Translations under genes and position numbers: made by a program | Shown: one piece after another, positions 1-42,715 of the stretch | Numbering within the stretch: the stretch's first letter is position 1 | How the letters are laid out: every line of letters starts with the position of its first letter | The notes under the pieces: generated by a model | Seen by the model: only the letters and a program-made list of their open reading frames with translations | Databases searched by the model: none | What the model was told of the DNA's origin: nothing | Assembly: GCF_051657365.1 (NCBI RefSeq) | Contig: NZ_JBOFKN010000029.1 | Coordinates: 1-42,715 of the forward strand | DNA from: Paraclostridium sp. | GTDB taxonomy: Bacteria > Bacillota > Clostridia > Peptostreptococcales > Peptostreptococcaceae | DNA length: 42,715 nt | Direction: 5' to 3'

Positions 1-1
1 A

Positions 2-3000
2 CTAATAGATAAATCAATAAATTTAGTATTTAGAAAAACTAGAGAGATAATAACTAGCGAAGAATTTAAGCATAAAGCTATAACTTTTTATGGTATGAAT
101 TTATTTAATGGAGATATATTGGCCGATCATTATTCTACTATATCAAAAAGCGTTGAAGGTAGCATAAGTAAAATACTTGAAAGATATGACAAAGTATATG
201 ATAAAAATTCTGAAACTGTAGATTCTAATTATTCAAGAATAATAACATCTATTTTTAAATTATGTGTGATGGGAAATTCAAACATAAATAATACTAATAA
301 AAATAACTTCGGAACAGATGGATTGCACTCTACAATAAATGCTTCATTTACAAATGAATTTAATATAGAGCTTCAAAGCTTTTTAATATCATATTGTATA
401 TCAAGTTTATATATACCAAATTTAGCTTTTGAGAAAGCTGATTTAGGATTGGTATTACGAGAGAGTGCTCATTCGTTAATAGGACCTATATCAATTTCAG
501 CAATAGCATTGCAAGAGGAGTTGAATAGATTATTATTACAGAAAGTTATAACTAGCGAAAATGAAATTAGTATAGATAAAGAAAAAATAATGAAAATAGA
601 AGATATAAAAAGAAATATAAATGAACTTTTTGGAGAGGGATATTTTGATAAATTATTAAATTTTTCATCTGCTTTTAAAAGAGTTAATGGTCAAAATAAA
701 GATTTTCAAAGCATATATGGAATAAAAATATTTTCTGATTATGAAACTCCATTAGATTTCTTTGATAATATAATTAAAAGTACAACTGTATCTAAAAAAA
801 CTTCCGAGAGTATTAATAGAATACTTGAAAAAACTAATATTAAACAAGATGATTATGGGAAATATGGTAAAGATATTTTAGAAGATAAAAGTGTAAAAGA
901 AATTATAGATAATTTAGATGAAAATCAAAAGAGCATATATAACGAAACTATAAATGCAAAGATACCAGGAAACTCTAATCCAGCATATTTTATGAGTAAA
1001 ATGTTAATAGGGCAAACAAAAATGTATAGATCGTTTAAAGAAATAACAAGAATAATATCTTCCGATTACAGAAATATGATGCCAGACTTTGAAGTCTTGT
1101 TAATAGATGAAAGCAAAGTTGAACAAGCTTTATACGAATCATCTTATAGAAATATTTCTGATTATTTTGATATTTCAAATATCTATCATATATCAATCAA
1201 AAAAGATGATACTACAAATATTAAGAATGCTATTATAAAAATAGCGAACACAAGACCTTACTATGTTGATGCTAATTCGTATTTTAAAGAAATTGGTTTT
1301 ATGAATGATGATATAAGTGATACTGTGCTTTATAACAAGAAATTTGTAACAAATAGACCTGAAATTAGAGAAGGAATGGTTATAAATATATCTTTAGACA
1401 AAAATAATGATTATTATGATTTTACAGGAAGAATAAATTCTGTAGACATAAATTCAGGAGAAGTAACTATTTCATGTGTTAGTTTTGCATCAGAATTATT
1501 TAATAATATTACTGACGTTAATAATTATAAAAAATCTGGAAAACTTGGAAAAATAAGTTTTAATAGTTTTGTTAGTGAGGTGTCTAGTAAATTTGATAAT
1601 GCTAAAGAAATAGCAGCTTCAAAGACTTATAGAGATCCGAATTCTAACTTAATTCCTAAGGATGAAATAGCTGTTAATCTAAATGACAAAAGAGAGTTTA
1701 ATGTCGCTGGAACAAATGCCATTTTATATACAGCATTAGGAGATGTATTGTCGAGTGTTAATCATTTAAATTGTTCTTACAATCAACTTATATTCAATGA
1801 AAAAACATTATCTAAAACAGAAAAATATTTAAGAAATTTTAATTTTAGAGATGTGATAAAAAACTTTATTTCAGGTAAAGAAATAGCAAAAAACACACCA
1901 AATAGAATAGCTGAAAATATAACAAATACAGATAGAGATATTTGTTTTTATGGTATATCAGTAAAAGATGTGGATTTCTATGAAAATTCAAATCCATATG
2001 GAACTATAAGTACTAATAAAAAAACTGTATTTAATACATCTTCATTTATAATAGGTGATGAGATGGAAAATATTGGTAGCGATATATTTGCTTACCAACG
2101 AAAAAATGCGAGTTTATATGATATTTTAAATGATATAACACTAAGATCTCCTGGAACATTTTGGGAAGTTTATGAGAGTGGTAATTTTGCTACATTATTT
2201 TTTGGCAGAAATAATTATCAGTTGAAAAGGAAAAATAAAACATCATCATTAAATATCGAAGAAATTAACTCTATTTTTAAATATTTATTAGATACTATTG
2301 AAATTAATGGAGAACATGGACCAGAAAGTTATTATGTTTTCTACAACACTTTAAGAAGTGCAGCTAAAATATATGATAATACAATAGATTCTGAAGATGA
2401 ATATATACAGAAATTAGAAAAATTTACAGAAAATATATCAATACTAGAGTATGATGATATATCAAACAAAGTTTATGCTATTGCTGGATTTAATTTAATT
2501 AGTTGTAATATTCAAGTAAATAAGACTTGTCCTAATGTTATTAAATTTGAATATGATTCTACTTTATCTAGAAAAATAAAAGAATGGTTCAAGTTTACAG
2601 ATGGAAAAAGTATAGAACTTAAATTATTTGAGAATATTCCTGAAAGTGAAAAAAGAGTAAAGTATGTAGATTATAAGCAAATACCTTGTGTTCATACTCC
2701 TAAACAAGCCTATGAGGTAGCGCAATCAATAATGCATAACGAATTAAGGAATTATTATAGTGGAAAAATAGTTATGCTATATAATTCTAATATTAGAAAA
2801 AATACAGAAGTAACTATAATGGATACTAGAAATAAAATATTTGGAACGGTAGTAGTAAAAGACTATCAACACATTTTAGATTCTGAGATGGGATTAGTAA
2901 CAATAATAACTCCTGGAATGAAGACTAGAAGCACCTCATTAATGAGTGATATTTATTTGTGCGGTATTTGGCAAAAAATAAATTATGCATTACTTAGAGA

Positions 3001-4510
3001 TGAATTTATAAGTAACGTTAAGTATAAAGAGGAATTAGTTGGTAACATTACTGCTAAATCTTTAAAGGATAATTTTTTAGAGGCTATGAAACATTTAGAA
3101 GATATACCAATTATCATGAACAATGTTGGATATGATTTTGATGTTAATAGCTCTAATGAAAATGATAACTCTTATGAAGCTGAAGTAAGAGGGACTAGAA
3201 ATGCTAGTGAGTTGCCTTTTAAAATATATCCATTGATTAAAAATGGAATACCCATAATGCCAGATTCGACTATTTTTGGAAGTGCATCAACTCCATTTTA
3301 CTGGATAACAAATATAATGTTATCTTTTAGATATAAGTTTGTAGATTCTATTCTAAAAGAAGAAGCTAGAAATTTTATATTAGAAAATGTAAAGGATGCT
3401 TTTTCAGATAAGTTTAATTTATCAGATTATAAAGGAATTGAAAGGATTATAAAATTATTTAGTGCATTTGATAATCCAAATTTTATGAACGAAATAATGA
3501 GAGAAGATTATGAAGAACTACTATCAAAAGGAATTGAAGATAATACCTTGATTAAGTATGATGGTGATTTAGCAGCAAAACTTTGCTATGGTTTTCTTAA
3601 CTGTGCAAAGTTAAATAAGCTTGAAACTGAAAGAATAAAAAGAATAGCTAAAATAATGTTTCACTTCGAAATTGTTAATTTAGTTGAGTTAGATGGCAGA
3701 GATATTTTAGACCCTAAATCTAAATCTGATTTTAGTTTTGATATTGTTAATGATTTAAAAGAACAATTGGAATATTTTTCCAAGTTATATAATAAGCCTA
3801 TAAAGGAATGGACTATAATTTGTAAAGATAGATTGATAGATGGTGAACCTTATAAAATTGATGAAAATAACTGGTATGATGATATAGGAGCTGTTATAGT
3901 AAATCTTCCTGAAAAATTAGCTTTGAAAGCATTTACAAATAAAGGAACAATTAAATATAGTGCTTCTGTAGGTGTTGAAGGTAAAGAAAAAACTTCTGTT
4001 AGAAGAGGTTTGAGATACACACATAATTTAATAGATTCAAAAGGTAATTATAACTATGGAAAATCTAGTTCTGATATATGTGTTATTCATAATTATTATG
4101 GAGGAACTATTGATAGTTACGAACTTAGAAAGAGAATGTTAGATGATTTAATAAATAAATTTTTTGATAATACTAATAGAGAAAAAATTATATTTGGAGA
4201 TTTCAACTTACATTTAAGAACAGGACTTAATATATATACTGAAGCTAATAACAAAAATGAAAACTATGATATACCAAACTATACTCCACTTATTTATAAA
4301 GGATATACAACTGCTGGTAAAAAATTATATGACAATATTGTTGTTGATAATCTATCAATTGGAGGATTGAGTACAGTATTTAGATATTTTAACTCATCAT
4401 CTGAAGAGTATTTTAAGACTGGAAGTGAATTGTTTGTATCGGATCACTTTCCAATATTCTTAGTTATTAATGATAACTATAAAAAAGATGTATTTAAAGG
4501 AGTAATATAA
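2..4510 (+). CDS. Giant virion-type structural protein, 5' partial. The reading frame is open from position 2 and the first in-window ATG is at 95. C-terminal endonuclease/exonuclease/phosphatase (EEP, DNase I/sphingomyelinase-like) domain at about nt 3780-4507.
   Basis: Long uninterrupted ORF with no in-frame stop back to nt 2. C-terminal motifs IIFGDFN and SDHFPI match the EEP superfamily signatures GDxN and SDHxP. Coding strand and composition match the downstream genes, and the ORF abuts gene 2 (4510/4511). Confidence 0.85.
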   Translation, partial: LIDKSINLVFRKTREIITSEEFKHKAITFYGMNLFNGDILADHYSTISKSVEGSISKILERYDKVYDKNSETVDSNYSRIITSIFKLCVMGNSNINNTNKNNFGTDGLHSTINASFTNEFNIELQSFLISYCISSLYIPNLAFEKADLGLVLRESAHSLIGPISISAIALQEELNRLLLQKVITSENEISIDKEKIMKIEDIKRNINELFGEGYFDKLLNFSSAFKRVNGQNKDFQSIYGIKIFSDYETPLDFFDNIIKSTTVSKKTSESINRILEKTNIKQDDYGKYGKDILEDKSVKEIIDNLDENQKSIYNETINAKIPGNSNPAYFMSKMLIGQTKMYRSFKEITRIISSDYRNMMPDFEVLLIDESKVEQALYESSYRNISDYFDISNIYHISIKKDDTTNIKNAIIKIANTRPYYVDANSYFKEIGFMNDDISDTVLYNKKFVTNRPEIREGMVINISLDKNNDYYDFTGRINSVDINSGEVTISCVSFASELFNNITDVNNYKKSGKLGKISFNSFVSEVSSKFDNAKEIAASKTYRDPNSNLIPKDEIAVNLNDKREFNVAGTNAILYTALGDVLSSVNHLNCSYNQLIFNEKTLSKTEKYLRNFNFRDVIKNFISGKEIAKNTPNRIAENITNTDRDICFYGISVKDVDFYENSNPYGTISTNKKTVFNTSSFIIGDEMENIGSDIFAYQRKNASLYDILNDITLRSPGTFWEVYESGNFATLFFGRNNYQLKRKNKTSSLNIEEINSIFKYLLDTIEINGEHGPESYYVFYNTLRSAAKIYDNTIDSEDEYIQKLEKFTENISILEYDDISNKVYAIAGFNLISCNIQVNKTCPNVIKFEYDSTLSRKIKEWFKFTDGKSIELKLFENIPESEKRVKYVDYKQIPCVHTPKQAYEVAQSIMHNELRNYYSGKIVMLYNSNIRKNTEVTIMDTRNKIFGTVVVKDYQHILDSEMGLVTIITPGMKTRSTSLMSDIYLCGIWQKINYALLRDEFISNVKYKEELVGNITAKSLKDNFLEAMKHLEDIPIIMNNVGYDFDVNSSNENDNSYEAEVRGTRNASELPFKIYPLIKNGIPIMPDSTIFGSASTPFYWITNIMLSFRYKFVDSILKEEARNFILENVKDAFSDKFNLSDYKGIERIIKLFSAFDNPNFMNEIMREDYEELLSKGIEDNTLIKYDGDLAAKLCYGFLNCAKLNKLETERIKRIAKIMFHFEIVNLVELDGRDILDPKSKSDFSFDIVNDLKEQLEYFSKLYNKPIKEWTIICKDRLIDGEPYKIDENNWYDDIGAVIVNLPEKLALKAFTNKGTIKYSASVGVEGKEKTSVRRGLRYTHNLIDSKGNYNYGKSSSDICVIHNYYGGTIDSYELRKRMLDDLINKFFDNTNREKIIFGDFNLHLRTGLNIYTEANNKNENYDIPNYTPLIYKGYTTAGKKLYDNIVVDNLSIGGLSTVFRYFNSSSEEYFKTGSELFVSDHFPIFLVINDNYKKDVFKGVI

Positions 4511-5068
4511 ATGAGAGAAAGTAAAATGATAAAAAATATAAGTTTTGATAATTTTTTATATGGTGGCTTAATATATCATCATAAAGATGTTGTTGATATA
4601 GATGAAAGAAATAGAATTTTAGAAGAAACGATATCAGCTTCAGAAGGAAATGCTACAGATAACAATGTCTCCATAGATAATCTATACATGTTAAAAGAAC
4701 AATTGGAGTTTATAAAAAATTCTCAATCATTAACGGCAACAGCAATGCAGAAGACATTAGATATAATAAATACAGATAATAAAAGCAAGCATCCTTTGGA
4801 TAAGGTATATAATAGTGAATCTAAAGAAGAAAACGTTTTTGTAGGTGATAACATACAAATAATATCAGGAGATATAATAATATTTTTAAATCATAACGGT
4901 ATGCTAGGAGACATTTATAATCATAAAATTCCTAATCAAAAATTGTGTATATCATATGAGTATGATGTGAATTTGGATATTTATGTCGGTAGGGTTTTTG
5001 ACCAAAAGTTATTAGAAGATTTTAAGGAATACTCTAATAAACTAAAAGAGGTGTATAATAATGCCTAA
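4511..5068 (+). CDS. Hypothetical protein (185 aa)
   Basis: ATG at 4511 preceded by AAGGAG at about 4497-4502, directly after the stop of the giant gene. Overlaps the next gene by 8 nt (coupled). Confidence 0.8.
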   Translation: MRESKMIKNISFDNFLYGGLIYHHKDVVDIDERNRILEETISASEGNATDNNVSIDNLYMLKEQLEFIKNSQSLTATAMQKTLDIINTDNKSKHPLDKVYNSESKEENVFVGDNIQIISGDIIIFLNHNGMLGDIYNHKIPNQKLCISYEYDVNLDIYVGRVFDQKLLEDFKEYSNKLKEVYNNA

Positions 5069-5408
5069 TTTTTTAAAAAATGATTATGAAATAAATAAAC
5101 CAAAAAGAATAAATGCCGATGAAGTTATTAGTAAAAAAGTTTCAGATACAAATTTTTTTAGTAATTTTGGAACTCCTTTTACTACGAGTACAAGTTCTGC
5201 ATCTGGAATAACAGAAAGTGTAATCACTCCTGGGATAAGATTTTTAAACTTTGCTTGTTCGATAATGAAACTGTATAAAAACTTACAATATAATTACAAT
5301 GCAATAGAGCAAAAATTAAAGAAAGTAGAAAGTATACTAAATTCGTACAATAAAGGGGAGTTCAAACATATAAGAAAAAATATAGTGAAAAAAAGTTCTA
5401 AATTCTGA
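5061..5408 (+). CDS. Hypothetical protein (115 aa)
   Basis: ATG with AGAGGTG RBS upstream. Overlaps the upstream stop. Followed by an intergenic region with a terminator. Confidence 0.7.
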   Translation: MPNFLKNDYEINKPKRINADEVISKKVSDTNFFSNFGTPFTTSTSSASGITESVITPGIRFLNFACSIMKLYKNLQYNYNAIEQKLKKVESILNSYNKGEFKHIRKNIVKKSSKF

Positions 5409-5475
5409 ATTTGTGATAAGTATATTAAGTTAGATAAATACTTTGAAATATTAACATTTCAACTAAAAAACATTG

Positions 5476-5504
5476 TTGACTTATAAAAATAAATATGTTA
5501 TTAT
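5476..5504 (+). promoter_or_regulatory. Sigma70-like promoter candidate TTGACT-N17-TATTAT
   Basis: TTGACT at 5476-5481 and TATTAT at 5499-5504 with 17-nt spacing in the intergenic region. The genome is AT-rich, so chance matches are common. Confidence 0.25.
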
Positions 5505-5564
5505 TTCAACATACGGATGTAAAAAAAGTTGAATACTGCTGTAGAAGGGGTTTTATGGCAAACA

Positions 5565-5603
5565 AAAAAAGACGAGTTTTAAAAGCTCGTCTTTTTTTAT
5601 TTT
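5565..5603 (+). terminator. Rho-independent terminator (AAAAAGACGAG...CTCGTCTTTTTTT)
   Basis: Inverted repeat AGACGAG/CTCGTCT with A/T extensions, followed by a T-run, downstream of the 115-aa gene. Confidence 0.6.
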
Positions 5604-5656
5604 TTGTATTTTTAATTTAAAATTAAAATATCACAAAAATACAAGAGAGGTACTAA

Positions 5657-6826
5657 ATGATAATTAATTATTCAGAAGAAAAATATATGGAATTATTAGT
5701 AGAGCATTTGAATTTATTGGGATATGATACATCTAATAAATCTAACATAATTGATGTTATAAAATGTTTAGCTAAAGTGGATAAAAAAAATATTGATAAA
5801 AAAAATAAAATATTAAACTCATTGAATTTCGAAAATAGAACAGGAGAAGAACTTGATGAAATTTTAAATTTTTTTGGTTTAAAAAGATTTAAAAATTATA
5901 GCGATATAAATAAAAGTTGTTTAATCTATAACTATGGAAAAATAGATATTTTATTAAAAGAAAATACAGTTATAAAGTATAAAAATGGAAAATTTTTGAA
6001 TTCTATTGAACAAAAAATAAAAAGTGGATCAGAAAATACAATCCACTTTCAAGTTTCAAATTCAACTCTTTCTGACAATTATGATTTTTTAATTTTAGGA
6101 GATTTTAAAATAGCTTTAAATGGTATAGAAGTTCACGAGGTAAATGATTTAGAGAATAAAATAAAATACCTTGAGGAAAATTTAGGTTTTTTAAAGTTTA
6201 ATGATACAGAAACTAAGGAATCAGATATAGAATTTTTTAATAGAGCTAGTTCTGTATTACAAACTTATGGAGATAGTAATATAAGAAAAATTAAAAATTA
6301 TATAAAAGGAATAGAAGGAGTTTCAGATGTTGTAGTAAACGAAGAATACGATAATATAAAAGTAGTCATAATTCCAGTTAATTTAGTGTCTTTAGATAAG
6401 ATTTTAGATCAATCAAAAGAAGCTGTAGAGTACTTTGCTACTTCACATATAGAGATTATTAAACCTTCTGTAATGGAAATAGAAATTGATGGGATATATA
6501 GTCAATTATTAGAATGGTTTTCAAATGATAAGGAAATTGATTTAAAGAAGATTATATCAGAATTAGAAATACAATTAACGTATTATCTAAAAGAATTATA
6601 TTTTTCAAATAATAAAAAAATAAGTAGGGATGTAATAGAGTTTATAATTAATAAATATTTTACAGATAATAAAATACAGTTTTCTTTAAATGAAAGAAAA
6701 TTAAATGTTAATTTTTTTGTATTTTCATCAAATGATTATGAGCATCCTATAGTTGTTGGAGAACTATTACCTAGAAATTCAAAAGAATTATTAGCTGATA
6801 TTTGTATAATGCGTGGTGTTAAATAA
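5657..6826 (+). CDS. Hypothetical virion structural protein (389 aa). Position and size are compatible with a baseplate component, but this is not verifiable from sequence alone.
   Basis: ATG at 5657 with AGAGAGG RBS. First gene of a long coupled series. Its stop overlaps the next start (TAATG at 6826). Confidence 0.8.
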   Translation: MIINYSEEKYMELLVEHLNLLGYDTSNKSNIIDVIKCLAKVDKKNIDKKNKILNSLNFENRTGEELDEILNFFGLKRFKNYSDINKSCLIYNYGKIDILLKENTVIKYKNGKFLNSIEQKIKSGSENTIHFQVSNSTLSDNYDFLILGDFKIALNGIEVHEVNDLENKIKYLEENLGFLKFNDTETKESDIEFFNRASSVLQTYGDSNIRKIKNYIKGIEGVSDVVVNEEYDNIKVVIIPVNLVSLDKILDQSKEAVEYFATSHIEIIKPSVMEIEIDGIYSQLLEWFSNDKEIDLKKIISELEIQLTYYLKELYFSNNKKISRDVIEFIINKYFTDNKIQFSLNERKLNVNFFVFSSNDYEHPIVVGELLPRNSKELLADICIMRGVK

Positions 6827-8454
6827 TGTCTACTATAACTGCTAATAAAGGATTATATAAAATAAATAAAAATTTTAATTCTGAAATAAAAAAAATATTT
6901 GGAGAATATTTTAAAAGTAGATTGTACGAAAAGCTTGAATTAAAAAGGATAAAAGAAAATGTATTTTTTAAAGAAATTAATACAGATTTGTTATATGTTT
7001 CTGATGAAACTATTATTGATAGCTTAATAAAAGCTGGATATGATGAGACTGATTATCAAAACTATACATCTACAGTGCATAATTCTATTGAATTTATAAA
7101 AGATTTAGAGGAATCAAAATTTGTAAGTTATGACAATAGTATTGTTTTAAATGGAAGAAAAGTTATTGTAAATAAAAATAAAAATAAGATTTCATTGATT
7201 TATGAAGATAGATACGAATTATTATTGTTTGGAGAATATGAGGCTAAGGTTATAAATAATTTTGTAATAAATTCAGAAGGATTTATTTATATGGTAATAA
7301 CTGATAATAATTCTGATAAATATTTTATAAGATCACATTTAAGTTTAGAGTTTTTTAGGTATAACTCTTCTCATAACTGTATGACTAAATTGGAAGAAAT
7401 AGAGTGTTTATTTAAAGAGAAAATAAATGAAAATATTAAAGAGATAATTTTTGATGATGATAATGGAGTAAACTTTATTTCTGATAATTTAAGTATAAAA
7501 AGGATTGAATTTGGAAGAAAATATTTTTTTAGAAAAGATGAAAATGTATTCTTTAATAAAAATAATTTTGTTCCAAATGTAGAACTACAAATAATCCAAG
7601 TTGAACACTTGCATTTGTATGACTGGATATCTTTCCTTGGATTAAATAACTTTGTTAATGATAAAGGGTTAAAGTTAAATAGTGAATTTATTGAAAAATT
7701 TAAAAATATAATAAGATTCAAATTTGACGATACGTTAAATGGTGCATTAAACTATTATGATTTTTATGATGAAAAAGATTATAAGGTAGATTTCTTTCAA
7801 GATGGCATAGAGGTTGTTGGTAACTTCAAATATGGATACTTTGAAAAGGGAGATTACACGCTAAATATAAAGGTAATAAATAAAAAATATAATGGAGAGT
7901 TTGAAGTTATATTAGACCTTATAAGAGATAATAAAAATCTAAAGAGGTTGGTATGTACAACAGTAGATAGAGTTATTTATTTTTCTAATTTAAAATTTAA
8001 TTTTGTTTCATTTGATTATTTAGATAATATTGTAACTTTGAAAATAAATATTAAAGATGATTATTCTGTAAAAAGCACTAGGAGCTATGTTGGAATTAAT
8101 TCTGAAATTAAAATAACTGATTTTGATAGGCTTATAAAATTAGATCAAGTTTTAAGGAACGAGAATATAAACAAAAAACAGCTAATAGATGTTGAGTTCA
8201 TAGATAATTTTCTAATAATAAAAAATTATGCTAAAAATAGTTCTGAGAGAATGTTTGAGTCAGATTTTAAAATTAGATTAATTGAAGATGATGGAACTCC
8301 TACTGTTCTTTGGAAACAGATAAAAGATAAGGATTATTTTATAAACTTTAATAACTATTGTGTTAAGAAAGTAATAAAACCAACTAGAAAAATAAAGCCT
8401 TTATTAAAAAGTAGTTCAATTAATTTTAAATTGGATTTAAAAAAAGGAGAGTAA
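6826..8454 (+). CDS. Hypothetical virion structural protein (542 aa)
   Basis: ATG overlapping the upstream stop by 1 nt. Ends 3 nt before the GTG start of the 2,800-aa gene. Confidence 0.8.
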   Translation: MSTITANKGLYKINKNFNSEIKKIFGEYFKSRLYEKLELKRIKENVFFKEINTDLLYVSDETIIDSLIKAGYDETDYQNYTSTVHNSIEFIKDLEESKFVSYDNSIVLNGRKVIVNKNKNKISLIYEDRYELLLFGEYEAKVINNFVINSEGFIYMVITDNNSDKYFIRSHLSLEFFRYNSSHNCMTKLEEIECLFKEKINENIKEIIFDDDNGVNFISDNLSIKRIEFGRKYFFRKDENVFFNKNNFVPNVELQIIQVEHLHLYDWISFLGLNNFVNDKGLKLNSEFIEKFKNIIRFKFDDTLNGALNYYDFYDEKDYKVDFFQDGIEVVGNFKYGYFEKGDYTLNIKVINKKYNGEFEVILDLIRDNKNLKRLVCTTVDRVIYFSNLKFNFVSFDYLDNIVTLKINIKDDYSVKSTRSYVGINSEIKITDFDRLIKLDQVLRNENINKKQLIDVEFIDNFLIIKNYAKNSSERMFESDFKIRLIEDDGTPTVLWKQIKDKDYFINFNNYCVKKVIKPTRKIKPLLKSSSINFKLDLKKGE

Positions 8455-8457
8455 AAA

Positions 8458-11400
8458 GTGAAACAAGATGAAAAAAACGTTTTAGACAGCTGTGCTATAG
8501 TTGGGTATGATAGTGGAAATATTCTATTTAAACAAGAAAATGGAATTTACTTTAGAGAGCCTATTCGTACAACTATAAGCAATGGTAGGAAAGTAAACAA
8601 TATACTTAAATGGATTTTAAACAACAAAGAAACTAATTATAGTTTGGTTGCTGATGTAAGCAATTATTTAGAGGATTTTGATTCCACATATGAAAATAGG
8701 ACGTTTTTTACAAGAGAGCATTTTTCTTTAACAGGAGGAGATGATTCGATAAGTGTAAATGGTAATTATATGGGTGGAACATCAGGAGTTAAGTATAATG
8801 TAAAGACTATAAACTGGTTTAAGTTGGAAATAAAAGACGTTGTTGGTTCAAGTGGAGACGTAACTATAATTGTCGAGTGTTGTGTTGATAATGTAAATTG
8901 GATTGAATTTGGTTCTGTAAGATTTAATGCTATGCAAGGTATAGATTTAGGAGGAAGTGGAGCGGATAAGACTCATACTTTTAACAATACTATTGAGTGT
9001 CCTAACAGGAACTTTAAGTATAGATTTAGATTTACTGGTAATGGTCATATAAGTTGTAAAGAAGGTGATCCTTGGTGGTTTAGTTCTGGAGGTGTATTTG
9101 TATTAGATGAAAAGTACATTCCGAATGAAGATATAGAATATAATGTTGGAGTAAAATCTATAACAGATTCACATATAGAGTTCACAAGAACGCTAGCTCA
9201 TAAAAATGGATTTTACGGAGAAACTAGCATTTCTAAAAGAAATCAAAAACAACATATAAAACTTTATTTAGTTTATTCTGGTAATACTAAATATGTTTTA
9301 CTTGATGAAGTTTATACAGATACATTTGTGGATAACTTGTATTTTGGACAAATAGAGGAAAGTAAGTTTTTATTAACAAAAAAGAGTGATTTAGAGATAC
9401 CGAAGTTTTCTTTAAACTCCAAAATAAAGCAATTGCTTTATACAAAGAATGATATTTATATAAATAAAAATATATTATCTAGGGGTACAAAATTATCTGA
9501 TTTTGGATTTAAAATATCTAGCAATTCATCTTTATTTGATAGTTCTTGTAATAAATTAACTGAAGATATAAACAATTCTAAATTGAAGCTTAATGTTAAG
9601 AAAGATATTAGATTTGATAATTTTATTAGTGGCATAGAAAATGAAATTGATGTAGATTTTTTAGATAATAACAATAATCTCATATTTGCATCTAAAGTAT
9701 TTTTGGACTCAACAAATAAAATTAGTGATGGAATTATAGTAGATAAAATAAAGAAAAGTAAAACTAGATATAAGGGTAGTTTAATTATATATGATTCGTA
9801 TAATGAAGAATTATTAAACTTAGTCGATTCTTTATCATCTTGTTCTAAGACTCCTCAAACAGTTTTTCTATTCTGTACTAGCAGCAATAATTCTAATGAG
9901 TTAGATTGTGTTATAGATAAAAATACAATAGGCTTCTCAGCGTTTAAAGACAATGTTATTGATAAAGTAAAAAAACAAAATGGATTTTTATTTCAAAATA
10001 TTAATTTAGCTATTGATAAAGTTGGTGAAATTGTATCTAGAAAATTATCTGAAGACACTATGAATACAGTAAATAACTTAGTAGGATTCAATGTATATAA
10101 CTTTACAAATTTGAGTACAAGTGATTATATGAATGACTATGGATATTATACAAATGAATTTAAAAATGGGTTTAATGTTAATAATCCTCAAATAACATTT
10201 ATAGGTCAATCTACTAATAATTCATTAGATGGAATAACTCAATTTGATATTTCAAAACCTTTTGAATTTGAAGCTAACTTAAATAAAATAGAAACTAATT
10301 TAACTTCTGATATGTTAAACGAAAAGAGGTTATTTCCAGGAGTCGATAAGCCGTACTATAGCGTTTCCATAGTACATAATGAGAATGTTTTATATTCTTA
10401 TATAGTCGGTAGAGATAATGTAGAGATGATTGATAACGATAACAAAAATAAAAAATATTCTATCTTTGTTGAAAACAAAAAGGTTAAGGTTAAATATAAT
10501 GAAAATTTAACTGAAAAAGATAGAGGAAAGAATAATGTGTTTATAGTTATTAAGAAAAATGATTGTATTATAAATTCTTATAAAGCTGAATTTTTAGTTG
10601 ATTATGCAGAGCCTATTGTAGATAGATTTGAACTTAATGTTTCAGATATAGTAGAAGAAACTAATTATCAAGGTAAAAATGAATTGGTTTATTCTAAAGA
10701 TAATTTCTTTAAAGTTAGCATGAACCTAAGTGCTAATTATGAATTTAGAAAAGGAGAATATCAATTAGAACTTAGATATTCAAAAAATAAAAATTATAAA
10801 ATAATAAGGCCACTTGAGGGATATTATCAATCTAAAATATATAATATTCATTTGGACGAGTTATCAAACGAATCAGCTCCAGATGAGAAAATAAAATTTG
10901 GTGATTGGGAATGTATGCTTGTTAGAAATAGATATAGTTATTCTATAAAAAATTCAACTCATAATATTCCTTTGGAAATAGATAATGCTTTAAGTATAAA
11001 TGCAGTTCCTATGGAACCAGACTTTGATGATTTTCAAAACAATGGTTTACAACAAGGTAAAGATGTATATATAACGTTGAAATTAATAAATTCTGATTAT
11101 TATAAAAAAATAAAAGATATTATAACTTTTGTTAAAGAAGTTAGATTTTTATCAAATAATGTTGATTTTACATCTAAACAAGGATATTTCACTTATTTAG
11201 ATGAAAATAAGCTAGGTTCTGATAATTCTTTATCATTTATAACAGCACACCAAAATTCGTTAACTCTAGATAATAGGAACGAAATGAGATGGTTTATAAG
11301 TGGTACTTCTGAAAATGAATCAAATAGATTTCTTAATAGCATAGCTAACTTAGATTCTGGATCTAAGAAACCTAAAAATATAAAAATAAATTTAGTTTTA

Positions 11401-14400
11401 TTTACAGGTGAAATAATAGAAACACAAACTGTAACTATAGGACACGCAGGAAAAGTTGCTGCTCCAATTTTATTAGGAACTTCAGAGCATTTAGATAAGC
11501 TTAAAATGTTAGAAGCTAAAAAGAATGGAGTAACAGTAGATCAATTGACTCAAGAACAGTTGATAGCTATTGATGAGTTATGGAAACAGTTGGGTACATA
11601 TAACTACAATAACCAACATATAATAAATGGAGTTAAAACATTTGCTTTTTATTCTAATTTAATGGAAATGAAATTTGATTTTGGAATAGCTGAGTATTAT
11701 ACAATATCGCAAGCCAACAATAATACAGAGATGTTGCCAGTTACAAAAGATGGAGTTGTTAGATATATAATAAACCAAGATGGAATAGATGAAAACGGAA
11801 AAGGTATTTTAACAATAAAAGGATATGTTAAGTTAGCAGATGGTACTATAAACTCTTCTAATGAAGTTGTAATAACTTTTTATAGAAAAAGATTTCCTTC
11901 AATGGTTACTACAGGTGATGATTATACAAAATATGTATTTTATGAAAAAGATTCAAGTGACTATTACGCATTGAAAACTGTTATACAATCAGAGTTGAGA
12001 TTAGAAAATCTTAATGGAACTTATGACTCATCAAGAATAGATCATATAAAAGTTGAACTTGTAGATGTTGATAAAAGAACTGTTATTGCTGAGGGACCAA
12101 TAGTTAAATTTTATGATGGGTTTGTTCCTCAAAGATTTATATTCGATACGGGTTTAACTGATGATGATTTAAATAAACTAAATCCTGAAGAGAGATTCCC
12201 AATAGAGAATACAAAGGAATATATAGAACTTGAAAAAATATTAAATGATAAAATATTTAAAGATGGAAGACACCTAGGGCAAATATTTTATTTGAGATTT
12301 AAAGCAGTAGAATCTATCAAAGATGCTTATGATGTCGTTAAAGATATAAATGGTAAGGAGAGCTTTTATCCAATAATTTTTACTGAGAAATTAGAAGAAT
12401 TAAAGATAATCCCTTCAAATGGAATAATAGTTATAGATAATGATAATAATCAAGATTTATATACTTATAAAAATAAAGTTGCTTTTATGTTAGAAAGTAA
12501 CAATGCTGAATACTTTATGTATAGAACTGATAGAGCTGCAAGTTTTCAAAAAGTTTATCCTAAGAGTGTAGGATACTCGAAGCTACTAAAAATAGTTGTA
12601 TCAACTTATGATGTAGGAAATCACTTCCTAGAAGTAAAACAGAAGGCTGAAGGTGAACCAGAATCTAATGTTTATTCAGTTATTGTTGAAAAAATAAAGC
12701 CGACATCACCACCTAAAATATCAGGTGATGATTTAATAGATGAAAATGCAAAATGGTTATTACATCCAGTAGATAATGCTCTAAAGATAAAAACTAGCAT
12801 AATAACAGGAGATTCTGAACATTCTCAAGTTGTTTCTAGTGCAATGCCTTATGAAGTTTACATTCAACCAGATAAGAATCTAGATATAGGTTATCACGCA
12901 GTTAAAGCGATAGCAGTTGATAAAATAAACAATGAAAGTGAACCAACATATTTTTTAACAAAAAAGATAGGACGTCCAATAGCGTCAAATGTTATAGGAA
13001 CTGAAAAAACTTCAGATAATGTAATATCTTGGGAATGGGAATCTCAACATTTTGATGGTGTTAAAGAATATTTAGTTGAAATAAATGGAATTGAAAAAAC
13101 TATAGTTCCAGTAAATAGGTATGGAACAACTGAATATTATATGAGATTTTTCCAAGGTAAAGAGTTAAGTGATGGAACATACGAAATAAGAGTATGGGCT
13201 GTAAATGAACTTGGTAACAAAAATTACATGAGTTCAGATTTTATAACTAAAAAAGGAAGCAAAATAAAAGAATTATCTGTTGAAATGTATAAATTTAAAG
13301 ATAATTATACCAATAGACTAGAAGCTAAGATAGTTACCGAAGATAAAGCTATAAAAGAGTTTGAATATGATATTCTTAGAAATGATAACGGTAAAATAAC
13401 TTCTGTAACAGGAACTATGAAGACTAATCAAAAGATTTTACCTTTTATAATGGAAAATGGAGAGAAAGTTATTTTAGATGATGGTACATACTATTTAGCT
13501 GTTAGAGCTATAAACTATATAGATGAAAAAACTGACTATGTTAGAATACCATTCATATTCAAGAAAACTCCTCCAGATAAACCATACATATATTTTCAAA
13601 GGTTGTTAAAAAGAACAATACCACTTGTATTTGTTAAACCTTCTACTGAGATACCTATTCTAGCAATAGAAATAAAAATAGGAGATAAACCTTTTGAAAA
13701 AGTTAGAAATAACGTATGGAGACCTAATTACAATTTACCTTTAGGAATAAATAATATCCTTATTAAAGTTACTGATTATGCAGGAAATCAATCTGAATTT
13801 TCAGACTTTATAGAGATAACAAATAAAGGTGTTAATATGTTCCAGGAAGATTTTGTAGTTGATATGAGTAATCCAGTATTAACATTTGATTTTAATTTAC
13901 CTGAAATGATAGTTTATGGCCATACTAATTTTTTAGTAGAAAATGAACAACTTGGTGTTTCAGTTGTAGTTGATGTTAGCAATGCAAATAATATAGAGAT
14001 ACCTCTAACTTATTCTAACGATAAGATTCTGCCACCAGATGGTGTATATCCATTTGTTATAAAGTTATATGATTCAGATTCTAAAGAATATTCTTATATA
14101 GGTGATGTGTTTTATGTAACTATAGATAGCTACGAACCTATAAAACCTTATTTTTTGAATAGTGGGTATTCAAATATAGAATATAATAAGTTTTATACAC
14201 AGAATAGGAATCCTAAATGGTTATGGCAAACTAGACAAAATATAGATGAATTAAAAGAATTTATTGTTAATTTATATGAGTTTTCTAACAATGAGAATAC
14301 TTATGTAGATTATGGTACTGGACAGTTTAAGGATTATTCAACTAAGTTGATAGGACAATTTCAAGTTCCAGGAGATTTAGCAGATGGATCTTATAAACTT

Positions 14401-16860
14401 ACTGCAAAAGTTATTGGAAAGAACGGTCTTGAAAGTGCTAATGAAGAGTTTACATTTGTTGTTAAAAATAGTTTTCCTGCACCACCACGTTTCGATTTAA
14501 ACAATCCAATAAATAGAAAATATGAAAATAGAAATAAAAATGTTATGTGGAAGTGGGAAGATACTAATAGTAATTGGGACGAATTCGTCTCTTATAAAGT
14601 CAAAATAAATGATGAGGAATTTACTGAAGAATTTTCAGCATCAAAAACATATTATGAAGAAAAAAGAATTTTAAAAGATGGACCTAATAAAATAATGGTT
14701 ATAGGAAAGGATAAGGCAGGTAACTGGTCAACGGCAAATGAAACTACTGCTGGAATGCTTGGAGCTAATTATTTATCTAATACAAAGATGATAGATACAT
14801 CAAATCCAATACCTCTAACAGATAAAGATATAAAGGTACTTATAAAAGATTCTTCTACTTTTGAAATTTTCTTTGAAAGAAAAAAAGCAGATAATGAATA
14901 TTATATGTTCGAATTAATATCTCCGAATTCAGATGGAAATGATATAAAGTTTGTAGTTGGAAATACATTAGATAAAACATTTACTGAAGAAATATATTTT
15001 AGAGAAGAAAAGGTTATTCCAGGGTTAGAAATTGGAGAATTAAATGGAAAGCTAGGTTATTGTGAAATAAAAGATAACTCAGATACAGAAGATGATAAGA
15101 GTTTATACTTTACAAACCTATTACCTAATACATATACATTTGTTGTTAGCACTATAGATTATGCAGGAAATAGTTCTCAAATTTATACGAAAGTAATTGA
15201 ATTGAAAGATTTAACTAGAATAAAACCAGTATTTGTATATCCAAAAGAAACGTACACAAATAATAATACAATAATATTCCAATGGATATTAACTGCTGAT
15301 AATATAAAAAATTGGGAATATCAATTAACAACTCCATATAATTCGAGTGTTGCTGATTTAGTTAATCCTAGTAAATGGAGAAGTTTAAATGAGAATAGCT
15401 TCAAGTTGAATAATATACCTAAAGTTGTAGCAGGTAATGATGCAGATGGAGAATATACATTCTATGTTAGAGCTGTATTTGATGAAACAGTAGATGAGGC
15501 TGGTACAGGTCAAATAGTAAATAAAAAATCTGATATCTCGTCAATAACTGTCGTTCTTGATAGAAAAATACCAGGAGGAATAATTTTTACAAATAAACAA
15601 TTCACTACTGATAATTCTGTATTGAGATGGACTTGGGACTACACTTCATCTGGAGATATAGCTAGTGGAACATATGTTACATTTAATCCGAATTTACCAA
15701 TTACAGAATGGGAAAAAATAGAAAATAAAAAAGAGTATGAATCGTATCAAGAAAGAGAAGATGGTGTTTACACTTTATATGCTAAGACTTTTGATTTAGC
15801 TGGGAATATAAATAACACTATATACGAAAGTACAATAGTGTTGGATAGAATACCGCCGTTTAAACCTATTATAAATGGTGGAAGCAATATATTTACAAAT
15901 ATAATTCCAACAATTTCTTGGGAAAATGATTTAAATTATTTTAGATATGCTTGGCTAGTTATGACGATTGAAGAGTTCAATGCTTTTAAATCTGTTTATG
16001 ATAGACTTGTTAATAATGAAAACTATACATTAACTAATCATGATTGGAAATTTATTTTTTCTAAATCAGATATTGATAAAAATAATGTAAATGAAAGTAT
16101 AATTGAATTAGAAAGTCTATTTAGGAAAAATGAGTTTTTAATTGAAAATACAGTAACCATAAATAAGACTATATCTAAAAATGGAATATCAGAGGAAGGA
16201 AGCTATGTATTTATTCTAAGCGGATTTGATCCAAGTAATAACTGGTCAGAAGAGTTTGAATACCAATTTATAACTTACGACATAACTGCTCCTGATGTTA
16301 CTCTAATGAGATTTATAGAGCCTACATATGTAATAACTGATGAAAGACGTCCTAGATGGGTATGGGAAGTTCCTTATGATGTAACTAGATGTGAATATGT
16401 ATTAGAAAAAAATGGATATTCGGATGGTAGTATTGTAGGAAGTATAACCAAAGCAGCAGATGATGGAATATCTAATATTACTTATGAATTTAGACCTCAG
16501 TTCAATTTAACTTCTGGTAATTACAGATTGGTTGTCAATTGTTATGATTCTTCTAATAACTACGTTCAGATTAATAAATCAATTACATTAGAGACTGATA
16601 GTTCTTCACTTGAAAAAGAATTCCAAGATATTATTTTACCTGGACAAAATAATAGAATAAGAATTCAGAAAAATAAATACTCAGATACATATATTATAGT
16701 TGATATAGATATAGATAAAAATTCAACATTAAGCTATAGACTTATAGATAAAAATTCAAATAACAAAGAGTTTTTAATTTATGAAATAGGTAAAACTGAG
16801 CTTCAGATGAACTTAGAATATGAATTTAATATATTAACGTATAATATAGAAATTAATTAA
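8458..16860 (+). CDS. Giant structural protein (2,800 aa). Cys/Trp-containing N-terminal beta-rich region, with a C-terminal half of about 12 tandem fibronectin-type-III-like repeats. Probable tail/baseplate host-interaction protein.
   Basis: 8.4-kb uninterrupted ORF with GTG start at 8458 and AAGGAGAG RBS at 8441-8448. Repeated W..W ... Y.(I/L)(R/A)V.A.D.AGN.S patterns such as YEIRVWAVNELGN, VTDYAGNQSEF, TIDYAGNSSQIY and FDLAGNINNT. Confidence 0.85.
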   Translation: MKQDEKNVLDSCAIVGYDSGNILFKQENGIYFREPIRTTISNGRKVNNILKWILNNKETNYSLVADVSNYLEDFDSTYENRTFFTREHFSLTGGDDSISVNGNYMGGTSGVKYNVKTINWFKLEIKDVVGSSGDVTIIVECCVDNVNWIEFGSVRFNAMQGIDLGGSGADKTHTFNNTIECPNRNFKYRFRFTGNGHISCKEGDPWWFSSGGVFVLDEKYIPNEDIEYNVGVKSITDSHIEFTRTLAHKNGFYGETSISKRNQKQHIKLYLVYSGNTKYVLLDEVYTDTFVDNLYFGQIEESKFLLTKKSDLEIPKFSLNSKIKQLLYTKNDIYINKNILSRGTKLSDFGFKISSNSSLFDSSCNKLTEDINNSKLKLNVKKDIRFDNFISGIENEIDVDFLDNNNNLIFASKVFLDSTNKISDGIIVDKIKKSKTRYKGSLIIYDSYNEELLNLVDSLSSCSKTPQTVFLFCTSSNNSNELDCVIDKNTIGFSAFKDNVIDKVKKQNGFLFQNINLAIDKVGEIVSRKLSEDTMNTVNNLVGFNVYNFTNLSTSDYMNDYGYYTNEFKNGFNVNNPQITFIGQSTNNSLDGITQFDISKPFEFEANLNKIETNLTSDMLNEKRLFPGVDKPYYSVSIVHNENVLYSYIVGRDNVEMIDNDNKNKKYSIFVENKKVKVKYNENLTEKDRGKNNVFIVIKKNDCIINSYKAEFLVDYAEPIVDRFELNVSDIVEETNYQGKNELVYSKDNFFKVSMNLSANYEFRKGEYQLELRYSKNKNYKIIRPLEGYYQSKIYNIHLDELSNESAPDEKIKFGDWECMLVRNRYSYSIKNSTHNIPLEIDNALSINAVPMEPDFDDFQNNGLQQGKDVYITLKLINSDYYKKIKDIITFVKEVRFLSNNVDFTSKQGYFTYLDENKLGSDNSLSFITAHQNSLTLDNRNEMRWFISGTSENESNRFLNSIANLDSGSKKPKNIKINLVLFTGEIIETQTVTIGHAGKVAAPILLGTSEHLDKLKMLEAKKNGVTVDQLTQEQLIAIDELWKQLGTYNYNNQHIINGVKTFAFYSNLMEMKFDFGIAEYYTISQANNNTEMLPVTKDGVVRYIINQDGIDENGKGILTIKGYVKLADGTINSSNEVVITFYRKRFPSMVTTGDDYTKYVFYEKDSSDYYALKTVIQSELRLENLNGTYDSSRIDHIKVELVDVDKRTVIAEGPIVKFYDGFVPQRFIFDTGLTDDDLNKLNPEERFPIENTKEYIELEKILNDKIFKDGRHLGQIFYLRFKAVESIKDAYDVVKDINGKESFYPIIFTEKLEELKIIPSNGIIVIDNDNNQDLYTYKNKVAFMLESNNAEYFMYRTDRAASFQKVYPKSVGYSKLLKIVVSTYDVGNHFLEVKQKAEGEPESNVYSVIVEKIKPTSPPKISGDDLIDENAKWLLHPVDNALKIKTSIITGDSEHSQVVSSAMPYEVYIQPDKNLDIGYHAVKAIAVDKINNESEPTYFLTKKIGRPIASNVIGTEKTSDNVISWEWESQHFDGVKEYLVEINGIEKTIVPVNRYGTTEYYMRFFQGKELSDGTYEIRVWAVNELGNKNYMSSDFITKKGSKIKELSVEMYKFKDNYTNRLEAKIVTEDKAIKEFEYDILRNDNGKITSVTGTMKTNQKILPFIMENGEKVILDDGTYYLAVRAINYIDEKTDYVRIPFIFKKTPPDKPYIYFQRLLKRTIPLVFVKPSTEIPILAIEIKIGDKPFEKVRNNVWRPNYNLPLGINNILIKVTDYAGNQSEFSDFIEITNKGVNMFQEDFVVDMSNPVLTFDFNLPEMIVYGHTNFLVENEQLGVSVVVDVSNANNIEIPLTYSNDKILPPDGVYPFVIKLYDSDSKEYSYIGDVFYVTIDSYEPIKPYFLNSGYSNIEYNKFYTQNRNPKWLWQTRQNIDELKEFIVNLYEFSNNENTYVDYGTGQFKDYSTKLIGQFQVPGDLADGSYKLTAKVIGKNGLESANEEFTFVVKNSFPAPPRFDLNNPINRKYENRNKNVMWKWEDTNSNWDEFVSYKVKINDEEFTEEFSASKTYYEEKRILKDGPNKIMVIGKDKAGNWSTANETTAGMLGANYLSNTKMIDTSNPIPLTDKDIKVLIKDSSTFEIFFERKKADNEYYMFELISPNSDGNDIKFVVGNTLDKTFTEEIYFREEKVIPGLEIGELNGKLGYCEIKDNSDTEDDKSLYFTNLLPNTYTFVVSTIDYAGNSSQIYTKVIELKDLTRIKPVFVYPKETYTNNNTIIFQWILTADNIKNWEYQLTTPYNSSVADLVNPSKWRSLNENSFKLNNIPKVVAGNDADGEYTFYVRAVFDETVDEAGTGQIVNKKSDISSITVVLDRKIPGGIIFTNKQFTTDNSVLRWTWDYTSSGDIASGTYVTFNPNLPITEWEKIENKKEYESYQEREDGVYTLYAKTFDLAGNINNTIYESTIVLDRIPPFKPIINGGSNIFTNIIPTISWENDLNYFRYAWLVMTIEEFNAFKSVYDRLVNNENYTLTNHDWKFIFSKSDIDKNNVNESIIELESLFRKNEFLIENTVTINKTISKNGISEEGSYVFILSGFDPSNNWSEEFEYQFITYDITAPDVTLMRFIEPTYVITDERRPRWVWEVPYDVTRCEYVLEKNGYSDGSIVGSITKAADDGISNITYEFRPQFNLTSGNYRLVVNCYDSSNNYVQINKSITLETDSSSLEKEFQDIILPGQNNRIRIQKNKYSDTYIIVDIDIDKNSTLSYRLIDKNSNNKEFLIYEIGKTELQMNLEYEFNILTYNIEIN
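12690..16580 (+). repeat. Array of about 12 tandem FN3-like domain repeats (about 90-130 aa each) inside the 2,800-aa gene
   Basis: Periodic recurrence of the FN3 hallmark residues: Trp in strand B, Tyr in strand C, and a Y.xVxAxDxAGNxS F/G-strand motif. Repeats are diverged at the nucleotide level. Confidence 0.6.
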
Positions 16861-16867
16861 AACAATT

Positions 16868-16889
16868 GTGGCAGGAGAAATCCTGCCAC
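16868..16889 (+). promoter_or_regulatory. Intercistronic GC-rich stem-loop GTGGCAGGA-GAAA-TCCTGCCAC (perfect 9-bp stem, GNRA tetraloop)
   Basis: Seen directly in sequence 7 nt after the TAA of the 2,800-aa gene and 18 nt before the ATG of the next gene. It is not followed by a U-run, so it is not a canonical terminator. Possible RNA stability/processing element or partial terminator. Confidence 0.5.
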
Positions 16890-16907
16890 TTTAACAAAGG
16901 AGAGATT

Positions 16908-18719
16908 ATGTTAAATAACTATAGTTTATATAATAATAAAAATCCAGAACTTATTATTAATGAACCTGGGATTCTTGTCTATGATAATAGGAATAACTTT
17001 GTTTTGAAATTTGAAGTTAATTATAATAGCTTTTCTCAAGATCAGTTATCAAAAGTTATAAAATCTTTATACAAAGAATTTGCTGATGCTACTAATACTT
17101 CTAGCTTAGTTAATTCTGATTTTGTTGAGGGGTCTTTTATAACACTAATTGAAAATAACAATAAATATTATAAAAATATAAAAACAGAAAGTTCTAACTT
17201 AAATTTTAAATTTATAAAATATTCGTTAAGATTTTTCAAAGATAGTGCAGAAGTTTTATATTTGGATTTTACACACTCTAAATCTACAATACCATTAAAG
17301 ATGAGTGATGGAGATTATGAAATAGAAGTTGAGATAAAGAATATAGATAACGAGGTTGTATTAAGTAACAGGATAACTTTAATTTTAAAAACTAATTACT
17401 ATTCAATGAGTGATAATAAGAGTGGTGTTAATAAAATATTATTTGATAAAAATGAGGGAGATTTTAGTCTTGAAATTTCTCCTAAATCAAATAAGCACTA
17501 TTGTTTTTCTATTACTGATATTAAAAGTAATAATGAAAACATATTCTATTTTAACTATTATAATAAAAATGATAATGTTCCAGCTACAGCAGGTAAGATA
17601 GGCTCAGAAATAAGAATATTGAATGACACTCAAATAGAAGAGTATGAGAAGAACCCTGAGCTTGTAGGAGATATAGTTGGTGAATTTATTTTTAATATAA
17701 GAGAAATACTAACTACAACAAATAATAATAACAGCATTGGTAGGATAAGAATACCAACTATGAAAGAAAAAGTTGTTGATAATATGATGCCTTACTATAA
17801 TTTGAAATGTGATGTTTCTAATAATTATGAAACTACTATCAAACTGAACGATAAACTACTGATAACGGATCAATTTAAAAATGAACCATTATTTTATAAT
17901 TTTATAGTAGATGATGATATAAAAGATTTTTTAATAGTAAATGATGAGGATAAAATAATTGAAAATTATAAGATAAAGCAATTATCAAAAGGGTTAAATT
18001 TAGTTTACTTTTCTCCAAAAAGAGGTGAAAAATATTATTATAAAAATGGCGATAACCCTTATTATTTGATAGAAAGTAAAAAAACATATGAGCCTTATTA
18101 TTATTCGATTATAGCTAGTAACAACATATCATTTGATGAAGGAACGTATTTTGACAATATCATTTTAAAATCTAGCATAAGAGATGATAGCGTTGATTTA
18201 ACAATAGTATATGAAGATTGGAGTAAAAAAGAAATAAAAGATGTTAAAATTTTGAAAACTGATATAGTTCCAATTTTTTTACCAGATTATAGAATAAAAA
18301 TTGATAAAAATATTAGAAGTATCAAAATTAGCAATTGTGAAAATCTAGAGATTGTAAATTTTATTAGTAATTGTAAGATTGTAAGAGATAATTTGGTTTA
18401 TTATAAAGACAGTGTTAAAGATTTTGTTTATTATGCTGAGGAAGTTGAAACTATAGATATTAACAATATTGATGATGTTGAATTTTTAAATATGATTATA
18501 GGAGAGAGATATGCTTTTAATGATGGTAAGATTATAAAATGTATAGATGGACCTATAACACTAACTAGAATACTAAATAGTGATGTCGTATTTACTGACA
18601 CTGATGAGTACATGGATGAAAAAGGATTAATGAAATTATCTCCTATGATTGTATGTAAGTCTAATGAATTTTATAATAGTAATTTTAAAAGAGCAGGTGC
18701 AATTGTATGGGAAAAATAA
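16908..18719 (+). CDS. Hypothetical virion structural protein (about 603 aa)
   Basis: ATG at 16908 preceded by AAAGGAGAG. The ORF-track start at 16866 is a TTG lying inside the hairpin, so the 16908 start is preferred. Confidence 0.8.
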   Translation: MLNNYSLYNNKNPELIINEPGILVYDNRNNFVLKFEVNYNSFSQDQLSKVIKSLYKEFADATNTSSLVNSDFVEGSFITLIENNNKYYKNIKTESSNLNFKFIKYSLRFFKDSAEVLYLDFTHSKSTIPLKMSDGDYEIEVEIKNIDNEVVLSNRITLILKTNYYSMSDNKSGVNKILFDKNEGDFSLEISPKSNKHYCFSITDIKSNNENIFYFNYYNKNDNVPATAGKIGSEIRILNDTQIEEYEKNPELVGDIVGEFIFNIREILTTTNNNNSIGRIRIPTMKEKVVDNMMPYYNLKCDVSNNYETTIKLNDKLLITDQFKNEPLFYNFIVDDDIKDFLIVNDEDKIIENYKIKQLSKGLNLVYFSPKRGEKYYYKNGDNPYYLIESKKTYEPYYYSIIASNNISFDEGTYFDNIILKSSIRDDSVDLTIVYEDWSKKEIKDVKILKTDIVPIFLPDYRIKIDKNIRSIKISNCENLEIVNFISNCKIVRDNLVYYKDSVKDFVYYAEEVETIDINNIDDVEFLNMIIGERYAFNDGKIIKCIDGPITLTRILNSDVVFTDTDEYMDEKGLMKLSPMIVCKSNEFYNSNFKRAGAIVWEK

Positions 18720-19423
18720 CTTTTAAAAACATAATTGATGAAATTGAAAATAACAATTCAATTTATAATGATGAGATAAAAAAAATAGATAAAGTTCAAA
18801 AACAAATTGCTGATGTTGGGATGTTTAGATTTTCTGAATTGGAAGCACAGAATAAAGCAATAGAGAAAATGTTCAATGAGTTTAATATGGATGTAAATTC
18901 AAACTCTTATATTTTTAAAAATTCTGATAATGATCCAAAAGTTAAAACATTAGAATTTCTCTCTCCTATACAAATTAAAAATGCTATTTTATTTGTTAAG
19001 GATTTTATATTTAATTCACCAGTAAGATTTAAAACAATTTTCCATACTATAGATAATAGTTTTATAGAACTTCATATGTTGCCATATGATTTTAGAGCTG
19101 ATTATATAGAAGAGATAAAATTTATGAATTATCAAGATAAATCTCTATTCAAAGCTATGAATAATGAAAAATTTGAGTATTATGATATTGTAAATGGAGA
19201 TGTTGGGATTCTTTATAAAAAGGTAGATACAGATTACACTGATTTTGTTGACCAAGAAGGGTATATAAACTTCAAGACTAATCACAGAAAGGATAAAGTT
19301 TTGTGTAGATACACTCCTATAAGCAATGAGTTTATAAAGACAATAGATAATAAAATCACTTCAGTAACATTGATTCTTGATAAACAAATAGATAATGAAA
19401 TTAAATTGAATATTTCTATTTAA
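18707..19423 (+). CDS. Hypothetical protein (238 aa)
   Basis: ATG overlapping the upstream gene by 13 nt, with an AGGTG RBS. Followed by a terminator. Confidence 0.75.
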   Translation: MGKITFKNIIDEIENNNSIYNDEIKKIDKVQKQIADVGMFRFSELEAQNKAIEKMFNEFNMDVNSNSYIFKNSDNDPKVKTLEFLSPIQIKNAILFVKDFIFNSPVRFKTIFHTIDNSFIELHMLPYDFRADYIEEIKFMNYQDKSLFKAMNNEKFEYYDIVNGDVGILYKKVDTDYTDFVDQEGYINFKTNHRKDKVLCRYTPISNEFIKTIDNKITSVTLILDKQIDNEIKLNISI

Positions 19424-19449
19424 AAGAGCTTTTAATAAGCTCTTTTTTT
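19423..19449 (+). terminator. Rho-independent terminator AAAGAGCTT-TTAAT-AAGCTCTTTTTTT
   Basis: Perfect 8-bp inverted repeat plus T-run immediately after the stop at 19423. Confidence 0.65.
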
Positions 19450-19494
19450 ACTTTCTTTTACAGTTACATTAAAATTAACTTTAGAGGTGGTTTT

Positions 19495-20892
19495 GTGAAA
19501 GTTGGAAAGATAATATATTTCATAGATTCTATAAAACTTCTTTTCGATAGAAACGATATATTAAATAAAGAAATACTTGAAAAATTGAATAGTTACAAAA
19601 GGGAATTAAACAATTTTCATAATATTTCAAGCAAGGTTTATGATGAAAATAAAACTAATATAAATGATTTTAAAACTATATTTAATTCTATATATAATAG
19701 TGAGTTTAAATCAATAAAAGAAACCTTTGAAAATAATAGTCGTATTTTTTATAACAACGGTTTTAAGTTAGATGTTGAGAAGCAAATGCTTATGTTTGAA
19801 GCAAAAGAAAATATTGAGGTTAACTATGAGTATTATAGACAAAATAAAAATTCAATTATATTTTTCTTTAAAGATCCAGTAGATGTTAATTTGATGAAAT
19901 TAATATCTAAAGATGAAAATGGTTTTAATATAGAGCCAAAAGAAATAATAGTTGAAAACTCTTTAGGTAAAACATATTTTCTTGAAGACTTCAGCAGATT
20001 CTTTGCAACAAACATTGAACTAGATGTTCAAACTTATATAAGTAATCTAAAGACTGTAACAAGTGTAGAATTTGTATTTGATTCTATACCTAGTTCCCAT
20101 TTGTCTACGTATAAGTTTTTCAAAGTGGTTTATAAAGATGAAAATGAAGTTATATTGAATTTTAAGAAGATTTTTAATGACAATAAAATAGTAAAACTAA
20201 AAAGAAACATTTCTGATAAATCAAAAGTTCTTAGGTATTCTATAAGTTTTGATAATGGTGTTTCTTTTAATGAATTTGATTGGAAAAATTCAGAATTAAA
20301 TGGATTAGATGTAGAAGATGATATAAAAATAATTTCTATTCCAGAAGAAAGCAATTCTGATTTGTTCATAAAAATTATAGCTGCTAAAGATTCTAAGAGT
20401 GTTAATAATCAAAAGGTTGTTGGAACTAAAAAATATAATAGTACGATAATGTCTAGTGATTATGTAGAAGATAATATGTACGAATATATATTAGATAATC
20501 ATGGCGGAGTTATAGATAAGAATTCTATTAAAGTTTATTTATCAAATAAATTTGGAACTATTATATCTAGTTATAATAATAATATCGTTGATACATTTTC
20601 TGAACCTGGAAAAGTTAGTATATCTTCTGGATTTATAAATACTGAAAAAGAGTCTATAAGTGATGATGATATATTTTTTCTTTGTGATTTTGATGATCTA
20701 AATTCTTTAAAAGCTATAAAAAATGAGATTGGTTTTTTTAGAAATGATTCTTTATATTTACCTAGTCTTTTTGCTAATGAAGAAATAAATTTTAGAGTTT
20801 TATATGATGTTAATTTCTATGAGAATGATACAAGTATAACTTCATACACGCCTTTTATATTTGATTTTGATATTATGGCTGGTGATAGTTAA
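19495..20892 (+). CDS. Hypothetical virion structural protein (465 aa), GTG start
   Basis: GTG at 19495 with AGAGGTGG RBS 15-22 nt upstream. Long ORF coupled to the next gene by TAATG. Confidence 0.75.
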   Translation: MKVGKIIYFIDSIKLLFDRNDILNKEILEKLNSYKRELNNFHNISSKVYDENKTNINDFKTIFNSIYNSEFKSIKETFENNSRIFYNNGFKLDVEKQMLMFEAKENIEVNYEYYRQNKNSIIFFFKDPVDVNLMKLISKDENGFNIEPKEIIVENSLGKTYFLEDFSRFFATNIELDVQTYISNLKTVTSVEFVFDSIPSSHLSTYKFFKVVYKDENEVILNFKKIFNDNKIVKLKRNISDKSKVLRYSISFDNGVSFNEFDWKNSELNGLDVEDDIKIISIPEESNSDLFIKIIAAKDSKSVNNQKVVGTKKYNSTIMSSDYVEDNMYEYILDNHGGVIDKNSIKVYLSNKFGTIISSYNNNIVDTFSEPGKVSISSGFINTEKESISDDDIFFLCDFDDLNSLKAIKNEIGFFRNDSLYLPSLFANEEINFRVLYDVNFYENDTSITSYTPFIFDFDIMAGDS

Positions 20893-21953
20893 TGAAATTT
20901 GAAAAATATATAAGAGTTAAGAATGAACAAAAGGATTTTCTTGTTGGTACATCAAGTTCAAATATTATTATTAAAAATATTGTTGAAAAAATATTTAAAA
21001 TAGAAAATGGAAATATAATTATTGGCAATGATGCTATTGAATTGGAAAGATTGTATCTAAATAAAGTTAATCTTGATGAAAATATTATTTGTAGTGTGGA
21101 AAAAGAGATTAGTTTATTACATAAAAAAATCCAGTTAATGGTTAAGAATAAGGAAGAACAATTAGAATTTATAGACAACAAAATTAAAGAGATTAAAGAA
21201 GCAATAGACTATGCAATAGGACTAAGAAATAAATCTGTATATGACGTTATAGGAGTTATTAATAATAGTTTTTCAAACATAATAACAAAGAATATTATAT
21301 TTTCTGATAATTTAAATACATTTAATGGGAAATATTCATTTTTAAGTGGAGAGAGAACTATATTAGAAAATAATAGTTATGAAATAATAGAGCATTCAGC
21401 AAATTATAAGTTGGAGATAAAACTAAAAAATAGAAACTTCATAAATTATATTATGTTTAACGATTCTTTAAAAACAATAGATACGTTTAAAGTTCAATTT
21501 CTTGATTCTAATACAACAGTTAAAGAGATAAAAGAGGTAGATATAAATATATCCCCACTTATTACAGCAAATATTAGTTGTAACAGAGTTGTTATTGAAG
21601 GTGTTGGAGCTAGAGAAATAGTATCTAATTTTAAAATATGTGTTGGTAAGAATAACTATAATTATAATAGAGCAATATCGGTATATGAATGTGATTTCTC
21701 TAATAATAAGTTATCAGAAAATTTCTTATTTAAATGTAATGATGATATAAAGATTTTCTTGTATCCTAAAAAAGAATTTATTTTAGATGAATCTTTAACA
21801 TATCAAGAATTTAAAGAAAAATATTATCTAATAGAAAACATAGTTAGAACAGATGTATCTAGTGTTGTAAATCTTCAGGATAATTACATAATATGTTTCT
21901 TAGAAACTAATAACGATATTTTACAAGAATTAAAAATTTATGGAGTTGATTAA
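20892..21953 (+). CDS. Hypothetical protein (353 aa)
   Basis: ATG overlapping the upstream stop. Same strand and operon. Confidence 0.75.
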   Translation: MKFEKYIRVKNEQKDFLVGTSSSNIIIKNIVEKIFKIENGNIIIGNDAIELERLYLNKVNLDENIICSVEKEISLLHKKIQLMVKNKEEQLEFIDNKIKEIKEAIDYAIGLRNKSVYDVIGVINNSFSNIITKNIIFSDNLNTFNGKYSFLSGERTILENNSYEIIEHSANYKLEIKLKNRNFINYIMFNDSLKTIDTFKVQFLDSNTTVKEIKEVDINISPLITANISCNRVVIEGVGAREIVSNFKICVGKNNYNYNRAISVYECDFSNNKLSENFLFKCNDDIKIFLYPKKEFILDESLTYQEFKEKYYLIENIVRTDVSSVVNLQDNYIICFLETNNDILQELKIYGVD

Positions 21954-24900
21954 TTTGCCTAAAAAGATTTTAGATATAGAAAAAATAGGAGAAAAGGGTA
22001 AGCTTGAAGTTTCTTATTTGAAATTAATTTTAAAAGAACTTTTATATGATATAAAGCTCGAATCTGAAAAAACAGATGATTTTAAACTGGATATTTCAAT
22101 AATGCTTGGATTACTTAATGATAAAGGCATTATTTCAAAGGAAGAGTACGAAGAACTTAAAGACAAAATAAGTTCTATAGTTGGGGATAATTCTAATGTT
22201 GATTCCTCTCTTGGAGATAGTGGATTATCTGATGAAGTGAAAGAAGAGATAATAAGAAAATCTTCATTTAAAGGTTTTTTTAAGACGTACGAAGGATTAA
22301 TTGCACAACATCCAAACGAAAAATGTAAGCATGGAGATTTTGCATATGTAAAAGATTTTGAAGCTGGAAGATATGATATTAATGCAATAACTGAATATAT
22401 TTATGATATTAAATTTTCTAAATGGATGGTAGCTAGTGATGAAACTGTTTTAAGAAACTTTAGACCAAGAGTAGAGAATTCTAATAACAGAAATGTAGAA
22501 CCTCTTGATAAAGATATAATAATGTACAATCAAGCTATTAAAAGATGGTTTTCTGTAACTTTAGAGGAAGCTGATATAGCTAGAAATTCAGTGATGTTAT
22601 CTCATATAAGTGATAGAGTAATTATAGAAAAAGATGATAGCTCTATAAATCAAGAAGCTAAGATAAATGATGGAAGAATAATGGTCCTTTCTGATGAAAA
22701 TTCAAATCCATTGAGACACCCTTCTCATATAAGTAATTTAGATGTTAGTAAAATTGTTAATCAAATAAATGATGATTATTATAAAACTATAGTTTTAAAT
22801 ACATTTTTAGATCAATTAGGAGTTGAGAGGATAGAAGTAGATTCCAATGACGTTGATTTGTATGGTAATGATATTCAAAAGAATATCACTAATAAAACAT
22901 TAAGAATGATTTTATCTAAAATTTATGAAGGATTTGATAGAACATTTAATATAGCTATTGATGAAAATACAAAGAGAATTATTAATGTAAATGATATAGA
23001 ACATAATAAATATATAACTAGAACCATTAGGACTTATGATGTTGATAAGTTGATATCTAGAATAAATGATGATTATTATAATTCTTTTGAAAATAAAGAT
23101 TTTACAGATAAAGCATACAGTGAATTATTAATAACTACTATTAATGAGTTTTCTTCTATTTTAAAGCTACCAGAAGGAGATTTAGAGGGTATAATAACAA
23201 GATTAGGTAATTTGTATGCAGGTGATGTCATAAGCGATTTAAACGAAGAATACAAAGAATATGAGAATAATAAAAATGTTTCTGTAGAAATTATGAGAAA
23301 GATTATCAAGACATTAAATTACTTACAAATATCTAAAGATATTTTGAGAGATGAACTTCTTGAGAGAGATAACATAATAAATGGAGATAAAAATTATACT
23401 GGAAATATAGACTTCAGTGGTATTACATCTTATATAAAATCTAATTCAAAGTTTGTTGAATTTTTAAATATACTTGGAGAAACCATAAATAATCACAAAA
23501 AAATAACATTTGGAAATACTTCAGGTGAGACTATAAACAATAATAGAAATGTTATATATACTAATGAAACTGGTAAAACAGAAAATAATCATTTCAATAT
23601 AAATTTTACAAATGAAAATGGAATAATGGATATAAAATCTAAAAATATAAATTTATCAAATGAAGATTTGGAACTTAGCATAAAAGGTATTACTAGATTT
23701 TTAGGTGATGCACATTTCTTTGGAAATATGTATATTTCTGATAGTTCTAAAATAGTTGAAGTTAATGCTGAAAAAGTTACATACAAAGATAATATTTTGG
23801 AATTAAACAATGGAGAAAAAGGAGCTGGAGTAACATTTGGAAAATCTGGTATGTATGTTGATAGAGGTCAATCTAAAGACTACTTTTTTGGATTTGATGA
23901 AATAAGGGACGAATTCGTCACAGGATTTGTAAATGATGAGTCTAATGAATCTATAGCTAATATCAATCCAGTTTTAAACAGAAGCAATTCAGAAATGTTG
24001 GAAAATTTAAAACCTTTCGTTTGGGATGAACAAAACAAAAGAGCTATAACAAGTTCTAATATTGATTTAGATATAAATGGCTGTATAAATTTTAAGATAA
24101 CTGTCCCGAATCACTCATTTAAACTATTGGATGTCGTTAGATTTCAAGATACAGATTTAGTTTTATCTAATTGTAATTCTTTAGATGAATCTATAGTTGT
24201 TGGTATTGTATCAAAAATTAAAGGTGATGATGTTTATGTAGCAACTAGCGGAATAATACCTTTAGTTATAAAAGGCATTAGTAGTGGAACTGTTTTATTT
24301 CTACAACCAGATGGAAGTTTAGGAATTGATAATTCTCATTTGATTTCAAAAGAAGTTGCTATCCAAAGTGAAAATGGAATAATAATAAATATTCAAAAGT
24401 CAGCAGAATTAAATAATTCTTATACTTCGTATCAAACAAATCATAACCTTAAAAAATTTGATGCTGTTATTATGGATGATAATGGATTTTTAATAAAAGC
24501 AAGCAGTGAATTTATAGAAACAGCAGAAGTTTTCGGAATAGTTTCAAAAGTTACTCAATATTCTGTACAAGTTGTAACATCAGGATTTATAGAAGGAGAA
24601 TTAGTTAGTCCTATTGGATCAACTTTATTTTTACAACATGATGGAGGAATTTCCAATCAGAAAGATTCTAATATTGAAAAAGCTATTGGAACTAAAGTTA
24701 ATTTAGGAATTTATGTAAACATAAAACTAGGAGTTAAAAAGATTGGAATTAAGGATAAACAAATTGTTACTGAAAAGCATAATGAAACAAATAGTCTTGT
24801 TGAAATAAAAAGTAATTATAAATTTAAGACAGGAGATTTATTAACACTAGAAGAAAGTGGTAAATATAATAGTTTTGACAATGTTAAAAACTCACCAATC

Positions 24901-25476
24901 GGAATAGTTGTTAAAGCGTATATAAATAAGAATGGTGAAAATAAATATTTAATTAGTACATCTAATTTTATTTCTTATAATGAAATTTCAATGGAAACAT
25001 TTATAAATGAATATGGTTTTGATATTTTACCAGGAGATACACTTTATTATGGCCACTCTTTTAATACAAAATCTGGAGAATATACTTTAGGAAGATTCTC
25101 TGACAATGGATTTTTCTTTAACTTTAATAAAAAAGAAATTAAGAAAGATAATATTGTTAAACAAAATAAAGAGTTTATAGCTTTGCTTCCTAATAAATAT
25201 TACAGAATAAAAACTGAAAGTTTGTCTATGAATACTATTCAAGTATTTCACTCTGATACAAAAGGTTTTGCTAAGATAGATTTAATAAACAACAATTCAC
25301 TTAATAATAAATTTTTATTTGCTAAGTTGATATATGGAACTCACTTAGTAAGATTATTTAATCATTGTGGTGAATTTATAATAAGTCCAAACAATAACGA
25401 GATTCTTATATATAGCGAATTAGAATTAGTTGAAACTAATTTCAGTGACGATTTTATAAGTATTACTCTTGAATAA
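21940..25476 (+). CDS. Large fibre/spike-like structural protein (1,178 aa) with three internal ~110-aa repeats in its C-terminal third
   Basis: Long ORF. An alternative TTG start at 21955 has GGAG 9 nt upstream. Repeats (V/F)GIVSK...SG(I/F)I...G(T/S)(V/T)LFLQ(P/H)DG and ...PIGIVVK...GDTLYYGH at about 24150-25100. Asn/Gly/Thr-rich beta-strand segments typical of fibres. Confidence 0.8.
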   Translation: MELINLPKKILDIEKIGEKGKLEVSYLKLILKELLYDIKLESEKTDDFKLDISIMLGLLNDKGIISKEEYEELKDKISSIVGDNSNVDSSLGDSGLSDEVKEEIIRKSSFKGFFKTYEGLIAQHPNEKCKHGDFAYVKDFEAGRYDINAITEYIYDIKFSKWMVASDETVLRNFRPRVENSNNRNVEPLDKDIIMYNQAIKRWFSVTLEEADIARNSVMLSHISDRVIIEKDDSSINQEAKINDGRIMVLSDENSNPLRHPSHISNLDVSKIVNQINDDYYKTIVLNTFLDQLGVERIEVDSNDVDLYGNDIQKNITNKTLRMILSKIYEGFDRTFNIAIDENTKRIINVNDIEHNKYITRTIRTYDVDKLISRINDDYYNSFENKDFTDKAYSELLITTINEFSSILKLPEGDLEGIITRLGNLYAGDVISDLNEEYKEYENNKNVSVEIMRKIIKTLNYLQISKDILRDELLERDNIINGDKNYTGNIDFSGITSYIKSNSKFVEFLNILGETINNHKKITFGNTSGETINNNRNVIYTNETGKTENNHFNINFTNENGIMDIKSKNINLSNEDLELSIKGITRFLGDAHFFGNMYISDSSKIVEVNAEKVTYKDNILELNNGEKGAGVTFGKSGMYVDRGQSKDYFFGFDEIRDEFVTGFVNDESNESIANINPVLNRSNSEMLENLKPFVWDEQNKRAITSSNIDLDINGCINFKITVPNHSFKLLDVVRFQDTDLVLSNCNSLDESIVVGIVSKIKGDDVYVATSGIIPLVIKGISSGTVLFLQPDGSLGIDNSHLISKEVAIQSENGIIINIQKSAELNNSYTSYQTNHNLKKFDAVIMDDNGFLIKASSEFIETAEVFGIVSKVTQYSVQVVTSGFIEGELVSPIGSTLFLQHDGGISNQKDSNIEKAIGTKVNLGIYVNIKLGVKKIGIKDKQIVTEKHNETNSLVEIKSNYKFKTGDLLTLEESGKYNSFDNVKNSPIGIVVKAYINKNGENKYLISTSNFISYNEISMETFINEYGFDILPGDTLYYGHSFNTKSGEYTLGRFSDNGFFFNFNKKEIKKDNIVKQNKEFIALLPNKYYRIKTESLSMNTIQVFHSDTKGFAKIDLINNNSLNNKFLFAKLIYGTHLVRLFNHCGEFIISPNNNEILIYSELELVETNFSDDFISITLE

Positions 25477-25489
25477 GGTGGTTAAACAA

Positions 25490-27451
25490 ATGAACAGAAA
25501 TAATTCTACGGTAGAATTACTAACTCCAGAAGAAATAATCAAAGTATTATCAGAAAAAATAAATAAATCTGATATTACAGATAATTATATTTTAGACCCT
25601 TTAGATTATAAAAAAGTATTGTCTCAACCTGGAGCTAAAAAGTTATTTGATGATATAAATAGTTTGAAAATAAATATAGATGATATAACTCACGAATTCA
25701 ATCCTGAAGTTGGAGAAATTCTCAAAGTATTATCTCAAAAGGGTGCTAAAGAGTTATATGATGATATAAACGTTAATAAGATTGATTTTAAAGATTTGAC
25801 GAATGAATATAACTTAGATTCTCCTTCCAATAAAAAAGCATTATCTCAAGATGGAGCAAATTTACTTTATAAAAAAGTATGTGAAAAAATAACTACTGAT
25901 GCTGTATCTGTAACTGATATAACAAATGAGTTTGAAAATGTTGAAGTACCTTCAGAAACTAAAGTGTTATCTCAAAAAGGTGCTGTTGATTTGTTTAACG
26001 AAGCAGCTCTTAAAAGAGATATAGTTGATGATTATGAAAATGATTTAGATAATGAAAGTGCAACTGAAGAAGAATTAAAAAATAAAGTTTTTTCATGGAA
26101 AGGTGCTAGAAGTTTATTTAGATATTTAAATAATAATTTTGTATCTAAGTATGGATCTGCAATACTTGGTAATTTAACTTTTCCGATAAACAATGTTAAA
26201 AATGGTATTGGAATAAATTTCTTTTCCAAAGACCATGGATTTAAAATATATGCTGAAAATGATTTAAAAGAAAAGACTTTAAAAATAAGTTCTAATAAAA
26301 CTGATTTATTAAAACTATTTCATGAAAGAATGGAAATTACAAAGAATAGTATTTTCAAAAGAAATATAGGCGTTAACTCTGTTGATGAACCTAAATATAA
26401 TATGACTATAGAAAATAAAAATGGAATACATATAGAAAATGGTAATATGGTTTTTTATCTAAATGATTTACCTATTATGCATGTATCAGAAGAAGGATTG
26501 TACGTATTTAATTCTGTTGTTTCTACAGAGAACAAACCAGTTAATGCAGTTTCAATAGATGTGCATCAGGTAGAACATGGATTCCACAATCAACTTGTAT
26601 GTTATTTTGAAGGAAAATGGAAAATAGCTGATTTGAAAAAAGAGCATACTGCAGATGGGTGGGCTACTAGAATAGATGATGATAACTTTAGAGTTTTCTT
26701 TTCTGGGCTAGTTGAATTAGATGACACTATAAGAGATGATGAAGGAAATAAGTTACAAATAGGTGAATATTATTTTGTATCTCAAGATGTTAATGGAGCT
26801 TTAATGAGAACAAGATGTTTAGATGGGGTTGAACAAATAGCTCTAAAAACTGTAGCTGTAAATAATAAATTAAAAGGACAATTATTATTAACTGACGAGG
26901 CTAATTTTAATTTATTAACTAACTTTAATATAGATGATAATGGTAATGTTTCTACAGTTGAAACATTATATAAACTTATAGAAACTGTTGATACAATGAA
27001 AGGCGATATTTTACACATGGGACATAGAATAGAAGAACTCGAAGGAGTTGTTACAGACTATGACAGATTATATGAAAATAACTTTGTTGAAGAAACTTAT
27101 AAAAATCATCCTTTCTTGTTTAATGCAGTACATAACGCTGGTGAAGTTTGGGAGATGGCTAATTTATCATTAGAAAGAATTGCTGATGCTGTAGCCATAA
27201 AGAAAGATAACGAGACATACATATTAGTAACTAAAGGAACTATAGAAATTCCAGCAGGAGCTTTGGATGATGAAGGTAAAGAATTTATTTCTGGCGAGTA
27301 TTACTATGTATCTCATAATGTTGTTGGTGGATTCTCAAGATATAAAAGCCAAGAACTTGATGTTGATCAATTGGCATTTAAAGTTATAAAGCATAAAAAT
27401 AAGATGAAAGCTATCATATTAATAAACGAGGAGGCTAATTTAGATTATTAA
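25490..27451 (+). CDS. Tail-fibre-like protein (about 654 aa) with 5 tandem ~40-aa repeats and two copies of a C-terminal GEYY(F/Y)VS module
   Basis: ATG at 25490 with AAGGTGG RBS 8 nt upstream (the track start at 25469 is TTG). Repeats of K.LSQ.GAK.L.DDIN...DIT.EF; C-terminal ...GEYYFVSQDVNGALMR... and ...GEYYYVSHNVVGGFSR.... Confidence 0.8.
   Translation: MNRNNSTVELLTPEEIIKVLSEKINKSDITDNYILDPLDYKKVLSQPGAKKLFDDINSLKINIDDITHEFNPEVGEILKVLSQKGAKELYDDINVNKIDFKDLTNEYNLDSPSNKKALSQDGANLLYKKVCEKITTDAVSVTDITNEFENVEVPSETKVLSQKGAVDLFNEAALKRDIVDDYENDLDNESATEEELKNKVFSWKGARSLFRYLNNNFVSKYGSAILGNLTFPINNVKNGIGINFFSKDHGFKIYAENDLKEKTLKISSNKTDLLKLFHERMEITKNSIFKRNIGVNSVDEPKYNMTIENKNGIHIENGNMVFYLNDLPIMHVSEEGLYVFNSVVSTENKPVNAVSIDVHQVEHGFHNQLVCYFEGKWKIADLKKEHTADGWATRIDDDNFRVFFSGLVELDDTIRDDEGNKLQIGEYYFVSQDVNGALMRTRCLDGVEQIALKTVAVNNKLKGQLLLTDEANFNLLTNFNIDDNGNVSTVETLYKLIETVDTMKGDILHMGHRIEELEGVVTDYDRLYENNFVEETYKNHPFLFNAVHNAGEVWEMANLSLERIADAVAIKKDNETYILVTKGTIEIPAGALDDEGKEFISGEYYYVSHNVVGGFSRYKSQELDVDQLAFKVIKHKNKMKAIILINEEANLDY
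25598..26144 (+). repeat. Five tandem ~40-aa coding repeats (consensus K(V/A)LSQ(K/P/D)GA(K/V/N).L(F/Y).(D/K)...(D/N)ITNE(F/Y))
   Basis: Read directly from the translation; the period is about 120 nt. Confidence 0.6.
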
Positions 27452-27458
27452 AATTAAA

Positions 27459-27511
27459 ACTTTCCGTCGTGACGGAAAGAATAAAAAGTGACGAATTCGT
27501 CACTTTTTTTT
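27459..27511 (+). terminator. Tandem double terminator: CTTTCCGTCGTGACGGAAAG hairpin, then the perfect 18-bp palindrome AGTGACGAATTCGTCACT followed by a T-run
   Basis: Two consecutive inverted repeats immediately after the stop at 27451, the second followed by TTTTTTTTT. The second hairpin carries the over-represented GACGAATTCGTC motif. Confidence 0.7.
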
Positions 27512-27600
27512 ATTTATATTATTCAAGTGGCATTAAAATGACAAAATTACAAATTTTGATAAAATTTAGTCTATTCTGTAATCCAAAATTTTCTAAGTTT

Positions 27601-28452
27601 ATGCACAAAAGGCAGGTGATATTTAAATTGGCAAAATCAAGAATTACTAAATTGGATTTCGTAAAGCAACATGACATACATTTTTACCAGGCTACTGGTG
27701 CGAATAGTATAGTGTTGACTTCATCTAACTCTAATTTGTGTTCAGCTTACAAGAAAGGAATGATAATTTACTTTATAGCTAATGCTACAAATACAGGAGC
27801 TATAAATATAAGTATCGACTCACTTCCTATAAAAAATGCCACAAAATTTGATGGTACACCATTTGTAGGTGGAGAAATTCTATTAGGATCACCATATATG
27901 TGGATATATAACGGTGAAGAATTTATGTTGTTAGGTAGTGAAGTTTCTGAAATTCAAGGTAATATAACTGACCTTGTAAATGAAATTTCTTCAATAAAAA
28001 CTAATATAACAACATTAGAAGAAAATCTAACTACTAAAGTTGGTAATATCGAATTTAATGAATTATTAAGTAGATTTGAAATAACTACATCTGAATTAGA
28101 TTCTAAAATAAATGATGTTAAAACTAATTTAGAAGAACTTAACAATACTACTAAAACTGATTTATTAGCTGTAATAGAAACTTTAAAAGCAAAAATAACG
28201 GATGCTTTTGAACAAGTTGGAGTTGATACAACTACTAAAATAAATGCAGTAGAAGAAAAACTAAAAAACAATATTTCAGATAGTATAAATACTGCTGAAA
28301 TTAAAATTGTGCTTGGAGAAAATTTTGACCCAACTGGTATTGAAGAATATCAAGAGAATACAGAATATACAGATGGTACTATGATTAAATATGAAGGAGA
28401 ATATGCTGTAGTTTATTCTGATGAAATTATTTTAACTGGTATCAAATACTAA
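27601..28452 (+). CDS. Fibre-like coiled-coil protein (about 275-284 aa)
   Basis: The ORF track begins at 27469, but that N-terminus lies in the terminator. Plausible starts are ATG 27601 or in-frame TTG 27628 (AGGTG RBS 9 nt upstream). Beta-rich N-terminal domain followed by T/N-rich heptad repeats. Confidence 0.65.
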   Translation: MHKRQVIFKLAKSRITKLDFVKQHDIHFYQATGANSIVLTSSNSNLCSAYKKGMIIYFIANATNTGAINISIDSLPIKNATKFDGTPFVGGEILLGSPYMWIYNGEEFMLLGSEVSEIQGNITDLVNEISSIKTNITTLEENLTTKVGNIEFNELLSRFEITTSELDSKINDVKTNLEELNNTTKTDLLAVIETLKAKITDAFEQVGVDTTTKINAVEEKLKNNISDSINTAEIKIVLGENFDPTGIEEYQENTEYTDGTMIKYEGEYAVVYSDEIILTGIKY

Positions 28453-28468
28453 ATTTAAGGAGAAAAAT

Positions 28469-29107
28469 ATGTCACAACAATTAAAAAAAATCACACTTTT
28501 ATCGAACGCTTTAGATGTTAAAGAATTAAGAAAAGCACTTGCTGCAATTGATCTTAAAAATGCAACAAAAGAAGAATTAGCAGCAGTTCAAACGCAAGTA
28601 AATCAAATTATTCAAACATTAACTGTTGATGATACTTCTTTAGATACTCTACAAGAAATTATCACATTCATCAAAGCTAACAAAACTTTATTAGATAACT
28701 TAGCTATTGATAACATCTTAGGATTAAGAACTGCTTTAGATGCAAAAGCTGAAACTACTGCATTAACTGCTTTAGAAACAAATATTAGAGAAGAGTTAAC
28801 AACTTTAGAAAATGATTTTACAGCAGCAATAAACACTGTGAATGCTAATATTGAAAAAGTAAAAACTGATTTATCTGGTGTTATGACTGCAGATAAAAAT
28901 GAGCTAAAGACATCTATCACAAAAGAAACTACTGATAGAACTGCGGCTAATTCTGAAATTGTATTCGGATCTAAAACTAAACCAGAGTCTATACCTACAT
29001 ATGATGAGACTTCTCACGTAATTGGAGATATTGTTGTAGATGCTGAAGGGAATCTTTGTATTGTTGAAGATGCACCAGCAAGTCAATCTAAATTTCCATT
29101 AAAATAA
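28469..29107 (+). CDS. Coiled-coil fibre-like protein (212 aa), compositionally distinct (Ala/Thr-rich, higher G+C than neighbours)
   Basis: ATG with AAGGAGAAAAAT RBS. Leu/Thr/Ala heptad-rich sequence. Followed by a very strong terminator. Confidence 0.75.
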   Translation: MSQQLKKITLLSNALDVKELRKALAAIDLKNATKEELAAVQTQVNQIIQTLTVDDTSLDTLQEIITFIKANKTLLDNLAIDNILGLRTALDAKAETTALTALETNIREELTTLENDFTAAINTVNANIEKVKTDLSGVMTADKNELKTSITKETTDRTAANSEIVFGSKTKPESIPTYDETSHVIGDIVVDAEGNLCIVEDAPASQSKFPLK

Positions 29108-29114
29108 TTTTTAT

Positions 29115-29145
29115 AGGTGTGTGTTAATTAACACACACCTTTTTA
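29115..29145 (+). terminator. Rho-independent terminator, perfect 26-bp palindrome AGGTGTGTGTTAATTAACACACACCT plus T-run
   Basis: Seen directly; 11-13 bp stem, followed by TTTTT. Confidence 0.75.
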
Positions 29146-29166
29146 ATAAACCATAGAGGTGAGTGT

Positions 29167-30219
29167 ATGAAATTAACAAAAATTTCTTTACTAAGTTTAT
29201 CTAAAAAAATAGTTGAATTTGTTAAAGAATTTAATGTTTTCAAAAGTGATAATGACAAAAAAATAATTAAAATAAATTCTGATATAGAACTGTTAAATCA
29301 AAAACTAATTGTTAATGATTCAGAATTCTCTACTTTAGAAAAAATAGTTAAATTTGTAAAAACGCTATCTGCAAAAATTTTAAATATTGAGAATACTGTA
29401 ATTCCAGAAATAAATAACAAAATAGATTCAAAGGCAACGAAAGTAGAAGTAGAAAATATAAAGTCTTTAGCAACAAAAAACGAACAAGAAATTCAAACTT
29501 TAGCACTTGATAAGGTTGATAAAACAAACTTCAGCTCTTTAGAATCGAAAGTTTCTTCTTTAGAAGGGATAACAAGTAATATTTCAGATAGTAAAGTTGA
29601 TAAAAATGAGTTGTTAAACTATTACAATAAAAATGAAACTATTGGAAAAATAGCAGAAGAATTAGAGAAAATTGTTGCTTCTGCACCTGGAACTTTAGAC
29701 ACGTTAAAAGAGTTAGCTGATGCGATTAATAATGACCCTAACTTTGCTAATAACATAGCTGTAGAACTTACTAAAAAAGCATCTAAAGAAGAATTAGCAA
29801 TATTAGAAAGAGTTTTGAATTCTAATTCTGAAGAAATAGCGATAATAAAAGGACAAAAGTTTTTAACTATAGAAAAAGTTAATCATGGATTTGTTTTTGA
29901 GCCTGTTTTTTACACTCCAGAAGGATGGGTAAAAGTAGATGTAAGTAAAGAACAAACAGCAGAAGGAATAGCTATAAAAGTAGATGATAATAAATTTAAT
30001 GTTTTTTTTGATGGCATAATCAACATACCTTCAGGATACAAAGATGATAGTGGAGATGAATTATCAAATGGCGAAATTTATTCTGTATCAAAAATAGGTG
30101 TTGGATTAGTTACTAAGAATATTTATAGCGAAGGAATAGTTCAATCGTTATATAAAGTTATAACAGAAAATGGAGTTAAAAAAGCATTTATTATACTAGA
30201 TGTTCCGTTCATGTTATAG
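29167..30219 (+). CDS. Fibre-like protein (350 aa): N-terminal coiled coil plus a C-terminal ~100-aa module shared with the 25490-27451 protein
   Basis: ATG with GAGGTGAG RBS. C-terminal KEQTAEGIAIKVDDNKFNVFFDGIINIPSGYKDDSGDELSNGEIYSVSK aligns with KEHTADGWATRIDDDNFRVFFSGLVELDDTIRDDEGNKLQIGEYYFVSQ of the upstream protein. Confidence 0.8.
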   Translation: MKLTKISLLSLSKKIVEFVKEFNVFKSDNDKKIIKINSDIELLNQKLIVNDSEFSTLEKIVKFVKTLSAKILNIENTVIPEINNKIDSKATKVEVENIKSLATKNEQEIQTLALDKVDKTNFSSLESKVSSLEGITSNISDSKVDKNELLNYYNKNETIGKIAEELEKIVASAPGTLDTLKELADAINNDPNFANNIAVELTKKASKEELAILERVLNSNSEEIAIIKGQKFLTIEKVNHGFVFEPVFYTPEGWVKVDVSKEQTAEGIAIKVDDNKFNVFFDGIINIPSGYKDDSGDELSNGEIYSVSKIGVGLVTKNIYSEGIVQSLYKVITENGVKKAFIILDVPFML

Positions 30220-30226
30220 TTTTTTT

Positions 30227-30260
30227 AAGGTTATCGCTTATATTGGTGATAACCTTTTTA
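30227..30260 (+). terminator. Rho-independent terminator AAGGTTATC...GATAACCTTTTT
   Basis: 9-bp inverted repeat plus T-run, 8 nt after the stop at 30219. Confidence 0.6.
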
Positions 30261-30290
30261 TTAAAGTAAATAAGGAGATGAAAACTATTT

Positions 30291-32480
30291 ATGTCTAAAT
30301 ATAGAACGATAATAAATATGAGTCCTAGTTTTATAAAAGTTATGCCGTTCAAATGTACAGGTACAAATTTATTAAAATTAGAATCATATACAAATAGATT
30401 TACCAATGTTCATGAAGGCTTAGTTTGTATTTTTAAAGCTGAAAATACTAATACTGGTCCTATAAGAGTAAAACTTTCTGATTTAACAAATGAATTGAAA
30501 TTACTGGATGTTAATGGAAATGAAATCCCCGCTGGATTCATAAAAAGTAATATGTATTTACAAGCTAGTTATGATGGTACAAATTTAGTTTTACATAATG
30601 GTAATTCAAATATAAGTTTAGAAGCTGGATCAAATATTGTAATCGATAAAAAACCAGATGGAACGGTTGTTGTAAGTGCTGTAAATACTAATACTTGGAG
30701 ACCAATTACTGATAGTCTAGAAGCCAATGATAGTAATACTTCATCTAGTGCAAAAGTAGCTAAAATATTAAATGATAAAATTTTGGCAATAACAACTATA
30801 GTTAATGATAATAAACTTTTACAAGATAACATAGCAGATACAGTTATTGAAGTATTGACTGAAATCGATAATTTAAAATTAATTGATAGTGAATTAACAA
30901 AGAAAATAACTGAAGTAAATGGAAAAGCTGATGCTAACATAAGAGAAATCACATCAATAAAATCTGAATTAGGAAACAAAGCTAATTCTAATCATGGGCA
31001 TAGTGCTGCAACAAGTTCAACAGATGGATTTATGTCAAAAGGAGACAAATCAAAATTAGATGGAATAGCTACAGGAGCAAATAATTATGTGCACCCGAAT
31101 GATGGAAATACAAGGCACGTTACTGATACAGAAAAAACTAAATGGAATGGGAAAGCAGAAGGGAGTCATGGGCATAGTACTGCAACGAGTTCAACAGATG
31201 GGTTTATGTCAAAAGGAGACAAATCAAAATTAGATGGAATAGCTGTAGGAGCAAATAATTATACTCATCCTGGCTCAGGAAGTAATCCACATGGTACAAC
31301 AAAAGGAGATTTAGGAATTGGTAATGTTACAAATGTTGCATTGAATTGGGCATGGGGTACTGCGAATCCGACTCATATCTGGGGTTCACAAGGAGATTCA
31401 GGTCAAAGTTTTGTTTATAATGGAAGTCAATTAAAATATTTTATAGGTCTTAATAATGTTAACAACTGGGGTGCTTCAAGTTCTATAGGAGCAAATTCTA
31501 CAACAGAATATGCAACAACAAATATGGTTGCTCAAGTAAGGAATGAAAAACTTACAAATCCAGGATATGGAGGAGTTCACGAGTTAGGAAGATATTTAGA
31601 TTTACATTTAAGCGGATCTGGAGCTGATTATGATGCTAGAATTTGGACTGATGGTGGTCAAAAAGTGTGTATGTCAGGTGTTTTATCTATATCTGGTAGA
31701 GCAATGATTGATGCATCTAAATTTAGTGGTGGAACTGGTCAACAACCAGCTGTTTCATTAGCCATCGGTGACAATGATACTGGATTTAATTGGGAAGGAG
31801 ATGGAAGTTTATCATATTGGGCTAATAACAGTAGGAGATTTTACTTAAATAATGTATGGCATACTGGAAACTTTGATCCAAATTCTAAAGCTAATGTTAA
31901 TCATTCACATGGTTATATGTCTGATGGAGGATCATATGGAACTATAAAATTAAGTAATTGGATTAGAACTACTGGCAATACGGGATGGTACTCAGAAAGT
32001 TATGGTGGAGGATGGTATATGACAGATTCTACATGGATAAGAACTTATAATAACAAACCTATTCATGTTGCTGGAAACGATATAACATGCACAAATAATA
32101 TAATTGCTTATTACTCTGATGAAAGATTAAAGAAAAATTTCAAAGAAATAAATGGAGCTTTAAATATGATTATGAGCATTAATCCTTATTATTATGAACA
32201 AAATGAATTTGCAAAAGAATTGGGTTACAATGAAGAAGGTAAAATTCAAATAGGGTTTAAAGCTCAAGAAATTGAAAAAATATTACCACAAATTATTCAA
32301 GAAGCACCAGTCAATCATAGAAATGATCTTTCTGATGACATTAGAAATAAAATAGGCGACATTCCAATAAAAACGATAGATTATGCCAAAATAACTCCTT
32401 TATTATGGAGAGCTATACAAGAACAACAAAAACAAATTGAGAAACTGGAAAATCTTTTAATTTTAAAAGGAGTGATCTAA
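30291..32480 (+). CDS. Phage tail fibre protein (729 aa) with duplicated HGHS(A/T)ATSSTDGFMSKGDKSKLDGIA.GANNY.HP repeats and a C-terminal intramolecular-chaperone (peptidase S74-like) domain
   Basis: ATG at 30291 with AAGGAG 13 nt upstream. Two near-identical ~40-aa repeats at nt 30993-31097 and 31164-31274 resemble phage tail-fibre repeat motifs. C-terminal YYSDERLKKNF...GFKAQE... from nt 32115 matches the autoprocessing chaperone domain of endosialidase/tail fibres. Established family knowledge plus direct motif reading. Confidence 0.8.
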   Translation: MSKYRTIINMSPSFIKVMPFKCTGTNLLKLESYTNRFTNVHEGLVCIFKAENTNTGPIRVKLSDLTNELKLLDVNGNEIPAGFIKSNMYLQASYDGTNLVLHNGNSNISLEAGSNIVIDKKPDGTVVVSAVNTNTWRPITDSLEANDSNTSSSAKVAKILNDKILAITTIVNDNKLLQDNIADTVIEVLTEIDNLKLIDSELTKKITEVNGKADANIREITSIKSELGNKANSNHGHSAATSSTDGFMSKGDKSKLDGIATGANNYVHPNDGNTRHVTDTEKTKWNGKAEGSHGHSTATSSTDGFMSKGDKSKLDGIAVGANNYTHPGSGSNPHGTTKGDLGIGNVTNVALNWAWGTANPTHIWGSQGDSGQSFVYNGSQLKYFIGLNNVNNWGASSSIGANSTTEYATTNMVAQVRNEKLTNPGYGGVHELGRYLDLHLSGSGADYDARIWTDGGQKVCMSGVLSISGRAMIDASKFSGGTGQQPAVSLAIGDNDTGFNWEGDGSLSYWANNSRRFYLNNVWHTGNFDPNSKANVNHSHGYMSDGGSYGTIKLSNWIRTTGNTGWYSESYGGGWYMTDSTWIRTYNNKPIHVAGNDITCTNNIIAYYSDERLKKNFKEINGALNMIMSINPYYYEQNEFAKELGYNEEGKIQIGFKAQEIEKILPQIIQEAPVNHRNDLSDDIRNKIGDIPIKTIDYAKITPLLWRAIQEQQKQIEKLENLLILKGVI
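30993..31274 (+). repeat. Tandem duplication of a ~40-aa tail-fibre repeat, about 90% identical at the nucleotide level
   Basis: atcatgggcatagtgctgcaacaagttcaacagatgg... versus gtcatgggcatagtactgcaacgagttcaacagatgg..., read directly. Confidence 0.7.
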
Positions 32481-32483
32481 AAA

Positions 32484-33050
32484 ATGGAAAATAAATTTTT
32501 TTATTTGAGTAAAAAATATGCCAAAAATAACGGGATATGGATTTATGAAGAGTCAGAAACTAGAATTGATAATTACATAGAAAAATATGGTAAAGATGTT
32601 GGTGAATATGAGGGAACATCAATACCTAATTGTCCTTGGTATGATGAGATATCTGATTCTATTATAGAAATGCCTATATATATTCAAGTTCAGAAAGGTA
32701 TAAAAAAATTATTACCAGGAGAGTATATTAATGATGATAATGAGTTAATATATATTCCAAAACCTGATTTCATAATAAATGGATATTGGGATAATAAAGA
32801 AAATAAGTGGAATGAAAATTATTCTAAGGAAGAACTTTTAGAATATTATTTAAATAAAAAGATTGTTTTTTTCAATAGTGAAGTGGAGGCAGTTCAACAA
32901 ATCATGTTTATGAAAAACAATGGATTATTATCTTCAGAAGATAATATTGATGATTTGATATTATATTTAAATAACATTAATCCGCATAGTATTAAAACTA
33001 TATCAAAAGAAGTGATTAGGCCAATTATATTAGAAAAATATAAGTTATAG
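32484..33050 (+). CDS. Hypothetical protein (188 aa). Its position immediately 3' of the tail-fibre gene suggests a tail-fibre assembly/chaperone role.
   Basis: ATG 4 nt after the fibre-gene stop, with AAAGGAGTG RBS. The function is inferred from synteny only. Confidence 0.7.
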   Translation: MENKFFYLSKKYAKNNGIWIYEESETRIDNYIEKYGKDVGEYEGTSIPNCPWYDEISDSIIEMPIYIQVQKGIKKLLPGEYINDDNELIYIPKPDFIINGYWDNKENKWNENYSKEELLEYYLNKKIVFFNSEVEAVQQIMFMKNNGLLSSEDNIDDLILYLNNINPHSIKTISKEVIRPIILEKYKL

Positions 33051-33061
33051 GAGATATAGAG

Positions 33062-33589
33062 ATGAATAAAAACATAAATAAAGCAACTCCAACAGGAACA
33101 ATAGGGCTATATGATGTTAGAAGTGAATTAGGTAGAGGTGGGCAAATATCATTAAATGACTCTGATGTGAGAAAGCTTGCAGGAAGAACTGGTGGGCAAA
33201 TTGCTATGAGTGATTTAAGAGGTAAGAGTAATCAAATTACTTATACATTAGATGTTAGACAATGGCCAGGAGAAACAGCATGGGGCTTTAGAAATGGAAC
33301 TATGGGTAATTTATCTCCAAGAAATATAGAAGGAAGTGGATTGACATTATCAGAAGTTAGAGCTACAAATTTATTTGGAAATTCAATTTTTTCAATAGCC
33401 TTAAATGGATCTAAGTTTACGAACAAAGTTGGAATAGTAGTTGATACTTTATCAGAATATATTTTCGTGTGGAGTGCAAGTCAAGGCGCATATGGTGATC
33501 AAAATTCAAGTATAACAACAAGCCTATTGAATTATTTTAAGAGTAAAAATGGCGGAGCTGTGAAAGTTAAATTTAGATGGTTTAATTAA
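33062..33589 (+). CDS. Hypothetical protein (175 aa) with an internal short repeat GGQISLNDSDVRKLAGRTGGQIAMSDLRGKS
   Basis: ATG with TAGGAGA RBS. Gly/Ser/Thr-rich and beta-rich. Confidence 0.7.
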   Translation: MNKNINKATPTGTIGLYDVRSELGRGGQISLNDSDVRKLAGRTGGQIAMSDLRGKSNQITYTLDVRQWPGETAWGFRNGTMGNLSPRNIEGSGLTLSEVRATNLFGNSIFSIALNGSKFTNKVGIVVDTLSEYIFVWSASQGAYGDQNSSITTSLLNYFKSKNGGAVKVKFRWFN

Positions 33590-33601
33590 GGAGATTAAAT
33601 T

Positions 33602-33736
33602 ATGAGAAAAATCGAAAGTTTACTATTTGGAATATGGAAAGGGTTAAAAATAGTTTTATTAATAAATGGAAAAAATGACAAATTAACAAAAATGAATAAA
33701 ATAGAAGAACAACTAAAAAAAACAAAGGAGAAATAA
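33602..33736 (+). CDS. Candidate small ORF (44 aa, MRKIESLLFGIWKGLKIVLLINGKNDKLTKMNKIEEQLKKTKEK), absent from the ORF track
   Basis: ATG 7 nt after AAGGAGA (33588-33594). Fills the 150-nt gap between two + strand genes. Its stop lies 2 nt before the next ATG. Confidence 0.35.
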   Translation: MRKIESLLFGIWKGLKIVLLINGKNDKLTKMNKIEEQLKKTKEK

Positions 33737-33738
33737 TT

Positions 33739-34224
33739 ATGAAAAAAATATTTATGTTATTGTTTATGTTTTCTTTATTTGGATTGTCAAAGGCTGATGT
33801 TTTCATGAAAGAAGATTTTGTAAATTTAAGTATTGGAATAGAAACGACAAAGGGATTTTCATTTCCTGTTACAGTTGAATATGGAAAAAAAATTGAGATA
33901 AACAGAAGTGTATCAGAAATAAATTTAGTTGTTGGAAATCAAATTAAATTTATGGATGAACAAAATGACTATTCGAATTTTTATACAGGAGTAGGAATTC
34001 CTTTTTATTTAAAACATAAAATAGAAGAGTTGCCTAATCATGTTATGCCTGTATTTAGAATAGGATTATCTAGTGATTTAGATTCTAAAAGTAATGGCTT
34101 ATATATAGCTAGTGGTCTTAGATTTGGTGATGAAAAATATTTAGAAATTCTATTCGAAGGAGAGGATTCTAAATATAGAAATTCTCTTGGTATTGGTTAT
34201 AAATTTAATGAAATAAAATTTTAA
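33739..34224 (+). CDS. Small secreted beta-barrel outer-membrane protein (161 aa), OmpX/Ail/Lom-like moron candidate
   Basis: N-terminal signal peptide MKKIFMLLFMFSLFGLSKA. Alternating amphipathic beta-strands. C-terminus ...LGIGYKFNEIKF ends in Phe (OMP beta-signal). Lies right after the fibre genes, as lom does in lambda. AAAGGAGAAAT RBS. Followed by a terminator. Confidence 0.55.
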   Translation: MKKIFMLLFMFSLFGLSKADVFMKEDFVNLSIGIETTKGFSFPVTVEYGKKIEINRSVSEINLVVGNQIKFMDEQNDYSNFYTGVGIPFYLKHKIEELPNHVMPVFRIGLSSDLDSKSNGLYIASGLRFGDEKYLEILFEGEDSKYRNSLGIGYKFNEIKF

Positions 34225-34251
34225 AAAAGAGGAATGATCCTCTTTTTTTTA
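34224..34251 (+). terminator. Rho-independent terminator AGAGGA-ATGA-TCCTCTTTTTTTT
   Basis: Seen directly after the stop at 34224. Confidence 0.6.
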
Positions 34252-34401
34252 TGTTATAATGTGAATTATCTAATATATGGTTGAAAATAAATTATGTTGT
34301 TAGCTATATTGATGACATAGAATATTATATATTTTGAATAAATATATTTATAAAGAAATTAGAGTATACAGTTTAAAATTAAAATAACTGGAGTGTGTAT
34401 A

Positions 34402-34893
34402 ATGGTAAGGAAATTAAAGAAATCTAACAATGTTGAAATGTTAAAAAAAGCAGAATCAGACATGAAGATAATTAATGAAATGAATGGAATTGAAATTCTT
34501 TCAGATGAAAATGGAAATTGTAATAATTGCAATCACTGCTGCAGTATAGTAACACTGATATCAAAAGATGAATTAGAAATTTTGGCTAGTAAACTTACAA
34601 ATGAGATAATAAATGATTTTGTAGATAGAATAAATAAAGATGGAATAAAACATGTTAGTTTTTGTCCATATAGTTATCCAGAAAAAGGATGTGTAATATA
34701 TAAAGATAGACCTAAAACGTGTGTATCATATCATTGTAATCCTGAAAAAATGAATTTTGAGTTAGCTATTAGATTTACAAAAAAAATGGAATCACAAGGT
34801 GGAGGAGTGCCATTATTTGAGATTTTTCATAAGAAAAATCCGTATTTATACGTTAAAATAAAAACGAATCTTAGAGAATTGAGAATAATATAA
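34402..34893 (+). CDS. YkgJ-family zinc/iron-chelating domain protein (CxxCxxCC motif)
   Basis: CNNCNHCC motif plus downstream Cys (FCPY, CVIYKDRPKTC, YHC) typical of the UPF0153/YkgJ family. ATG 34402 with GGAG 8 nt upstream (track start GTG 34393). Own AT-rich upstream region. Confidence 0.6.
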   Translation: MVRKLKKSNNVEMLKKAESDMKIINEMNGIEILSDENGNCNNCNHCCSIVTLISKDELEILASKLTNEIINDFVDRINKDGIKHVSFCPYSYPEKGCVIYKDRPKTCVSYHCNPEKMNFELAIRFTKKMESQGGGVPLFEIFHKKNPYLYVKIKTNLRELRII

Positions 34894-34900
34894 ACTAATA

Positions 34901-34931
34901 AAAAAAGGCACTCAAAAGAATGCCTTTTTTT
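34901..34931. terminator. Bidirectional rho-independent terminator AAAAAAGGCA-loop-TGCCTTTTTTT between convergent genes
   Basis: Hairpin flanked by an A-run on one side and a T-run on the other. Sits between the + gene ending at 34893 and the - gene ending at 34930. Confidence 0.55.
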
Positions 34932-36450
34932 ATTGATTTTCAATTTCTACTTCAGTTTCATTTTTAAATAAAGTTATGTTTTCTTCAGGTTTTATAGTTA
35001 AAGGTTTTAATTCTGCAAATACTTGTTGCTCTTTGTTATTACCTGTTAGATTAATTTCTGGGAAGTTAAGACCTCTAGCTAAATCATTAGCCATTTTAAT
35101 CATAGGAATACTAGATACAAGATTATTTACAGTAGATCCTATTTCACCACCAATAGCACCTCTATTATCTTCATTACCATTAGTTATAACATTAATACTA
35201 TCAATAGTAATATTATTCATAGCATCTACATAATGTTCAGTTAATTTAGGAAGAGTTTCCATTAATTTAATTTTTAAAGCTCCATCAACTCCATATATTT
35301 CAACTAATCTTTTTTCTATATCTACTCTTTTAGAGAAAGGTAAAGTTTCAGCAGACGCATTAGCTTCAGCTTCTAGCTTTATAGCTTTAGCATTAGCCTC
35401 AGCTATAATTAAAGTCTTATCAGCTGTAACTTTAGCTATTTCTAGTTCGTTTTCTGCTGTTAATTTGTTAGCCTCGTTTTCTATAGTTATTGAAGTGATT
35501 TCTTCAATTCTTTTTTCTTCTAAAGATAAAGAGTATTCTTTTTTTATTGTTACTATTTTTTCATCTGTTATTTCTTGTTTACTTTTTTCATCACTTAACT
35601 CTATTTCTTTTTTAGAATTTATATTATTTAATTCTATTTTCTTTTCAGTTTCTATTTTGATATTTGATTTTTTAAGAGATGTATTATATTCAAGTTCAGC
35701 TATTTCAGCTATTTCTTTTTGTTCTGCTGCTGATTCGTCGATTTTATATTCAACAACTTGTTTAGTTTTTTCTGAATTTGTTTTAGCTATAGAAACTTCT
35801 TTTTCTTTTGTAGAGTTGGCGATAGCTGTAGCTGAATTTTTTTCTTGTTCAGCTATAGATATTTCAGAGCCAGATCTAGCAGCAGCACTAGCTTTTTTAC
35901 CTAATTGTTCTACTATTCCATCAAGGTCTTTTATCATTTTAATATTGAAATTCATTAAATCTAAACCAAACTTACTTAATTCAATTTCAGTAGATTCAGA
36001 AACTTTTTCCATTAATTTTTTTCTATTTTCTAATAAGTCTTCAAAATTCATTTCAGAAACTATTGATCTTAATTGTCCTGTTAAAATTTCTTTAACTAAT
36101 GCTACTGTATTTTCTTGTTTAAAGTTAAGTAATCTTTCAGTAGCTACTTTTCTTTCTTTTTCTTCTTTGGATACAGCAAATGTAGCATCAGCTTCAACTT
36201 CTATTCTTATTTTATCCTTAGTTGCAACTCCTGAATCTTCATCAAGTGCTATGTCTAAGTTGTGTGGGTTAAGACTCATAAGTTTATGACTTTGTAAGAA
36301 TGGAATAACAAATAGTCCCTTACCTTCTAAAACCTTTGTTCCACCTATTCCATACCTAACAAGCAAACTATCTGACGGGCATTTCTTGTATGTGCTTAAA
36401 ACAAGTCCTGTAGCTACTGTTGCTGTTGCTCCTAAAATTAATCTTATCAT
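34930..36450 (-). CDS. SPFH/band-7 (flotillin/YqiK-like) membrane-scaffold protein (506 aa)
   Basis: N-terminal hydrophobic segment, then an SPFH core (…GGTKVLEGKGLFVIPFLQSHKLMSLNPHNLDI…). Long Ala/Glu/Lys-rich coiled-coil (flotillin EA-like) region. GGAGGAAATAA RBS before the ATG at 36450. Confidence 0.75.
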   Translation of the reverse strand: MIRLILGATATVATGLVLSTYKKCPSDSLLVRYGIGGTKVLEGKGLFVIPFLQSHKLMSLNPHNLDIALDEDSGVATKDKIRIEVEADATFAVSKEEKERKVATERLLNFKQENTVALVKEILTGQLRSIVSEMNFEDLLENRKKLMEKVSESTEIELSKFGLDLMNFNIKMIKDLDGIVEQLGKKASAAARSGSEISIAEQEKNSATAIANSTKEKEVSIAKTNSEKTKQVVEYKIDESAAEQKEIAEIAELEYNTSLKKSNIKIETEKKIELNNINSKKEIELSDEKSKQEITDEKIVTIKKEYSLSLEEKRIEEITSITIENEANKLTAENELEIAKVTADKTLIIAEANAKAIKLEAEANASAETLPFSKRVDIEKRLVEIYGVDGALKIKLMETLPKLTEHYVDAMNNITIDSINVITNGNEDNRGAIGGEIGSTVNNLVSSIPMIKMANDLARGLNFPEINLTGNNKEQQVFAELKPLTIKPEENITLFKNETEVEIENQ

Positions 36451-36460
36451 TTATTTCCTC

Positions 36461-36859
36461 CTAAATTCTTTTTGAAATATTCCCAGATACACTATTTGCA
36501 TTTCCTATTATTGATTTGCAATTTATATTACCTGAAACTGTTGTTGCAGAATAAACATCACCTTTAATAAACATTTCACCGCTTGTATTTTTTAAGTAGT
36601 TAACGTTTCCATCAACTTTAATTTCGTTGCATCTATCTACATCAATTTTTTCTACCAATCCATAAACAGCAACGTTAATTACTTTTTCATCTTTATTTTC
36701 ATGTTTAAGTTTCTTACCGTTTATAAAAATATTTCCATTATTTATTTGTAAACTTTCTATATCGTTATCTATTCTTATAATATTTCCATTTATTTTAATG
36801 ATACCTTTTTGTTTTTTCTTGTACTTTTTGAAAAACTTCGTTATCACCTTTAGAATCAT
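36461..36859 (-). CDS. Bactofilin-like beta-helical repeat protein (about 133 aa)
   Basis: Repeats of (V/I).G(N/D)(V/I)... such as VDGNVNY, IKGDVYS, VSGNINC, IIGNANS and VSGNI, as in DUF583/bactofilin. Preferred start ATG 36859 with AAAGGTGA RBS (track GTG 36868). Stop is 10 nt before the flotillin start. Confidence 0.55.
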   Translation of the reverse strand: MILKVITKFFKKYKKKQKGIIKINGNIIRIDNDIESLQINNGNIFINGKKLKHENKDEKVINVAVYGLVEKIDVDRCNEIKVDGNVNYLKNTSGEMFIKGDVYSATTVSGNINCKSIIGNANSVSGNISKRI

Positions 36860-36870
36860 TTTTATCACCT

Positions 36871-37692
36871 TTAACTTTTTTGAGACGAATTCGTCTCTTT
36901 TAATTTTTCTTTAATTTTATTCATTCTGGAACAAGCATATGAATTTAATCTTTTGTATAAAGGTTTATTTTCAAAAAAGAATCCATATAAATCTTTAGAA
37001 ATAAAACTATTAAATATAGTTTGTTCTAATGAAAATAAATCCATGTAAGAAGTTACTGTGTTAAGTTTGGTGTTAATTGTATTTATATACTCTTCTTTTA
37101 TAGTTATATTTGAATTGGTAGTTACATATACACTATCAGCTAAGATATTCCAATGGTTCTCTATTTCTTCTTTTTTGTAGTGATGAAGTAATTGTTTTTT
37201 TAATTCATTTATATGTCTTCCATTTTTTATATAATATATAACTAAATCAAATAATGTTTTATTTAAATTAGGAATAAGACTGGTAAAATAACAATCTATT
37301 TCTTTTACATTATTATTTGATAGTATATTTAATAATTTTAATGAAGCTTTTAAATTTCTTTCGATTGCAAATTCATCAAAATATATCTTTTCTCCAAAGT
37401 TTCTTCTAGGTCTTAAAGCACTTTCAAAACTAAGAATAGCAACATCAATTATTCCTATCTTTGTTTTTAATTTTAAGTGGCTTAAAGATTTTTTTATAAC
37501 TTCATCAACATAAAAATTACAGCAAATTATATCGGCTATATTTTCTCTATTAACAGTTATAATGCTAATTTTATTTTTTTTATTTTTAATAGCATAAGTT
37601 AAAGCTTCATTAACTAAATTATGACTCTTTCCACTTCTCCTTGAACTATGAATTAGATTTAATGATATTTCTTTTGAGTTATTTCTTTTCAA
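36871..37692 (-). CDS. Hypothetical protein (273 aa) with a P-loop-like SRRSGKSH segment
   Basis: TTG start at 37692 with AAGGA upstream, and no internal ATG until near the C-terminus. Overlaps the upstream gene by 14 nt. The 3' end contains the palindrome GAGACGAATTCGTCTC. Confidence 0.6.
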   Translation of the reverse strand: MKRNNSKEISLNLIHSSRRSGKSHNLVNEALTYAIKNKKNKISIITVNRENIADIICCNFYVDEVIKKSLSHLKLKTKIGIIDVAILSFESALRPRRNFGEKIYFDEFAIERNLKASLKLLNILSNNNVKEIDCYFTSLIPNLNKTLFDLVIYYIKNGRHINELKKQLLHHYKKEEIENHWNILADSVYVTTNSNITIKEEYINTINTKLNTVTSYMDLFSLEQTIFNSFISKDLYGFFFENKPLYKRLNSYACSRMNKIKEKLKETNSSQKS

Positions 37693-38047
37693 TTTTTTTT
37701 CCTTTTTTATTGCTCTTTAATACAGATAGAACACCTTCTAAATTCATAAGTATTAACAATTCTCCAGTTTCATCATTTTTCCAATAGTCTTTACCAGAAT
37801 AAATATTAACCATAGCTAATTTATTTTCTAAGAACATTCTCATTTCTTCTGGTAAACTTCTACTAACCTTAACTATTTTAGCTTTAGTTATACTTGGAGC
37901 ATCTTCATCATCAAAGTAAACCCCTTTGCTATTTTTAGAATTTTTTTTAGCTATTATTTTAGGATCAAGCATATGAACTAAAATAGTTCCACAAAGTAAA
38001 TCATCTATTTCCTGAACTTTTATAGATGCTTCTCTAGACATAAACAT
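37679..38047 (-). CDS. Small hypothetical protein (about 123 aa), faint GroES/co-chaperonin-like pattern
   Basis: Preferred start ATG 38047 with GGAGG 8 nt upstream. The track start at 38113 adds a hydrophobic, RBS-less extension. The GroES-like call is weak pattern matching only. Confidence 0.55.
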   Translation of the reverse strand: MFMSREASIKVQEIDDLLCGTILVHMLDPKIIAKKNSKNSKGVYFDDEDAPSITKAKIVKVSRSLPEEMRMFLENKLAMVNIYSGKDYWKNDETGELLILMNLEGVLSVLKSNKKGKKIEKK

Positions 38048-38163
38048 ATTAAAAACCTCCGTATATAATTTAATTAATAAAAAAATTATATTAAATAAAA
38101 TCAAATTTTTCAAAATCGTGATTAAGAGTATAATTTTATAATGGCAGTTTATTAGGAGATGAT

Positions 38164-38844
38164 ATGGAAAAGAAATACATAGAATTTGGAATAACAGGAA
38201 TATTGTTAGGAACTACAGTTCATTTTTTGAAAAATTACTTTACTAATAAAATAAATTCAGCTAAACAATCAGATGATATTAAAACTGATGGAGAAAAAGT
38301 TAAATTAAATCAAAATAAAGAACTATTTGATTTATTCAAACAATCTTATAGAAAGCAAGAGGATAAAATTTCCAAGTTTGAAGTTGAGTTAATAGAAATG
38401 AAAAAGATGATAGCCGATAATTCTTATATGGGAAGTGATGATTATAGACTATTCATAAAAACTTATTTATCATTAATGTTCCACAATATCGAAAATGAAC
38501 TTAGGCTTATTGTTGAGAGAAATAATATAAATGAAACTACATTAGATTTGACGAATAAAAAGATAATAAATTTTATTGAAAGATTAACTAATGATAGTTT
38601 AACTTCTATTGATAAAATTCATTTCTATAGAAATGTAATAATTAAAACAACGAGCCTTATATCTGGGCAAAAAGAATATATAATTTCTGTTTACTCAGGA
38701 CCTTTTGAAGAATATACCAAGTCTACTAAAGATTCAGTTGCCAAAAAAGATGAGGCTTTAAAGAATATAAGTGAAATTACTAAATATTTATCAAATAAAT
38801 TAATAGCTAGTTTTCAAGATATAATGAAGACCGAAATATATTAA
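38164..38844 (+). CDS. Hypothetical membrane-anchored protein (226 aa)
   Basis: ATG with AGGAGATG RBS. N-terminal hydrophobic segment GITGILLGTTVHFL. Transcribed divergently from the minus-strand operon. Confidence 0.7.
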   Translation: MEKKYIEFGITGILLGTTVHFLKNYFTNKINSAKQSDDIKTDGEKVKLNQNKELFDLFKQSYRKQEDKISKFEVELIEMKKMIADNSYMGSDDYRLFIKTYLSLMFHNIENELRLIVERNNINETTLDLTNKKIINFIERLTNDSLTSIDKIHFYRNVIIKTTSLISGQKEYIISVYSGPFEEYTKSTKDSVAKKDEALKNISEITKYLSNKLIASFQDIMKTEIY

Positions 38845-38885
38845 AAATAGAAACTGCCATAGTATCATTATATTTTCTAATTTTT

Positions 38886-38899
38886 GGTGGGTGGGTGGG
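38886..38899 (+). other. G-quadruplex-type motif GGTGGGTGGGTGGG
   Basis: Four G-runs separated by single T, read directly. Conspicuous in a very AT-rich context. Lies in a convergent intergenic region. Confidence 0.4.
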
Positions 38900-38928
38900 A
38901 AATTCCATCCGCTAAAAAAATAAAAAAA

Positions 38929-38980
38929 AAGAGCACACATGCGATATAGGTTTCCCTAAATCCAACTTGCTCTTTTTTTA
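38929..38980. terminator. Bidirectional terminator region (AAGAGCA...TGCTCTT stem flanked by A-run and T-run)
   Basis: Inverted repeat with long A-run (38911-38930) on one side and T-run (38972-38979) on the other, between convergent genes. The loop is long, so the exact structure is uncertain. Confidence 0.45.
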
Positions 38981-39140
38981 ATTGACGTAAAAAAATAAAA
39001 TAAGTTTCTAAATTTTTATAAGAAACGAAAGTTTTATAAGTGATAAACTTTATTACGGTATATCTCACTTATAGAATTTAAAAATCAATACTCTCAAAAC
39101 ATATATATTATAATAACATAATGTTTAATAATTTACAAAT

Positions 39141-39950
39141 TTATAATAATTCACGTAAATTGAATACAAAGTTATGAATATTTCTTTTATCATTTGTTTT
39201 ATAAGTAACTTCTCCAGAATTATTTTTAGTAATTACACTAATAAAATTTTGTTCGACTAATTCGCTTCTAGAAAAAGAACCTCCTCCTAAAATAAATTCA
39301 ACATCAAAACCTATTTTATTATTTTTCTTTTTAATTATTTTTTCTAATTCTTTTAAATCGAAAATATTTTTATTCATATGAGTTTTGAAATTTCCTATAA
39401 AAATATATTTTTTTACAGAATTTTCTTCTAACCATTTGATTTCTTGGACACCATGTATAAATCCCTCGTCATATTTTTCCAAAGATGTTTTTTGAGTAAC
39501 CCAACTAGCTATAACTAAGTCTGGTTTATATTTTTCTATAGACTCTAAATCTGTTAGTTTTTCAATATTTTTATTAATATAGTTTAATGGATAATGGTTA
39601 TTCAATTCATAATATGCTTTTATAGATGGTGTTAATTGAATCATAGAATCAGTTCCTCTTATTCCAATTATTTTATTTAAGTATCCGTTACCAGCTCCTA
39701 TTTCTATTGGATTTTTATAATTTGATATTTCTTCTTTTAAAAAAAGTTCTAACTCTTTTGTAGGATAACAATATAGTCCTTCTGATAAACTATGAGCTTT
39801 AAAGATTTCGAAACCAATAGCTCCATATTTTTTTATAAAATTTAAAATTTCTGATGTATTTGGTGAATCTCCTTTAATATATTTATTTACTGTTAAATTT
39901 TTTAACTCCTCATATTGTGGTAATTTTTTTAAAGTTTCTATTATATTCAT
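39141..39950 (-). CDS. Class I SAM-dependent methyltransferase (269 aa), substrate unknown
   Basis: Motif I IEIGAGNGYL (E/DxGxGxG) and a downstream DLVIASWV beta-strand. No DPPY/NPPY or PCQ DNA-methyltransferase motifs were seen. Confidence 0.6.
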   Translation of the reverse strand: MNIIETLKKLPQYEELKNLTVNKYIKGDSPNTSEILNFIKKYGAIGFEIFKAHSLSEGLYCYPTKELELFLKEEISNYKNPIEIGAGNGYLNKIIGIRGTDSMIQLTPSIKAYYELNNHYPLNYINKNIEKLTDLESIEKYKPDLVIASWVTQKTSLEKYDEGFIHGVQEIKWLEENSVKKYIFIGNFKTHMNKNIFDLKELEKIIKKKNNKIGFDVEFILGGGSFSRSELVEQNFISVITKNNSGEVTYKTNDKRNIHNFVFNLRELL

Positions 39951-39954
39951 TATT

Positions 39955-40512
39955 CTATTCTCTTTCTATTAAAGTTTCATTCTCTAAAATATCAAGAAAT
40001 TTAGGAAAAACACTTCTATTATCGTATCCTAGAGATTTAACGTATATTCTACTATCTGGGCTTAAATTATGTGATTGATATTTCATATAATCAGAAGCAT
40101 CCTTATAATTTAAAAAGATAGCTTTTTCTTCCCAATTTAGACATTGATATGTTGTACGGCTGTACATAAGATTTTCTGACTCTTTAGACGTTTCAAGAAT
40201 ATCTTTGACCTCTTCTAAGTCCATTGCATCTTTTAATGAGTCATTTAAACAATCGCTTAAATCAAAATCTTTTTTCAATGTTCCATTATGTATTTGTTTT
40301 AAAGTGTATCCTTCAAAAGAGTTGTAAGGTATTAATAATGCCTTATCTGCATCTTCTGGCAAACAATCTATATAATTACAATCTTCTACTATATAAATAG
40401 GATTTCTAGTGCCTGATGTTTTCTTTTGTAATTTATCTGATATTCTTTCTTTTTCTAAATGTTCTAAAATATCTAATAACTTTTTATTTATTTTTATATT
40501 AATCATTTCCAT
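39955..40512 (-). CDS. Hypothetical protein (185 aa)
   Basis: ATG 40512 with AAGGAG 7 nt upstream. Stop is 4 nt before the MTase start. Confidence 0.7.
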   Translation of the reverse strand: MEMINIKINKKLLDILEHLEKERISDKLQKKTSGTRNPIYIVEDCNYIDCLPEDADKALLIPYNSFEGYTLKQIHNGTLKKDFDLSDCLNDSLKDAMDLEEVKDILETSKESENLMYSRTTYQCLNWEEKAIFLNYKDASDYMKYQSHNLSPDSRIYVKSLGYDNRSVFPKFLDILENETLIERE

Positions 40513-40576
40513 TATAAACTCCTTGTAACAAATGCTGTAGCAAATATAACTACAATTATTAATATTATTAATTTTA

Positions 40577-40939
40577 TTAAAACCATAAAAATTCCTTTGA
40601 ATATAAAATTGGAGAATTTGAAATTATTACCCAAGATGCTGCTTTATATCTATTAAAAATAGCTTGTGGAGTATCGTTATCTAGCTCCATAGTCTCAAAT
40701 TCTTTATTTATATCTTTATTTTTACTAGCAAAATGTTTTAATAAATCTACTTCTTTTTTAGTTTCTTCATTTAATATAGTCCGATCTATTTTATATAAAA
40801 TAATTTTAAATTCATCTAAAGTTTTTGGATTTTTGTTTATCATAAATTCATATGTTTTAGGAAAGAAATCTTGCAAAATATTCATAGTTATATAAATTGC
40901 TTCTTCGTTGCTAGTTTTATTGAAATCTATTGTTTTCAT
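40577..40939 (-). CDS. Hypothetical protein (120 aa)
   Basis: ATG 40939 with AGGAG RBS. Overlaps the upstream gene (ATGA). Confidence 0.65.
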   Translation of the reverse strand: MKTIDFNKTSNEEAIYITMNILQDFFPKTYEFMINKNPKTLDEFKIILYKIDRTILNEETKKEVDLLKHFASKNKDINKEFETMELDNDTPQAIFNRYKAASWVIISNSPILYSKEFLWF

Positions 40940-41295
40940 TCTATAATCTCCTTTTTTTCAATTTCTTTAGGAACTTGTATTATAACTTCTGTGAACTTAG
41001 TATCTAGAATATCCTCAAAAGTTTTTTGAATATAATCTAGTTTATTTTTTACAAAGAAATTGTTTTTTCCACCGATAGTACAAGTGAAGACAAGAGATAA
41101 TGCATTAAAATTTTCAAAAGGTTGTGTTGTTACCATGATAGATTGAAGGACACCGCCGAAACCTTCTTTGTACATATTTTTAAATTTTTTATCGATAAGA
41201 TTATTTATTTTTTCTATGCCATTATCTGTTAATTTTTTTTGGGACATAGAAAATTCTATAAATTCATATCCTTTTATATTTGTTGTTACTAACAT
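40936..41295 (-). CDS. Hypothetical protein (119 aa)
   Basis: ATG 41295. Start and stop are tightly packed with both neighbours. Confidence 0.65.
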   Translation of the reverse strand: MLVTTNIKGYEFIEFSMSQKKLTDNGIEKINNLIDKKFKNMYKEGFGGVLQSIMVTTQPFENFNALSLVFTCTIGGKNNFFVKNKLDYIQKTFEDILDTKFTEVIIQVPKEIEKKEIIE

Positions 41296-41297
41296 AA

Positions 41298-41699
41298 TTA
41301 TTTCTGCTCCATATATTCTAAAATGTCTTTTTCTTCATTAAGTAGTTTTAATTTTTCTATTATTTCTTCTACTTTTTCTGGAATTAATCCAGGTTTTAAC
41401 GTATTTGGTATTAGAGAGTTTTCTTTAATCAAAGCTACTTCCCAATAATTTTTAGAACAAAGATATCCTAATCCATTACCGCTTATACAGCTAAGATTTA
41501 TAGAATCTGTTATCTTGAAAACTATTTGTCTAACTACTTTTTTTGTATCTTTGGAAATAAAAAAAGTTTTATATTTTTTTATAATTAAAGATTCGTTGTA
41601 TGGATATTTAAGTTTTATTTTTTTAAAATTAAATATATTGTTAATTTTTCTTATTTTTGGTGAATGTTTTCTTTTTCTCTTTTTATTAAATGCTTTCAT
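41298..41699 (-). CDS. Hypothetical protein (133 aa) with a highly basic N-terminus (KKRKRKHSPKIRK)
   Basis: ATG 41699 with AGGTG RBS. Possibly nucleic-acid binding, by charge only. Confidence 0.65.
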   Translation of the reverse strand: MKAFNKKRKRKHSPKIRKINNIFNFKKIKLKYPYNESLIIKKYKTFFISKDTKKVVRQIVFKITDSINLSCISGNGLGYLCSKNYWEVALIKENSLIPNTLKPGLIPEKVEEIIEKLKLLNEEKDILEYMEQK

Positions 41700-41706
41700 T
41701 TTACAC

Positions 41707-42075
41707 CTATTTATTATCCTTGTACTTTATAATATCTGTTTTACCACAATTGCCACATTTTTTTACAAGTGTAATTTTTTTTAGATTTTCAAGTGGATCT
41801 GTTTTTTTTAGTAACTCCAACAAAATTTCTTTGTCTAGTATAGCTCTATTTATCCCATTACATTTAACCTTTAATTTATCTCCGTAAGAGATTAAAGTTG
41901 GGTAATAAATGGAATCATTTCTAGCTATAACATAAGCTTCTCCAAAATAAAATTGATTATGTATTTTATTGAAATCTATTTCACTGCAAGCTGTAGCGAA
42001 AATTCCTTCACCTTTATTTTGTATAAATGTTTCTTCAGAATAAGGCAAAGTGATTTTAAAAAAATTATTTGTCAT
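41707..42075 (-). CDS. Hypothetical protein (about 122 aa) with a C-terminal CxxC (CGNCGK) and two further Cys, a possible zinc ribbon
   Basis: Preferred start ATG 42075 with GGAGGTG RBS. The track start at 42111 lacks an RBS. Confidence 0.6.
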   Translation of the reverse strand: MTNNFFKITLPYSEETFIQNKGEGIFATACSEIDFNKIHNQFYFGEAYVIARNDSIYYPTLISYGDKLKVKCNGINRAILDKEILLELLKKTDPLENLKKITLVKKCGNCGKTDIIKYKDNK

Positions 42076-42141
42076 AAGACACCTCCGAAATAAATTACCT
42101 ATATATAACAAATTATATATAAGTAATTTGTTATTTGCAAA

Positions 42142-42597
42142 TTACCGAATTTTATTCAGGAATATTTCTATATCTTCATGTGTTGCTAAAGAAAATCCAT
42201 CGCATTTTAAAAATTCTTCGTATAAAAAAGCTAAAGTTTCTTTTAAATTTCCAGTATACTTATGATAATTGTATAAAGTTTTATAAACTTCTATTTTAAA
42301 GCTATTTTCAAAAATATAATCTTTTGATAGTGAAAGCATATTTATTTCGAAATTTTCATATTCATTTTTTATAGATTCTGAAATTGTGTATATTTTATTT
42401 TTTTTTGTTTTTAAATCTTGTATTTCATATGTAGTTGGTGTTAATCCATTTTCTTTTATAAAATCTTTAAAACCAATTAATCTTCTATCTATATCATTGA
42501 ATGTTTCTCCTCTATTTTTGAAAAAAATTCCATCAATCTCAGAAAAATCATGAGTATTGTGTGGTGTATCAAAAAAAACTACAAATCCTTCTTTCAT
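42142..42597 (-). CDS. Hypothetical protein (151 aa)
   Basis: ATG 42597 with GGAGGA RBS. First gene of the minus-strand small-gene cluster. AT-rich promoter-like region upstream (42598-42715). Confidence 0.7.
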   Translation of the reverse strand: MKEGFVVFFDTPHNTHDFSEIDGIFFKNRGETFNDIDRRLIGFKDFIKENGLTPTTYEIQDLKTKKNKIYTISESIKNEYENFEINMLSLSKDYIFENSFKIEVYKTLYNYHKYTGNLKETLAFLYEEFLKCDGFSLATHEDIEIFLNKIR

Positions 42598-42715
42598 TTT
42601 TAGTCCTCCTAATTTTTTAATCGTTTAAATCAATTTTAATGTATTTAATATTTTTAATGTTTAAGTCTAAGTTATATTACTTTATAATCATTTATAAATA
42701 TAAATTAATCGTATT

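Follow-up and report, generated by a model that had tools for sequence, protein, structure and literature searches.

A predicted giant phage baseplate hub carrying a DNase I-family EEP domain

The first gene in the 42,715-nt stretch of DNA analysed here (the window) encodes most of a giant protein that joins a baseplate-hub module to a C-terminal EEP domain of the DNase I family. [quoted passage not shown] All features given below with window coordinates lie on the + strand.

On translation, the frame is stop-free from nt 2 to 4510 (1,502 codons, with a TAA at 4508-4510), and the ORF listed from its first ATG (95-4510) has 1,471 aa. At the local G+C content of 25 per cent, which gives about 0.10 stops per random codon, such a run has a chance probability of ~1e-69; none of the remaining five frames has an open stretch longer than 73 aa. 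The original prediction held that the protein extends beyond these 1,471 aa, and its homologue in C. somerae plasmid p3 (CP143322.1; 188.7 kb) is indeed 2,112 aa long. The window protein matches residues 611-2112 of this homologue with four amino-acid differences; nt 2-4510 make up the 3' 71 per cent of the gene, and the 5' 1,830 nt lie beyond the window. From N to C terminus, the sequence suggests a ~950-aa N-terminal region, a hub module, an acidic linker, and the EEP domain.

By homology, residues ~960-1610 of the 2,112-aa protein form a module of the gp27/gpD/XkdQ hub type. Its first conserved block (nt 1049-1531, from the conservation profile and invariant columns in alignments A2-A4) has the consensus 'PDFEV..IDE...DDTTNIK.AIIKIAN...INISLD....YDFTG.I.SV.I....V.I.C.SFASELFN' and recurs in a consensus built from 25 giant hub relatives. 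This block is putatively the N-terminal beta-barrel half of a gp27/gpD-like hub, a fold assigned solely by motif resemblance, as the AF2 model of the hub region is poor (pLDDT 37) and lends the hub fold no structural confirmation. The core common to all giant hub relatives follows at nt 2069-2983 (alignment A6; consensus 'LR.PG.FW.V.ESG...TLFFGRNNY ... YYSGKIVMLY.PNIRKNTEV.IMD..NKIFGTVVVKDYQHILDSE.G..TIITPG'). It gives weak Pfam YQBQ-like matches, and tblastn and hmmsearch match it to the annotated hubs of Acinetobacter phage ME3 and Bacillus phage 0305phi8-36. The ME3 hub scores 51 bits with the close-family profile and 181 bits with the broad family profile, which also finds 0305phi8-36 ORF147 at 105 bits. 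The core profile further matches the hub gp110 of Staphylococcus phage 812 (PDB 9euf_E; PMC13433997) at E=5.4e-4, a local match of 53 residues. Beyond the core, a motif 'PFKIYPLIKNG.P.MPD' (nt 3215-3265; invariant columns P671...D687 of A3 and the A5/A7 consensus) falls within the acidic linker (pI 4.6) joining hub and nuclease, and is found too in hub relatives without an EEP domain.

The neighbouring genes are in keeping with such a protein. Abutting the hub stop codon is the first ATG of a module of four genes (nt 4511-8454; 185, 115, 389, and 542 aa) that is conserved beside the hub in related elements. Its orthologues adjoin the gene for P0007 (phmmer E 5e-33 to 1e-83), and the 389-aa protein is kept beside a short hub-EEP gene at locus L005 (E=1.8e-20). 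Family searches assigned none of the four, including to gpV, gpW, or gpJ, so they are presumed to be baseplate components from their position only. The same module continues with a 2,800-aa protein with Ig-like (Big_13) repeats (nt 8458-16860), presumed to be a giant fibre or adhesin, and tail-fibre genes lie downstream of the hub gene. Gene order here parallels that of 0305phi8-36 (tape measure, hub, gpV-like, gpJ-like), and metagenomic contigs of 56-214 kb keep the synteny both with a giant upstream gene and with the downstream module. At a related locus, L002, the module lies on the opposite side of the hub gene and on the other strand. Homology to the giant hubs of jumbo myophages and to the phage 812 hub, together with the downstream module and fibre genes, agrees with the original placement of an EEP enzyme fused to a huge virion-type protein at the head of a baseplate/fibre module, and would make the protein specifically the hub.

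The EEP domain was originally placed in the last ~240 aa; the domain stands, and its extent grows to ~315 aa (nt 3548-4507; residues ~1793-2112 of the full-length protein). The shorter span left out the N-terminal motifs with the Asn of 'FLNCAKL', the Glu of 'NLVELDG', and the His of 'VIHNYYG'. An AF2 model of the domain is good (pLDDT 82, pTM 0.86), and Foldseek returned 137 PDB matches at E<=1e-3, the best being DNase1L3 and DNase I (~1e-10), so structure prediction and fold search both bear out the EEP fold. Among EEP structures, a seven-sequence profile found only DNase I (E=0.028). With 19 sequences, the profile reached DNase1L3 at E=2.8e-13 and DNase I at 7.5e-8 to 1e-7, aligning 255 of ~260-280 residues; exonuclease III (1.7e-4, a partial match), LINE-1 endonuclease (4e-3), and sphingomyelinase (0.16) came behind. 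Pfam EEP models matched below threshold only (12.8-13.8 bits against cut-offs of 24.5-27.4), and the weak NCBIfam matches were to nucleases only: MnuA membrane nuclease (8.9e-5), CdtB (4.9e-4), and Xth (2.9e-3). From the earlier list of nuclease, phosphodiesterase, phospholipase, or sphingomyelinase activities, sequence profiles thus clearly favour a DNase I-type nuclease over the sphingomyelinase and phospholipase options.

The catalytic residues of DNase I can be placed one by one. Metal-site residues N7 and E39 correspond to N18 of 'FLNCAKL' (nt 3599-3601) and E47 of 'NLVELDG' (3686-3688), and the catalytic His partner E78 to D112 (3881-3883), which is Glu in most relatives. H134 corresponds to H181 of 'VIHNYYG' (4088-4090), D168 and N170 to D218 and N220 of GDFN (4199-4207), D212 to D262 of 'YDN' (4331-4333), and D251 and H252 to D299 and H300 of SDHFP (4442-4447). 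Both hallmarks noted originally, IIFGDFNLHL and VSDHFPI, are present and invariant among homologues. The H, D-x-N, D, and S-D-H are kept in all 37 divergent cluster representatives, with one D-to-E variant, and the catalytic N and E in every representative where they align; the DNase I-type His partners E78 and D212 and the 'TT...YD' motif are conserved as well. Because the fold was recovered and the whole Asn/Glu/His/Asp-x-Asn/Asp/Asp-His set is intact and conserved in the 37 representatives, the domain does not look like the degenerate one that a missing fold or lost catalytic His, Asp, or Asn would have suggested. It is apparently an active DNase I-type nuclease.

Its resemblance to bovine and human DNase I and DNase1L3 extends over the full-length profile and all catalytic and metal-binding residues, but identity is only ~13-15 per cent. 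The hub domain has longer loops and a long (~30-residue) beta-hairpin insertion (domain residues ~129-159) that DNase I lacks, and the C173-C209 disulfide is absent. Several DNA-contact residues are also not kept: R9 is Ala here (Lys/Arg in many relatives), the alignment shows no counterpart of R41, and Y76 varies within the EEP-hub clade. DNase I is moreover a secreted monomer, whereas the domain here is one part of a structural protein of 2,112 aa. The same contrast holds for CdtB toxins and Mycoplasma MnuA, DNase I-like EEP nucleases whose site of action is outside the cell that makes them: individual clade members resemble them weakly, below the NCBIfam family cut-offs, and both work alone, as secreted or membrane proteins, rather than as part of a virion.

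The domain occupies the post-core slot where relatives carry peptidoglycan hydrolases (M23, SLT, NlpC/P60, and CHAP). ORF147 of 0305phi8-36 (1,903 aa) and ME3_37 of Acinetobacter phage vB_AbaM_ME3 (2,329 aa) share with the Cetobacterium protein a homologous hub core, a length of about 2,000 aa, a place between a giant tape-measure-like gene and small baseplate genes downstream, and an enzymatic cargo. They differ in having no EEP domain, their cargo being NlpC/P60 and M23 (0305phi8-36) or M23 and an SNase nuclease (ME3; E=4.7e-14), and in showing no detectable similarity beyond the core. Among the 25 core-only relatives, ten carry M23, three SLT, and one VanY. In the EEP-hub relative P0006 an M15 peptidase follows the EEP domain, and at L005 two genes make up the hub, one with M23 and the other with the core and the EEP domain; no peptidoglycan hydrolase was detectable in the Cetobacterium protein. 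The original prediction called the fusion unusual for a tail protein, which holds among hub relatives, with their peptidoglycan hydrolases, but not in the sense of a one-off, as it is conserved across a whole clade. The core profile matched a single solved structure, that of gp110 of phage 812/K (ORF56; PDB 9EUF). In it, gp27-like channel domains precede an enzymatic C-terminal domain that is masked before baseplate firing and afterwards carried on the tube tip (PMC13433997). It serves as the architectural model for the Cetobacterium protein, though gp110 has 808 aa, its CHAP peptidase acts on peptidoglycan, and its host is Gram-positive.

We weighed several other readings of these data. One that is possible but doubtful draws on the same nuclease evidence (Foldseek, residue conservation, and DNase I profiles) and makes the active enzyme an injected effector, taken by the tube tip through the envelope to attack host chromosomal, plasmid, or competing-phage DNA in takeover or exclusion, by analogy with the nucleases that type VI secretion and other contractile injection systems deliver as effectors. 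There, evolved VgrG spikes are gp27-like carriers to which an enzymatic domain is covalently joined, and sheath contraction delivers that domain; they are bacterial weapons, with an effector that is placed after a gp5-like spike and works inside the target cell. Hubs are homologous to VgrG-type proteins, known carriers of effector domains, and the phage 812 tail tube, whose tip bears hub proteins, is reported to enter 10-30 nm into the cytoplasm (PMC13433997). However, T4 gp27 is thought to remain at the inner-membrane pore (PMC13433997). The comparison with these weapons is an analogy only. A phage hub channel must also pass the phage genome, and the phage's own DNA would run right beside the nuclease. 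DNase I-family and SNase enzymes need Ca2+ at levels typical outside the cell, a tethered trimer would have little reach, and no immunity or DNA-modification gene was identified adjoining the hub gene.

We think it unlikely that the domain hydrolyses a phosphodiester of the envelope (in phospholipid head groups, in the links of LPS or capsule, or in teichoic-acid-like polymers) rather than DNA, helping the tube to breach the envelope as the same-slot peptidoglycan hydrolases do. That slot does hold cell-wall enzymes in relatives, an EEP fold occurs in Citrobacter phage CR8, in a 'predicted tail fiber protein', and for phage 812 it is proposed that a phosphodiesterase-like domain on the spike acts on teichoic acids (PMC13433997). 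Yet the profile favours the DNase I family over sphingomyelinase by more than ten orders of magnitude, the His partners and 'TT...YD' motif are of DNase I type, the NCBIfam matches are all nucleases, and the ME3 hub independently carries a different nuclease fold. A catalytically dead fold kept as a structural or binding module, such as a DNA- or receptor-binding knob, is very improbable. Inactive enzyme folds do occur in baseplates, as in the phage 812 weld protein, a CHAP fold without catalytic residues (PMC13433997), and the Pfam scores are sub-threshold; but every catalytic and metal-binding position is kept in the 37 representatives at identities down to 16-25 per cent, a pattern to be expected only if catalysis is under selection. 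Hardly credible, finally, is a plasmid-borne toxin or surface protein that merely shares a domain with hubs. The p3 record is annotated as a plasmid, with ParA, a tubulin-like gene, a type I restriction-modification system, and mostly hypothetical genes. Against this, homology to cultured myophage hubs spans the whole hub module, the synteny described above is kept, and the window holds tail-fibre genes and a weak terminase-like match.

Under the favoured reading of a hub-borne DNase, three copies of a non-specific, metal-dependent enzyme would be tethered at the tail-tube tip, in the slot used by NlpC/P60 and M23 in 0305phi8-36 and by the CHAP 'cleaver' in phage 812. Baseplate firing would expose the DNase or carry it forward, where it could cut any DNA that it encounters on or within the cell envelope. 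Both DNase I and SNase depend on Ca2+ and work as secreted nucleases, and for this reason we favour extracytoplasmic action: while the phage adsorbs or penetrates, the hub DNase probably attacks DNA that lies outside the cytoplasm. Candidate targets would be DNA of the extracellular space or matrix, DNA bound to the cell surface, and debris from lysis, or, less likely, host DNA cut following penetration. A hub is buried in the baseplate centre, where one would not readily expect a matrix-degrading enzyme. The element, known as a plasmid record only, could also be defective.

The hub-EEP combination was absent from the cultured phages of the collection searched, and we found no description of a hub with a DNase I-type EEP domain in the literature. 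A non-specific DNase sitting where the phage's own DNA leaves its channel would need masking, regulation, or DNA modification, and we found none of these. Enzyme-armed hubs as such are already known; what would be new is a DNase I-type EEP domain as the cargo.

The reading frame at the left edge of the window is open from nt 2 and runs through 1,502 sense codons to a stop at 4508–4510; the automated ORF list gives it as 95–4510 (1,471 aa), counted from the first ATG. At the 25 per cent G+C of this segment about one in ten random codons would be a stop, so an open frame of this length has a chance probability of about 1e-69. The longest open stretch in the five remaining frames is 73 aa. A homologue search recovered the complete protein, which has 2,112 aa and of which the window encodes residues 611–2112; the original prediction was thus right that the frame continues past the window edge. 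The full-length protein is annotated as hypothetical on Cetobacterium somerae plasmid p3 (CP143322.1 / NZ_CP143322.1), a circular element of 188,661 bp whose source was a pure culture from catfish intestine. The window and the deposited plasmid differ by four substitutions in this protein. Of the structural genes, only the tail-fibre genes at 28469–32480 score in Pfam or PHROGs, and almost all others go unseen by these models. The whole protein and its neighbours had no match above threshold in Pfam, PHROGs, or the PDB, and there are no tRNA genes in the window (1–42715).

Searching 1.84 billion cluster representatives with a profile built from the C-terminal 1,101 residues returned 299 proteins at E ≤ 1e-3, and domains were mapped in eighty-two of them. 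The mapped proteins form three groups: giant proteins of 2,100–2,400 aa with a conserved core and an endonuclease/exonuclease/phosphatase (EEP) domain, proteins of 810–1,340 aa with the core at the start and the EEP domain at the end, and numerous proteins near 1,900 aa in length that have the core alone in common. At least thirty-four clusters (50 per cent identity) combine hub and EEP domain. A 32-sequence alignment of the core (window nt 2069–2983) had one solved match, a local alignment to PDB 9EUF chain E (E = 5.4e-4), while a profile of the whole hub region gave only a spurious match in the PDB. Chain E is gp110, the baseplate hub protein of Staphylococcus phage 812, which in addition to gp27-like channel domains I–IV and a clamp domain has a CHAP ‘cleaver’ domain at its C-terminus. 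A lid covers the cleaver until baseplate firing, after which the cleaver travels on the tube tip (PMC13433997). Two of the 32 core sequences also matched the Pfam YQBQ-like family weakly (1.7e-3).

By tblastn, a core sequence from the third group matched genes annotated as ‘baseplate hub protein’ in two cultured jumbo myophages, Acinetobacter phage ME3 and Bacillus phage 0305phi8-36. The close-family profile scored 51 bits against the ME3 hub, and a broader profile scored 181 bits against ME3 and 105 bits against 0305phi8-36. The protein is therefore homologous both to an experimentally located hub (gp110) and to the annotated hubs of these two phages, and we consider it very likely to be a baseplate hub of the gp27/gpD/XkdQ type. 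The AlphaFold2 model of nt 1019–3091 had a pLDDT of 37, and the four-domain gp27-like fold could not be read from it. A tape measure protein was also considered as an identity and was rejected, given the homology of the core to hubs and the presence of another giant gene upstream.

Gene order around the hub, with a giant gene upstream, agrees with that of ME3 and of a 214-kb metagenomic contig (L005). It also parallels the order given by the depositors of 0305phi8-36, where the tape measure gene, whose product mass spectrometry detected in virions, comes first and the hub, gpV-like, and gpJ-like genes follow. In p3 the giant upstream gene (locus L001, 1–9922, upstream of the window) consists of ORFs of 2,093 and 1,148 aa separated by a gene for a 360-aa GIY-YIG endonuclease. 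The two ORFs are collinear with residues 219–1859 and 1887–3030 of one uninterrupted 3,258-aa gene on a related contig (L002), and the split may reflect a homing-endonuclease or intron insertion in a presumed tape measure gene. The hub gene is followed by a conserved module of 185-, 115-, 389-, and 542-aa genes and then by a 2,800-aa protein with Ig-like (Big_13) repeats at 8458–16860 (+), which is probably a giant fibre or adhesin; the tail-fibre genes lie downstream at 28.5–32.5 kb. A 2,924-aa orthologue of the Ig-repeat protein is kept in L002. The four module genes and the giant upstream gene had no match to gpV, gpW, gpJ, or tape-measure families in searches that included phmmer comparisons with the ME3 and 0305phi8-36 proteins, a homologue search of the 389-aa protein, and a profile search of the PDB. 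The idea that the 185-aa gene encodes immunity to the nuclease was rejected, since in L002 this gene is found on the other side of the hub gene and on the other strand.

Farther along the window, an SPFH/Band 7 protein at 34930–36450 (−) (E = 8.6e-20) starts a divergently oriented block, and the adjoining 273-aa ORF at 36871–37692 (−) has a sub-threshold match to Terminase_6N (E = 6e-4). Elsewhere on p3, the segment NZ_CP143322.1 92055–122638 encodes ParA, a tubulin-like protein, and an HTH regulator, a combination that suggests a phage-plasmid lifestyle. The same segment has a MazG-domain gene and, adjoining giant structural genes, a complete type I restriction-modification system with an FRG-domain gene.

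The C-terminal part of the hub was predicted from its GDFN and SDHxP motifs to be an EEP domain of about 240 aa. Both motifs (IIFGDFNLHL and VSDHFPI) are present, and the profile and structure checks that the original prediction had called for recovered a sandwich fold with its catalytic set intact. Its extent was underestimated: invariant N-terminal positions place the true start about 75 residues earlier, giving a domain of about 315 aa (nt about 3548–4507; residues below are in domain numbering). The predicted structure has the four-layer α/β-sandwich of the EEP superfamily, with the catalytic positions at the ends of predicted strands. In an alignment of the last 320 residues of seven homologues (32–100 per cent identity), N18, E47, Y110-D111-D112, H181-N182, D218, N220, T254-T255, Y261-D262, and S298-D299-H300 are invariant. 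A 19-sequence alignment (A8) with identities down to 16 per cent retains N, E, H, D-x-N, T, and S-D-H-x-P without exception, as well as the acidic residue of a ‘[KD]-E-[FY]-G’ motif. The catalytic and metal-binding residues (N, E, D-x-N, D, D-H) are invariant in alignments A1 and A8, and they are kept in thirty-seven EEP-bearing representatives, all of which have H181, D218, N220, D262 (Glu in two), D299, and H300.

Single-sequence matches to Pfam fell below threshold. The EEP models (PF03372, PF14529, PF22669) gave E-values of 0.05–0.1 and 12.8–13.8 bits against cut-offs of 24.5–27.4, the best clade member reached E = 3.9e-4, and a word-index homologue search with the EEP alignment as query had no match. 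We regard the EEP fold as practically certain, and from its sequence the domain is a divergent member of the superfamily that current Pfam models miss.

Within the superfamily, the domain resembles DNase I. A profile of seven sequences compared with solved EEP enzymes matched DNase I alone (E = 0.028), with GDFN, YD, and SDHYP in register, and in the global hhalign alignment H181, D218/N220, Y261-D262, and D299-H300 fell on H134, D168/N170, Y211-D212, and D251-H252. This alignment to DNase I is reliable in its C-terminal half and misregistered in its N-terminal half; the 19-sequence profile corrected the register. With the latter, essentially full-length matches were found to DNase1L3 (E = 2.8e-13, 53 bits) and DNase I (7.5e-8 to 1e-7), compared with 1.7e-4 for exonuclease III (a partial match of 70 residues) and 4e-3 for the LINE-1 endonuclease. 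In A8, the N, E, and acidic residue of the family lie on N7, E39, and E78 of DNase I, and the domain has the two-histidine set with its acidic partners: H181, H300, D112 (Glu in relatives), D262, N18, E47, D218, N220, and D299. Weak NCBIfam matches of single clade members were to nucleases without exception (MnuA membrane nuclease, CdtB, and Xth).

Unlike DNase I, the domain has a long β-hairpin insertion (residues about 129–159), and it lacks the C173-C209 disulfide essential to the mammalian enzymes, with ‘GKKLYD’ in place of ‘NCAYD’. This disulfide is not universal across the wider DNase I family. The DNA-contact residues R9, R41, and Y76 are poorly conserved. The equivalent of R9 is Ala in the hub protein and Lys, Arg, or Gln in relatives, and R41 has no equivalent; Y110 aligns with Y76 in the hub protein and is not kept across the clade. 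The ‘TT’ motif is kept and aligns in sequence with T202/T203, and the Arg of ‘VRRGL’ may match R111. Taken together, these comparisons make membership in the DNase I family highly probable.

The enzymes carried along with the core vary across the hub family. Among twenty-five core-only relatives, ten carry M23, three SLT, and one VanY, and in 0305phi8-36 the region after the core has NlpC/P60 and M23. The ME3 hub (ME3_37, at 3784–10773 of the ME3 locus) carries M23 and, adjoining it at residues 1126–1241, a Staphylococcal-nuclease domain (SNase, PF00565; E = 4.7e-14, above the Pfam cut-off) on which the record is silent. A homologue of the p3 hub from a 27-kb contig (P0006) has Peptidase_M15_4 (PF13539) after the EEP domain (residues about 2310–2529), so that a nuclease is followed directly by a peptidoglycan peptidase where its hub ends. 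In L005 (4734–12715) the hub is split into a 1,756-aa gene bearing M23 and a 904-aa core-plus-EEP gene, with a 4-nt overlap between the two. Downstream of the pair come small genes, a gene orthologous to that of the 389-aa protein, and a fibre bearing Peptidase_S74. Rather than being minimal hubs, the short hub-EEP proteins therefore probably correspond to the C-terminal half of a split hub. We conclude that the hub family carries exchangeable envelope-acting enzymes, that the EEP DNase defines one clade, and that an unrelated nuclease fold was recruited at least once more, in ME3; the ME3 and Cetobacterium domains suggest convergent recruitment. Giant viruses contribute most of the EEP folds in BFVD, but one belongs to a cultured phage, Citrobacter phage CR8, in a 485-aa ‘predicted tail fiber protein’ (W6PNE5; Foldseek E = 4.6e-8 to our model), and annotation may understate how common EEP domains are on tail proteins.

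Enzyme-armed hubs are known, and what is new is the DNase cargo and the clade. To our knowledge, the enzymes described on armed hubs and tail tips cut peptidoglycan or polysaccharide. In a non-exhaustive search of the literature, no account turned up of phage hubs with EEP, DNase I, or SNase domains, or of a nuclease on tails or virions. Searching 50,697 phage records by tblastn with the full protein and two short hub-EEP forms detected no homologue in cultured phages. The source plasmid is the only plasmid record with the protein; all other members are metagenomic, and cluster names are absent or ‘hypothetical’ throughout.

On the paradigm of phage 812 and T4, a hub trimer would close the tube tip with three nuclease domains hanging from it, tethered on an acidic linker (pI 4.6). 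Baseplate firing would expose these domains, and the tube tip would carry them along. Enzymes of the DNase I family and SNases are secreted nucleases that depend on Ca2+, and for this reason the domain would likely act outside the cytoplasm; candidate substrates are DNA of the matrix or the cell surface, lysis debris, and DNA in the periplasm. We tentatively favour a role on extracellular DNA, which is plausible from these analogies but well short of assured. A nuclease injected against the host could use the same ride on the tube tip, and we judge it unlikely for enzymes of this secreted kind.

The other explanations concern the nature of the domain and the protein. An envelope phosphodiesterase would suit a hub family with envelope-acting cargo, and Foldseek did return a sphingomyelinase at 7e-6, against 7e-11 for DNases; the 19-sequence profile showed no convincing similarity of the sphingomyelinase/phospholipase C type (Listeria SmcL, 1zwx; E = 0.16, 14.6 bits), and this reading is rather improbable. 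The sub-threshold Pfam scores might point to a dead structural domain, but all catalytic positions are kept at 16–25 per cent overall identity, which argues for an active enzyme. Activity is accordingly predicted as likely, and a dead domain seems very improbable. Least credible is a protein outside the virion altogether: the gene is deposited on a plasmid, and its core is homologous to located and annotated hubs.

A conserved, predicted active DNase attached to the very ring that the genome passes on its way out of the tail runs against intuition. The questions that follow are which DNA is cut, how the phage's own genome is spared, and whether the enzyme enables large phages to infect cells within DNA-rich biofilm, mucus, or lysis debris. 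ME3 offers a tractable experimental system for a hub nuclease, and because the p3 host strain is in pure culture, induction and biochemistry are feasible. Such domains could also be developed into anti-biofilm DNases tethered to virions. The clade is a marker for many uncultured phages with structural genes that current Pfam and PHROG models miss. More speculatively, virion-borne DNases may be an unrecognised class of tail-tip enzyme, with the hub-EEP clade of large phages and, independently, ME3 with its hub SNase arming their hubs with a non-specific nuclease needed for infection. If this is true, the nuclease would either cut a way through the extracellular DNA of biofilm, mucus, and lysis debris or be injected as an effector against hosts or competitors, and these phages would need a mechanism to spare their own DNA as it leaves through the same hub.

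What the first reader, a model, noticed from the sequence alone, without database searches (positions are those of the whole stretch)
8458..16860. 2,800-aa structural protein carrying about 12 tandem FN3-like domains
The C-terminal ~1,300 aa show a periodic W...W / Y.xRVxAxDxAGNxS signature repeated about 12 times. This is a long flexible Ig/FN3-type stalk such as is seen in host-recognition or carbohydrate-binding tail proteins. The N-terminal third is Cys/Trp-containing and beta-rich, and may be lectin- or enzyme-like. A single 8.4-kb gene of this architecture is unusual and may define host range.
Basis: partly seen in the sequence, partly recalled or inferred. Interest (0 to 1): 0.6.

Follow-up and report, generated by a model that had tools for sequence, protein, structure and literature searches.

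The report
Giant multi-Ig tail protein of a phage-plasmid
The 8.4-kb gene is real and encodes a 2,800-residue protein made almost entirely of small beta-sandwich (Ig/FN3-like) modules, sitting in the tail-gene block of a 189-kb phage-plasmid of the fish-gut bacterium Cetobacterium somerae. It is an unusually large, sequence-orphan example of a well-known kind of phage adhesin or fibre protein, not a new kind of system.

Summary
ORF 8458..16860 (+) is intact, has a good Shine-Dalgarno site, and is recovered at exactly 2,800 aa in seven independent records, one of them a closed genome. Residues 1417-2712 hold 12 tandem units, each recognised in a leave-one-out HMM test.

The units are divergent E-set beta-sandwiches. 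Pfam assigns Big_13 (bacterial Ig-like), not fn3. A profile of the units also finds titin FN3 arrays and SiiE BIg domains. So "FN3-like" holds at fold level only.

The units are old and individualised: 9-26% identical to the reference unit, with no DNA-level repeats. Their number and unit-specific insertions are the same in a homologue that is 48% identical.

The N-terminal 1,150 aa is also mostly beta-sandwich beads plus one alpha/beta domain. No enzyme fold was found. The first beta-sandwich (residues 97-250) is the most variable part at every time scale.

The gene lies between a tape-measure-like gene and the tail-fibre genes of C. somerae "plasmid p3" (NZ_CP143322.1), which carries portal, protease and capsid genes plus ParA and a tubulin-like gene.

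Best reading: a tail-tip or baseplate adhesin/fibre protein. Location and binding are inferred, not shown. Verdict: a new member of a known kind, of modest interest.

The parts
8444..8451 (+). Shine-Dalgarno-like AAGGAGAG, ending 6 nt before the GTG start. It runs into the TAA stop (8452-8454) of the upstream 542-aa gene.
   Evidence: Sequence read directly. Same start as RefSeq CDS VSU16_RS14680.
8458..16860 (+). Giant gene, 2,800 aa (identical to WP_438532729.1 / P0009).
   Evidence: Seven 2,800-aa variants without indels. 18 of 22 nucleotide differences from a sister strain are synonymous.
8458..8745 (+). Residues 1-96: N-terminal head conserved across the small family (AIVG.D.G.ILFK.EN..YF ... 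LKW). No signal peptide.
   Evidence: Fragments P0005-P0007 match profile positions 1-136 at E 1e-13 to 7e-7. Maximum Kyte-Doolittle 19-residue window over the whole protein is 1.36.
8746..9207 (+). Residues 97-250: first beta-sandwich module, the most variable part of the protein. Candidate ligand-binding module.
   Evidence: AlphaFold pLDDT 72-81. 0.21 variable sites per residue among 7 strain variants against 0.04-0.13 elsewhere. 21% identity to the 48% homologue in residues 101-200. A roughly 150-aa nested insertion in P0004, with partial evidence in the fragment P0006. Weak match (E 7e-4) to beta-sandwich repeats of the GH43-like protein P0008.
9769..10137 (+). Residues 438-560: alpha/beta domain of unknown type.
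   Evidence: AlphaFold pLDDT 70-87 with alternating strands and helices. A 4-sequence profile finds nothing among PDB sequences at E<=10.
10138..11907 (+). Residues 561-1150: further beta-sandwich beads and a conserved helical pair (about 1009-1051).
   Evidence: AlphaFold secondary structure and pLDDT 75-86 for 670-730 and 750-840. Foldseek finds only multi-Ig/FN3 strings. Ig-like end motifs such as FLVDYAEP are visible.
11908..12705 (+). Residues 1151-1416: the most conserved stretch of the protein, just before the array. Its last roughly 100 aa look like a degenerate unit.
   Evidence: 0.038 variable sites per residue. 55-57% identity to the 48% homologue. The leave-one-out HMM does not recognise 1316-1416.
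12706..16593 (+). Residues 1417-2712: array of 12 tandem Big_13/FN3-like beta-sandwich units. Unit starts are at residues 1417, 1506, 1601, 1704, 1790, 1893, 2006, 2115, 2255, 2371, 2466 and 2611. Units 2115-2254 and 2466-2610 carry 40-50-aa insertions.
   Evidence: leave-one-out; Big_13; titin FN3, SiiE BIg; model and Foldseek.
16594..16857 (+). Residues 2713-2800: C-terminal beta-rich end piece, not recognisable as a unit by sequence.
   Evidence: 53% identical to the homologue.

Best explanation
The gene encodes a non-enzymatic, bead-on-a-string structural protein of the tail tip or baseplate of a large temperate phage. That phage is kept as a 189-kb circular plasmid in Cetobacterium somerae.

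The protein consists of roughly 20 or more beta-sandwich modules. Its C-terminal half is an array of 12 individualised Big_13/FN3-like domains. It would be about 45-50 nm long if extended, assuming about 4 nm per domain.

Inferred mechanism:
- It is built into the distal tail and projects from it.
- The hypervariable N-terminal beta-sandwich (residues 97-250), and possibly the neighbouring variable modules up to about residue 800, make weak, reversible contacts with surface polysaccharide of the host. Contacts with gut mucus glycans are an alternative.
- The conserved middle (about 850-1416) and the Ig array supply attachment, reach and spacing.

Shown: gene integrity, domain composition, conservation pattern and genomic position. 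Inferred: virion incorporation, orientation, ligand, and any effect on host range.
For: **Domain content**
- Big_13 above Pfam's cutoff.
- 12 units validated by leave-one-out.
- The unit profile hits titin FN3 arrays (5e-14), SiiE BIg domains (3e-10) and, weakly, the FN3 region of lambda J.
- The model of residues 1-1150 matches only adhesin or Ig strings (MpIBP 5e-7, SiiE 1e-6) and large phage proteins with FN3, Big-1, J-like or minor-tail annotation.

**No export signal**
- No hydrophobic segment anywhere in the protein.

**Position**
- All genes from 95 to 34893 are on one strand.
- Downstream ORFs hit tail-fibre PHROGs and Peptidase_S74. The 1,178-aa ORF has a pyocin-knob-like segment.
- Upstream lies a K/E/L-rich protein with a C-terminal hydrophobic segment, as in tape-measure proteins.
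- The same record has a portal (3.7e-15), plus weaker matches to a head protease (5.3e-05) and a major head protein (1.1e-04), further upstream on the same strand.

**Conservation**
- Purifying selection: 4 of 22 nucleotide differences change an amino acid.
- The variability gradient peaks at residues 97-250.
- Unit number and insertions are the same in the 48% homologue.
Against: - There is no direct evidence that the protein is in the virion.
- None of the immediate neighbours (185, 115, 389, 542, 617, 238, 465 and 353 aa) matches any known baseplate family. The "baseplate" placement therefore rests on gene order alone.
- Both AlphaFold models are of low to medium confidence (pLDDT 56 and 62). 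Fold matches are generic and TM-scores low.
- Classic receptor-binding fibres are trimeric, with their variable part at the C-terminus. Here the variable part is N-terminal, and nothing indicates trimerisation.
- The individual, well-conserved units suit a fixed architectural role at least as well as a free flexible stalk.
- The lectin-like hint is a single E 7e-4 match to a domain that Pfam itself does not call a carbohydrate-binding module.
Confidence: 0.55

Rival explanations
1. A purely architectural tail or baseplate component, comparable in role to T4 gp7 or to a sheath- or tube-decorating network. Each Ig-like unit would sit at a fixed position and contact specific partners, and the protein would have no adhesive or host-range function.
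For: - Units are only 9-26% identical to the reference unit (pairwise identities among the other units were not computed), yet 48-69% conserved between orthologues (per 100-residue window).
- Unit number, order and unit-specific insertions are fixed.
- Seven strain variants have no indels.
- There are no DNA repeats that would allow the array to expand or contract.
Against: - The N-terminal 800 aa evolve much faster.
- A nested domain insertion occurs in some family members. This is the usual mark of an exposed, interacting surface.
- Ig/FN3 domains on phage particles are generally peripheral (general knowledge: Fraser et al. 2006).
Confidence: 0.22
2. A giant head or neck decoration fibre (Hoc- or pb10-like in principle) that sticks virions to mucus or cells from the capsid rather than from the tail.
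For: Ig-like arrays are typical of decoration proteins. Nothing ties the protein physically to the tail.
Against: - The gene lies five genes after the tape-measure-like gene and before the fibre genes.
- It is about 57 kb (record coordinates) from the portal, protease and capsid genes.
- Known decoration proteins are 10-20 times smaller.
Confidence: 0.08
3. A polysaccharide depolymerase or other enzyme whose catalytic domain is hidden in the poorly modelled parts of residues 250-1400, with the Ig array as a carrier.
For: - About 30% of the residue 1-1150 model has pLDDT below 50.
- The alpha/beta domain at 438-560 is unassigned.
- The neighbouring 2,112-aa protein ends in EEP-type nuclease/phosphatase motifs, so enzymes do occur in this block.
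Against: - No Pfam, PHROG or PDB sequence hit to any enzyme.
- No beta-helix, propeller or TIM barrel among the Foldseek matches.
- No conserved catalytic-looking motif in the 4-sequence alignment.
Confidence: 0.07
4. Not a virion protein. Either a bacterial-type surface adhesin carried as cargo by the plasmid, or an assembly or annotation artefact that fuses shorter genes.
For: - Big_13 arrays are typical of secreted bacterial adhesins.
- The record is annotated as a plasmid and the gene as hypothetical.
Against: - No signal peptide or membrane segment.
- The gene is embedded co-directionally, with 3-nt and 5-nt gaps to its neighbours, in a block with fibre genes.
- The same 2,800-aa ORF is found in a closed genome, several MAGs and read-level assemblies. 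A collinear 2,793-aa homologue exists.
Confidence: 0.03

Closest known systems
Phage structural proteins that display Ig-like/FN3 domains: lambda J, T5 pb3 and pb4 FN3 strings, T4 Hoc, and large 'FN3/Big domain-containing' proteins of cyanophages and vibriophages
   Same: - Beta-sandwich Ig/FN3-type modules on a protein encoded among virion genes, with no export signal.
- The unit profile weakly matches the FN3 region of lambda J (E 0.17-0.33).
- BFVD fold matches include Synechococcus phage S-CAM8 (FN3 domain protein), Vibrio phage VP4B (Big-1 protein), a J-like protein and minor tail proteins.
   Different: - No detectable sequence homology outside the repeat motif. tblastn against 50,697 phage genomes finds nothing.
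- Only one PHROG matches, and only through the repeat.
- It is much larger (2,800 aa) and almost wholly made of such modules.
- No J-type hub domain, no spike and no capsid-binding domain was recognised.
Giant bacterial adhesins built of BIg/Big_13 arrays: Salmonella SiiE, Marinomonas MpIBP, BapA-type proteins
   Same: - Pfam Big_13 membership.
- The unit profile hits SiiE BIg domains at 3.4e-10.
- Best PDB fold matches for the N-terminal model are MpIBP and SiiE.
- Same extender-plus-terminal-binding-module logic.
   Different: - Adhesin repeats are numerous and nearly identical, and their number varies. Here there are 12 old, individualised units with fixed number.
- No signal peptide or membrane segment. 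A type I secretion signal was not assessed.
- Ca-binding linker motifs were not examined.
- The gene sits in a phage tail block, not an adhesin operon.
Eukaryotic FN3 arrays (titin A-band FN3 domains)
   Same: Same sequence signature: Trp in an early strand and Y.[FL].V.A.N/D..G.S in the last strands. This gives a summed E of 5e-14.
   Different: - The best single-domain E is only 0.043.
- Pfam fn3 does not reach significance on the whole protein.
- The resemblance is at superfamily (E-set) level, with no implication of common function.
Clostridium botulinum phage c-st type phage-plasmids (about 186 kb, tubulin-like TubZ partition). Comparison for the host element only, from my own knowledge.
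   Same: A circular element of about 189 kb carrying head and tail genes together with ParA and a tubulin-like gene, kept as a plasmid in a low-GC anaerobe.
   Different: No sequence comparison with c-st was made. The giant gene has no match in the phage collection.

Membership tests
Pfam Big_13 (PF19077, bacterial Ig-like domain; E-set) | Whole-protein score above the curated gathering cutoff (27 bits) | tested here: met
   52.8 bits, E 6.1e-14 for the window protein. 54.0 bits for homologue P0002.
Pfam Big_13 (PF19077, bacterial Ig-like domain; E-set) | Individual repeat units recognised by the model | tested here: inconclusive
   11 of 28 single units match at E<=0.1 (best 7.6e-4). None reaches 27 bits alone, and matches mostly cover the C-terminal half of the model.
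Pfam fn3 (PF00041, fibronectin type III) | Significant match to the fn3 model | tested here: not met
   No hit at E<=1 on the whole protein. Only 2 of 28 units at E about 0.01.
FN3 fold (seven-strand beta-sandwich) | A confident 3-D model superposing on solved FN3 domains | tested here: inconclusive
   The unit model has pLDDT 56.5 and 6 strands. Top Foldseek hits are FN3 domains (monobody, GH84C FN3, CbhA Fn3, integrin beta4) but at E 0.015-0.1 and TM 0.4-0.5, and SiiE BIg scores similarly. The profile hit to titin FN3 arrays supports the superfamily level.
Phage tail fibre / receptor-binding protein (trimeric fibre type) | Sequence match to known fibre families, or a fibre module such as a C-terminal intramolecular chaperone (Peptidase_S74). 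The fibre fold itself (triple beta-helix, collagen repeat or coiled coil) was judged only by Foldseek on a low-confidence model of residues 1-1150. | tested here: not met
   No fibre PHROG or Pfam hit in this protein. Such hits occur in ORFs 28469, 29167 and 30291 of the same window. Foldseek shows only Ig-type beads.
Phage tail fibre / receptor-binding protein (trimeric fibre type) | Presence in the virion and binding to a host receptor | not testable with these tools
   Needs proteomics, microscopy and adsorption assays.
Tape measure protein | Long, mainly alpha-helical protein with hydrophobic segment(s), placed before the hub genes | tested here: not met
   The protein is beta-rich and has no hydrophobic segment. 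A better candidate lies upstream (L005:194-3583).
Tail-spike depolymerase | Right-handed beta-helix or another glycanase or lyase domain | tested here: not met
   No such Pfam, PHROG or PDB sequence hit and no such fold match. Caveat: about 30% of the model of residues 1-1150 has pLDDT below 50, and residues 1151-1416 were not modelled.
Secreted bacterial giant adhesin (SiiE/BapA/MpIBP type) | Export signal (N-terminal signal peptide or C-terminal type I signal) and near-identical repeats of variable number | tested here: not met
   No N-terminal signal peptide or hydrophobic segment; a C-terminal type I secretion signal was not assessed. Units are 9-26% identical to the reference unit. No DNA repeats. 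Identical unit count in all variants and in the 48% homologue.

The most novel reading that the evidence does not exclude
The protein may be a centrally anchored, two-armed tail appendage unlike known fibres. Its most conserved middle (residues about 850-1416) would dock on the baseplate. One arm would end in a fast-evolving, insertion-tolerant N-terminal beta-sandwich that sets the host range of a phage-plasmid. The other arm, a rigid and position-specific 12-domain Ig array, would act as a molecular ruler or a mucus anchor in the fish gut. This would be a new architectural solution for host recognition in an uncharacterised lineage of Fusobacteriota phage-plasmids whose tail block encodes at least three proteins over 2,000 aa.
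Probability: 0.12. Interest if true: 0.55.

Novelty: new member of a known kind. Interest (0 to 1): 0.3.

Why it matters
Cetobacterium somerae is a dominant, vitamin-B12-producing gut symbiont of freshwater fish and is being developed as an aquaculture probiotic. Almost nothing is known about its phages.

- This gene is the largest recognisable candidate for the surface-contacting part of a phage that rides as a 189-kb plasmid in a cultured strain and recurs in several metagenomes. It is therefore a concrete starting point for host-range and adsorption work.
- More generally, it is a clean example of an old, individualised Ig array with fixed unit number. This contrasts with the recently expanded, near-identical arrays of bacterial adhesins.
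- It belongs to a family with only a handful of relatives among 1.8 billion representative proteins.
- It does not, on present evidence, change how phage adhesins are thought to work.

Tried and rejected
**Searches that found nothing**
- megablast and tblastn of the gene against 50,697 phage genomes.
- phmmer of the whole protein against PDB sequences.
- Two IMG/VR scans and one GTDB genome scan with back-translated conserved peptides.
- PHROGs and Pfam on 20 or more neighbouring proteins. Only the distal fibre genes, an SPFH protein and a weak terminase-N match were recognised.
- 2-sequence or 4-sequence profiles of the 465-aa neighbour and of the alpha/beta domain against PDB sequences.
- A blastp self-comparison listed no internal repeat hits. 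The units are too divergent for pairwise detection.

**Failed, wasted or biased steps**
- The second homologous-protein search, with a 2-sequence alignment, returned nothing, not even the query itself. It was a wasted search.
- The first representatives job failed on profile length.
- The iterated HMM with permissive inclusion also lit up weak \"units\" throughout the N-terminal half. I did not rely on it because the procedure is circular, and replaced it with the leave-one-out test.

**Readings rejected**
- Tape measure: the protein is beta-rich.
- Chimeric assembly: multiple independent assemblies agree.
- Stop-codon recoding in the window: long standard-code ORFs, and the three minus-strand ORFs near 36.4-38.1 kb are in different frames.
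Full report
**1. The observation**

- The window is 25% G+C. From 95 to 34893 it carries a single-strand block of tightly packed ORFs.
- ORF 8458..16860 (+) translates to 2,800 aa without interruption.
- Its GTG start follows AAGGAGAG and lies 3 nt after the stop of the preceding gene. RefSeq annotates the same start.
A DG.Y...V.A.D.AGN-type motif occurs 9 times and W.W 5 times, all after residue 1400.
- I set unit boundaries at the Pro-rich linkers and aligned the 14 candidate units of this protein with those of its one distant full-length homologue (alignment A3).
- In a leave-one-out test, each unit was scored by an HMM built without it and without its orthologue. The 12 units between residues 1417 and 2712 scored 11.5-33.3 bits. 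All 200 shuffles of each unit stayed at or below 13.8 bits.
- The segments 1316-1416 and 2713-2800 were not recognised.
- "About 12 repeats in about 1,300 aa" is therefore correct.
- There is no repeat at DNA level, and a blastp self-comparison listed no internal hits. These are old repeats visible only as a profile.

**2. The gene is real, not a chimera**

- The translation is identical to WP_438532729.1 (P0009). Its only contig in the collection is 42,715 bp, the length of this window.
- Six further records carry 2,800-aa variants at 93.1-99.9% identity with no indel.
- One of them is VSU16_RS14680 on NZ_CP143322.1, "Cetobacterium somerae strain ceto plasmid p3". This is a closed 188,661-bp circle from a pure culture isolated from yellow catfish gut. 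The match is 99.0% at nucleotide level, and the gene is annotated as hypothetical.
- Against the sister contig JBOFTQ010000029.1 there are 22 nucleotide differences, only 4 of which change an amino acid. This indicates purifying selection.
- A homologue from an unrelated sequencing run (P0002, 2,793 aa, 48% identity) is collinear from end to end. It sits among the same neighbours.

**3. What the repeats are**

- Pfam assigns only Big_13, at 52.8 bits against a cutoff of 27. It gives no fn3 hit at E<=1.
- Scanned singly, 11 of 28 units touch Big_13 (best E 7.6e-4), 2 touch fn3, 3 touch Y_Y_Y and 1 touches HYR.
- A profile of the units searched against all PDB sequences finds titin FN3 arrays (5.2e-14 summed; best single domain 0.043). 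It also finds the BIg domains of the Salmonella adhesin SiiE (3.4e-10) and, weakly, the FN3 part of lambda J.
- An AlphaFold model of unit 2006-2114, with the 28 units as its alignment, is all-beta with six strands but only pLDDT 56.5.
- Its best Foldseek matches are FN3 domains and SiiE, at E 0.015-0.1.
- The units are thus E-set beta-sandwiches: formally Big_13, FN3-like in signature and probably in fold.

**4. How the array evolves**

- Units are only 9-26% identical to the reference unit of the alignment (pairwise identities among the other units were not computed).
- Between the two lineages, however, residues 1400-2800 are 48-69% conserved per 100-residue window.
- The number of units, their order, and the 40-50-aa insertions in units 2115-2254 and 2466-2610 are the same in both lineages.
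- This is the opposite of the recently amplified arrays of bacterial adhesins. It argues that each unit has its own role or position.

**5. The rest of the protein**

- A profile of residues 1-1150 was searched with full HMMER sensitivity against 1.84 billion representative proteins. It found only seven proteins:
  - P0001 itself;
  - two large fragments, P0003 and P0004;
  - three N-terminal fragments, P0005 to P0007;
  - a weak hit (E 6.9e-4) of positions 94-167 to the three-fold repeated beta-sandwich of a GH43-like protein, P0008. Pfam does not call that repeat a carbohydrate-binding module.
- The AlphaFold model of residues 1-1150 used a 7-sequence alignment and reached pLDDT 61.9. It has confident beta-sandwich blocks at about 100-250, 670-730 and 750-840, and an alpha/beta domain at about 438-560.
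- Foldseek against the PDB and against BFVD returns only strings of Ig/FN3/MG-type domains. These include MpIBP, SiiE, NCAM, complement C3, and large phage proteins annotated FN3, Big-1, J-like or minor tail.
- No enzyme fold appeared, and no signal peptide or membrane segment is present.

**6. Variability along the protein**

- Variable sites per residue among the seven strain variants are as follows.

| Residues | Region | Variable sites per residue |
|---|---|---|
| 1-96 | N-terminal head | 0.083 |
| 97-250 | first beta-sandwich | 0.208 |
| 251-850 | variable modules | 0.12-0.13 |
| 851-1150 | central | 0.067 |
| 1151-1416 | pre-array | 0.038 |
| 1417-2712 | 12-unit array | 0.085 |
| 2713-2800 | C-terminal end | 0.057 |

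- Identity to P0002 is 21-39% in residues 1-800 and 48-69% afterwards.
- P0004 carries a nested insertion of about 150 aa inside the first beta-sandwich; the 299-aa fragment P0006 shows part of it.

**7. Context**

- Downstream ORFs 28469, 29167 and 30291 match tail-fibre PHROGs. ORF 30291 ends in a Peptidase_S74 chaperone domain.
- The 1,178-aa ORF 21940 has a pyocin-knob-like segment.
- Upstream lie the 542-, 389-, 115- and 185-aa genes, then a 2,112-aa protein.
- Before that is a K/E/L-rich protein of at least 1,129 aa ending in a hydrophobic stretch. By eye it resembles a tape measure.
- In plasmid p3 the same strand continues upstream to a portal (PHROG E 3.7e-15), with weaker matches to a head protease (5.3e-05) and a major head protein (1.1e-04).
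- The record also carries ParA, a tubulin-like gene, a sigma factor, a type I restriction-modification system and a 1,174-aa amidase.
- The element is therefore a tailed phage kept as a plasmid.
- The strain's genome paper lists a "Plasmid 3: 188,661 bp" and never uses the word phage (PMC12255148).
- The immediate neighbours of the giant gene match nothing known. Its placement "in the baseplate or tail-tip block" rests on gene order.

**8. Interpretation**

- The best-supported reading (confidence about 0.55) is a tail-tip or baseplate structural protein built of beta-sandwich beads. Its fast-evolving N-terminal module or modules contact the host surface. Its conserved middle and 12-unit Ig array provide attachment and reach.
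- The main rival (about 0.22) is a purely architectural role. The individuality and conservation of the units support that rival.
- A capsid decoration fibre, a hidden enzyme, a non-virion adhesin and an artefact are each unlikely, for the reasons given under the rival explanations.
It is right about the gene, the repeat count, the beta-rich N-terminus and the general class. It is imprecise on family (Big_13 rather than fn3). It is unsupported on an enzyme-like N-terminus and untested on host range.

**9. Novelty and score**

- Ig/FN3-bearing phage structural proteins are a well-known kind. This is general knowledge from Fraser et al. 2006 and from structural work on lambda J, T5 pb3/pb4 and T4 Hoc.
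- This protein is a very large, sequence-orphan member of that kind, already deposited as "hypothetical protein".
- I rate it a new member of a known kind, interest 0.3.
- The surrounding element is arguably more noteworthy than the gene. It is an unrecognised 189-kb phage-plasmid of a fish-gut probiotic species, with several proteins above 2,000 aa in its tail block.

Noticed in passing
whole window; NZ_CP143322.1 (L008, L009): The window is a near-identical strain (99.0% identity over the giant gene) of 'Cetobacterium somerae strain ceto plasmid p3', a closed 188,661-bp circle. That record carries a portal gene (PHROG E 3.7e-15), weaker matches to a head protease (5.3e-05) and a major head protein (1.1e-04), and tail-fibre genes. 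It also has ParA, a tubulin-like gene, a sigma-70 factor, a type I R-M system, MazG and a 1,174-aa amidase. It is therefore a phage-plasmid (similar in kind to C. botulinum phage c-st, from my own knowledge). The genome paper (PMC12255148) calls it Plasmid 3 and never mentions phage.
   Followed up: partly
window 95-4510 (C-terminal 1,471 aa of a 2,112-aa protein; full length at L005:3662-10000): The giant protein just upstream ends with GDFNLHL ... SDHFPIFLVI. These are the hallmark motifs of the endonuclease/exonuclease/phosphatase (DNase I-like) superfamily. Pfam gives no hit at E<=0.1, so this rests on motifs read by eye. It could be a virion-borne nuclease, phosphatase or lipase domain.
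   Followed up: partly
L005:194-3583, L006:1-3583, L008:1-9635 (upstream of the window): A tape-measure-like, K/E/L-rich protein with a C-terminal hydrophobic segment is called as one 3,129-aa product in one MAG contig (L006). In plasmid p3 it is split into 2,094-aa and 1,148-aa CDSs by a GIY-YIG nuclease gene. In the JBOFTQ contig (L005) stops precede the 1,129-aa part, and the sequence diverges from L006 exactly there. This is probably a homing-endonuclease insertion polymorphism inside a structural gene.
   Followed up: partly
window 19423-19495 versus L008:31041-32540: Plasmid p3 has a 'LA2681 family HEPN domain-containing protein' gene inserted between the 238-aa and 465-aa tail genes. 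The window has only a 71-nt spacer there. A defence-type or toxin-type gene is thus present or absent inside the tail block.
   Followed up: no
window 30291-32480 (+) and 21940-25476 (+): The 729-aa protein is a tail fibre with a C-terminal Peptidase_S74 intramolecular chaperone and a shufflon-like segment. The 1,178-aa protein has a pyocin-knob-like segment (residues 595-705, 44% identical to a 'pyocin knob' of Dulem virus 41). In p3 the stretch corresponding to the 729-aa gene is annotated only as a 140-aa 'tail fiber domain-containing protein', with an unannotated gap before it. The fibre may differ or be a pseudogene there.
   Followed up: no
window 36871-37692 (-): A 273-aa ORF with a Walker-A-like SRRSGKS motif weakly matches the N-terminal ATPase half of T4-type large terminase (Pfam E 5.9e-4). 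It is flanked by 144-aa and 135-aa ORFs in other frames. No nuclease half was recognised nearby, so the terminase may be split or highly divergent.
   Followed up: partly
window 34930-36450 (-): A 505-aa SPFH/Band-7 domain protein (Pfam 8.9e-20) begins the oppositely oriented block right after the tail-fibre genes.
   Followed up: no
L003 (ENA ERZ27251018 contig k141_180309): In a more distant relative, the block 182-117-386-526-giant is preceded by a divergently oriented MerR-family regulator instead of the 2,112-aa gene. The five-gene unit ending in the giant gene can therefore sit in a different upstream context.
   Followed up: no

Follow-up and report, generated by a model that had tools for sequence, protein, structure and literature searches.

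Besides intrinsic terminators, phages have hairpins of stereotyped sequence, such as the CUUCGG hairpins of T4 and the RNase III sites of T7, and parS-type sites are palindromes of 13-16 bp that are kept exactly and often lie inside genes. The stoperators of cluster A mycobacteriophages, which are read by repressors such as L5 gp71, are more than 20 near-identical, short, dispersed and phage-specific sites, found mostly in short intergenic spaces within transcription units and not at promoters (PMC9283540). They have been proposed to halt elongating RNA polymerase and thereby silence the prophage; each is an asymmetric 13-mer with one orientation relative to transcription and is read by a two-domain monomer (PMC9283540). 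On plasmid RK2, the KorB dimer loads at OB sites that lie away from promoters and exerts long-range silencing (PMC11790492). The prophage-plasmid N15 has separate sites IR1-IR4 of the form GTGCGACC-NN-GGTCGCAC, read by the partition protein SopB (PMC7205306). Here we describe a palindrome that resembles each of these systems in some respects and differs from all of them.

The window, by which we mean the whole analysed stretch of 42,715 nt, is 99.3% identical to plasmid p3 of the fish-gut bacterium Cetobacterium somerae. This plasmid is a circular, low-copy-type jumbo phage-plasmid of 188.7 kb that encodes ParA, a TubZ-like protein, a type I R-M system and a GIY-YIG nuclease. Within the window, GACGAATTCGTC occurs four times exactly (Table 1), where 1e-4 to 1e-3 copies are expected (6e-5 to 1.3e-3 with Markov models of order 0-5). 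There were no copies in any of 100 dinucleotide-preserving shuffles of the window, and the window holds no variants with one or two mismatches. The sequence-only reading of this DNA had reported four copies against an expectation far below one. Both statements hold, as do its descriptions of the 16-bp flanks and of the gene context of every copy; one set of coordinates had to be corrected, as the third copy had been placed at 27489-27500.

Table 1. Positions of the motif copies and of the neighboring hairpin in the window.
Feature	Position	Sequence	Location
Exact 12-mer copies (sequence scan of the window)	14578-14589; 23908-23919; 27490-27501; 36884-36895	GACGAATTCGTC	
Site 1	14576..14591	GGGACGAATTCGTCTC	inside the 2800-aa virion-type gene (8458-16860, +)
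Site 2	23906..23921	GGGACGAATTCGTCAC	inside the 1178-aa gene (21940-25476, +)
Site 3	27483..27508	AAAAAGTGACGAATTCGTCACTTTTT (26-nt perfect palindrome; 16-mer AGTGACGAATTCGTCACT)	intergenic; flanked by the 660-aa gene (stop 27451) and a gene with its real start at ~27628
Companion hairpin	27460..27479	CTTTCCGTCGTGACGGAAAG	first hairpin of the double terminator; outside the motif family
Site 4	36882..36897	GAGACGAATTCGTCTC	last codons of the 273-aa P-loop gene (36871-37692, minus strand)

Across the whole of p3 we found 17 perfect copies and three with one mismatch, where 2.6e-4 to 8e-3 are expected. The motif is enriched more than 10,000-fold and is the top-ranked over-represented word of the replicon. 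The octamer CGAATTCG occurs in p3 only inside the motif (17/17 occurrences). The consensus of the full site is GNGACG-AATT-CGTCNC. The 12 core positions are invariant across the 17 copies; the first flanking position varies freely (A, G or T), and the second (+/-8) is G/C in at least 90%. The TC-type and AC-type flank classes proposed earlier from the four window copies dissolve in this larger set, since the position that defined them is simply free. The perfect palindrome is 12-16 bp long and reaches 26 bp with its flanks. Sites cover the whole genome at about one per 11 kb, spaced roughly evenly through the giant-gene region and clustered most densely among small early-type genes at 150-168 kb.

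In the chromid sample and the plasmid and phage records searched, the motif is restricted to this element. We found no copies in 100 kb sampled from the host chromids p1 and p2. A 30-mer BLAST against 72,556 plasmids matched at multiple places only in p3 (28 strand-places), and no Cetobacterium plasmid or chromid in PLSDB gave a multi-copy match. One similar match in p1 turned out to be an unrelated terminator, AGAGACT-GATA-AGTCTCT. None of the phage records searched had more than one weak place, and the IMG/VR search returned two single matches. A short dispersed palindrome with an EcoRI site could suggest a synthetic linker, a mobile repeat of the REP or MITE kind, or an uptake-type sequence of the host. 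We regard this group of explanations as having almost no chance of being right. Besides a finished NCBI replicon, independent assemblies from at least seven sequencing runs contain the motif, so it is not an assembly artefact. Similarity among the copies ends at the 16-mer plus A/T runs, and so there is no longer dispersed repeat; unlike REP or MITE sequences, the motif is neither inserted nor confined to extragenic DNA. DNA uptake sequences are dense in the replicons of their own host, and here the host sample is empty. The coding copies replace nothing: homologous proteins have the same residues in the same columns, with D-E-F conserved in homologues of the host proteins down to 38% identity, and also in the 1178-aa family, so these copies are not insertions.

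The replicon encodes a GIY-YIG nuclease besides its type I R-M system, and 12 core positions are invariant, so the motif might be targeted by an enzyme for restriction, modification, nicking or homing, whether of type I (GAC-N6-GTC), EcoRI-like (GAATTC) or BsmBI-like (the CGTCTC arms). The sequence-only reading had put such an enzyme beside a dimeric regulator among the possible roles. We consider an enzyme target very unlikely, and of the two suggestions a DNA-binding factor that acts as a dimer is the better fit. GAATTC occurs 15 times in the window, not the roughly six times once counted, against 16.8 expected, so EcoRI-type sites as such are not unusual. The motif family accounts for 20 of the 23 GAC-N6-GTC sites in p3, and the other three compare with about six expected; a type I enzyme would also leave the center free. 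The arm is CGTCNC, not CGTCTC, which argues against a BsmBI-like enzyme. To our knowledge, 12-16 bp far exceeds the specificities of known methyltransferases, and avoidance, rather than enrichment with conservation, is what one normally sees at restriction targets.

Sites 1 and 2 are both in frame as Asp-Glu-Phe-Val. The core of site 1 forms codons 2041-2044 of the 2800-aa ORF (GAC GAA TTC GTC), and that of site 2 forms codons 657-660 of its gene, within the conserved peptide GFDEIRDEFV. GAC accounts for 11% of its codon family, TTC for 18% and GTC for 3%. Because these three codons are rare, a DEFV peptide should have the motif spelling with p ~5e-4. Five of the seven DEFV peptides in real p3 genes have exactly this spelling and a sixth is one base off.

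The spelling is also kept in relatives. The core of site 1 is identical at the orthologous position in L014/L015 and L018, where flanking codons differ, and the core of site 2 is identical in L014, L015, L016 and L018. In L014/L015 the 1178-aa protein next to the site 1 gene is 85% identical, and sites 1, 2 and 3 are retained in the 85% relative. L018 is an outgroup to the window, L014 and L017; it has sites 1 and 2 letter for letter at a protein identity of only 51%. A copy in the p3 protease gene is retained in L010, with both flanking codons changed synonymously. In general, in-gene copies are conserved as far as the proteins can be aligned, and the copies in 33 kb sampled from the L018/L011 lineage are coding only. 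There is turnover too. L017 keeps the peptide RDEFV at site 2 but spells it GAT GAG TTT GTA, with all four codons changed to common synonyms, which looks like relaxed selection. Elsewhere the same lineage has a variant with a 3-nt center, TAGACG-N3-CGTCTA, including a new in-gene copy. The conclusion that the motif is a selected cis element and not a product of chance, as first suggested from the window, is strongly supported: there are 17 copies against at most 0.008 expected and none in the host sample, rare codons spell it, orthologous positions conserve it, and a hairpin copy shows compensatory change.

That hairpin is at site 3. Eight of the p3 copies are intergenic, three lie in last codons and six are inside genes; the 11/17 that are intercistronic typically stand 15-40 nt before the next ribosome-binding site. 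Eight copies form the stems of terminator-like hairpins on both strands or on the transcribed strand, and ten are terminator-like on at least one strand. About half of all copies are thus terminator hairpins, a feature that the sequence-only reading had not seen. Site 3 has an 11-pair stem, an AATT loop and T-runs on both strands. It folds at -12.9 kcal/mol and scores as terminator-like in both directions, so that it resembles a bidirectional intrinsic terminator. As the sequence-only reading had noted, it stands second of two hairpins in a double terminator-like structure. The companion hairpin is kept with compensatory changes in L014, and the same pairing of companion and motif hairpin is seen again at p3 125150-125192. 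The L014 ortholog of site 3 is AAAAAAGAGACGAATTCGTCTCTTTTTT, where the seventh pair, T-A in the window, is A-T, a compensatory change; that of L017 is CACTAGACG-AAC-CGTCTAGTG, followed by T6.

Site 4 lies 3-6 codons before the stop, where the gene reads GAG ACG AAT TCG TCT CAA AAA AGT TAA, with the ribosome-binding site of the following gene about 25 nt further downstream. Only the + strand, antisense to the genes, is terminator-like here. Its core is kept in L136 (78% aa identity). In L137 a 1-nt deletion gives GAGACGAATCGTCC and alters the C-terminus, and in L138-L140 the site is GAGACGAACCGTCTAG.

Could the family be ordinary intrinsic terminators that share a stem by descent or convenience, with coding copies that arose by coincidence? 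Eight copies, including site 3, are indeed canonical terminator-like hairpins in both directions, and they share with intrinsic terminators a G+C-containing stem, a 4-nt loop, a flanking U-run and a position between cistrons. However, the motif stem is invariant in sequence. We counted 76 terminator-like matches in p3 (both strands counted), many with unrelated stems, and the perfect motif at only ten places. A U-run is found on the sense strand in 8/17 copies and not in the other 9/17, so some copies are terminators and the family as a whole is not. In the window, site 3 is the only site with a U-run on its transcribed strand; site 4 has one antisense only, and neither strand of sites 1 and 2 has a T-run. 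As these two are the oldest and best-conserved copies, termination is not the primary function. Coincidence in the coding copies is contradicted by their spelling, which would take an event of 5e-4 for each of them, by their orthologous retention to 51% identity, and by the L018/L011 stretch with nothing else. We therefore give this explanation hardly more than nominal credence, slightly below that of an enzyme target.

A stronger alternative is that the motif acts as RNA. In this case a hairpin (G)NGACG-AAUU-CGUCN(C) would be bound by an RNA-binding protein or endoribonuclease of the phage-plasmid or the host, and could serve in 3'-end formation, processing, stabilization, or switchable termination and antitermination of identical terminators. 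Either direction of transcription gives the same stem-loop because the DNA is palindromic. The intercistronic and terminator-like placement of many copies fits this. The seventh pair is complementary in seven of the eight intergenic copies and comes in three types (A-T, T-A and G-C); from this covariation and the double compensatory change between site 3 and L014, we conclude that hairpin formation at the intergenic copies is itself selected. The two intergenic p3 copies with one mismatch differ in the loop only (AAAT and ATTT). In L017, L137 and L138 the arms are kept and the center becomes a variable loop of 3 nt (ATT, AAC or AAT), always A-first on the sense strand.

Several observations weigh against the hairpin as the form that is read. 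Long structural genes contain six of the copies, the two most conserved among them; these six have no U-tract, and cleavage or termination there would destroy the message. The bare GAGACG-AAUU-CGUCUC hairpin folds at -7.4 kcal/mol, and the in-gene copies with mismatched seventh pairs have stems of 4-6 pairs at -2.9 to -7.7 kcal/mol; at site 2 the motif stem is only four pairs (GGGACGAAUUCGUCAC, -4.3 kcal/mol). Among about 30 copies in six lineages there is no covariation at the four core pairs, something unusual in an RNA that is read by its shape, and no Rfam family matched the hairpin. The outer G/C at +/-8 is kept also in coding copies where +/-7 cannot pair; since +/-7 is not Watson-Crick there, the +/-8 G-C would be an isolated pair in the hairpin with no paired seventh position to stack on. 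We take the retained outer G/C and the missing core covariation as evidence that the duplex may be what is read. On balance an RNA role seems possible but unlikely.

Another candidate role is that of dispersed centromere or genome-organization sites at which a partition or condensation protein of the phage-plasmid would load. Like ParB and KorB sites, which are palindromes of 13-16 bp, the motif is a nearly invariant palindrome that is tolerated inside genes, and some copies are promoter-distal. A low-copy-type circular replicon with ParA and a TubZ-like protein could use such sites, and roughly even spacing across the giant-gene region suits a function of coverage. The four palindromic sites of N15 (PMC7205306) and the long-range silencing by KorB (PMC11790492) are precedents. 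N15 is likewise a plasmid-living phage with several separate copies of one palindrome, although it has four sites against the 17-20 of p3. From OB and parS sites the motif differs in its unrelated sequence and in its association with terminators. Next to ParA, p3 showed no protein of the ParB/KorB type: the 204-aa protein encoded downstream gave no Pfam match, ParB-type domains included, and its only matches are to PHROGs of unknown function. Local repeats at the par/tub locus (p3 120750-121000) are unrelated to the motif, the nearest motif copy is 2.5 kb from the par genes and none is closer than that to the tub genes, and the densest cluster is elsewhere. We consider a centromere role distinctly improbable.

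Our preferred interpretation, which we hold tentatively, is that purifying selection maintains GNGACG-AATT-CGTCNC as a lineage-specific cis element, and that the phage-plasmid encodes a sequence-specific factor which recognizes it. This putative factor would most probably be a symmetric (dimeric) DNA-binding protein; its action would be genome-wide, as for stoperators and KorB sites. It might read two GNGACG half-sites whose centers are 10 bp, or one helical turn, apart across the A/T center, the same half-site geometry as in 434/lambda-type operators. On this view, intergenic space has been used to make the palindrome part of the stem-loop of a bidirectional intrinsic terminator; the giant virion genes offer no such space, and there codons spell it at places where the protein happens to have Asp-Glu-Phe-Val, or Thr-Asn-Ser-Ser in the other frame. 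The most likely job of such a factor would be genome-wide control of transcription in the plasmid-prophage state, with bound dimers acting as orientation-independent roadblocks or silencing nucleation points that reinforce the terminators.

With stoperators the motif shares its many dispersed, near-identical copies: there are 17 + 3 in p3, and 11/17 are intergenic or in last codons. It differs from them in its perfect palindromic symmetry, its fusion to terminator hairpins and its presence deep inside genes as well. Set beside the stoperator repressor, the candidate readers in p3 are generic: two Cro/C1-type HTH_26 proteins and a winged-helix protein (Pfam). One of the HTH genes starts 88 bp downstream of a motif copy that abuts a promoter-like box, TTGTCT-17-TATAAT. 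Two findings speak against an operator: the distances from site to promoter-like box are inconsistent (about -47 and -77 in the two cases examined), and 17 perfect copies with three one-mismatch copies form a more uniform set than is typical of operators. The variable 3-nt centers with kept arms would suit a hairpin loop, and a dimer would need a changed half-site spacing to follow them.

A further idea, rather unlikely in our judgment if somewhat less so than a centromere, joins the two forms: one 16-nt palindrome would be the punctuation of the whole genome, and a single dedicated factor would read it both as duplex DNA and as hairpin. If this is true, the in-gene duplex copies would be loading or roadblock sites, and the identical bidirectional terminators could be switched together, for example between plasmid-prophage and lytic growth. 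Factor and site may then have co-evolved, to an AATT center with a G-C outer pair in one lineage and to a 3-nt center with T-A in the other.

The palindrome GACGAATTCGTC is present four times in the window (table below). The sequence-only reading had put this far above chance, and a comparison with Markov models of order 0-5 agrees, as these predict between 6e-5 and 1.3e-3 copies; none of 100 dinucleotide-preserving shuffles of the window yielded any. Relatives with one or two mismatches were not found in the window, so that copies are perfect where they occur at all. What had been reported on flanks, reading frames and contexts of the four copies was correct, with some exceptions. The third copy had been placed at 27489, which is off by one, and the roughly six GAATTC sites that had been counted in the window are actually 15, as composition predicts.

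The window is 99.3% identical to CP143322.1, which is plasmid p3 of Cetobacterium somerae strain ceto, a circular replicon of 188,661 bp from a catfish gut culture that also encodes the window's 273-aa protein. This replicon is a jumbo phage-plasmid. It has virion genes (portal protein, prohead protease, major head protein and tail fibres) along with genes for a TubZ-like protein, ParA, GroEL, HU, a sigma factor, a type I R-M system and IscB, and nearly all genes in its annotation are hypothetical. Its portal is about 25% identical to the portals of Bacillus jumbo phage-plasmids and phage 0305phi8-36. Searching the INPHARED phages with the window (megablast) and with the 273-aa protein (tblastn) gave no match, and no relatives of that protein's locus were found in IMG/VR. 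Compared to the window, p3 has about 1.6 kb extra between two virion-module genes; this stretch carries an LA2681-family HEPN-domain gene, and it looks as if a defence-type cassette was recently gained or lost. Elsewhere in p3, lnu(C), a gene for lincosamide resistance, has as neighbours an ISSag10 transposase and the gene of the RNA-guided nuclease IscB, which places an antibiotic-resistance gene on a phage-plasmid.

Coordinates of the motif copies and of other features in the window, p3 (L004 and L005 are slices of it) and a related contig
Feature	Position	Description	Basis
GACGAATTCGTC copies in window, n=4	starts 14578, 23908, 27490, 36884		exact matches
p3 intergenic copies, n=8		A-run and T-run at flanks, bidirectional terminator-like	record annotation
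p3 gene-end copies, n=3		last few codons, directly before next ribosome-binding site	record annotation
p3 internal copies, n=6		within genes of 457-2800 aa	record annotation
Copies with upstream sense-strand A-run	window 36882-36897; p3 158716, 159823, 107287	coding or gene-end	
Companion hairpin CTTTCCGTC-N2-3-GACGGAAAG	window 27460-27479; p3 125150-125168 (L004 25150-25168)		
Box ATGACA-16-TAAAAT	window 27538-27565 and 33675-33702	promoter-like	
Tandem CTACTGC	L005 3114-3149 (p3 153114-153149)	five units	
Second gene-free stretch	p3 155478-156643	1.1 kb	
TTGTGTTACTGTTGTTAAGTTACACAA repeats and TATATAGNTNACAANNCTATATA palindromes	L004 20750-21000 (p3 120750-121000)	two 27-nt repeats	
Extra stretch in p3	NZ_CP143322.1 57908-59407, against window 19423-19495	HEPN-domain gene	
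IscB and ISSag10 transposase beside lnu(C)	L005 26232-30830 (p3 176232-180830)		
273-aa P-loop gene	window 36871-37692, -		
135-aa gene	window 36461-36868, -	PHROG of unknown function	
226-aa gene	window 38164-38844, +		
GACGAAATCGTC	L011 14381-14392	Asp-Glu-Ile-Val in head-module gene	

Across p3 there are 17 perfect copies, compared to an expectation of 2.6e-4 to 8e-3. The motif is the most over-represented word in p3 at all tested lengths, and every occurrence of CGAATTCG falls within it. When the 17 copies are aligned, nothing is shared outside the site and A/T runs. The 12-mer is invariant, the adjacent outer position varies freely among A, G and T, and the second position outside is G/C in at least 90% of the copies, which gives a full site of GNGACG-AATT-CGTCNC. 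Since the adjacent position is free, the two flank types described earlier are not real classes. Intergenic copies are clearly enriched (8/17 against about 10% non-coding DNA, P about 1e-4). Three more p3 copies have one mismatch: the one inside a gene also encodes DEFV, and the two intergenic ones form terminator hairpins whose loops are AAAT and ATTT. Of the 76 terminator-like hits on both strands of p3, the motif contributes just 10 places, and the stems of the remaining hairpins are unrelated to it; terminator and promoter calls were made by pattern matching only.

We considered whether copies spread over the replicon could form a dispersed centromere, for which N15 is the model (PMC7205306). 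We judged this improbable, because the par and tub loci have repeats of their own and no ParB-type protein was seen (Pfam; 204-aa protein downstream of ParA). The interval separating the TubR-like/TubZ-like genes from the HTH-ParA operon contains two 27-nt repeats (TTGTGTTACTGTTGTTAAGTTACACAA) along with TATATAGNTNACAANNCTATATA palindromes, which probably serve the two segregation systems as local operators or centromeres.

Judged from codons and alignments, the coding copies are evidently written in codons and not inserted. An insertion or linker origin was rejected because D-E-F(-V) occupies matching alignment columns in homologues. Sixteen homologues of the prohead protease, with identities down to 38%, have D-E-F conserved, and the four closest homologues of the 1178-aa protein keep the peptide GFDE(I/L)RDEFV. 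The codons used are rare, with shares of their codon families in p3 of 11% for GAC, 18% for TTC and 3% for GTC, and the chance of spelling DEFV as GAC GAA TTC GTC is about 1/2000. Nevertheless, 5/7 DEFV peptides of real p3 genes have this spelling and a sixth is one base off. Five internal copies are read as DEFV, whereas the sixth internal copy and the three at gene ends are read as (E/G)-T-N-S-S; no coding copy uses the Arg-rich third frame.

The earlier proposal that conservation should be examined in related elements could be followed with contigs around homologues from public run assemblies, which are fragments of 4-24 kb, and several sites are kept at orthologous positions. Elements like L014, L018, L017 and L137 come from the runs ERR10789542, SRR29133621, SRR23636735, SRR21393949, SRR21393943 and SRR34340265. 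The tree of the 1178-aa protein is (((window, L014), L017), L018), (L134, L135). In L014, L015 and L016 (85% aa), the two in-gene DEFV copies of the window (sites 1 and 2) and the intergenic terminator copy (site 3) are all kept, and at the seventh pair of site 3 the window's T-A is replaced by A-T, which makes a double compensatory change. L018 (51% aa), the outgroup of the window, L014 and L017, has exact 12-mers at sites 1 and 2 with different flanking codons and residues. L010 (protease 77% aa) keeps the protease copy with synonymous changes in the codons on either side, and L136 (78% aa) keeps site 4, the copy at the 3' end of the 273-aa gene. The more distant L134 and L135 (36-38% aa) have neither peptide nor motif, and no over-represented palindrome of their own was found in 20-23 kb each of these two and of L012 (48%).

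L017 (61% aa) kept the RDEFV peptide and spells it GAT GAG TTT GTA, the four commonest codons. Its counterpart of the site-3 terminator is CACTAGACG-AAC-CGTCTAGTG followed by T6, and it has a new in-gene copy, GTAGACG-ATT-CGTCTAC, in which the rare codons GAC and TCG are used; at that place the window reads GAT GAT AGC TCT. Two GACG-N3-CGTC sites in 10.5 kb compare with about 0.01 expected (an estimate from base composition), and the L017 lineage has evidently not lost the system. Site 4 reads GAGACG-AAC-CGTCTAG in L138-L140, from the same run series as L017, and GAGACG-AAT-CGTCC in L137, where a 1-nt deletion within the motif also rewrote the C-terminus of the 273-aa protein. What stays constant in the element, therefore, is the arms, which are retained across lineages. 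One set of lineages has AATT at the centre and others have a 3-nt centre of variable sequence, and the outer pair changed from G-C to T-A at both L017 sites. In 33 kb sampled from the L018/L011 lineage there are only coding copies (two perfect and one with one mismatch), so these seem to be the oldest layer. The L011 copy GACGAAATCGTC uses rare codons GAC, ATC and GTC in a 54% relative; p3 has no site at this position, and it is probably a lineage-specific copy decayed by one base.

The motif appears to be specific to these elements. Chromids p1 and p2 of strain ceto were free of copies over the 100 kb examined. A 30-mer BLAST of all PLSDB plasmids gave multiple places in p3 only, and the single similar match in p1 is an unrelated terminator. 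No phage record had more than one weak place. Scanning IMG/VR with GAGACGAATTCGTCTC gave two single matches on unrelated high-GC contigs, which is chance level, and in 185,579 genomes this 16-mer had at least 115 single scattered matches in unrelated taxa, with no Cetobacterium among the matches listed; the scan is uninformative on the host's main chromosome (strain ceto, assembly GCA_036324545.1). In literature full texts, the 12-mer was found in cloning primers only. A type I, EcoRI-like or BsmBI-like target was ruled out on counts, and counts together with the comparative data contradict plain terminators, enzyme targets, mobile repeats and artefacts.

To explain the data, a sequence-specific reader belonging to this clade of elements is required, and two readings remain. 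The one we tentatively rank first is that a putative symmetric dimer reads the duplex DNA. Each half of the dimer would bind one of two 6-bp half-sites with centres 10 bp apart over the A/T centre, which is classical Cro/cI-type operator geometry. The outer G/C is retained even in coding copies where the neighbouring position is non-Watson-Crick, the core stem pairs never covary and neither strand of the most conserved copies has a U-run, all of which support reading as duplex. The second reading, to which we give a lower probability, is that the site is read in transcripts as an RNA hairpin; in its favour are the intercistronic placement of copies, the covarying seventh pair among intergenic copies and the loop-like centre in the L017, L137 and L138 lineages. 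For the dimer, the candidate readers in p3 are two Cro/C1-type HTH proteins (WP_330112526.1 and WP_330112462.1, both HTH_26) and one winged-helix protein (WP_330112544.1), and one HTH gene is just downstream of a motif copy abutting a promoter-like box. Its sites would probably be orientation-independent roadblocks or nucleate silencing across the plasmid-prophage, and would be co-opted into terminators where intergenic space permits. Such a role would work like that of L5 stoperators (PMC9283540) and KorB OB sites (PMC11790492), although the motif is not a member of either family.

Several other features are near motif copies. For several coding and gene-end copies the upstream A-run on the sense strand is Lys codons, so they are terminator-like on the antisense strand only and may block antisense transcription. 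The companion hairpin directly adjoins the motif hairpin at two unrelated loci, making the same double terminator twice, and is kept in L014 with compensatory changes. The first ATGACA-16-TAAAAT box, within AAATGACAAAATT, is 40 nt downstream of site 3, and its conservation extends to L014 and, in part, to L017; this may be an element-specific promoter type. The CTACTGC tandem is in a gene-free region of about 1 kb right after a motif copy, and another copy is within the second gene-free stretch. These two stretches could be origin, packaging or non-coding-RNA regions. No Rfam families were found anywhere in the window.

Site 4 is exactly at the junction of the 273-aa and 135-aa genes, which are separate. 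In the 273-aa protein, similarity to large terminases is confined to their N-terminal ATPase half (Terminase_6N, E = 6e-4). The 226-aa gene is alone on the opposite strand, flanked by divergent promoter-like boxes. It encodes a protein with an N-terminal transmembrane helix and a coiled coil; this protein has no family match and is unusually conserved (62% identity in a lineage where the neighbouring 273-aa protein has only 50%). We rejected it as a repressor candidate, as it has this helix and coiled coil and no HTH.

To our knowledge, there has been hardly any study of the phage-plasmids and jumbo phages of Fusobacteriota, and a cis element with such statistical and evolutionary support is a direct experimental handle. 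A 30-bp oligonucleotide bearing AAAAAGAGACGAATTCGTCTCTTTTT could fish out the element's master regulator or organiser. L017 is a natural experiment in which the peptide was respelled and a new variant site is elsewhere: coding copies can be recoded with the protein unchanged, so the function of the motif is testable by synonymous mutagenesis. In genome annotation it should be borne in mind that clusters of rare codons in phage genes can represent embedded DNA signals. Should the reader act as a roadblock or silencer, the logic of stoperators and KorB would extend to a symmetric site fused with intrinsic terminators, an arrangement that, as far as we know, was previously undescribed.

Follow-up and report, generated by a model that had tools for sequence, protein, structure and literature searches.

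Four open reading frames (p1 to p4) lie in the same direction on the minus strand of the window, the whole 42,715-nt stretch of DNA that was analysed, and converge with a plus-strand block with which they have a bidirectional hairpin terminator in common. The operon outlined in the sequence-only reading is present as described, with its close junctions (a 14-nt overlap between p1 and p2, a gap of 11 nt between p2 and p3 and one of 10 nt between p3 and p4) and with a palindrome at the 3' end of p2. The features of the locus are the following:

38164-38844, plus strand: 226-aa gene, divergent, outside the operon coordinates of the sequence-only reading and conserved together with p1-p2
38113-38085, minus strand: predicted sigma-70-type promoter (TTGAAA, 17-nt spacer, TATAAT)
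38047-37679, minus strand: p1, 122 aa
37692-36871, minus strand: p2, 273 aa, TTG start
36882-36897, no strand assigned: 16-nt perfect palindrome GAGACGAATTCGTCTC, within the p2 3' end
36859-36461, minus strand: p3, 132 aa, alternative GTG start at 36868
36450-34930, minus strand: p4, 506 aa
34897-34934, no strand assigned: bidirectional intrinsic terminator, common to the operon and the convergent plus-strand block, with a 17-bp stem between an A run and a T run

The four genes are predicted to form one transcription unit that runs from the sigma-70-type promoter to the strong bidirectional terminator. The promoter agrees with the consensus at 11 of 12 positions, its exact pattern occurs twice in the whole window, and an alignment of the intergenic region between the 226-aa gene and p1 shows invariant -35 and -10 blocks in all six lineages compared (6/6). 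The terminator hairpin folds at -22.3 kcal/mol (z -6.4), and good Shine-Dalgarno sequences were found for p1, p3 and p4. Comparison with the homologous locus L010 indicates purifying selection on all four genes (dN/dS of 0.23 for p1, 0.13 for p2, 0.20 for p3 and 0.06 for p4); the value for the 226-aa gene is 0.04, which makes this gene and p4 the most constrained. A programmed frameshift joining p1 and p2 was considered and rejected: the A-rich 14-nt overlap would require a +1 shift, and in the related lineages L015, L022 and L024 the two genes are only adjacent. Translational coupling would be the simpler reading of the overlap. The 12-nt core of the palindrome, GACGAATTCGTC, has four copies in the window and is therefore a genome-wide motif rather than one special to the operon; the palindrome forms a small hairpin on either strand (-8.9 kcal/mol, z -3.6), and its core is kept in L010 and degraded in L022.

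The window matches a stretch of CP143322.1 at 100% identity; this 188,661-bp (188.7 kb) 'plasmid' of Cetobacterium somerae is carried in a cultured isolate as a replicon of its own, outside the chromosome. C. somerae is a fish-gut bacterium and a major commensal. With its tail-fibre genes and giant ORFs, this 188-kb 'plasmid' is a phage-like element, and the four genes are thus carried by a mobile element, as had been proposed. Most of its large proteins are without recognisable family. A giant RNA polymerase was rejected as an identity for the 2800-aa ORF of the window because the DxDGD motif, of the type found in crAss-type virion RNA polymerases, is absent from it. No tRNA and no Rfam match was found in the window. 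The stretch from the tail-fibre genes to p4 is variable: an OMP-like gene and a CxxCxxCC gene lie there in the window, and both of these cargo genes are missing in L022, where the tail-fibre side is retained. The operon DNA had no blastn match in 50,697 phage records, a scan of IMG/VR for close relatives of p4 and p3 returned none, and profiles of the p2 and p1 families found nothing in IMG/VR, JGI metagenomes or GTDB genomes; the relatives described below are all drawn from protein collections and from Logan/ENA contigs.

The SPFH assignment of p4 holds, with a Pfam Band_7 (PF01145) match over residues 38-204 at 71.9 bits (cut-off 23.6, E 8.6e-20). The NCBIfam model FloT aligns over 51-458 of its 477 profile positions (E 3.4e-30), at 105 bits against an equivalog cut-off of 700, so that p4 is to be taken as a member of this family and not as a FloT orthologue. 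Flotillin-1 and flotillin-2 in the PDB align with residues 40-447 at E of about 1e-14 (1.2e-14 for flotillin-1), no match to the Pfam Flot family (PF15975) was reported for p4, and residues 1-19 are hydrophobic (Kyte-Doolittle 1.67) and form a predicted N-terminal membrane anchor. p4 is a full-length flotillin-type SPFH protein (FloT or flotillin-1/2 type) rather than an HflK/C protein: FloT is the only NCBIfam model that matches at E<=0.1, and no HflK or HflC model does. A mobile-element-borne SPFH protein is not a novelty in itself either, since the short phage SPFH family phrog_200 already occurs in 662 of 50,697 phage records (about 1.3%). The flotillin subfamily of p4 is found without p1, p2 or p3 on other phage backbones and on Fusobacterium chromosomes, and therefore does not need them; the related flotillins of other phages lie among replication and nucleotide-metabolism genes. 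In Fusobacterium ulcerans it is an ordinary stand-alone chromosomal gene. In Clostridium-type phage contigs, the small proteins upstream of the flotillin are not homologues of p1 or p3.

p2 is a P-loop NTPase, as had been suspected: the Walker A (GK[ST]) and Walker B (hhhhDE) residues are invariant across its family, as are those of motif III, and together with the RecA-like fold they place it among the ASCE ATPases. By its motifs and its model, p2 is an active-looking ATPase of terminase/helicase type with one RecA-like domain. Its C-terminal half, modelled at low confidence (pLDDT 40-62), is helical and conserved, with a single invariant acidic residue and no nuclease domain. The family is rare, with only four representatives in 1.84 billion proteins, and p2 has neither a PHROG match nor a tblastn match in the 50,697 phage records. 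The best structural and sequence relatives of p2 are terminase ATPase domains and helicases. These closest fold relatives work on DNA, an observation that speaks against a role at the membrane. An identity as a terminase large subunit was nevertheless rejected, as the Terminase_6N match is sub-threshold (20 bits against a cut-off of 22; E 9e-6 for the best family member) and the protein ends at residue 273 without a nuclease domain.

p1 matches nothing in Pfam, PHROG, NCBIfam or the PDB, and its description as GroES-like finds no counterpart at the sequence level. Members of its family gave no Cpn10 (Pfam PF00166) match at E<=5, BLASTP against an E. coli GroES sequence gave no alignment, hhalign against GroES gave a probability of 0.1%, and the family profile found no PDB chain at E<=10. 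Homologues of p1, at 33-94% identity, always lie directly upstream of p2. The 226-aa protein likewise matches no family; divergent homologues are found at the equivalent place in L010 (92%), L022 (76%), L013 (51%), L016/L024 (37%) and L015 (27%). Its N-terminus is moderately hydrophobic and the remainder looks helical by eye; an identity as an i-spanin was rejected, an o-spanin or lipoprotein ORF being neither embedded nor adjacent.

The description of p3 as a bactofilin-like beta-helix protein survives in its second half. An N-terminal basic amphipathic helix is followed by a small right-handed beta-helix (phrog_3163), whereas none of 12 p3-family members matches bactofilin/DUF583 (Pfam PF04519) at E<=5 and a profile search of PDB sequences found no bactofilin at E<=10. 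p3 is absent in L024 and L013, its homologues occur alone in unrelated phages between terL and portal/adaptor genes, sometimes in reverse orientation, and the gene is probably a lineage-specific insertion.

The divergent 226-aa gene, p1-p2 and an SPFH gene form a conserved core over six related lineages. An SPFH gene follows p2 in five of the five lineages with sequence visible downstream of p2: it is a same-strand flotillin in the window, L010, L022 and L024, and in L013 a convergent gene of another family (phrog_200, E 7e-65), which lies on the opposite strand and ends the tail-fibre-side block. The co-occurrence of SPFH, bactofilin-like and 273-aa proteins, which the sequence-only reading proposed as a check, is thus borne out for the NTPase and the SPFH gene and not for the bactofilin-like gene. 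In L024 the flotillin starts only 24 nt past a p2 that is itself down to 25% identity, in L013 most flanking genes are without a detectable counterpart in the window, and in every lineage the p1 and p2 genes either share a 14-nt overlap or lie no more than 3 nt apart. The lineages have diverged to 25-48% identity while the module is under strong purifying selection and its promoter is invariant, which fits a core function of the clade better than variable defense cargo.

Our leading reading, held tentatively and with a little more doubt than confidence, is that the locus encodes a membrane scaffold of the phage together with an ATPase partner specific to the clade; the module would organise or stabilise the host membrane and not confer immunity. 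The locus would be a composite transcription unit, driven on the p1 side by the clade-invariant sigma-70-type promoter, on a large and little-characterised Cetobacterium phage or phage-plasmid. If it behaves like the flotillin and SPFH assemblies whose structures are solved, p4 would use its hydrophobic N-terminal segment to anchor in the inner membrane of the host, and its oligomers would form a dome or cage bounding a patch of membrane. The translationally coupled p1-p2 pair might act at or on this scaffold, where it would load, remodel or use a client, in an arrangement that would resemble the ATPase genes reported beside some bacterial flotillin-NfeD operons. p3 would then be a beta-helix adaptor close to the membrane, optional for the module and inserted in one sub-lineage. 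As its most probable role, the module would organise or stabilise the host membrane for the phage's own cycle or carriage. What the data show is how the genes are arranged, which families and folds they belong to, that their neighbourhood, promoter and terminator are conserved and that selection on them is purifying; we infer the physical interaction of p1-p2 with the flotillin, the membrane localisation and the biological role.

The same neighbourhood might also bring together genes that are co-transcribed and functionally unrelated, a possibility we consider doubtful. p1-p2, with the 226-aa gene, would be a DNA-handling pair of the clade core, consistent with the terminases and helicases at the top of the relatives of p2, while p3 and the SPFH gene would be independent envelope-related morons at the convergence point past the tail-fibre genes. 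Lone and sometimes reversed p3 homologues in the terL-portal/adaptor region of other phages, the variable cargo between tail fibres and p4, flotillins that occur elsewhere without p1-p2 and the change of strand and family of the SPFH gene in L013 all agree with such an assembly. The SPFH position in L013 would likewise suit a hot-spot for cargo where transcription converges, and since the six lineages belong to one phage clade, adjacency could reflect inherited synteny instead of a functional link. It is harder to explain in this way why p2 and an SPFH gene adjoin in every lineage where this can be seen when phrog_200 occurs in so few phage records, or why the L024 flotillin stays so close to such a diverged p2; and p2 itself lacks a nuclease domain and any PHROG match, unlike a normal terminase.

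Another alternative, which we regard as unlikely, is a superinfection-exclusion or anti-phage defense module acting at the membrane and expressed from a resident element, in line with the defense or exclusion role first suggested. The element is maintained extrachromosomally in a cultured isolate, the operon has a host-type sigma-70 promoter, a site beside tail-fibre and OMP-like genes is typical for morons and lysogenic conversion, and the p3-family genes resemble morons. In the Vi01-like phage PhiSH19, moreover, an SPFH gene adjoins an annotated superinfection-exclusion gene (PMC3220722). We found no defense signature at the locus. The sole match in PADLOC-DB v2, HEC-01B on p2 at 17 bits, is inconsistent, being limited to the two closest of five family members, and was judged compositional; p1, p3, p4, the 226-aa protein and a 166-aa protein had no match in this database. 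The core is strongly constrained over deeply diverged relatives rather than variable between close ones, and the literature that we searched gave no SPFH protein tied to anti-phage defense.

We also think it improbable, to a similar degree, that p1-p2 is an undescribed two-protein ATPase machine that depends on an SPFH cage, whatever its type, for a platform in the membrane, with the 226-aa protein as a third component, and hence a new phage membrane device. Such a device, if real, could tether or translocate a nucleic acid or protein client in a flotillin-bounded patch during infection or exclusion, and would provide the first defined function for phage SPFH proteins.

The remaining suggestion, that an HflK/C-like regulator of FtsH tunes the lysis-lysogeny decision, is very improbable: its sole support is the general fact that HflK/C-type SPFH proteins cage FtsH (Bacillus flotillins too have been linked to FtsH), and we found nothing that connects p4 to FtsH or to such control. 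Against it stand the full-length alignment of p4 with flotillins, a neighbourhood that showed no gene for a CII-like protein, an integrase or a repressor, and the placing of related flotillins in other phages beside genes for replication and nucleotide metabolism.

Large phages commonly carry SPFH and flotillin genes, and why they occur in phage genomes is still called unclear in a 2026 paper (PMC13239085). The locus offers a compact and conserved context that makes phage use of a membrane-scaffold cage experimentally approachable, with p1-p2 as candidate clients or partners in the membrane-scaffold reading that we favour.

Several known systems invite comparison. Terminase large-subunit ATPase domains and phi29-type packaging ATPases have the RecA-like ASCE fold in common with p2. 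The Walker A motif of the p2 family (S-R-R-S-G-K-S) agrees with that of T4 gp17 (S-R-Q-L-G-K-T), and the Walker B D-E, the next T/S motif and the spacings presumably agree as well. Unlike terminases, p2 has only 273 aa, with neither the nuclease domain nor a PHROG terminase match, and its gene lies after the tail-fibre genes and beside a membrane scaffold gene, whereas terminases head the packaging-head module. In its general build p3 resembles bactofilins that are targeted to membranes and Toastrack domains that lie beneath them (DUF4097/DUF2807/DUF2154; PMC11237479).

p4 has the layout of the flotillins of bacterial operons (FloT/YuaG-YuaF and YqiK-YqiJ) and of the eukaryotic flotillin-1/2 cages, with a membrane anchor at the N-terminus, the SPFH domain and then a long helical region rich in Glu, Lys and Ala. 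Flotillin/YqiJ-YuaF operons of bacteria sometimes include an ATPase (PMC11237479), and p4 too lies with small partner genes and an ATPase. The operon described here differs in that it is on a phage-like element, that an NfeD/YqiJ-type partner is absent, with p3 (a soluble beta-helix) or the ATPase gene upstream of p4 instead, and that the ATPase is a 273-aa single RecA-like protein of the terminase/helicase type and not an AAA+ protein. Neither an NfeD Pfam match nor multiple TM segments were found in p1, p2, p3 or the 226-aa protein, and the idea that p1 or p3 is an NfeD-like partner in disguise was rejected after hhalign of their families against the NfeD-like protein of the crAss-like phage csAssE-Sib (<5%, not significant).

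In the phage collection the one annotated flotillin found was that of csAssE-Sib (OR575929.1), with 36% identity to p4 in the SPFH domain; it has a 164-aa multi-TM protein upstream (NfeD/YqiJ-like by eye, with no Pfam match) and lies among replication genes without homologues of p1, p2 or p3. The phrog_200 proteins are, like p4, SPFH membrane proteins encoded by phages; examples are Kayvirus MbpS and the products of 'prohibitin-family' or 'lipoprotein' genes in many large phages. MbpS belongs to the lysis region of Kayvirus (PMC7150955), whereas no lysis gene was recognised near p4. p4 is about 200 residues longer than the phrog_200 proteins, is of the flotillin type and barely matches the family (E 0.09), and yet it is a phrog_200 member that takes the flotillin's place beside p1-p2 in L013.

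The four minus-strand genes p1 to p4 make up a real and conserved phage operon centred on a flotillin, whose constant neighbour is a very rare ATPase pair (p1-p2). The ORFs and their junctions lie at the coordinates given by the sequence-only reading. The features of the locus and of the rest of the window are as follows.

Features of the window (position, strand, description)
95-34893, plus: block with giant ORFs and two tail-fibre-matching proteins
33739-34224, plus: 161-aa protein with a signal peptide, directly after the tail-fibre genes
34393-34893, plus: 166-aa CxxCxxCC (PF03692) protein, next after the 161-aa protein
34897-34934, both strands: terminator, a 17-bp hairpin between A and T runs (-22.3 kcal/mol, z -6.4)
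36450-34930, minus: p4, 506-aa flotillin
36859-36461, minus: p3, 132-aa beta-helix protein; homologues begin at the same ATG
37692-36871, minus: p2, 273-aa ATPase, with a TTG start and a 14-nt overlap with p1
38047-37679, minus: p1, 122 aa
38113-38085, minus: promoter of p1 (TTGAAA, 17-nt spacer, TATAAT), an 11/12 match to the sigma-70 consensus
38164-38844, plus: 226-aa gene, divergent from p1
36882-36897, within p2: palindrome GAGACGAATTCGTCTC
14578-14589, 23908-23919, 27490-27501 and 36884-36895: copies of the 12-nt core GACGAATTCGTC

The anatomy of the operon supports a single transcription unit from p1 to p4 with a host-type promoter. The hairpin at 34897-34934 closes this unit and also serves the convergent plus-strand block. 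Comparison with the homologous locus L010 gave dN/dS values of 0.23, 0.13, 0.20 and 0.06 for p1, p2, p3 and p4, and all four are therefore real genes under selection. In the same comparison p4 and the 226-aa gene (dN/dS 0.04) are the most constrained, and judged by identity p3 evolves fastest. We read the overlap of p1 and p2 as translational coupling. Its 14-nt length is retained in L010 and L013, and the two genes are merely adjacent in L015, L022 and L024. An A-rich tract (AAAAAAGGAAAAAAAATTG, 37679-37712) holds the overlap. On the far side of the divergent 226-aa gene, the 296 nt before the next minus-strand gene (38845-39140) contain no convincing ORF.

We compared six lineages, all from a single uncultured phage clade.

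Arrangement of the locus in the six lineages (identities are to the window proteins)
Window: 226-aa gene (divergent), p1, p2, p3, flotillin; reference for identities
L010: p4 95%; arrangement as in the window
L022: p4 70%; arrangement as in the window
L024 (of which L016 is a fragment): p4 48%, p2 25%; p1, p2, then flotillin 24 nt later, without p3
L013: p2 30%; p1, p2, then a convergent 293-aa SPFH gene of the short phage family phrog_200 (E 7e-65), without p3
L015: p2 27%; contig stops just after p2

A homologue of the 226-aa gene is divergent from p1, and p2 directly follows p1, in 6/6 lineages; the six-way alignment shows no change in either the -35 or the -10 hexamer of the p1 promoter. 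An SPFH gene comes after p2 in 5/5 informative lineages. The conserved unit is thus the 226-aa gene, then p1-p2, then an SPFH gene, and one sub-lineage carries p3 as an insertion.

The assignment of p4 as a flotillin, made from its sequence, draws on several comparisons. Its Pfam Band_7 match is well above threshold, which upholds the SPFH label of the sequence-only reading. Its match covers almost the whole NCBIfam FloT profile, with a score far below the equivalog cut-off, and the cryo-EM chains of human flotillin-1 and -2 align with residues 40-447. Residues 1-19 form a hydrophobic stretch, and Glu, Lys and Ala are abundant in residues 205-380. p4 matched none of the HflK or HflC models, and the suggested connection to lysogeny through HflK/C and FtsH finds no support beyond a common superfamily.

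The NTPase label for p2 also holds. This protein is a P-loop ATPase. H15, R18, R19, G21, K22, D106, E107 and T137 do not vary in its family, even at 24% identity, and clustering at 50% leaves only four representatives of the family among 1.84 billion proteins. The N-terminal half of its AF2 model is confident. Since the Terminase_6N match falls just below threshold, and p2 has no nuclease domain, no PHROG match and no tblastn match in the phage collection, it is not a terminase though terminase-like in fold.

The remaining two labels fared less well. For p3, described as bactofilin-like, the fold stands and membership of the bactofilin family is not supported: its model shows a short right-handed beta-helix after an N-terminal basic amphipathic helix, and no member of its family (phrog_3163) matches the bactofilin or Toastrack Pfam models. 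The family also travels alone. In the E. coli phage TL-2011b, gp23 (L020 3390-3737) is a solitary, reverse-oriented member flanked by terL and the head-tail adaptor genes, in a classic moron position, and in the comparison locus L011 another member lies between the terminase and portal genes. The GroES label for p1 falls at the level of sequence. Searches of Pfam, PHROGs, NCBIfam and PDB gave nothing for this protein, and comparison with a GroES sequence showed no measurable similarity; by eye its strands can be overlaid on GroES, and hhalign picked the same register, but with a probability of 0.1%.

The palindrome in p2 noticed in the sequence-only reading is real, and GACGAATTCGTC is a genome-wide motif of the phage, not a signal specific to the operon. 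The window holds exactly four copies of this core (about 0 expected), and every CGAATTCG in it belongs to one of them. One copy forms the stem of an intergenic terminator (27488-27503). Two others lie in frame within the 2800-aa and 1178-aa ORFs and both encode D-E-F-V; their GC-rich codons look atypical for a genome of 25% G+C. L010 retains the copy in p2, and in L022 it is degraded. At the DNA level the core may act as a target of a regulator or a restriction-modification system, or as a recombination site.

An 'SPFH domain-containing protein (plasmid) [Cetobacterium somerae]' matches p4 at 100% identity; it is encoded on CP143322.1, which is a record of 188,661 bp in assembly GCA_036324545.1. 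The G+C content of the window is about 25%. Very large ORFs (1471, 2800, 1178, 660, 617 and 542 aa) follow one another on the plus strand at 95-28452 and form an essentially unannotatable block of structural or injected proteins in what was deposited as a plasmid. A PHROG scan of the large plus-strand ORFs other than the 2800-aa one gave no match among those scanned, a Pfam scan of four of them gave nothing meaningful, and the 2800-aa ORF lacks a DxDGD motif. Two further plus-strand proteins have clear tail-fibre matches, the second carrying Peptidase_S74/Shufflon_N in the gene table of CP143322.1. Given the giant unmatched ORFs and the tail-fibre matches, this 'plasmid' is a phage-like element. 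The 161-aa protein has an OMP-like look, judged only by eye, and its position recalls lambda lom. Both the 161-aa and the 166-aa genes are missing from L022, and so look like variable cargo adjoining the operon.

The flotillin subfamily of p4 recurs at 41-49% identity in several other settings, where no homologues of p1, p2 or p3 were found; the flotillin does not depend on p1-p2. It adjoins helicases, ribonucleotide reductase and ThyX on Clostridium-type large-phage contigs, DNA ligase and RtcB on a third backbone, and is a stand-alone chromosomal gene in Fusobacterium ulcerans. The crAss-like phage csAssE-Sib (L001 5411-7638, OR575929.1) encodes, among replication genes and again without homologues of p1, p2 or p3, a more distant flotillin of 566 aa that immediately follows a 164-aa multi-TM protein whose C-terminal tail is beta-rich; the latter has no Pfam match and by eye looks like a YqiJ/NfeD-type partner. 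The 134-kb contig L003, from a Clostridium chrysemydis MAG, carries a related flotillin and looks like a large phage, not a chromosome; in it a GIY-YIG endonuclease gene interrupts the anaerobic ribonucleotide reductase (NRDD), which is left as two ORFs (10905-13879). The contig L017 (JBKEBA010000022.1, 'Dysgonomonas sp.' MAG) shares the F. ulcerans locus order of MatE, flotillin, LytTR regulator, kinase and CstA, has MatE and flotillin ORF N-termini identical to those of the comparison locus L007, and is probably mis-binned Fusobacterium DNA.

Our preferred reading is that the p1-p2 ATPase pair and the SPFH scaffold are functionally linked, because an SPFH gene follows p2 in every informative lineage, because the adjacency persists where SPFH family and strand differ, and because it does so in L013, where most flanking genes have no detectable counterpart in the window, and in the window and L022, where the cargo genes beside p4 differ. 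Inherited synteny combined with hot-spot insertion is a serious rival, since all the lineages are related and the position is a cargo-prone convergence point, as the OMP-like and CxxCxxCC genes absent from L022 illustrate. A defence role, one of those proposed for a membrane-associated module, is not supported: there was no consistent PADLOC match, the conservation of the locus is core-like, and our literature searches found no paper linking an SPFH protein to anti-phage defence.

We class the operon as a phage-borne SPFH/flotillin module. SPFH genes of phages have been on record since 2006 with no function attached (PMC1524935, PMC3220722, PMC7150955), the short family phrog_200 alone occurs in 662 phage records, and the reason for their presence was still called unclear in 2026 (PMC13239085). 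The operon offers a tractable entry to this unexplained prevalence. Bacterial flotillin operons carry YqiJ/YuaF and sometimes an ATPase (PMC11237479); the operon of the window differs from them in missing the NfeD partner and in having an ATPase of a different class, and they are its nearest described analogue.
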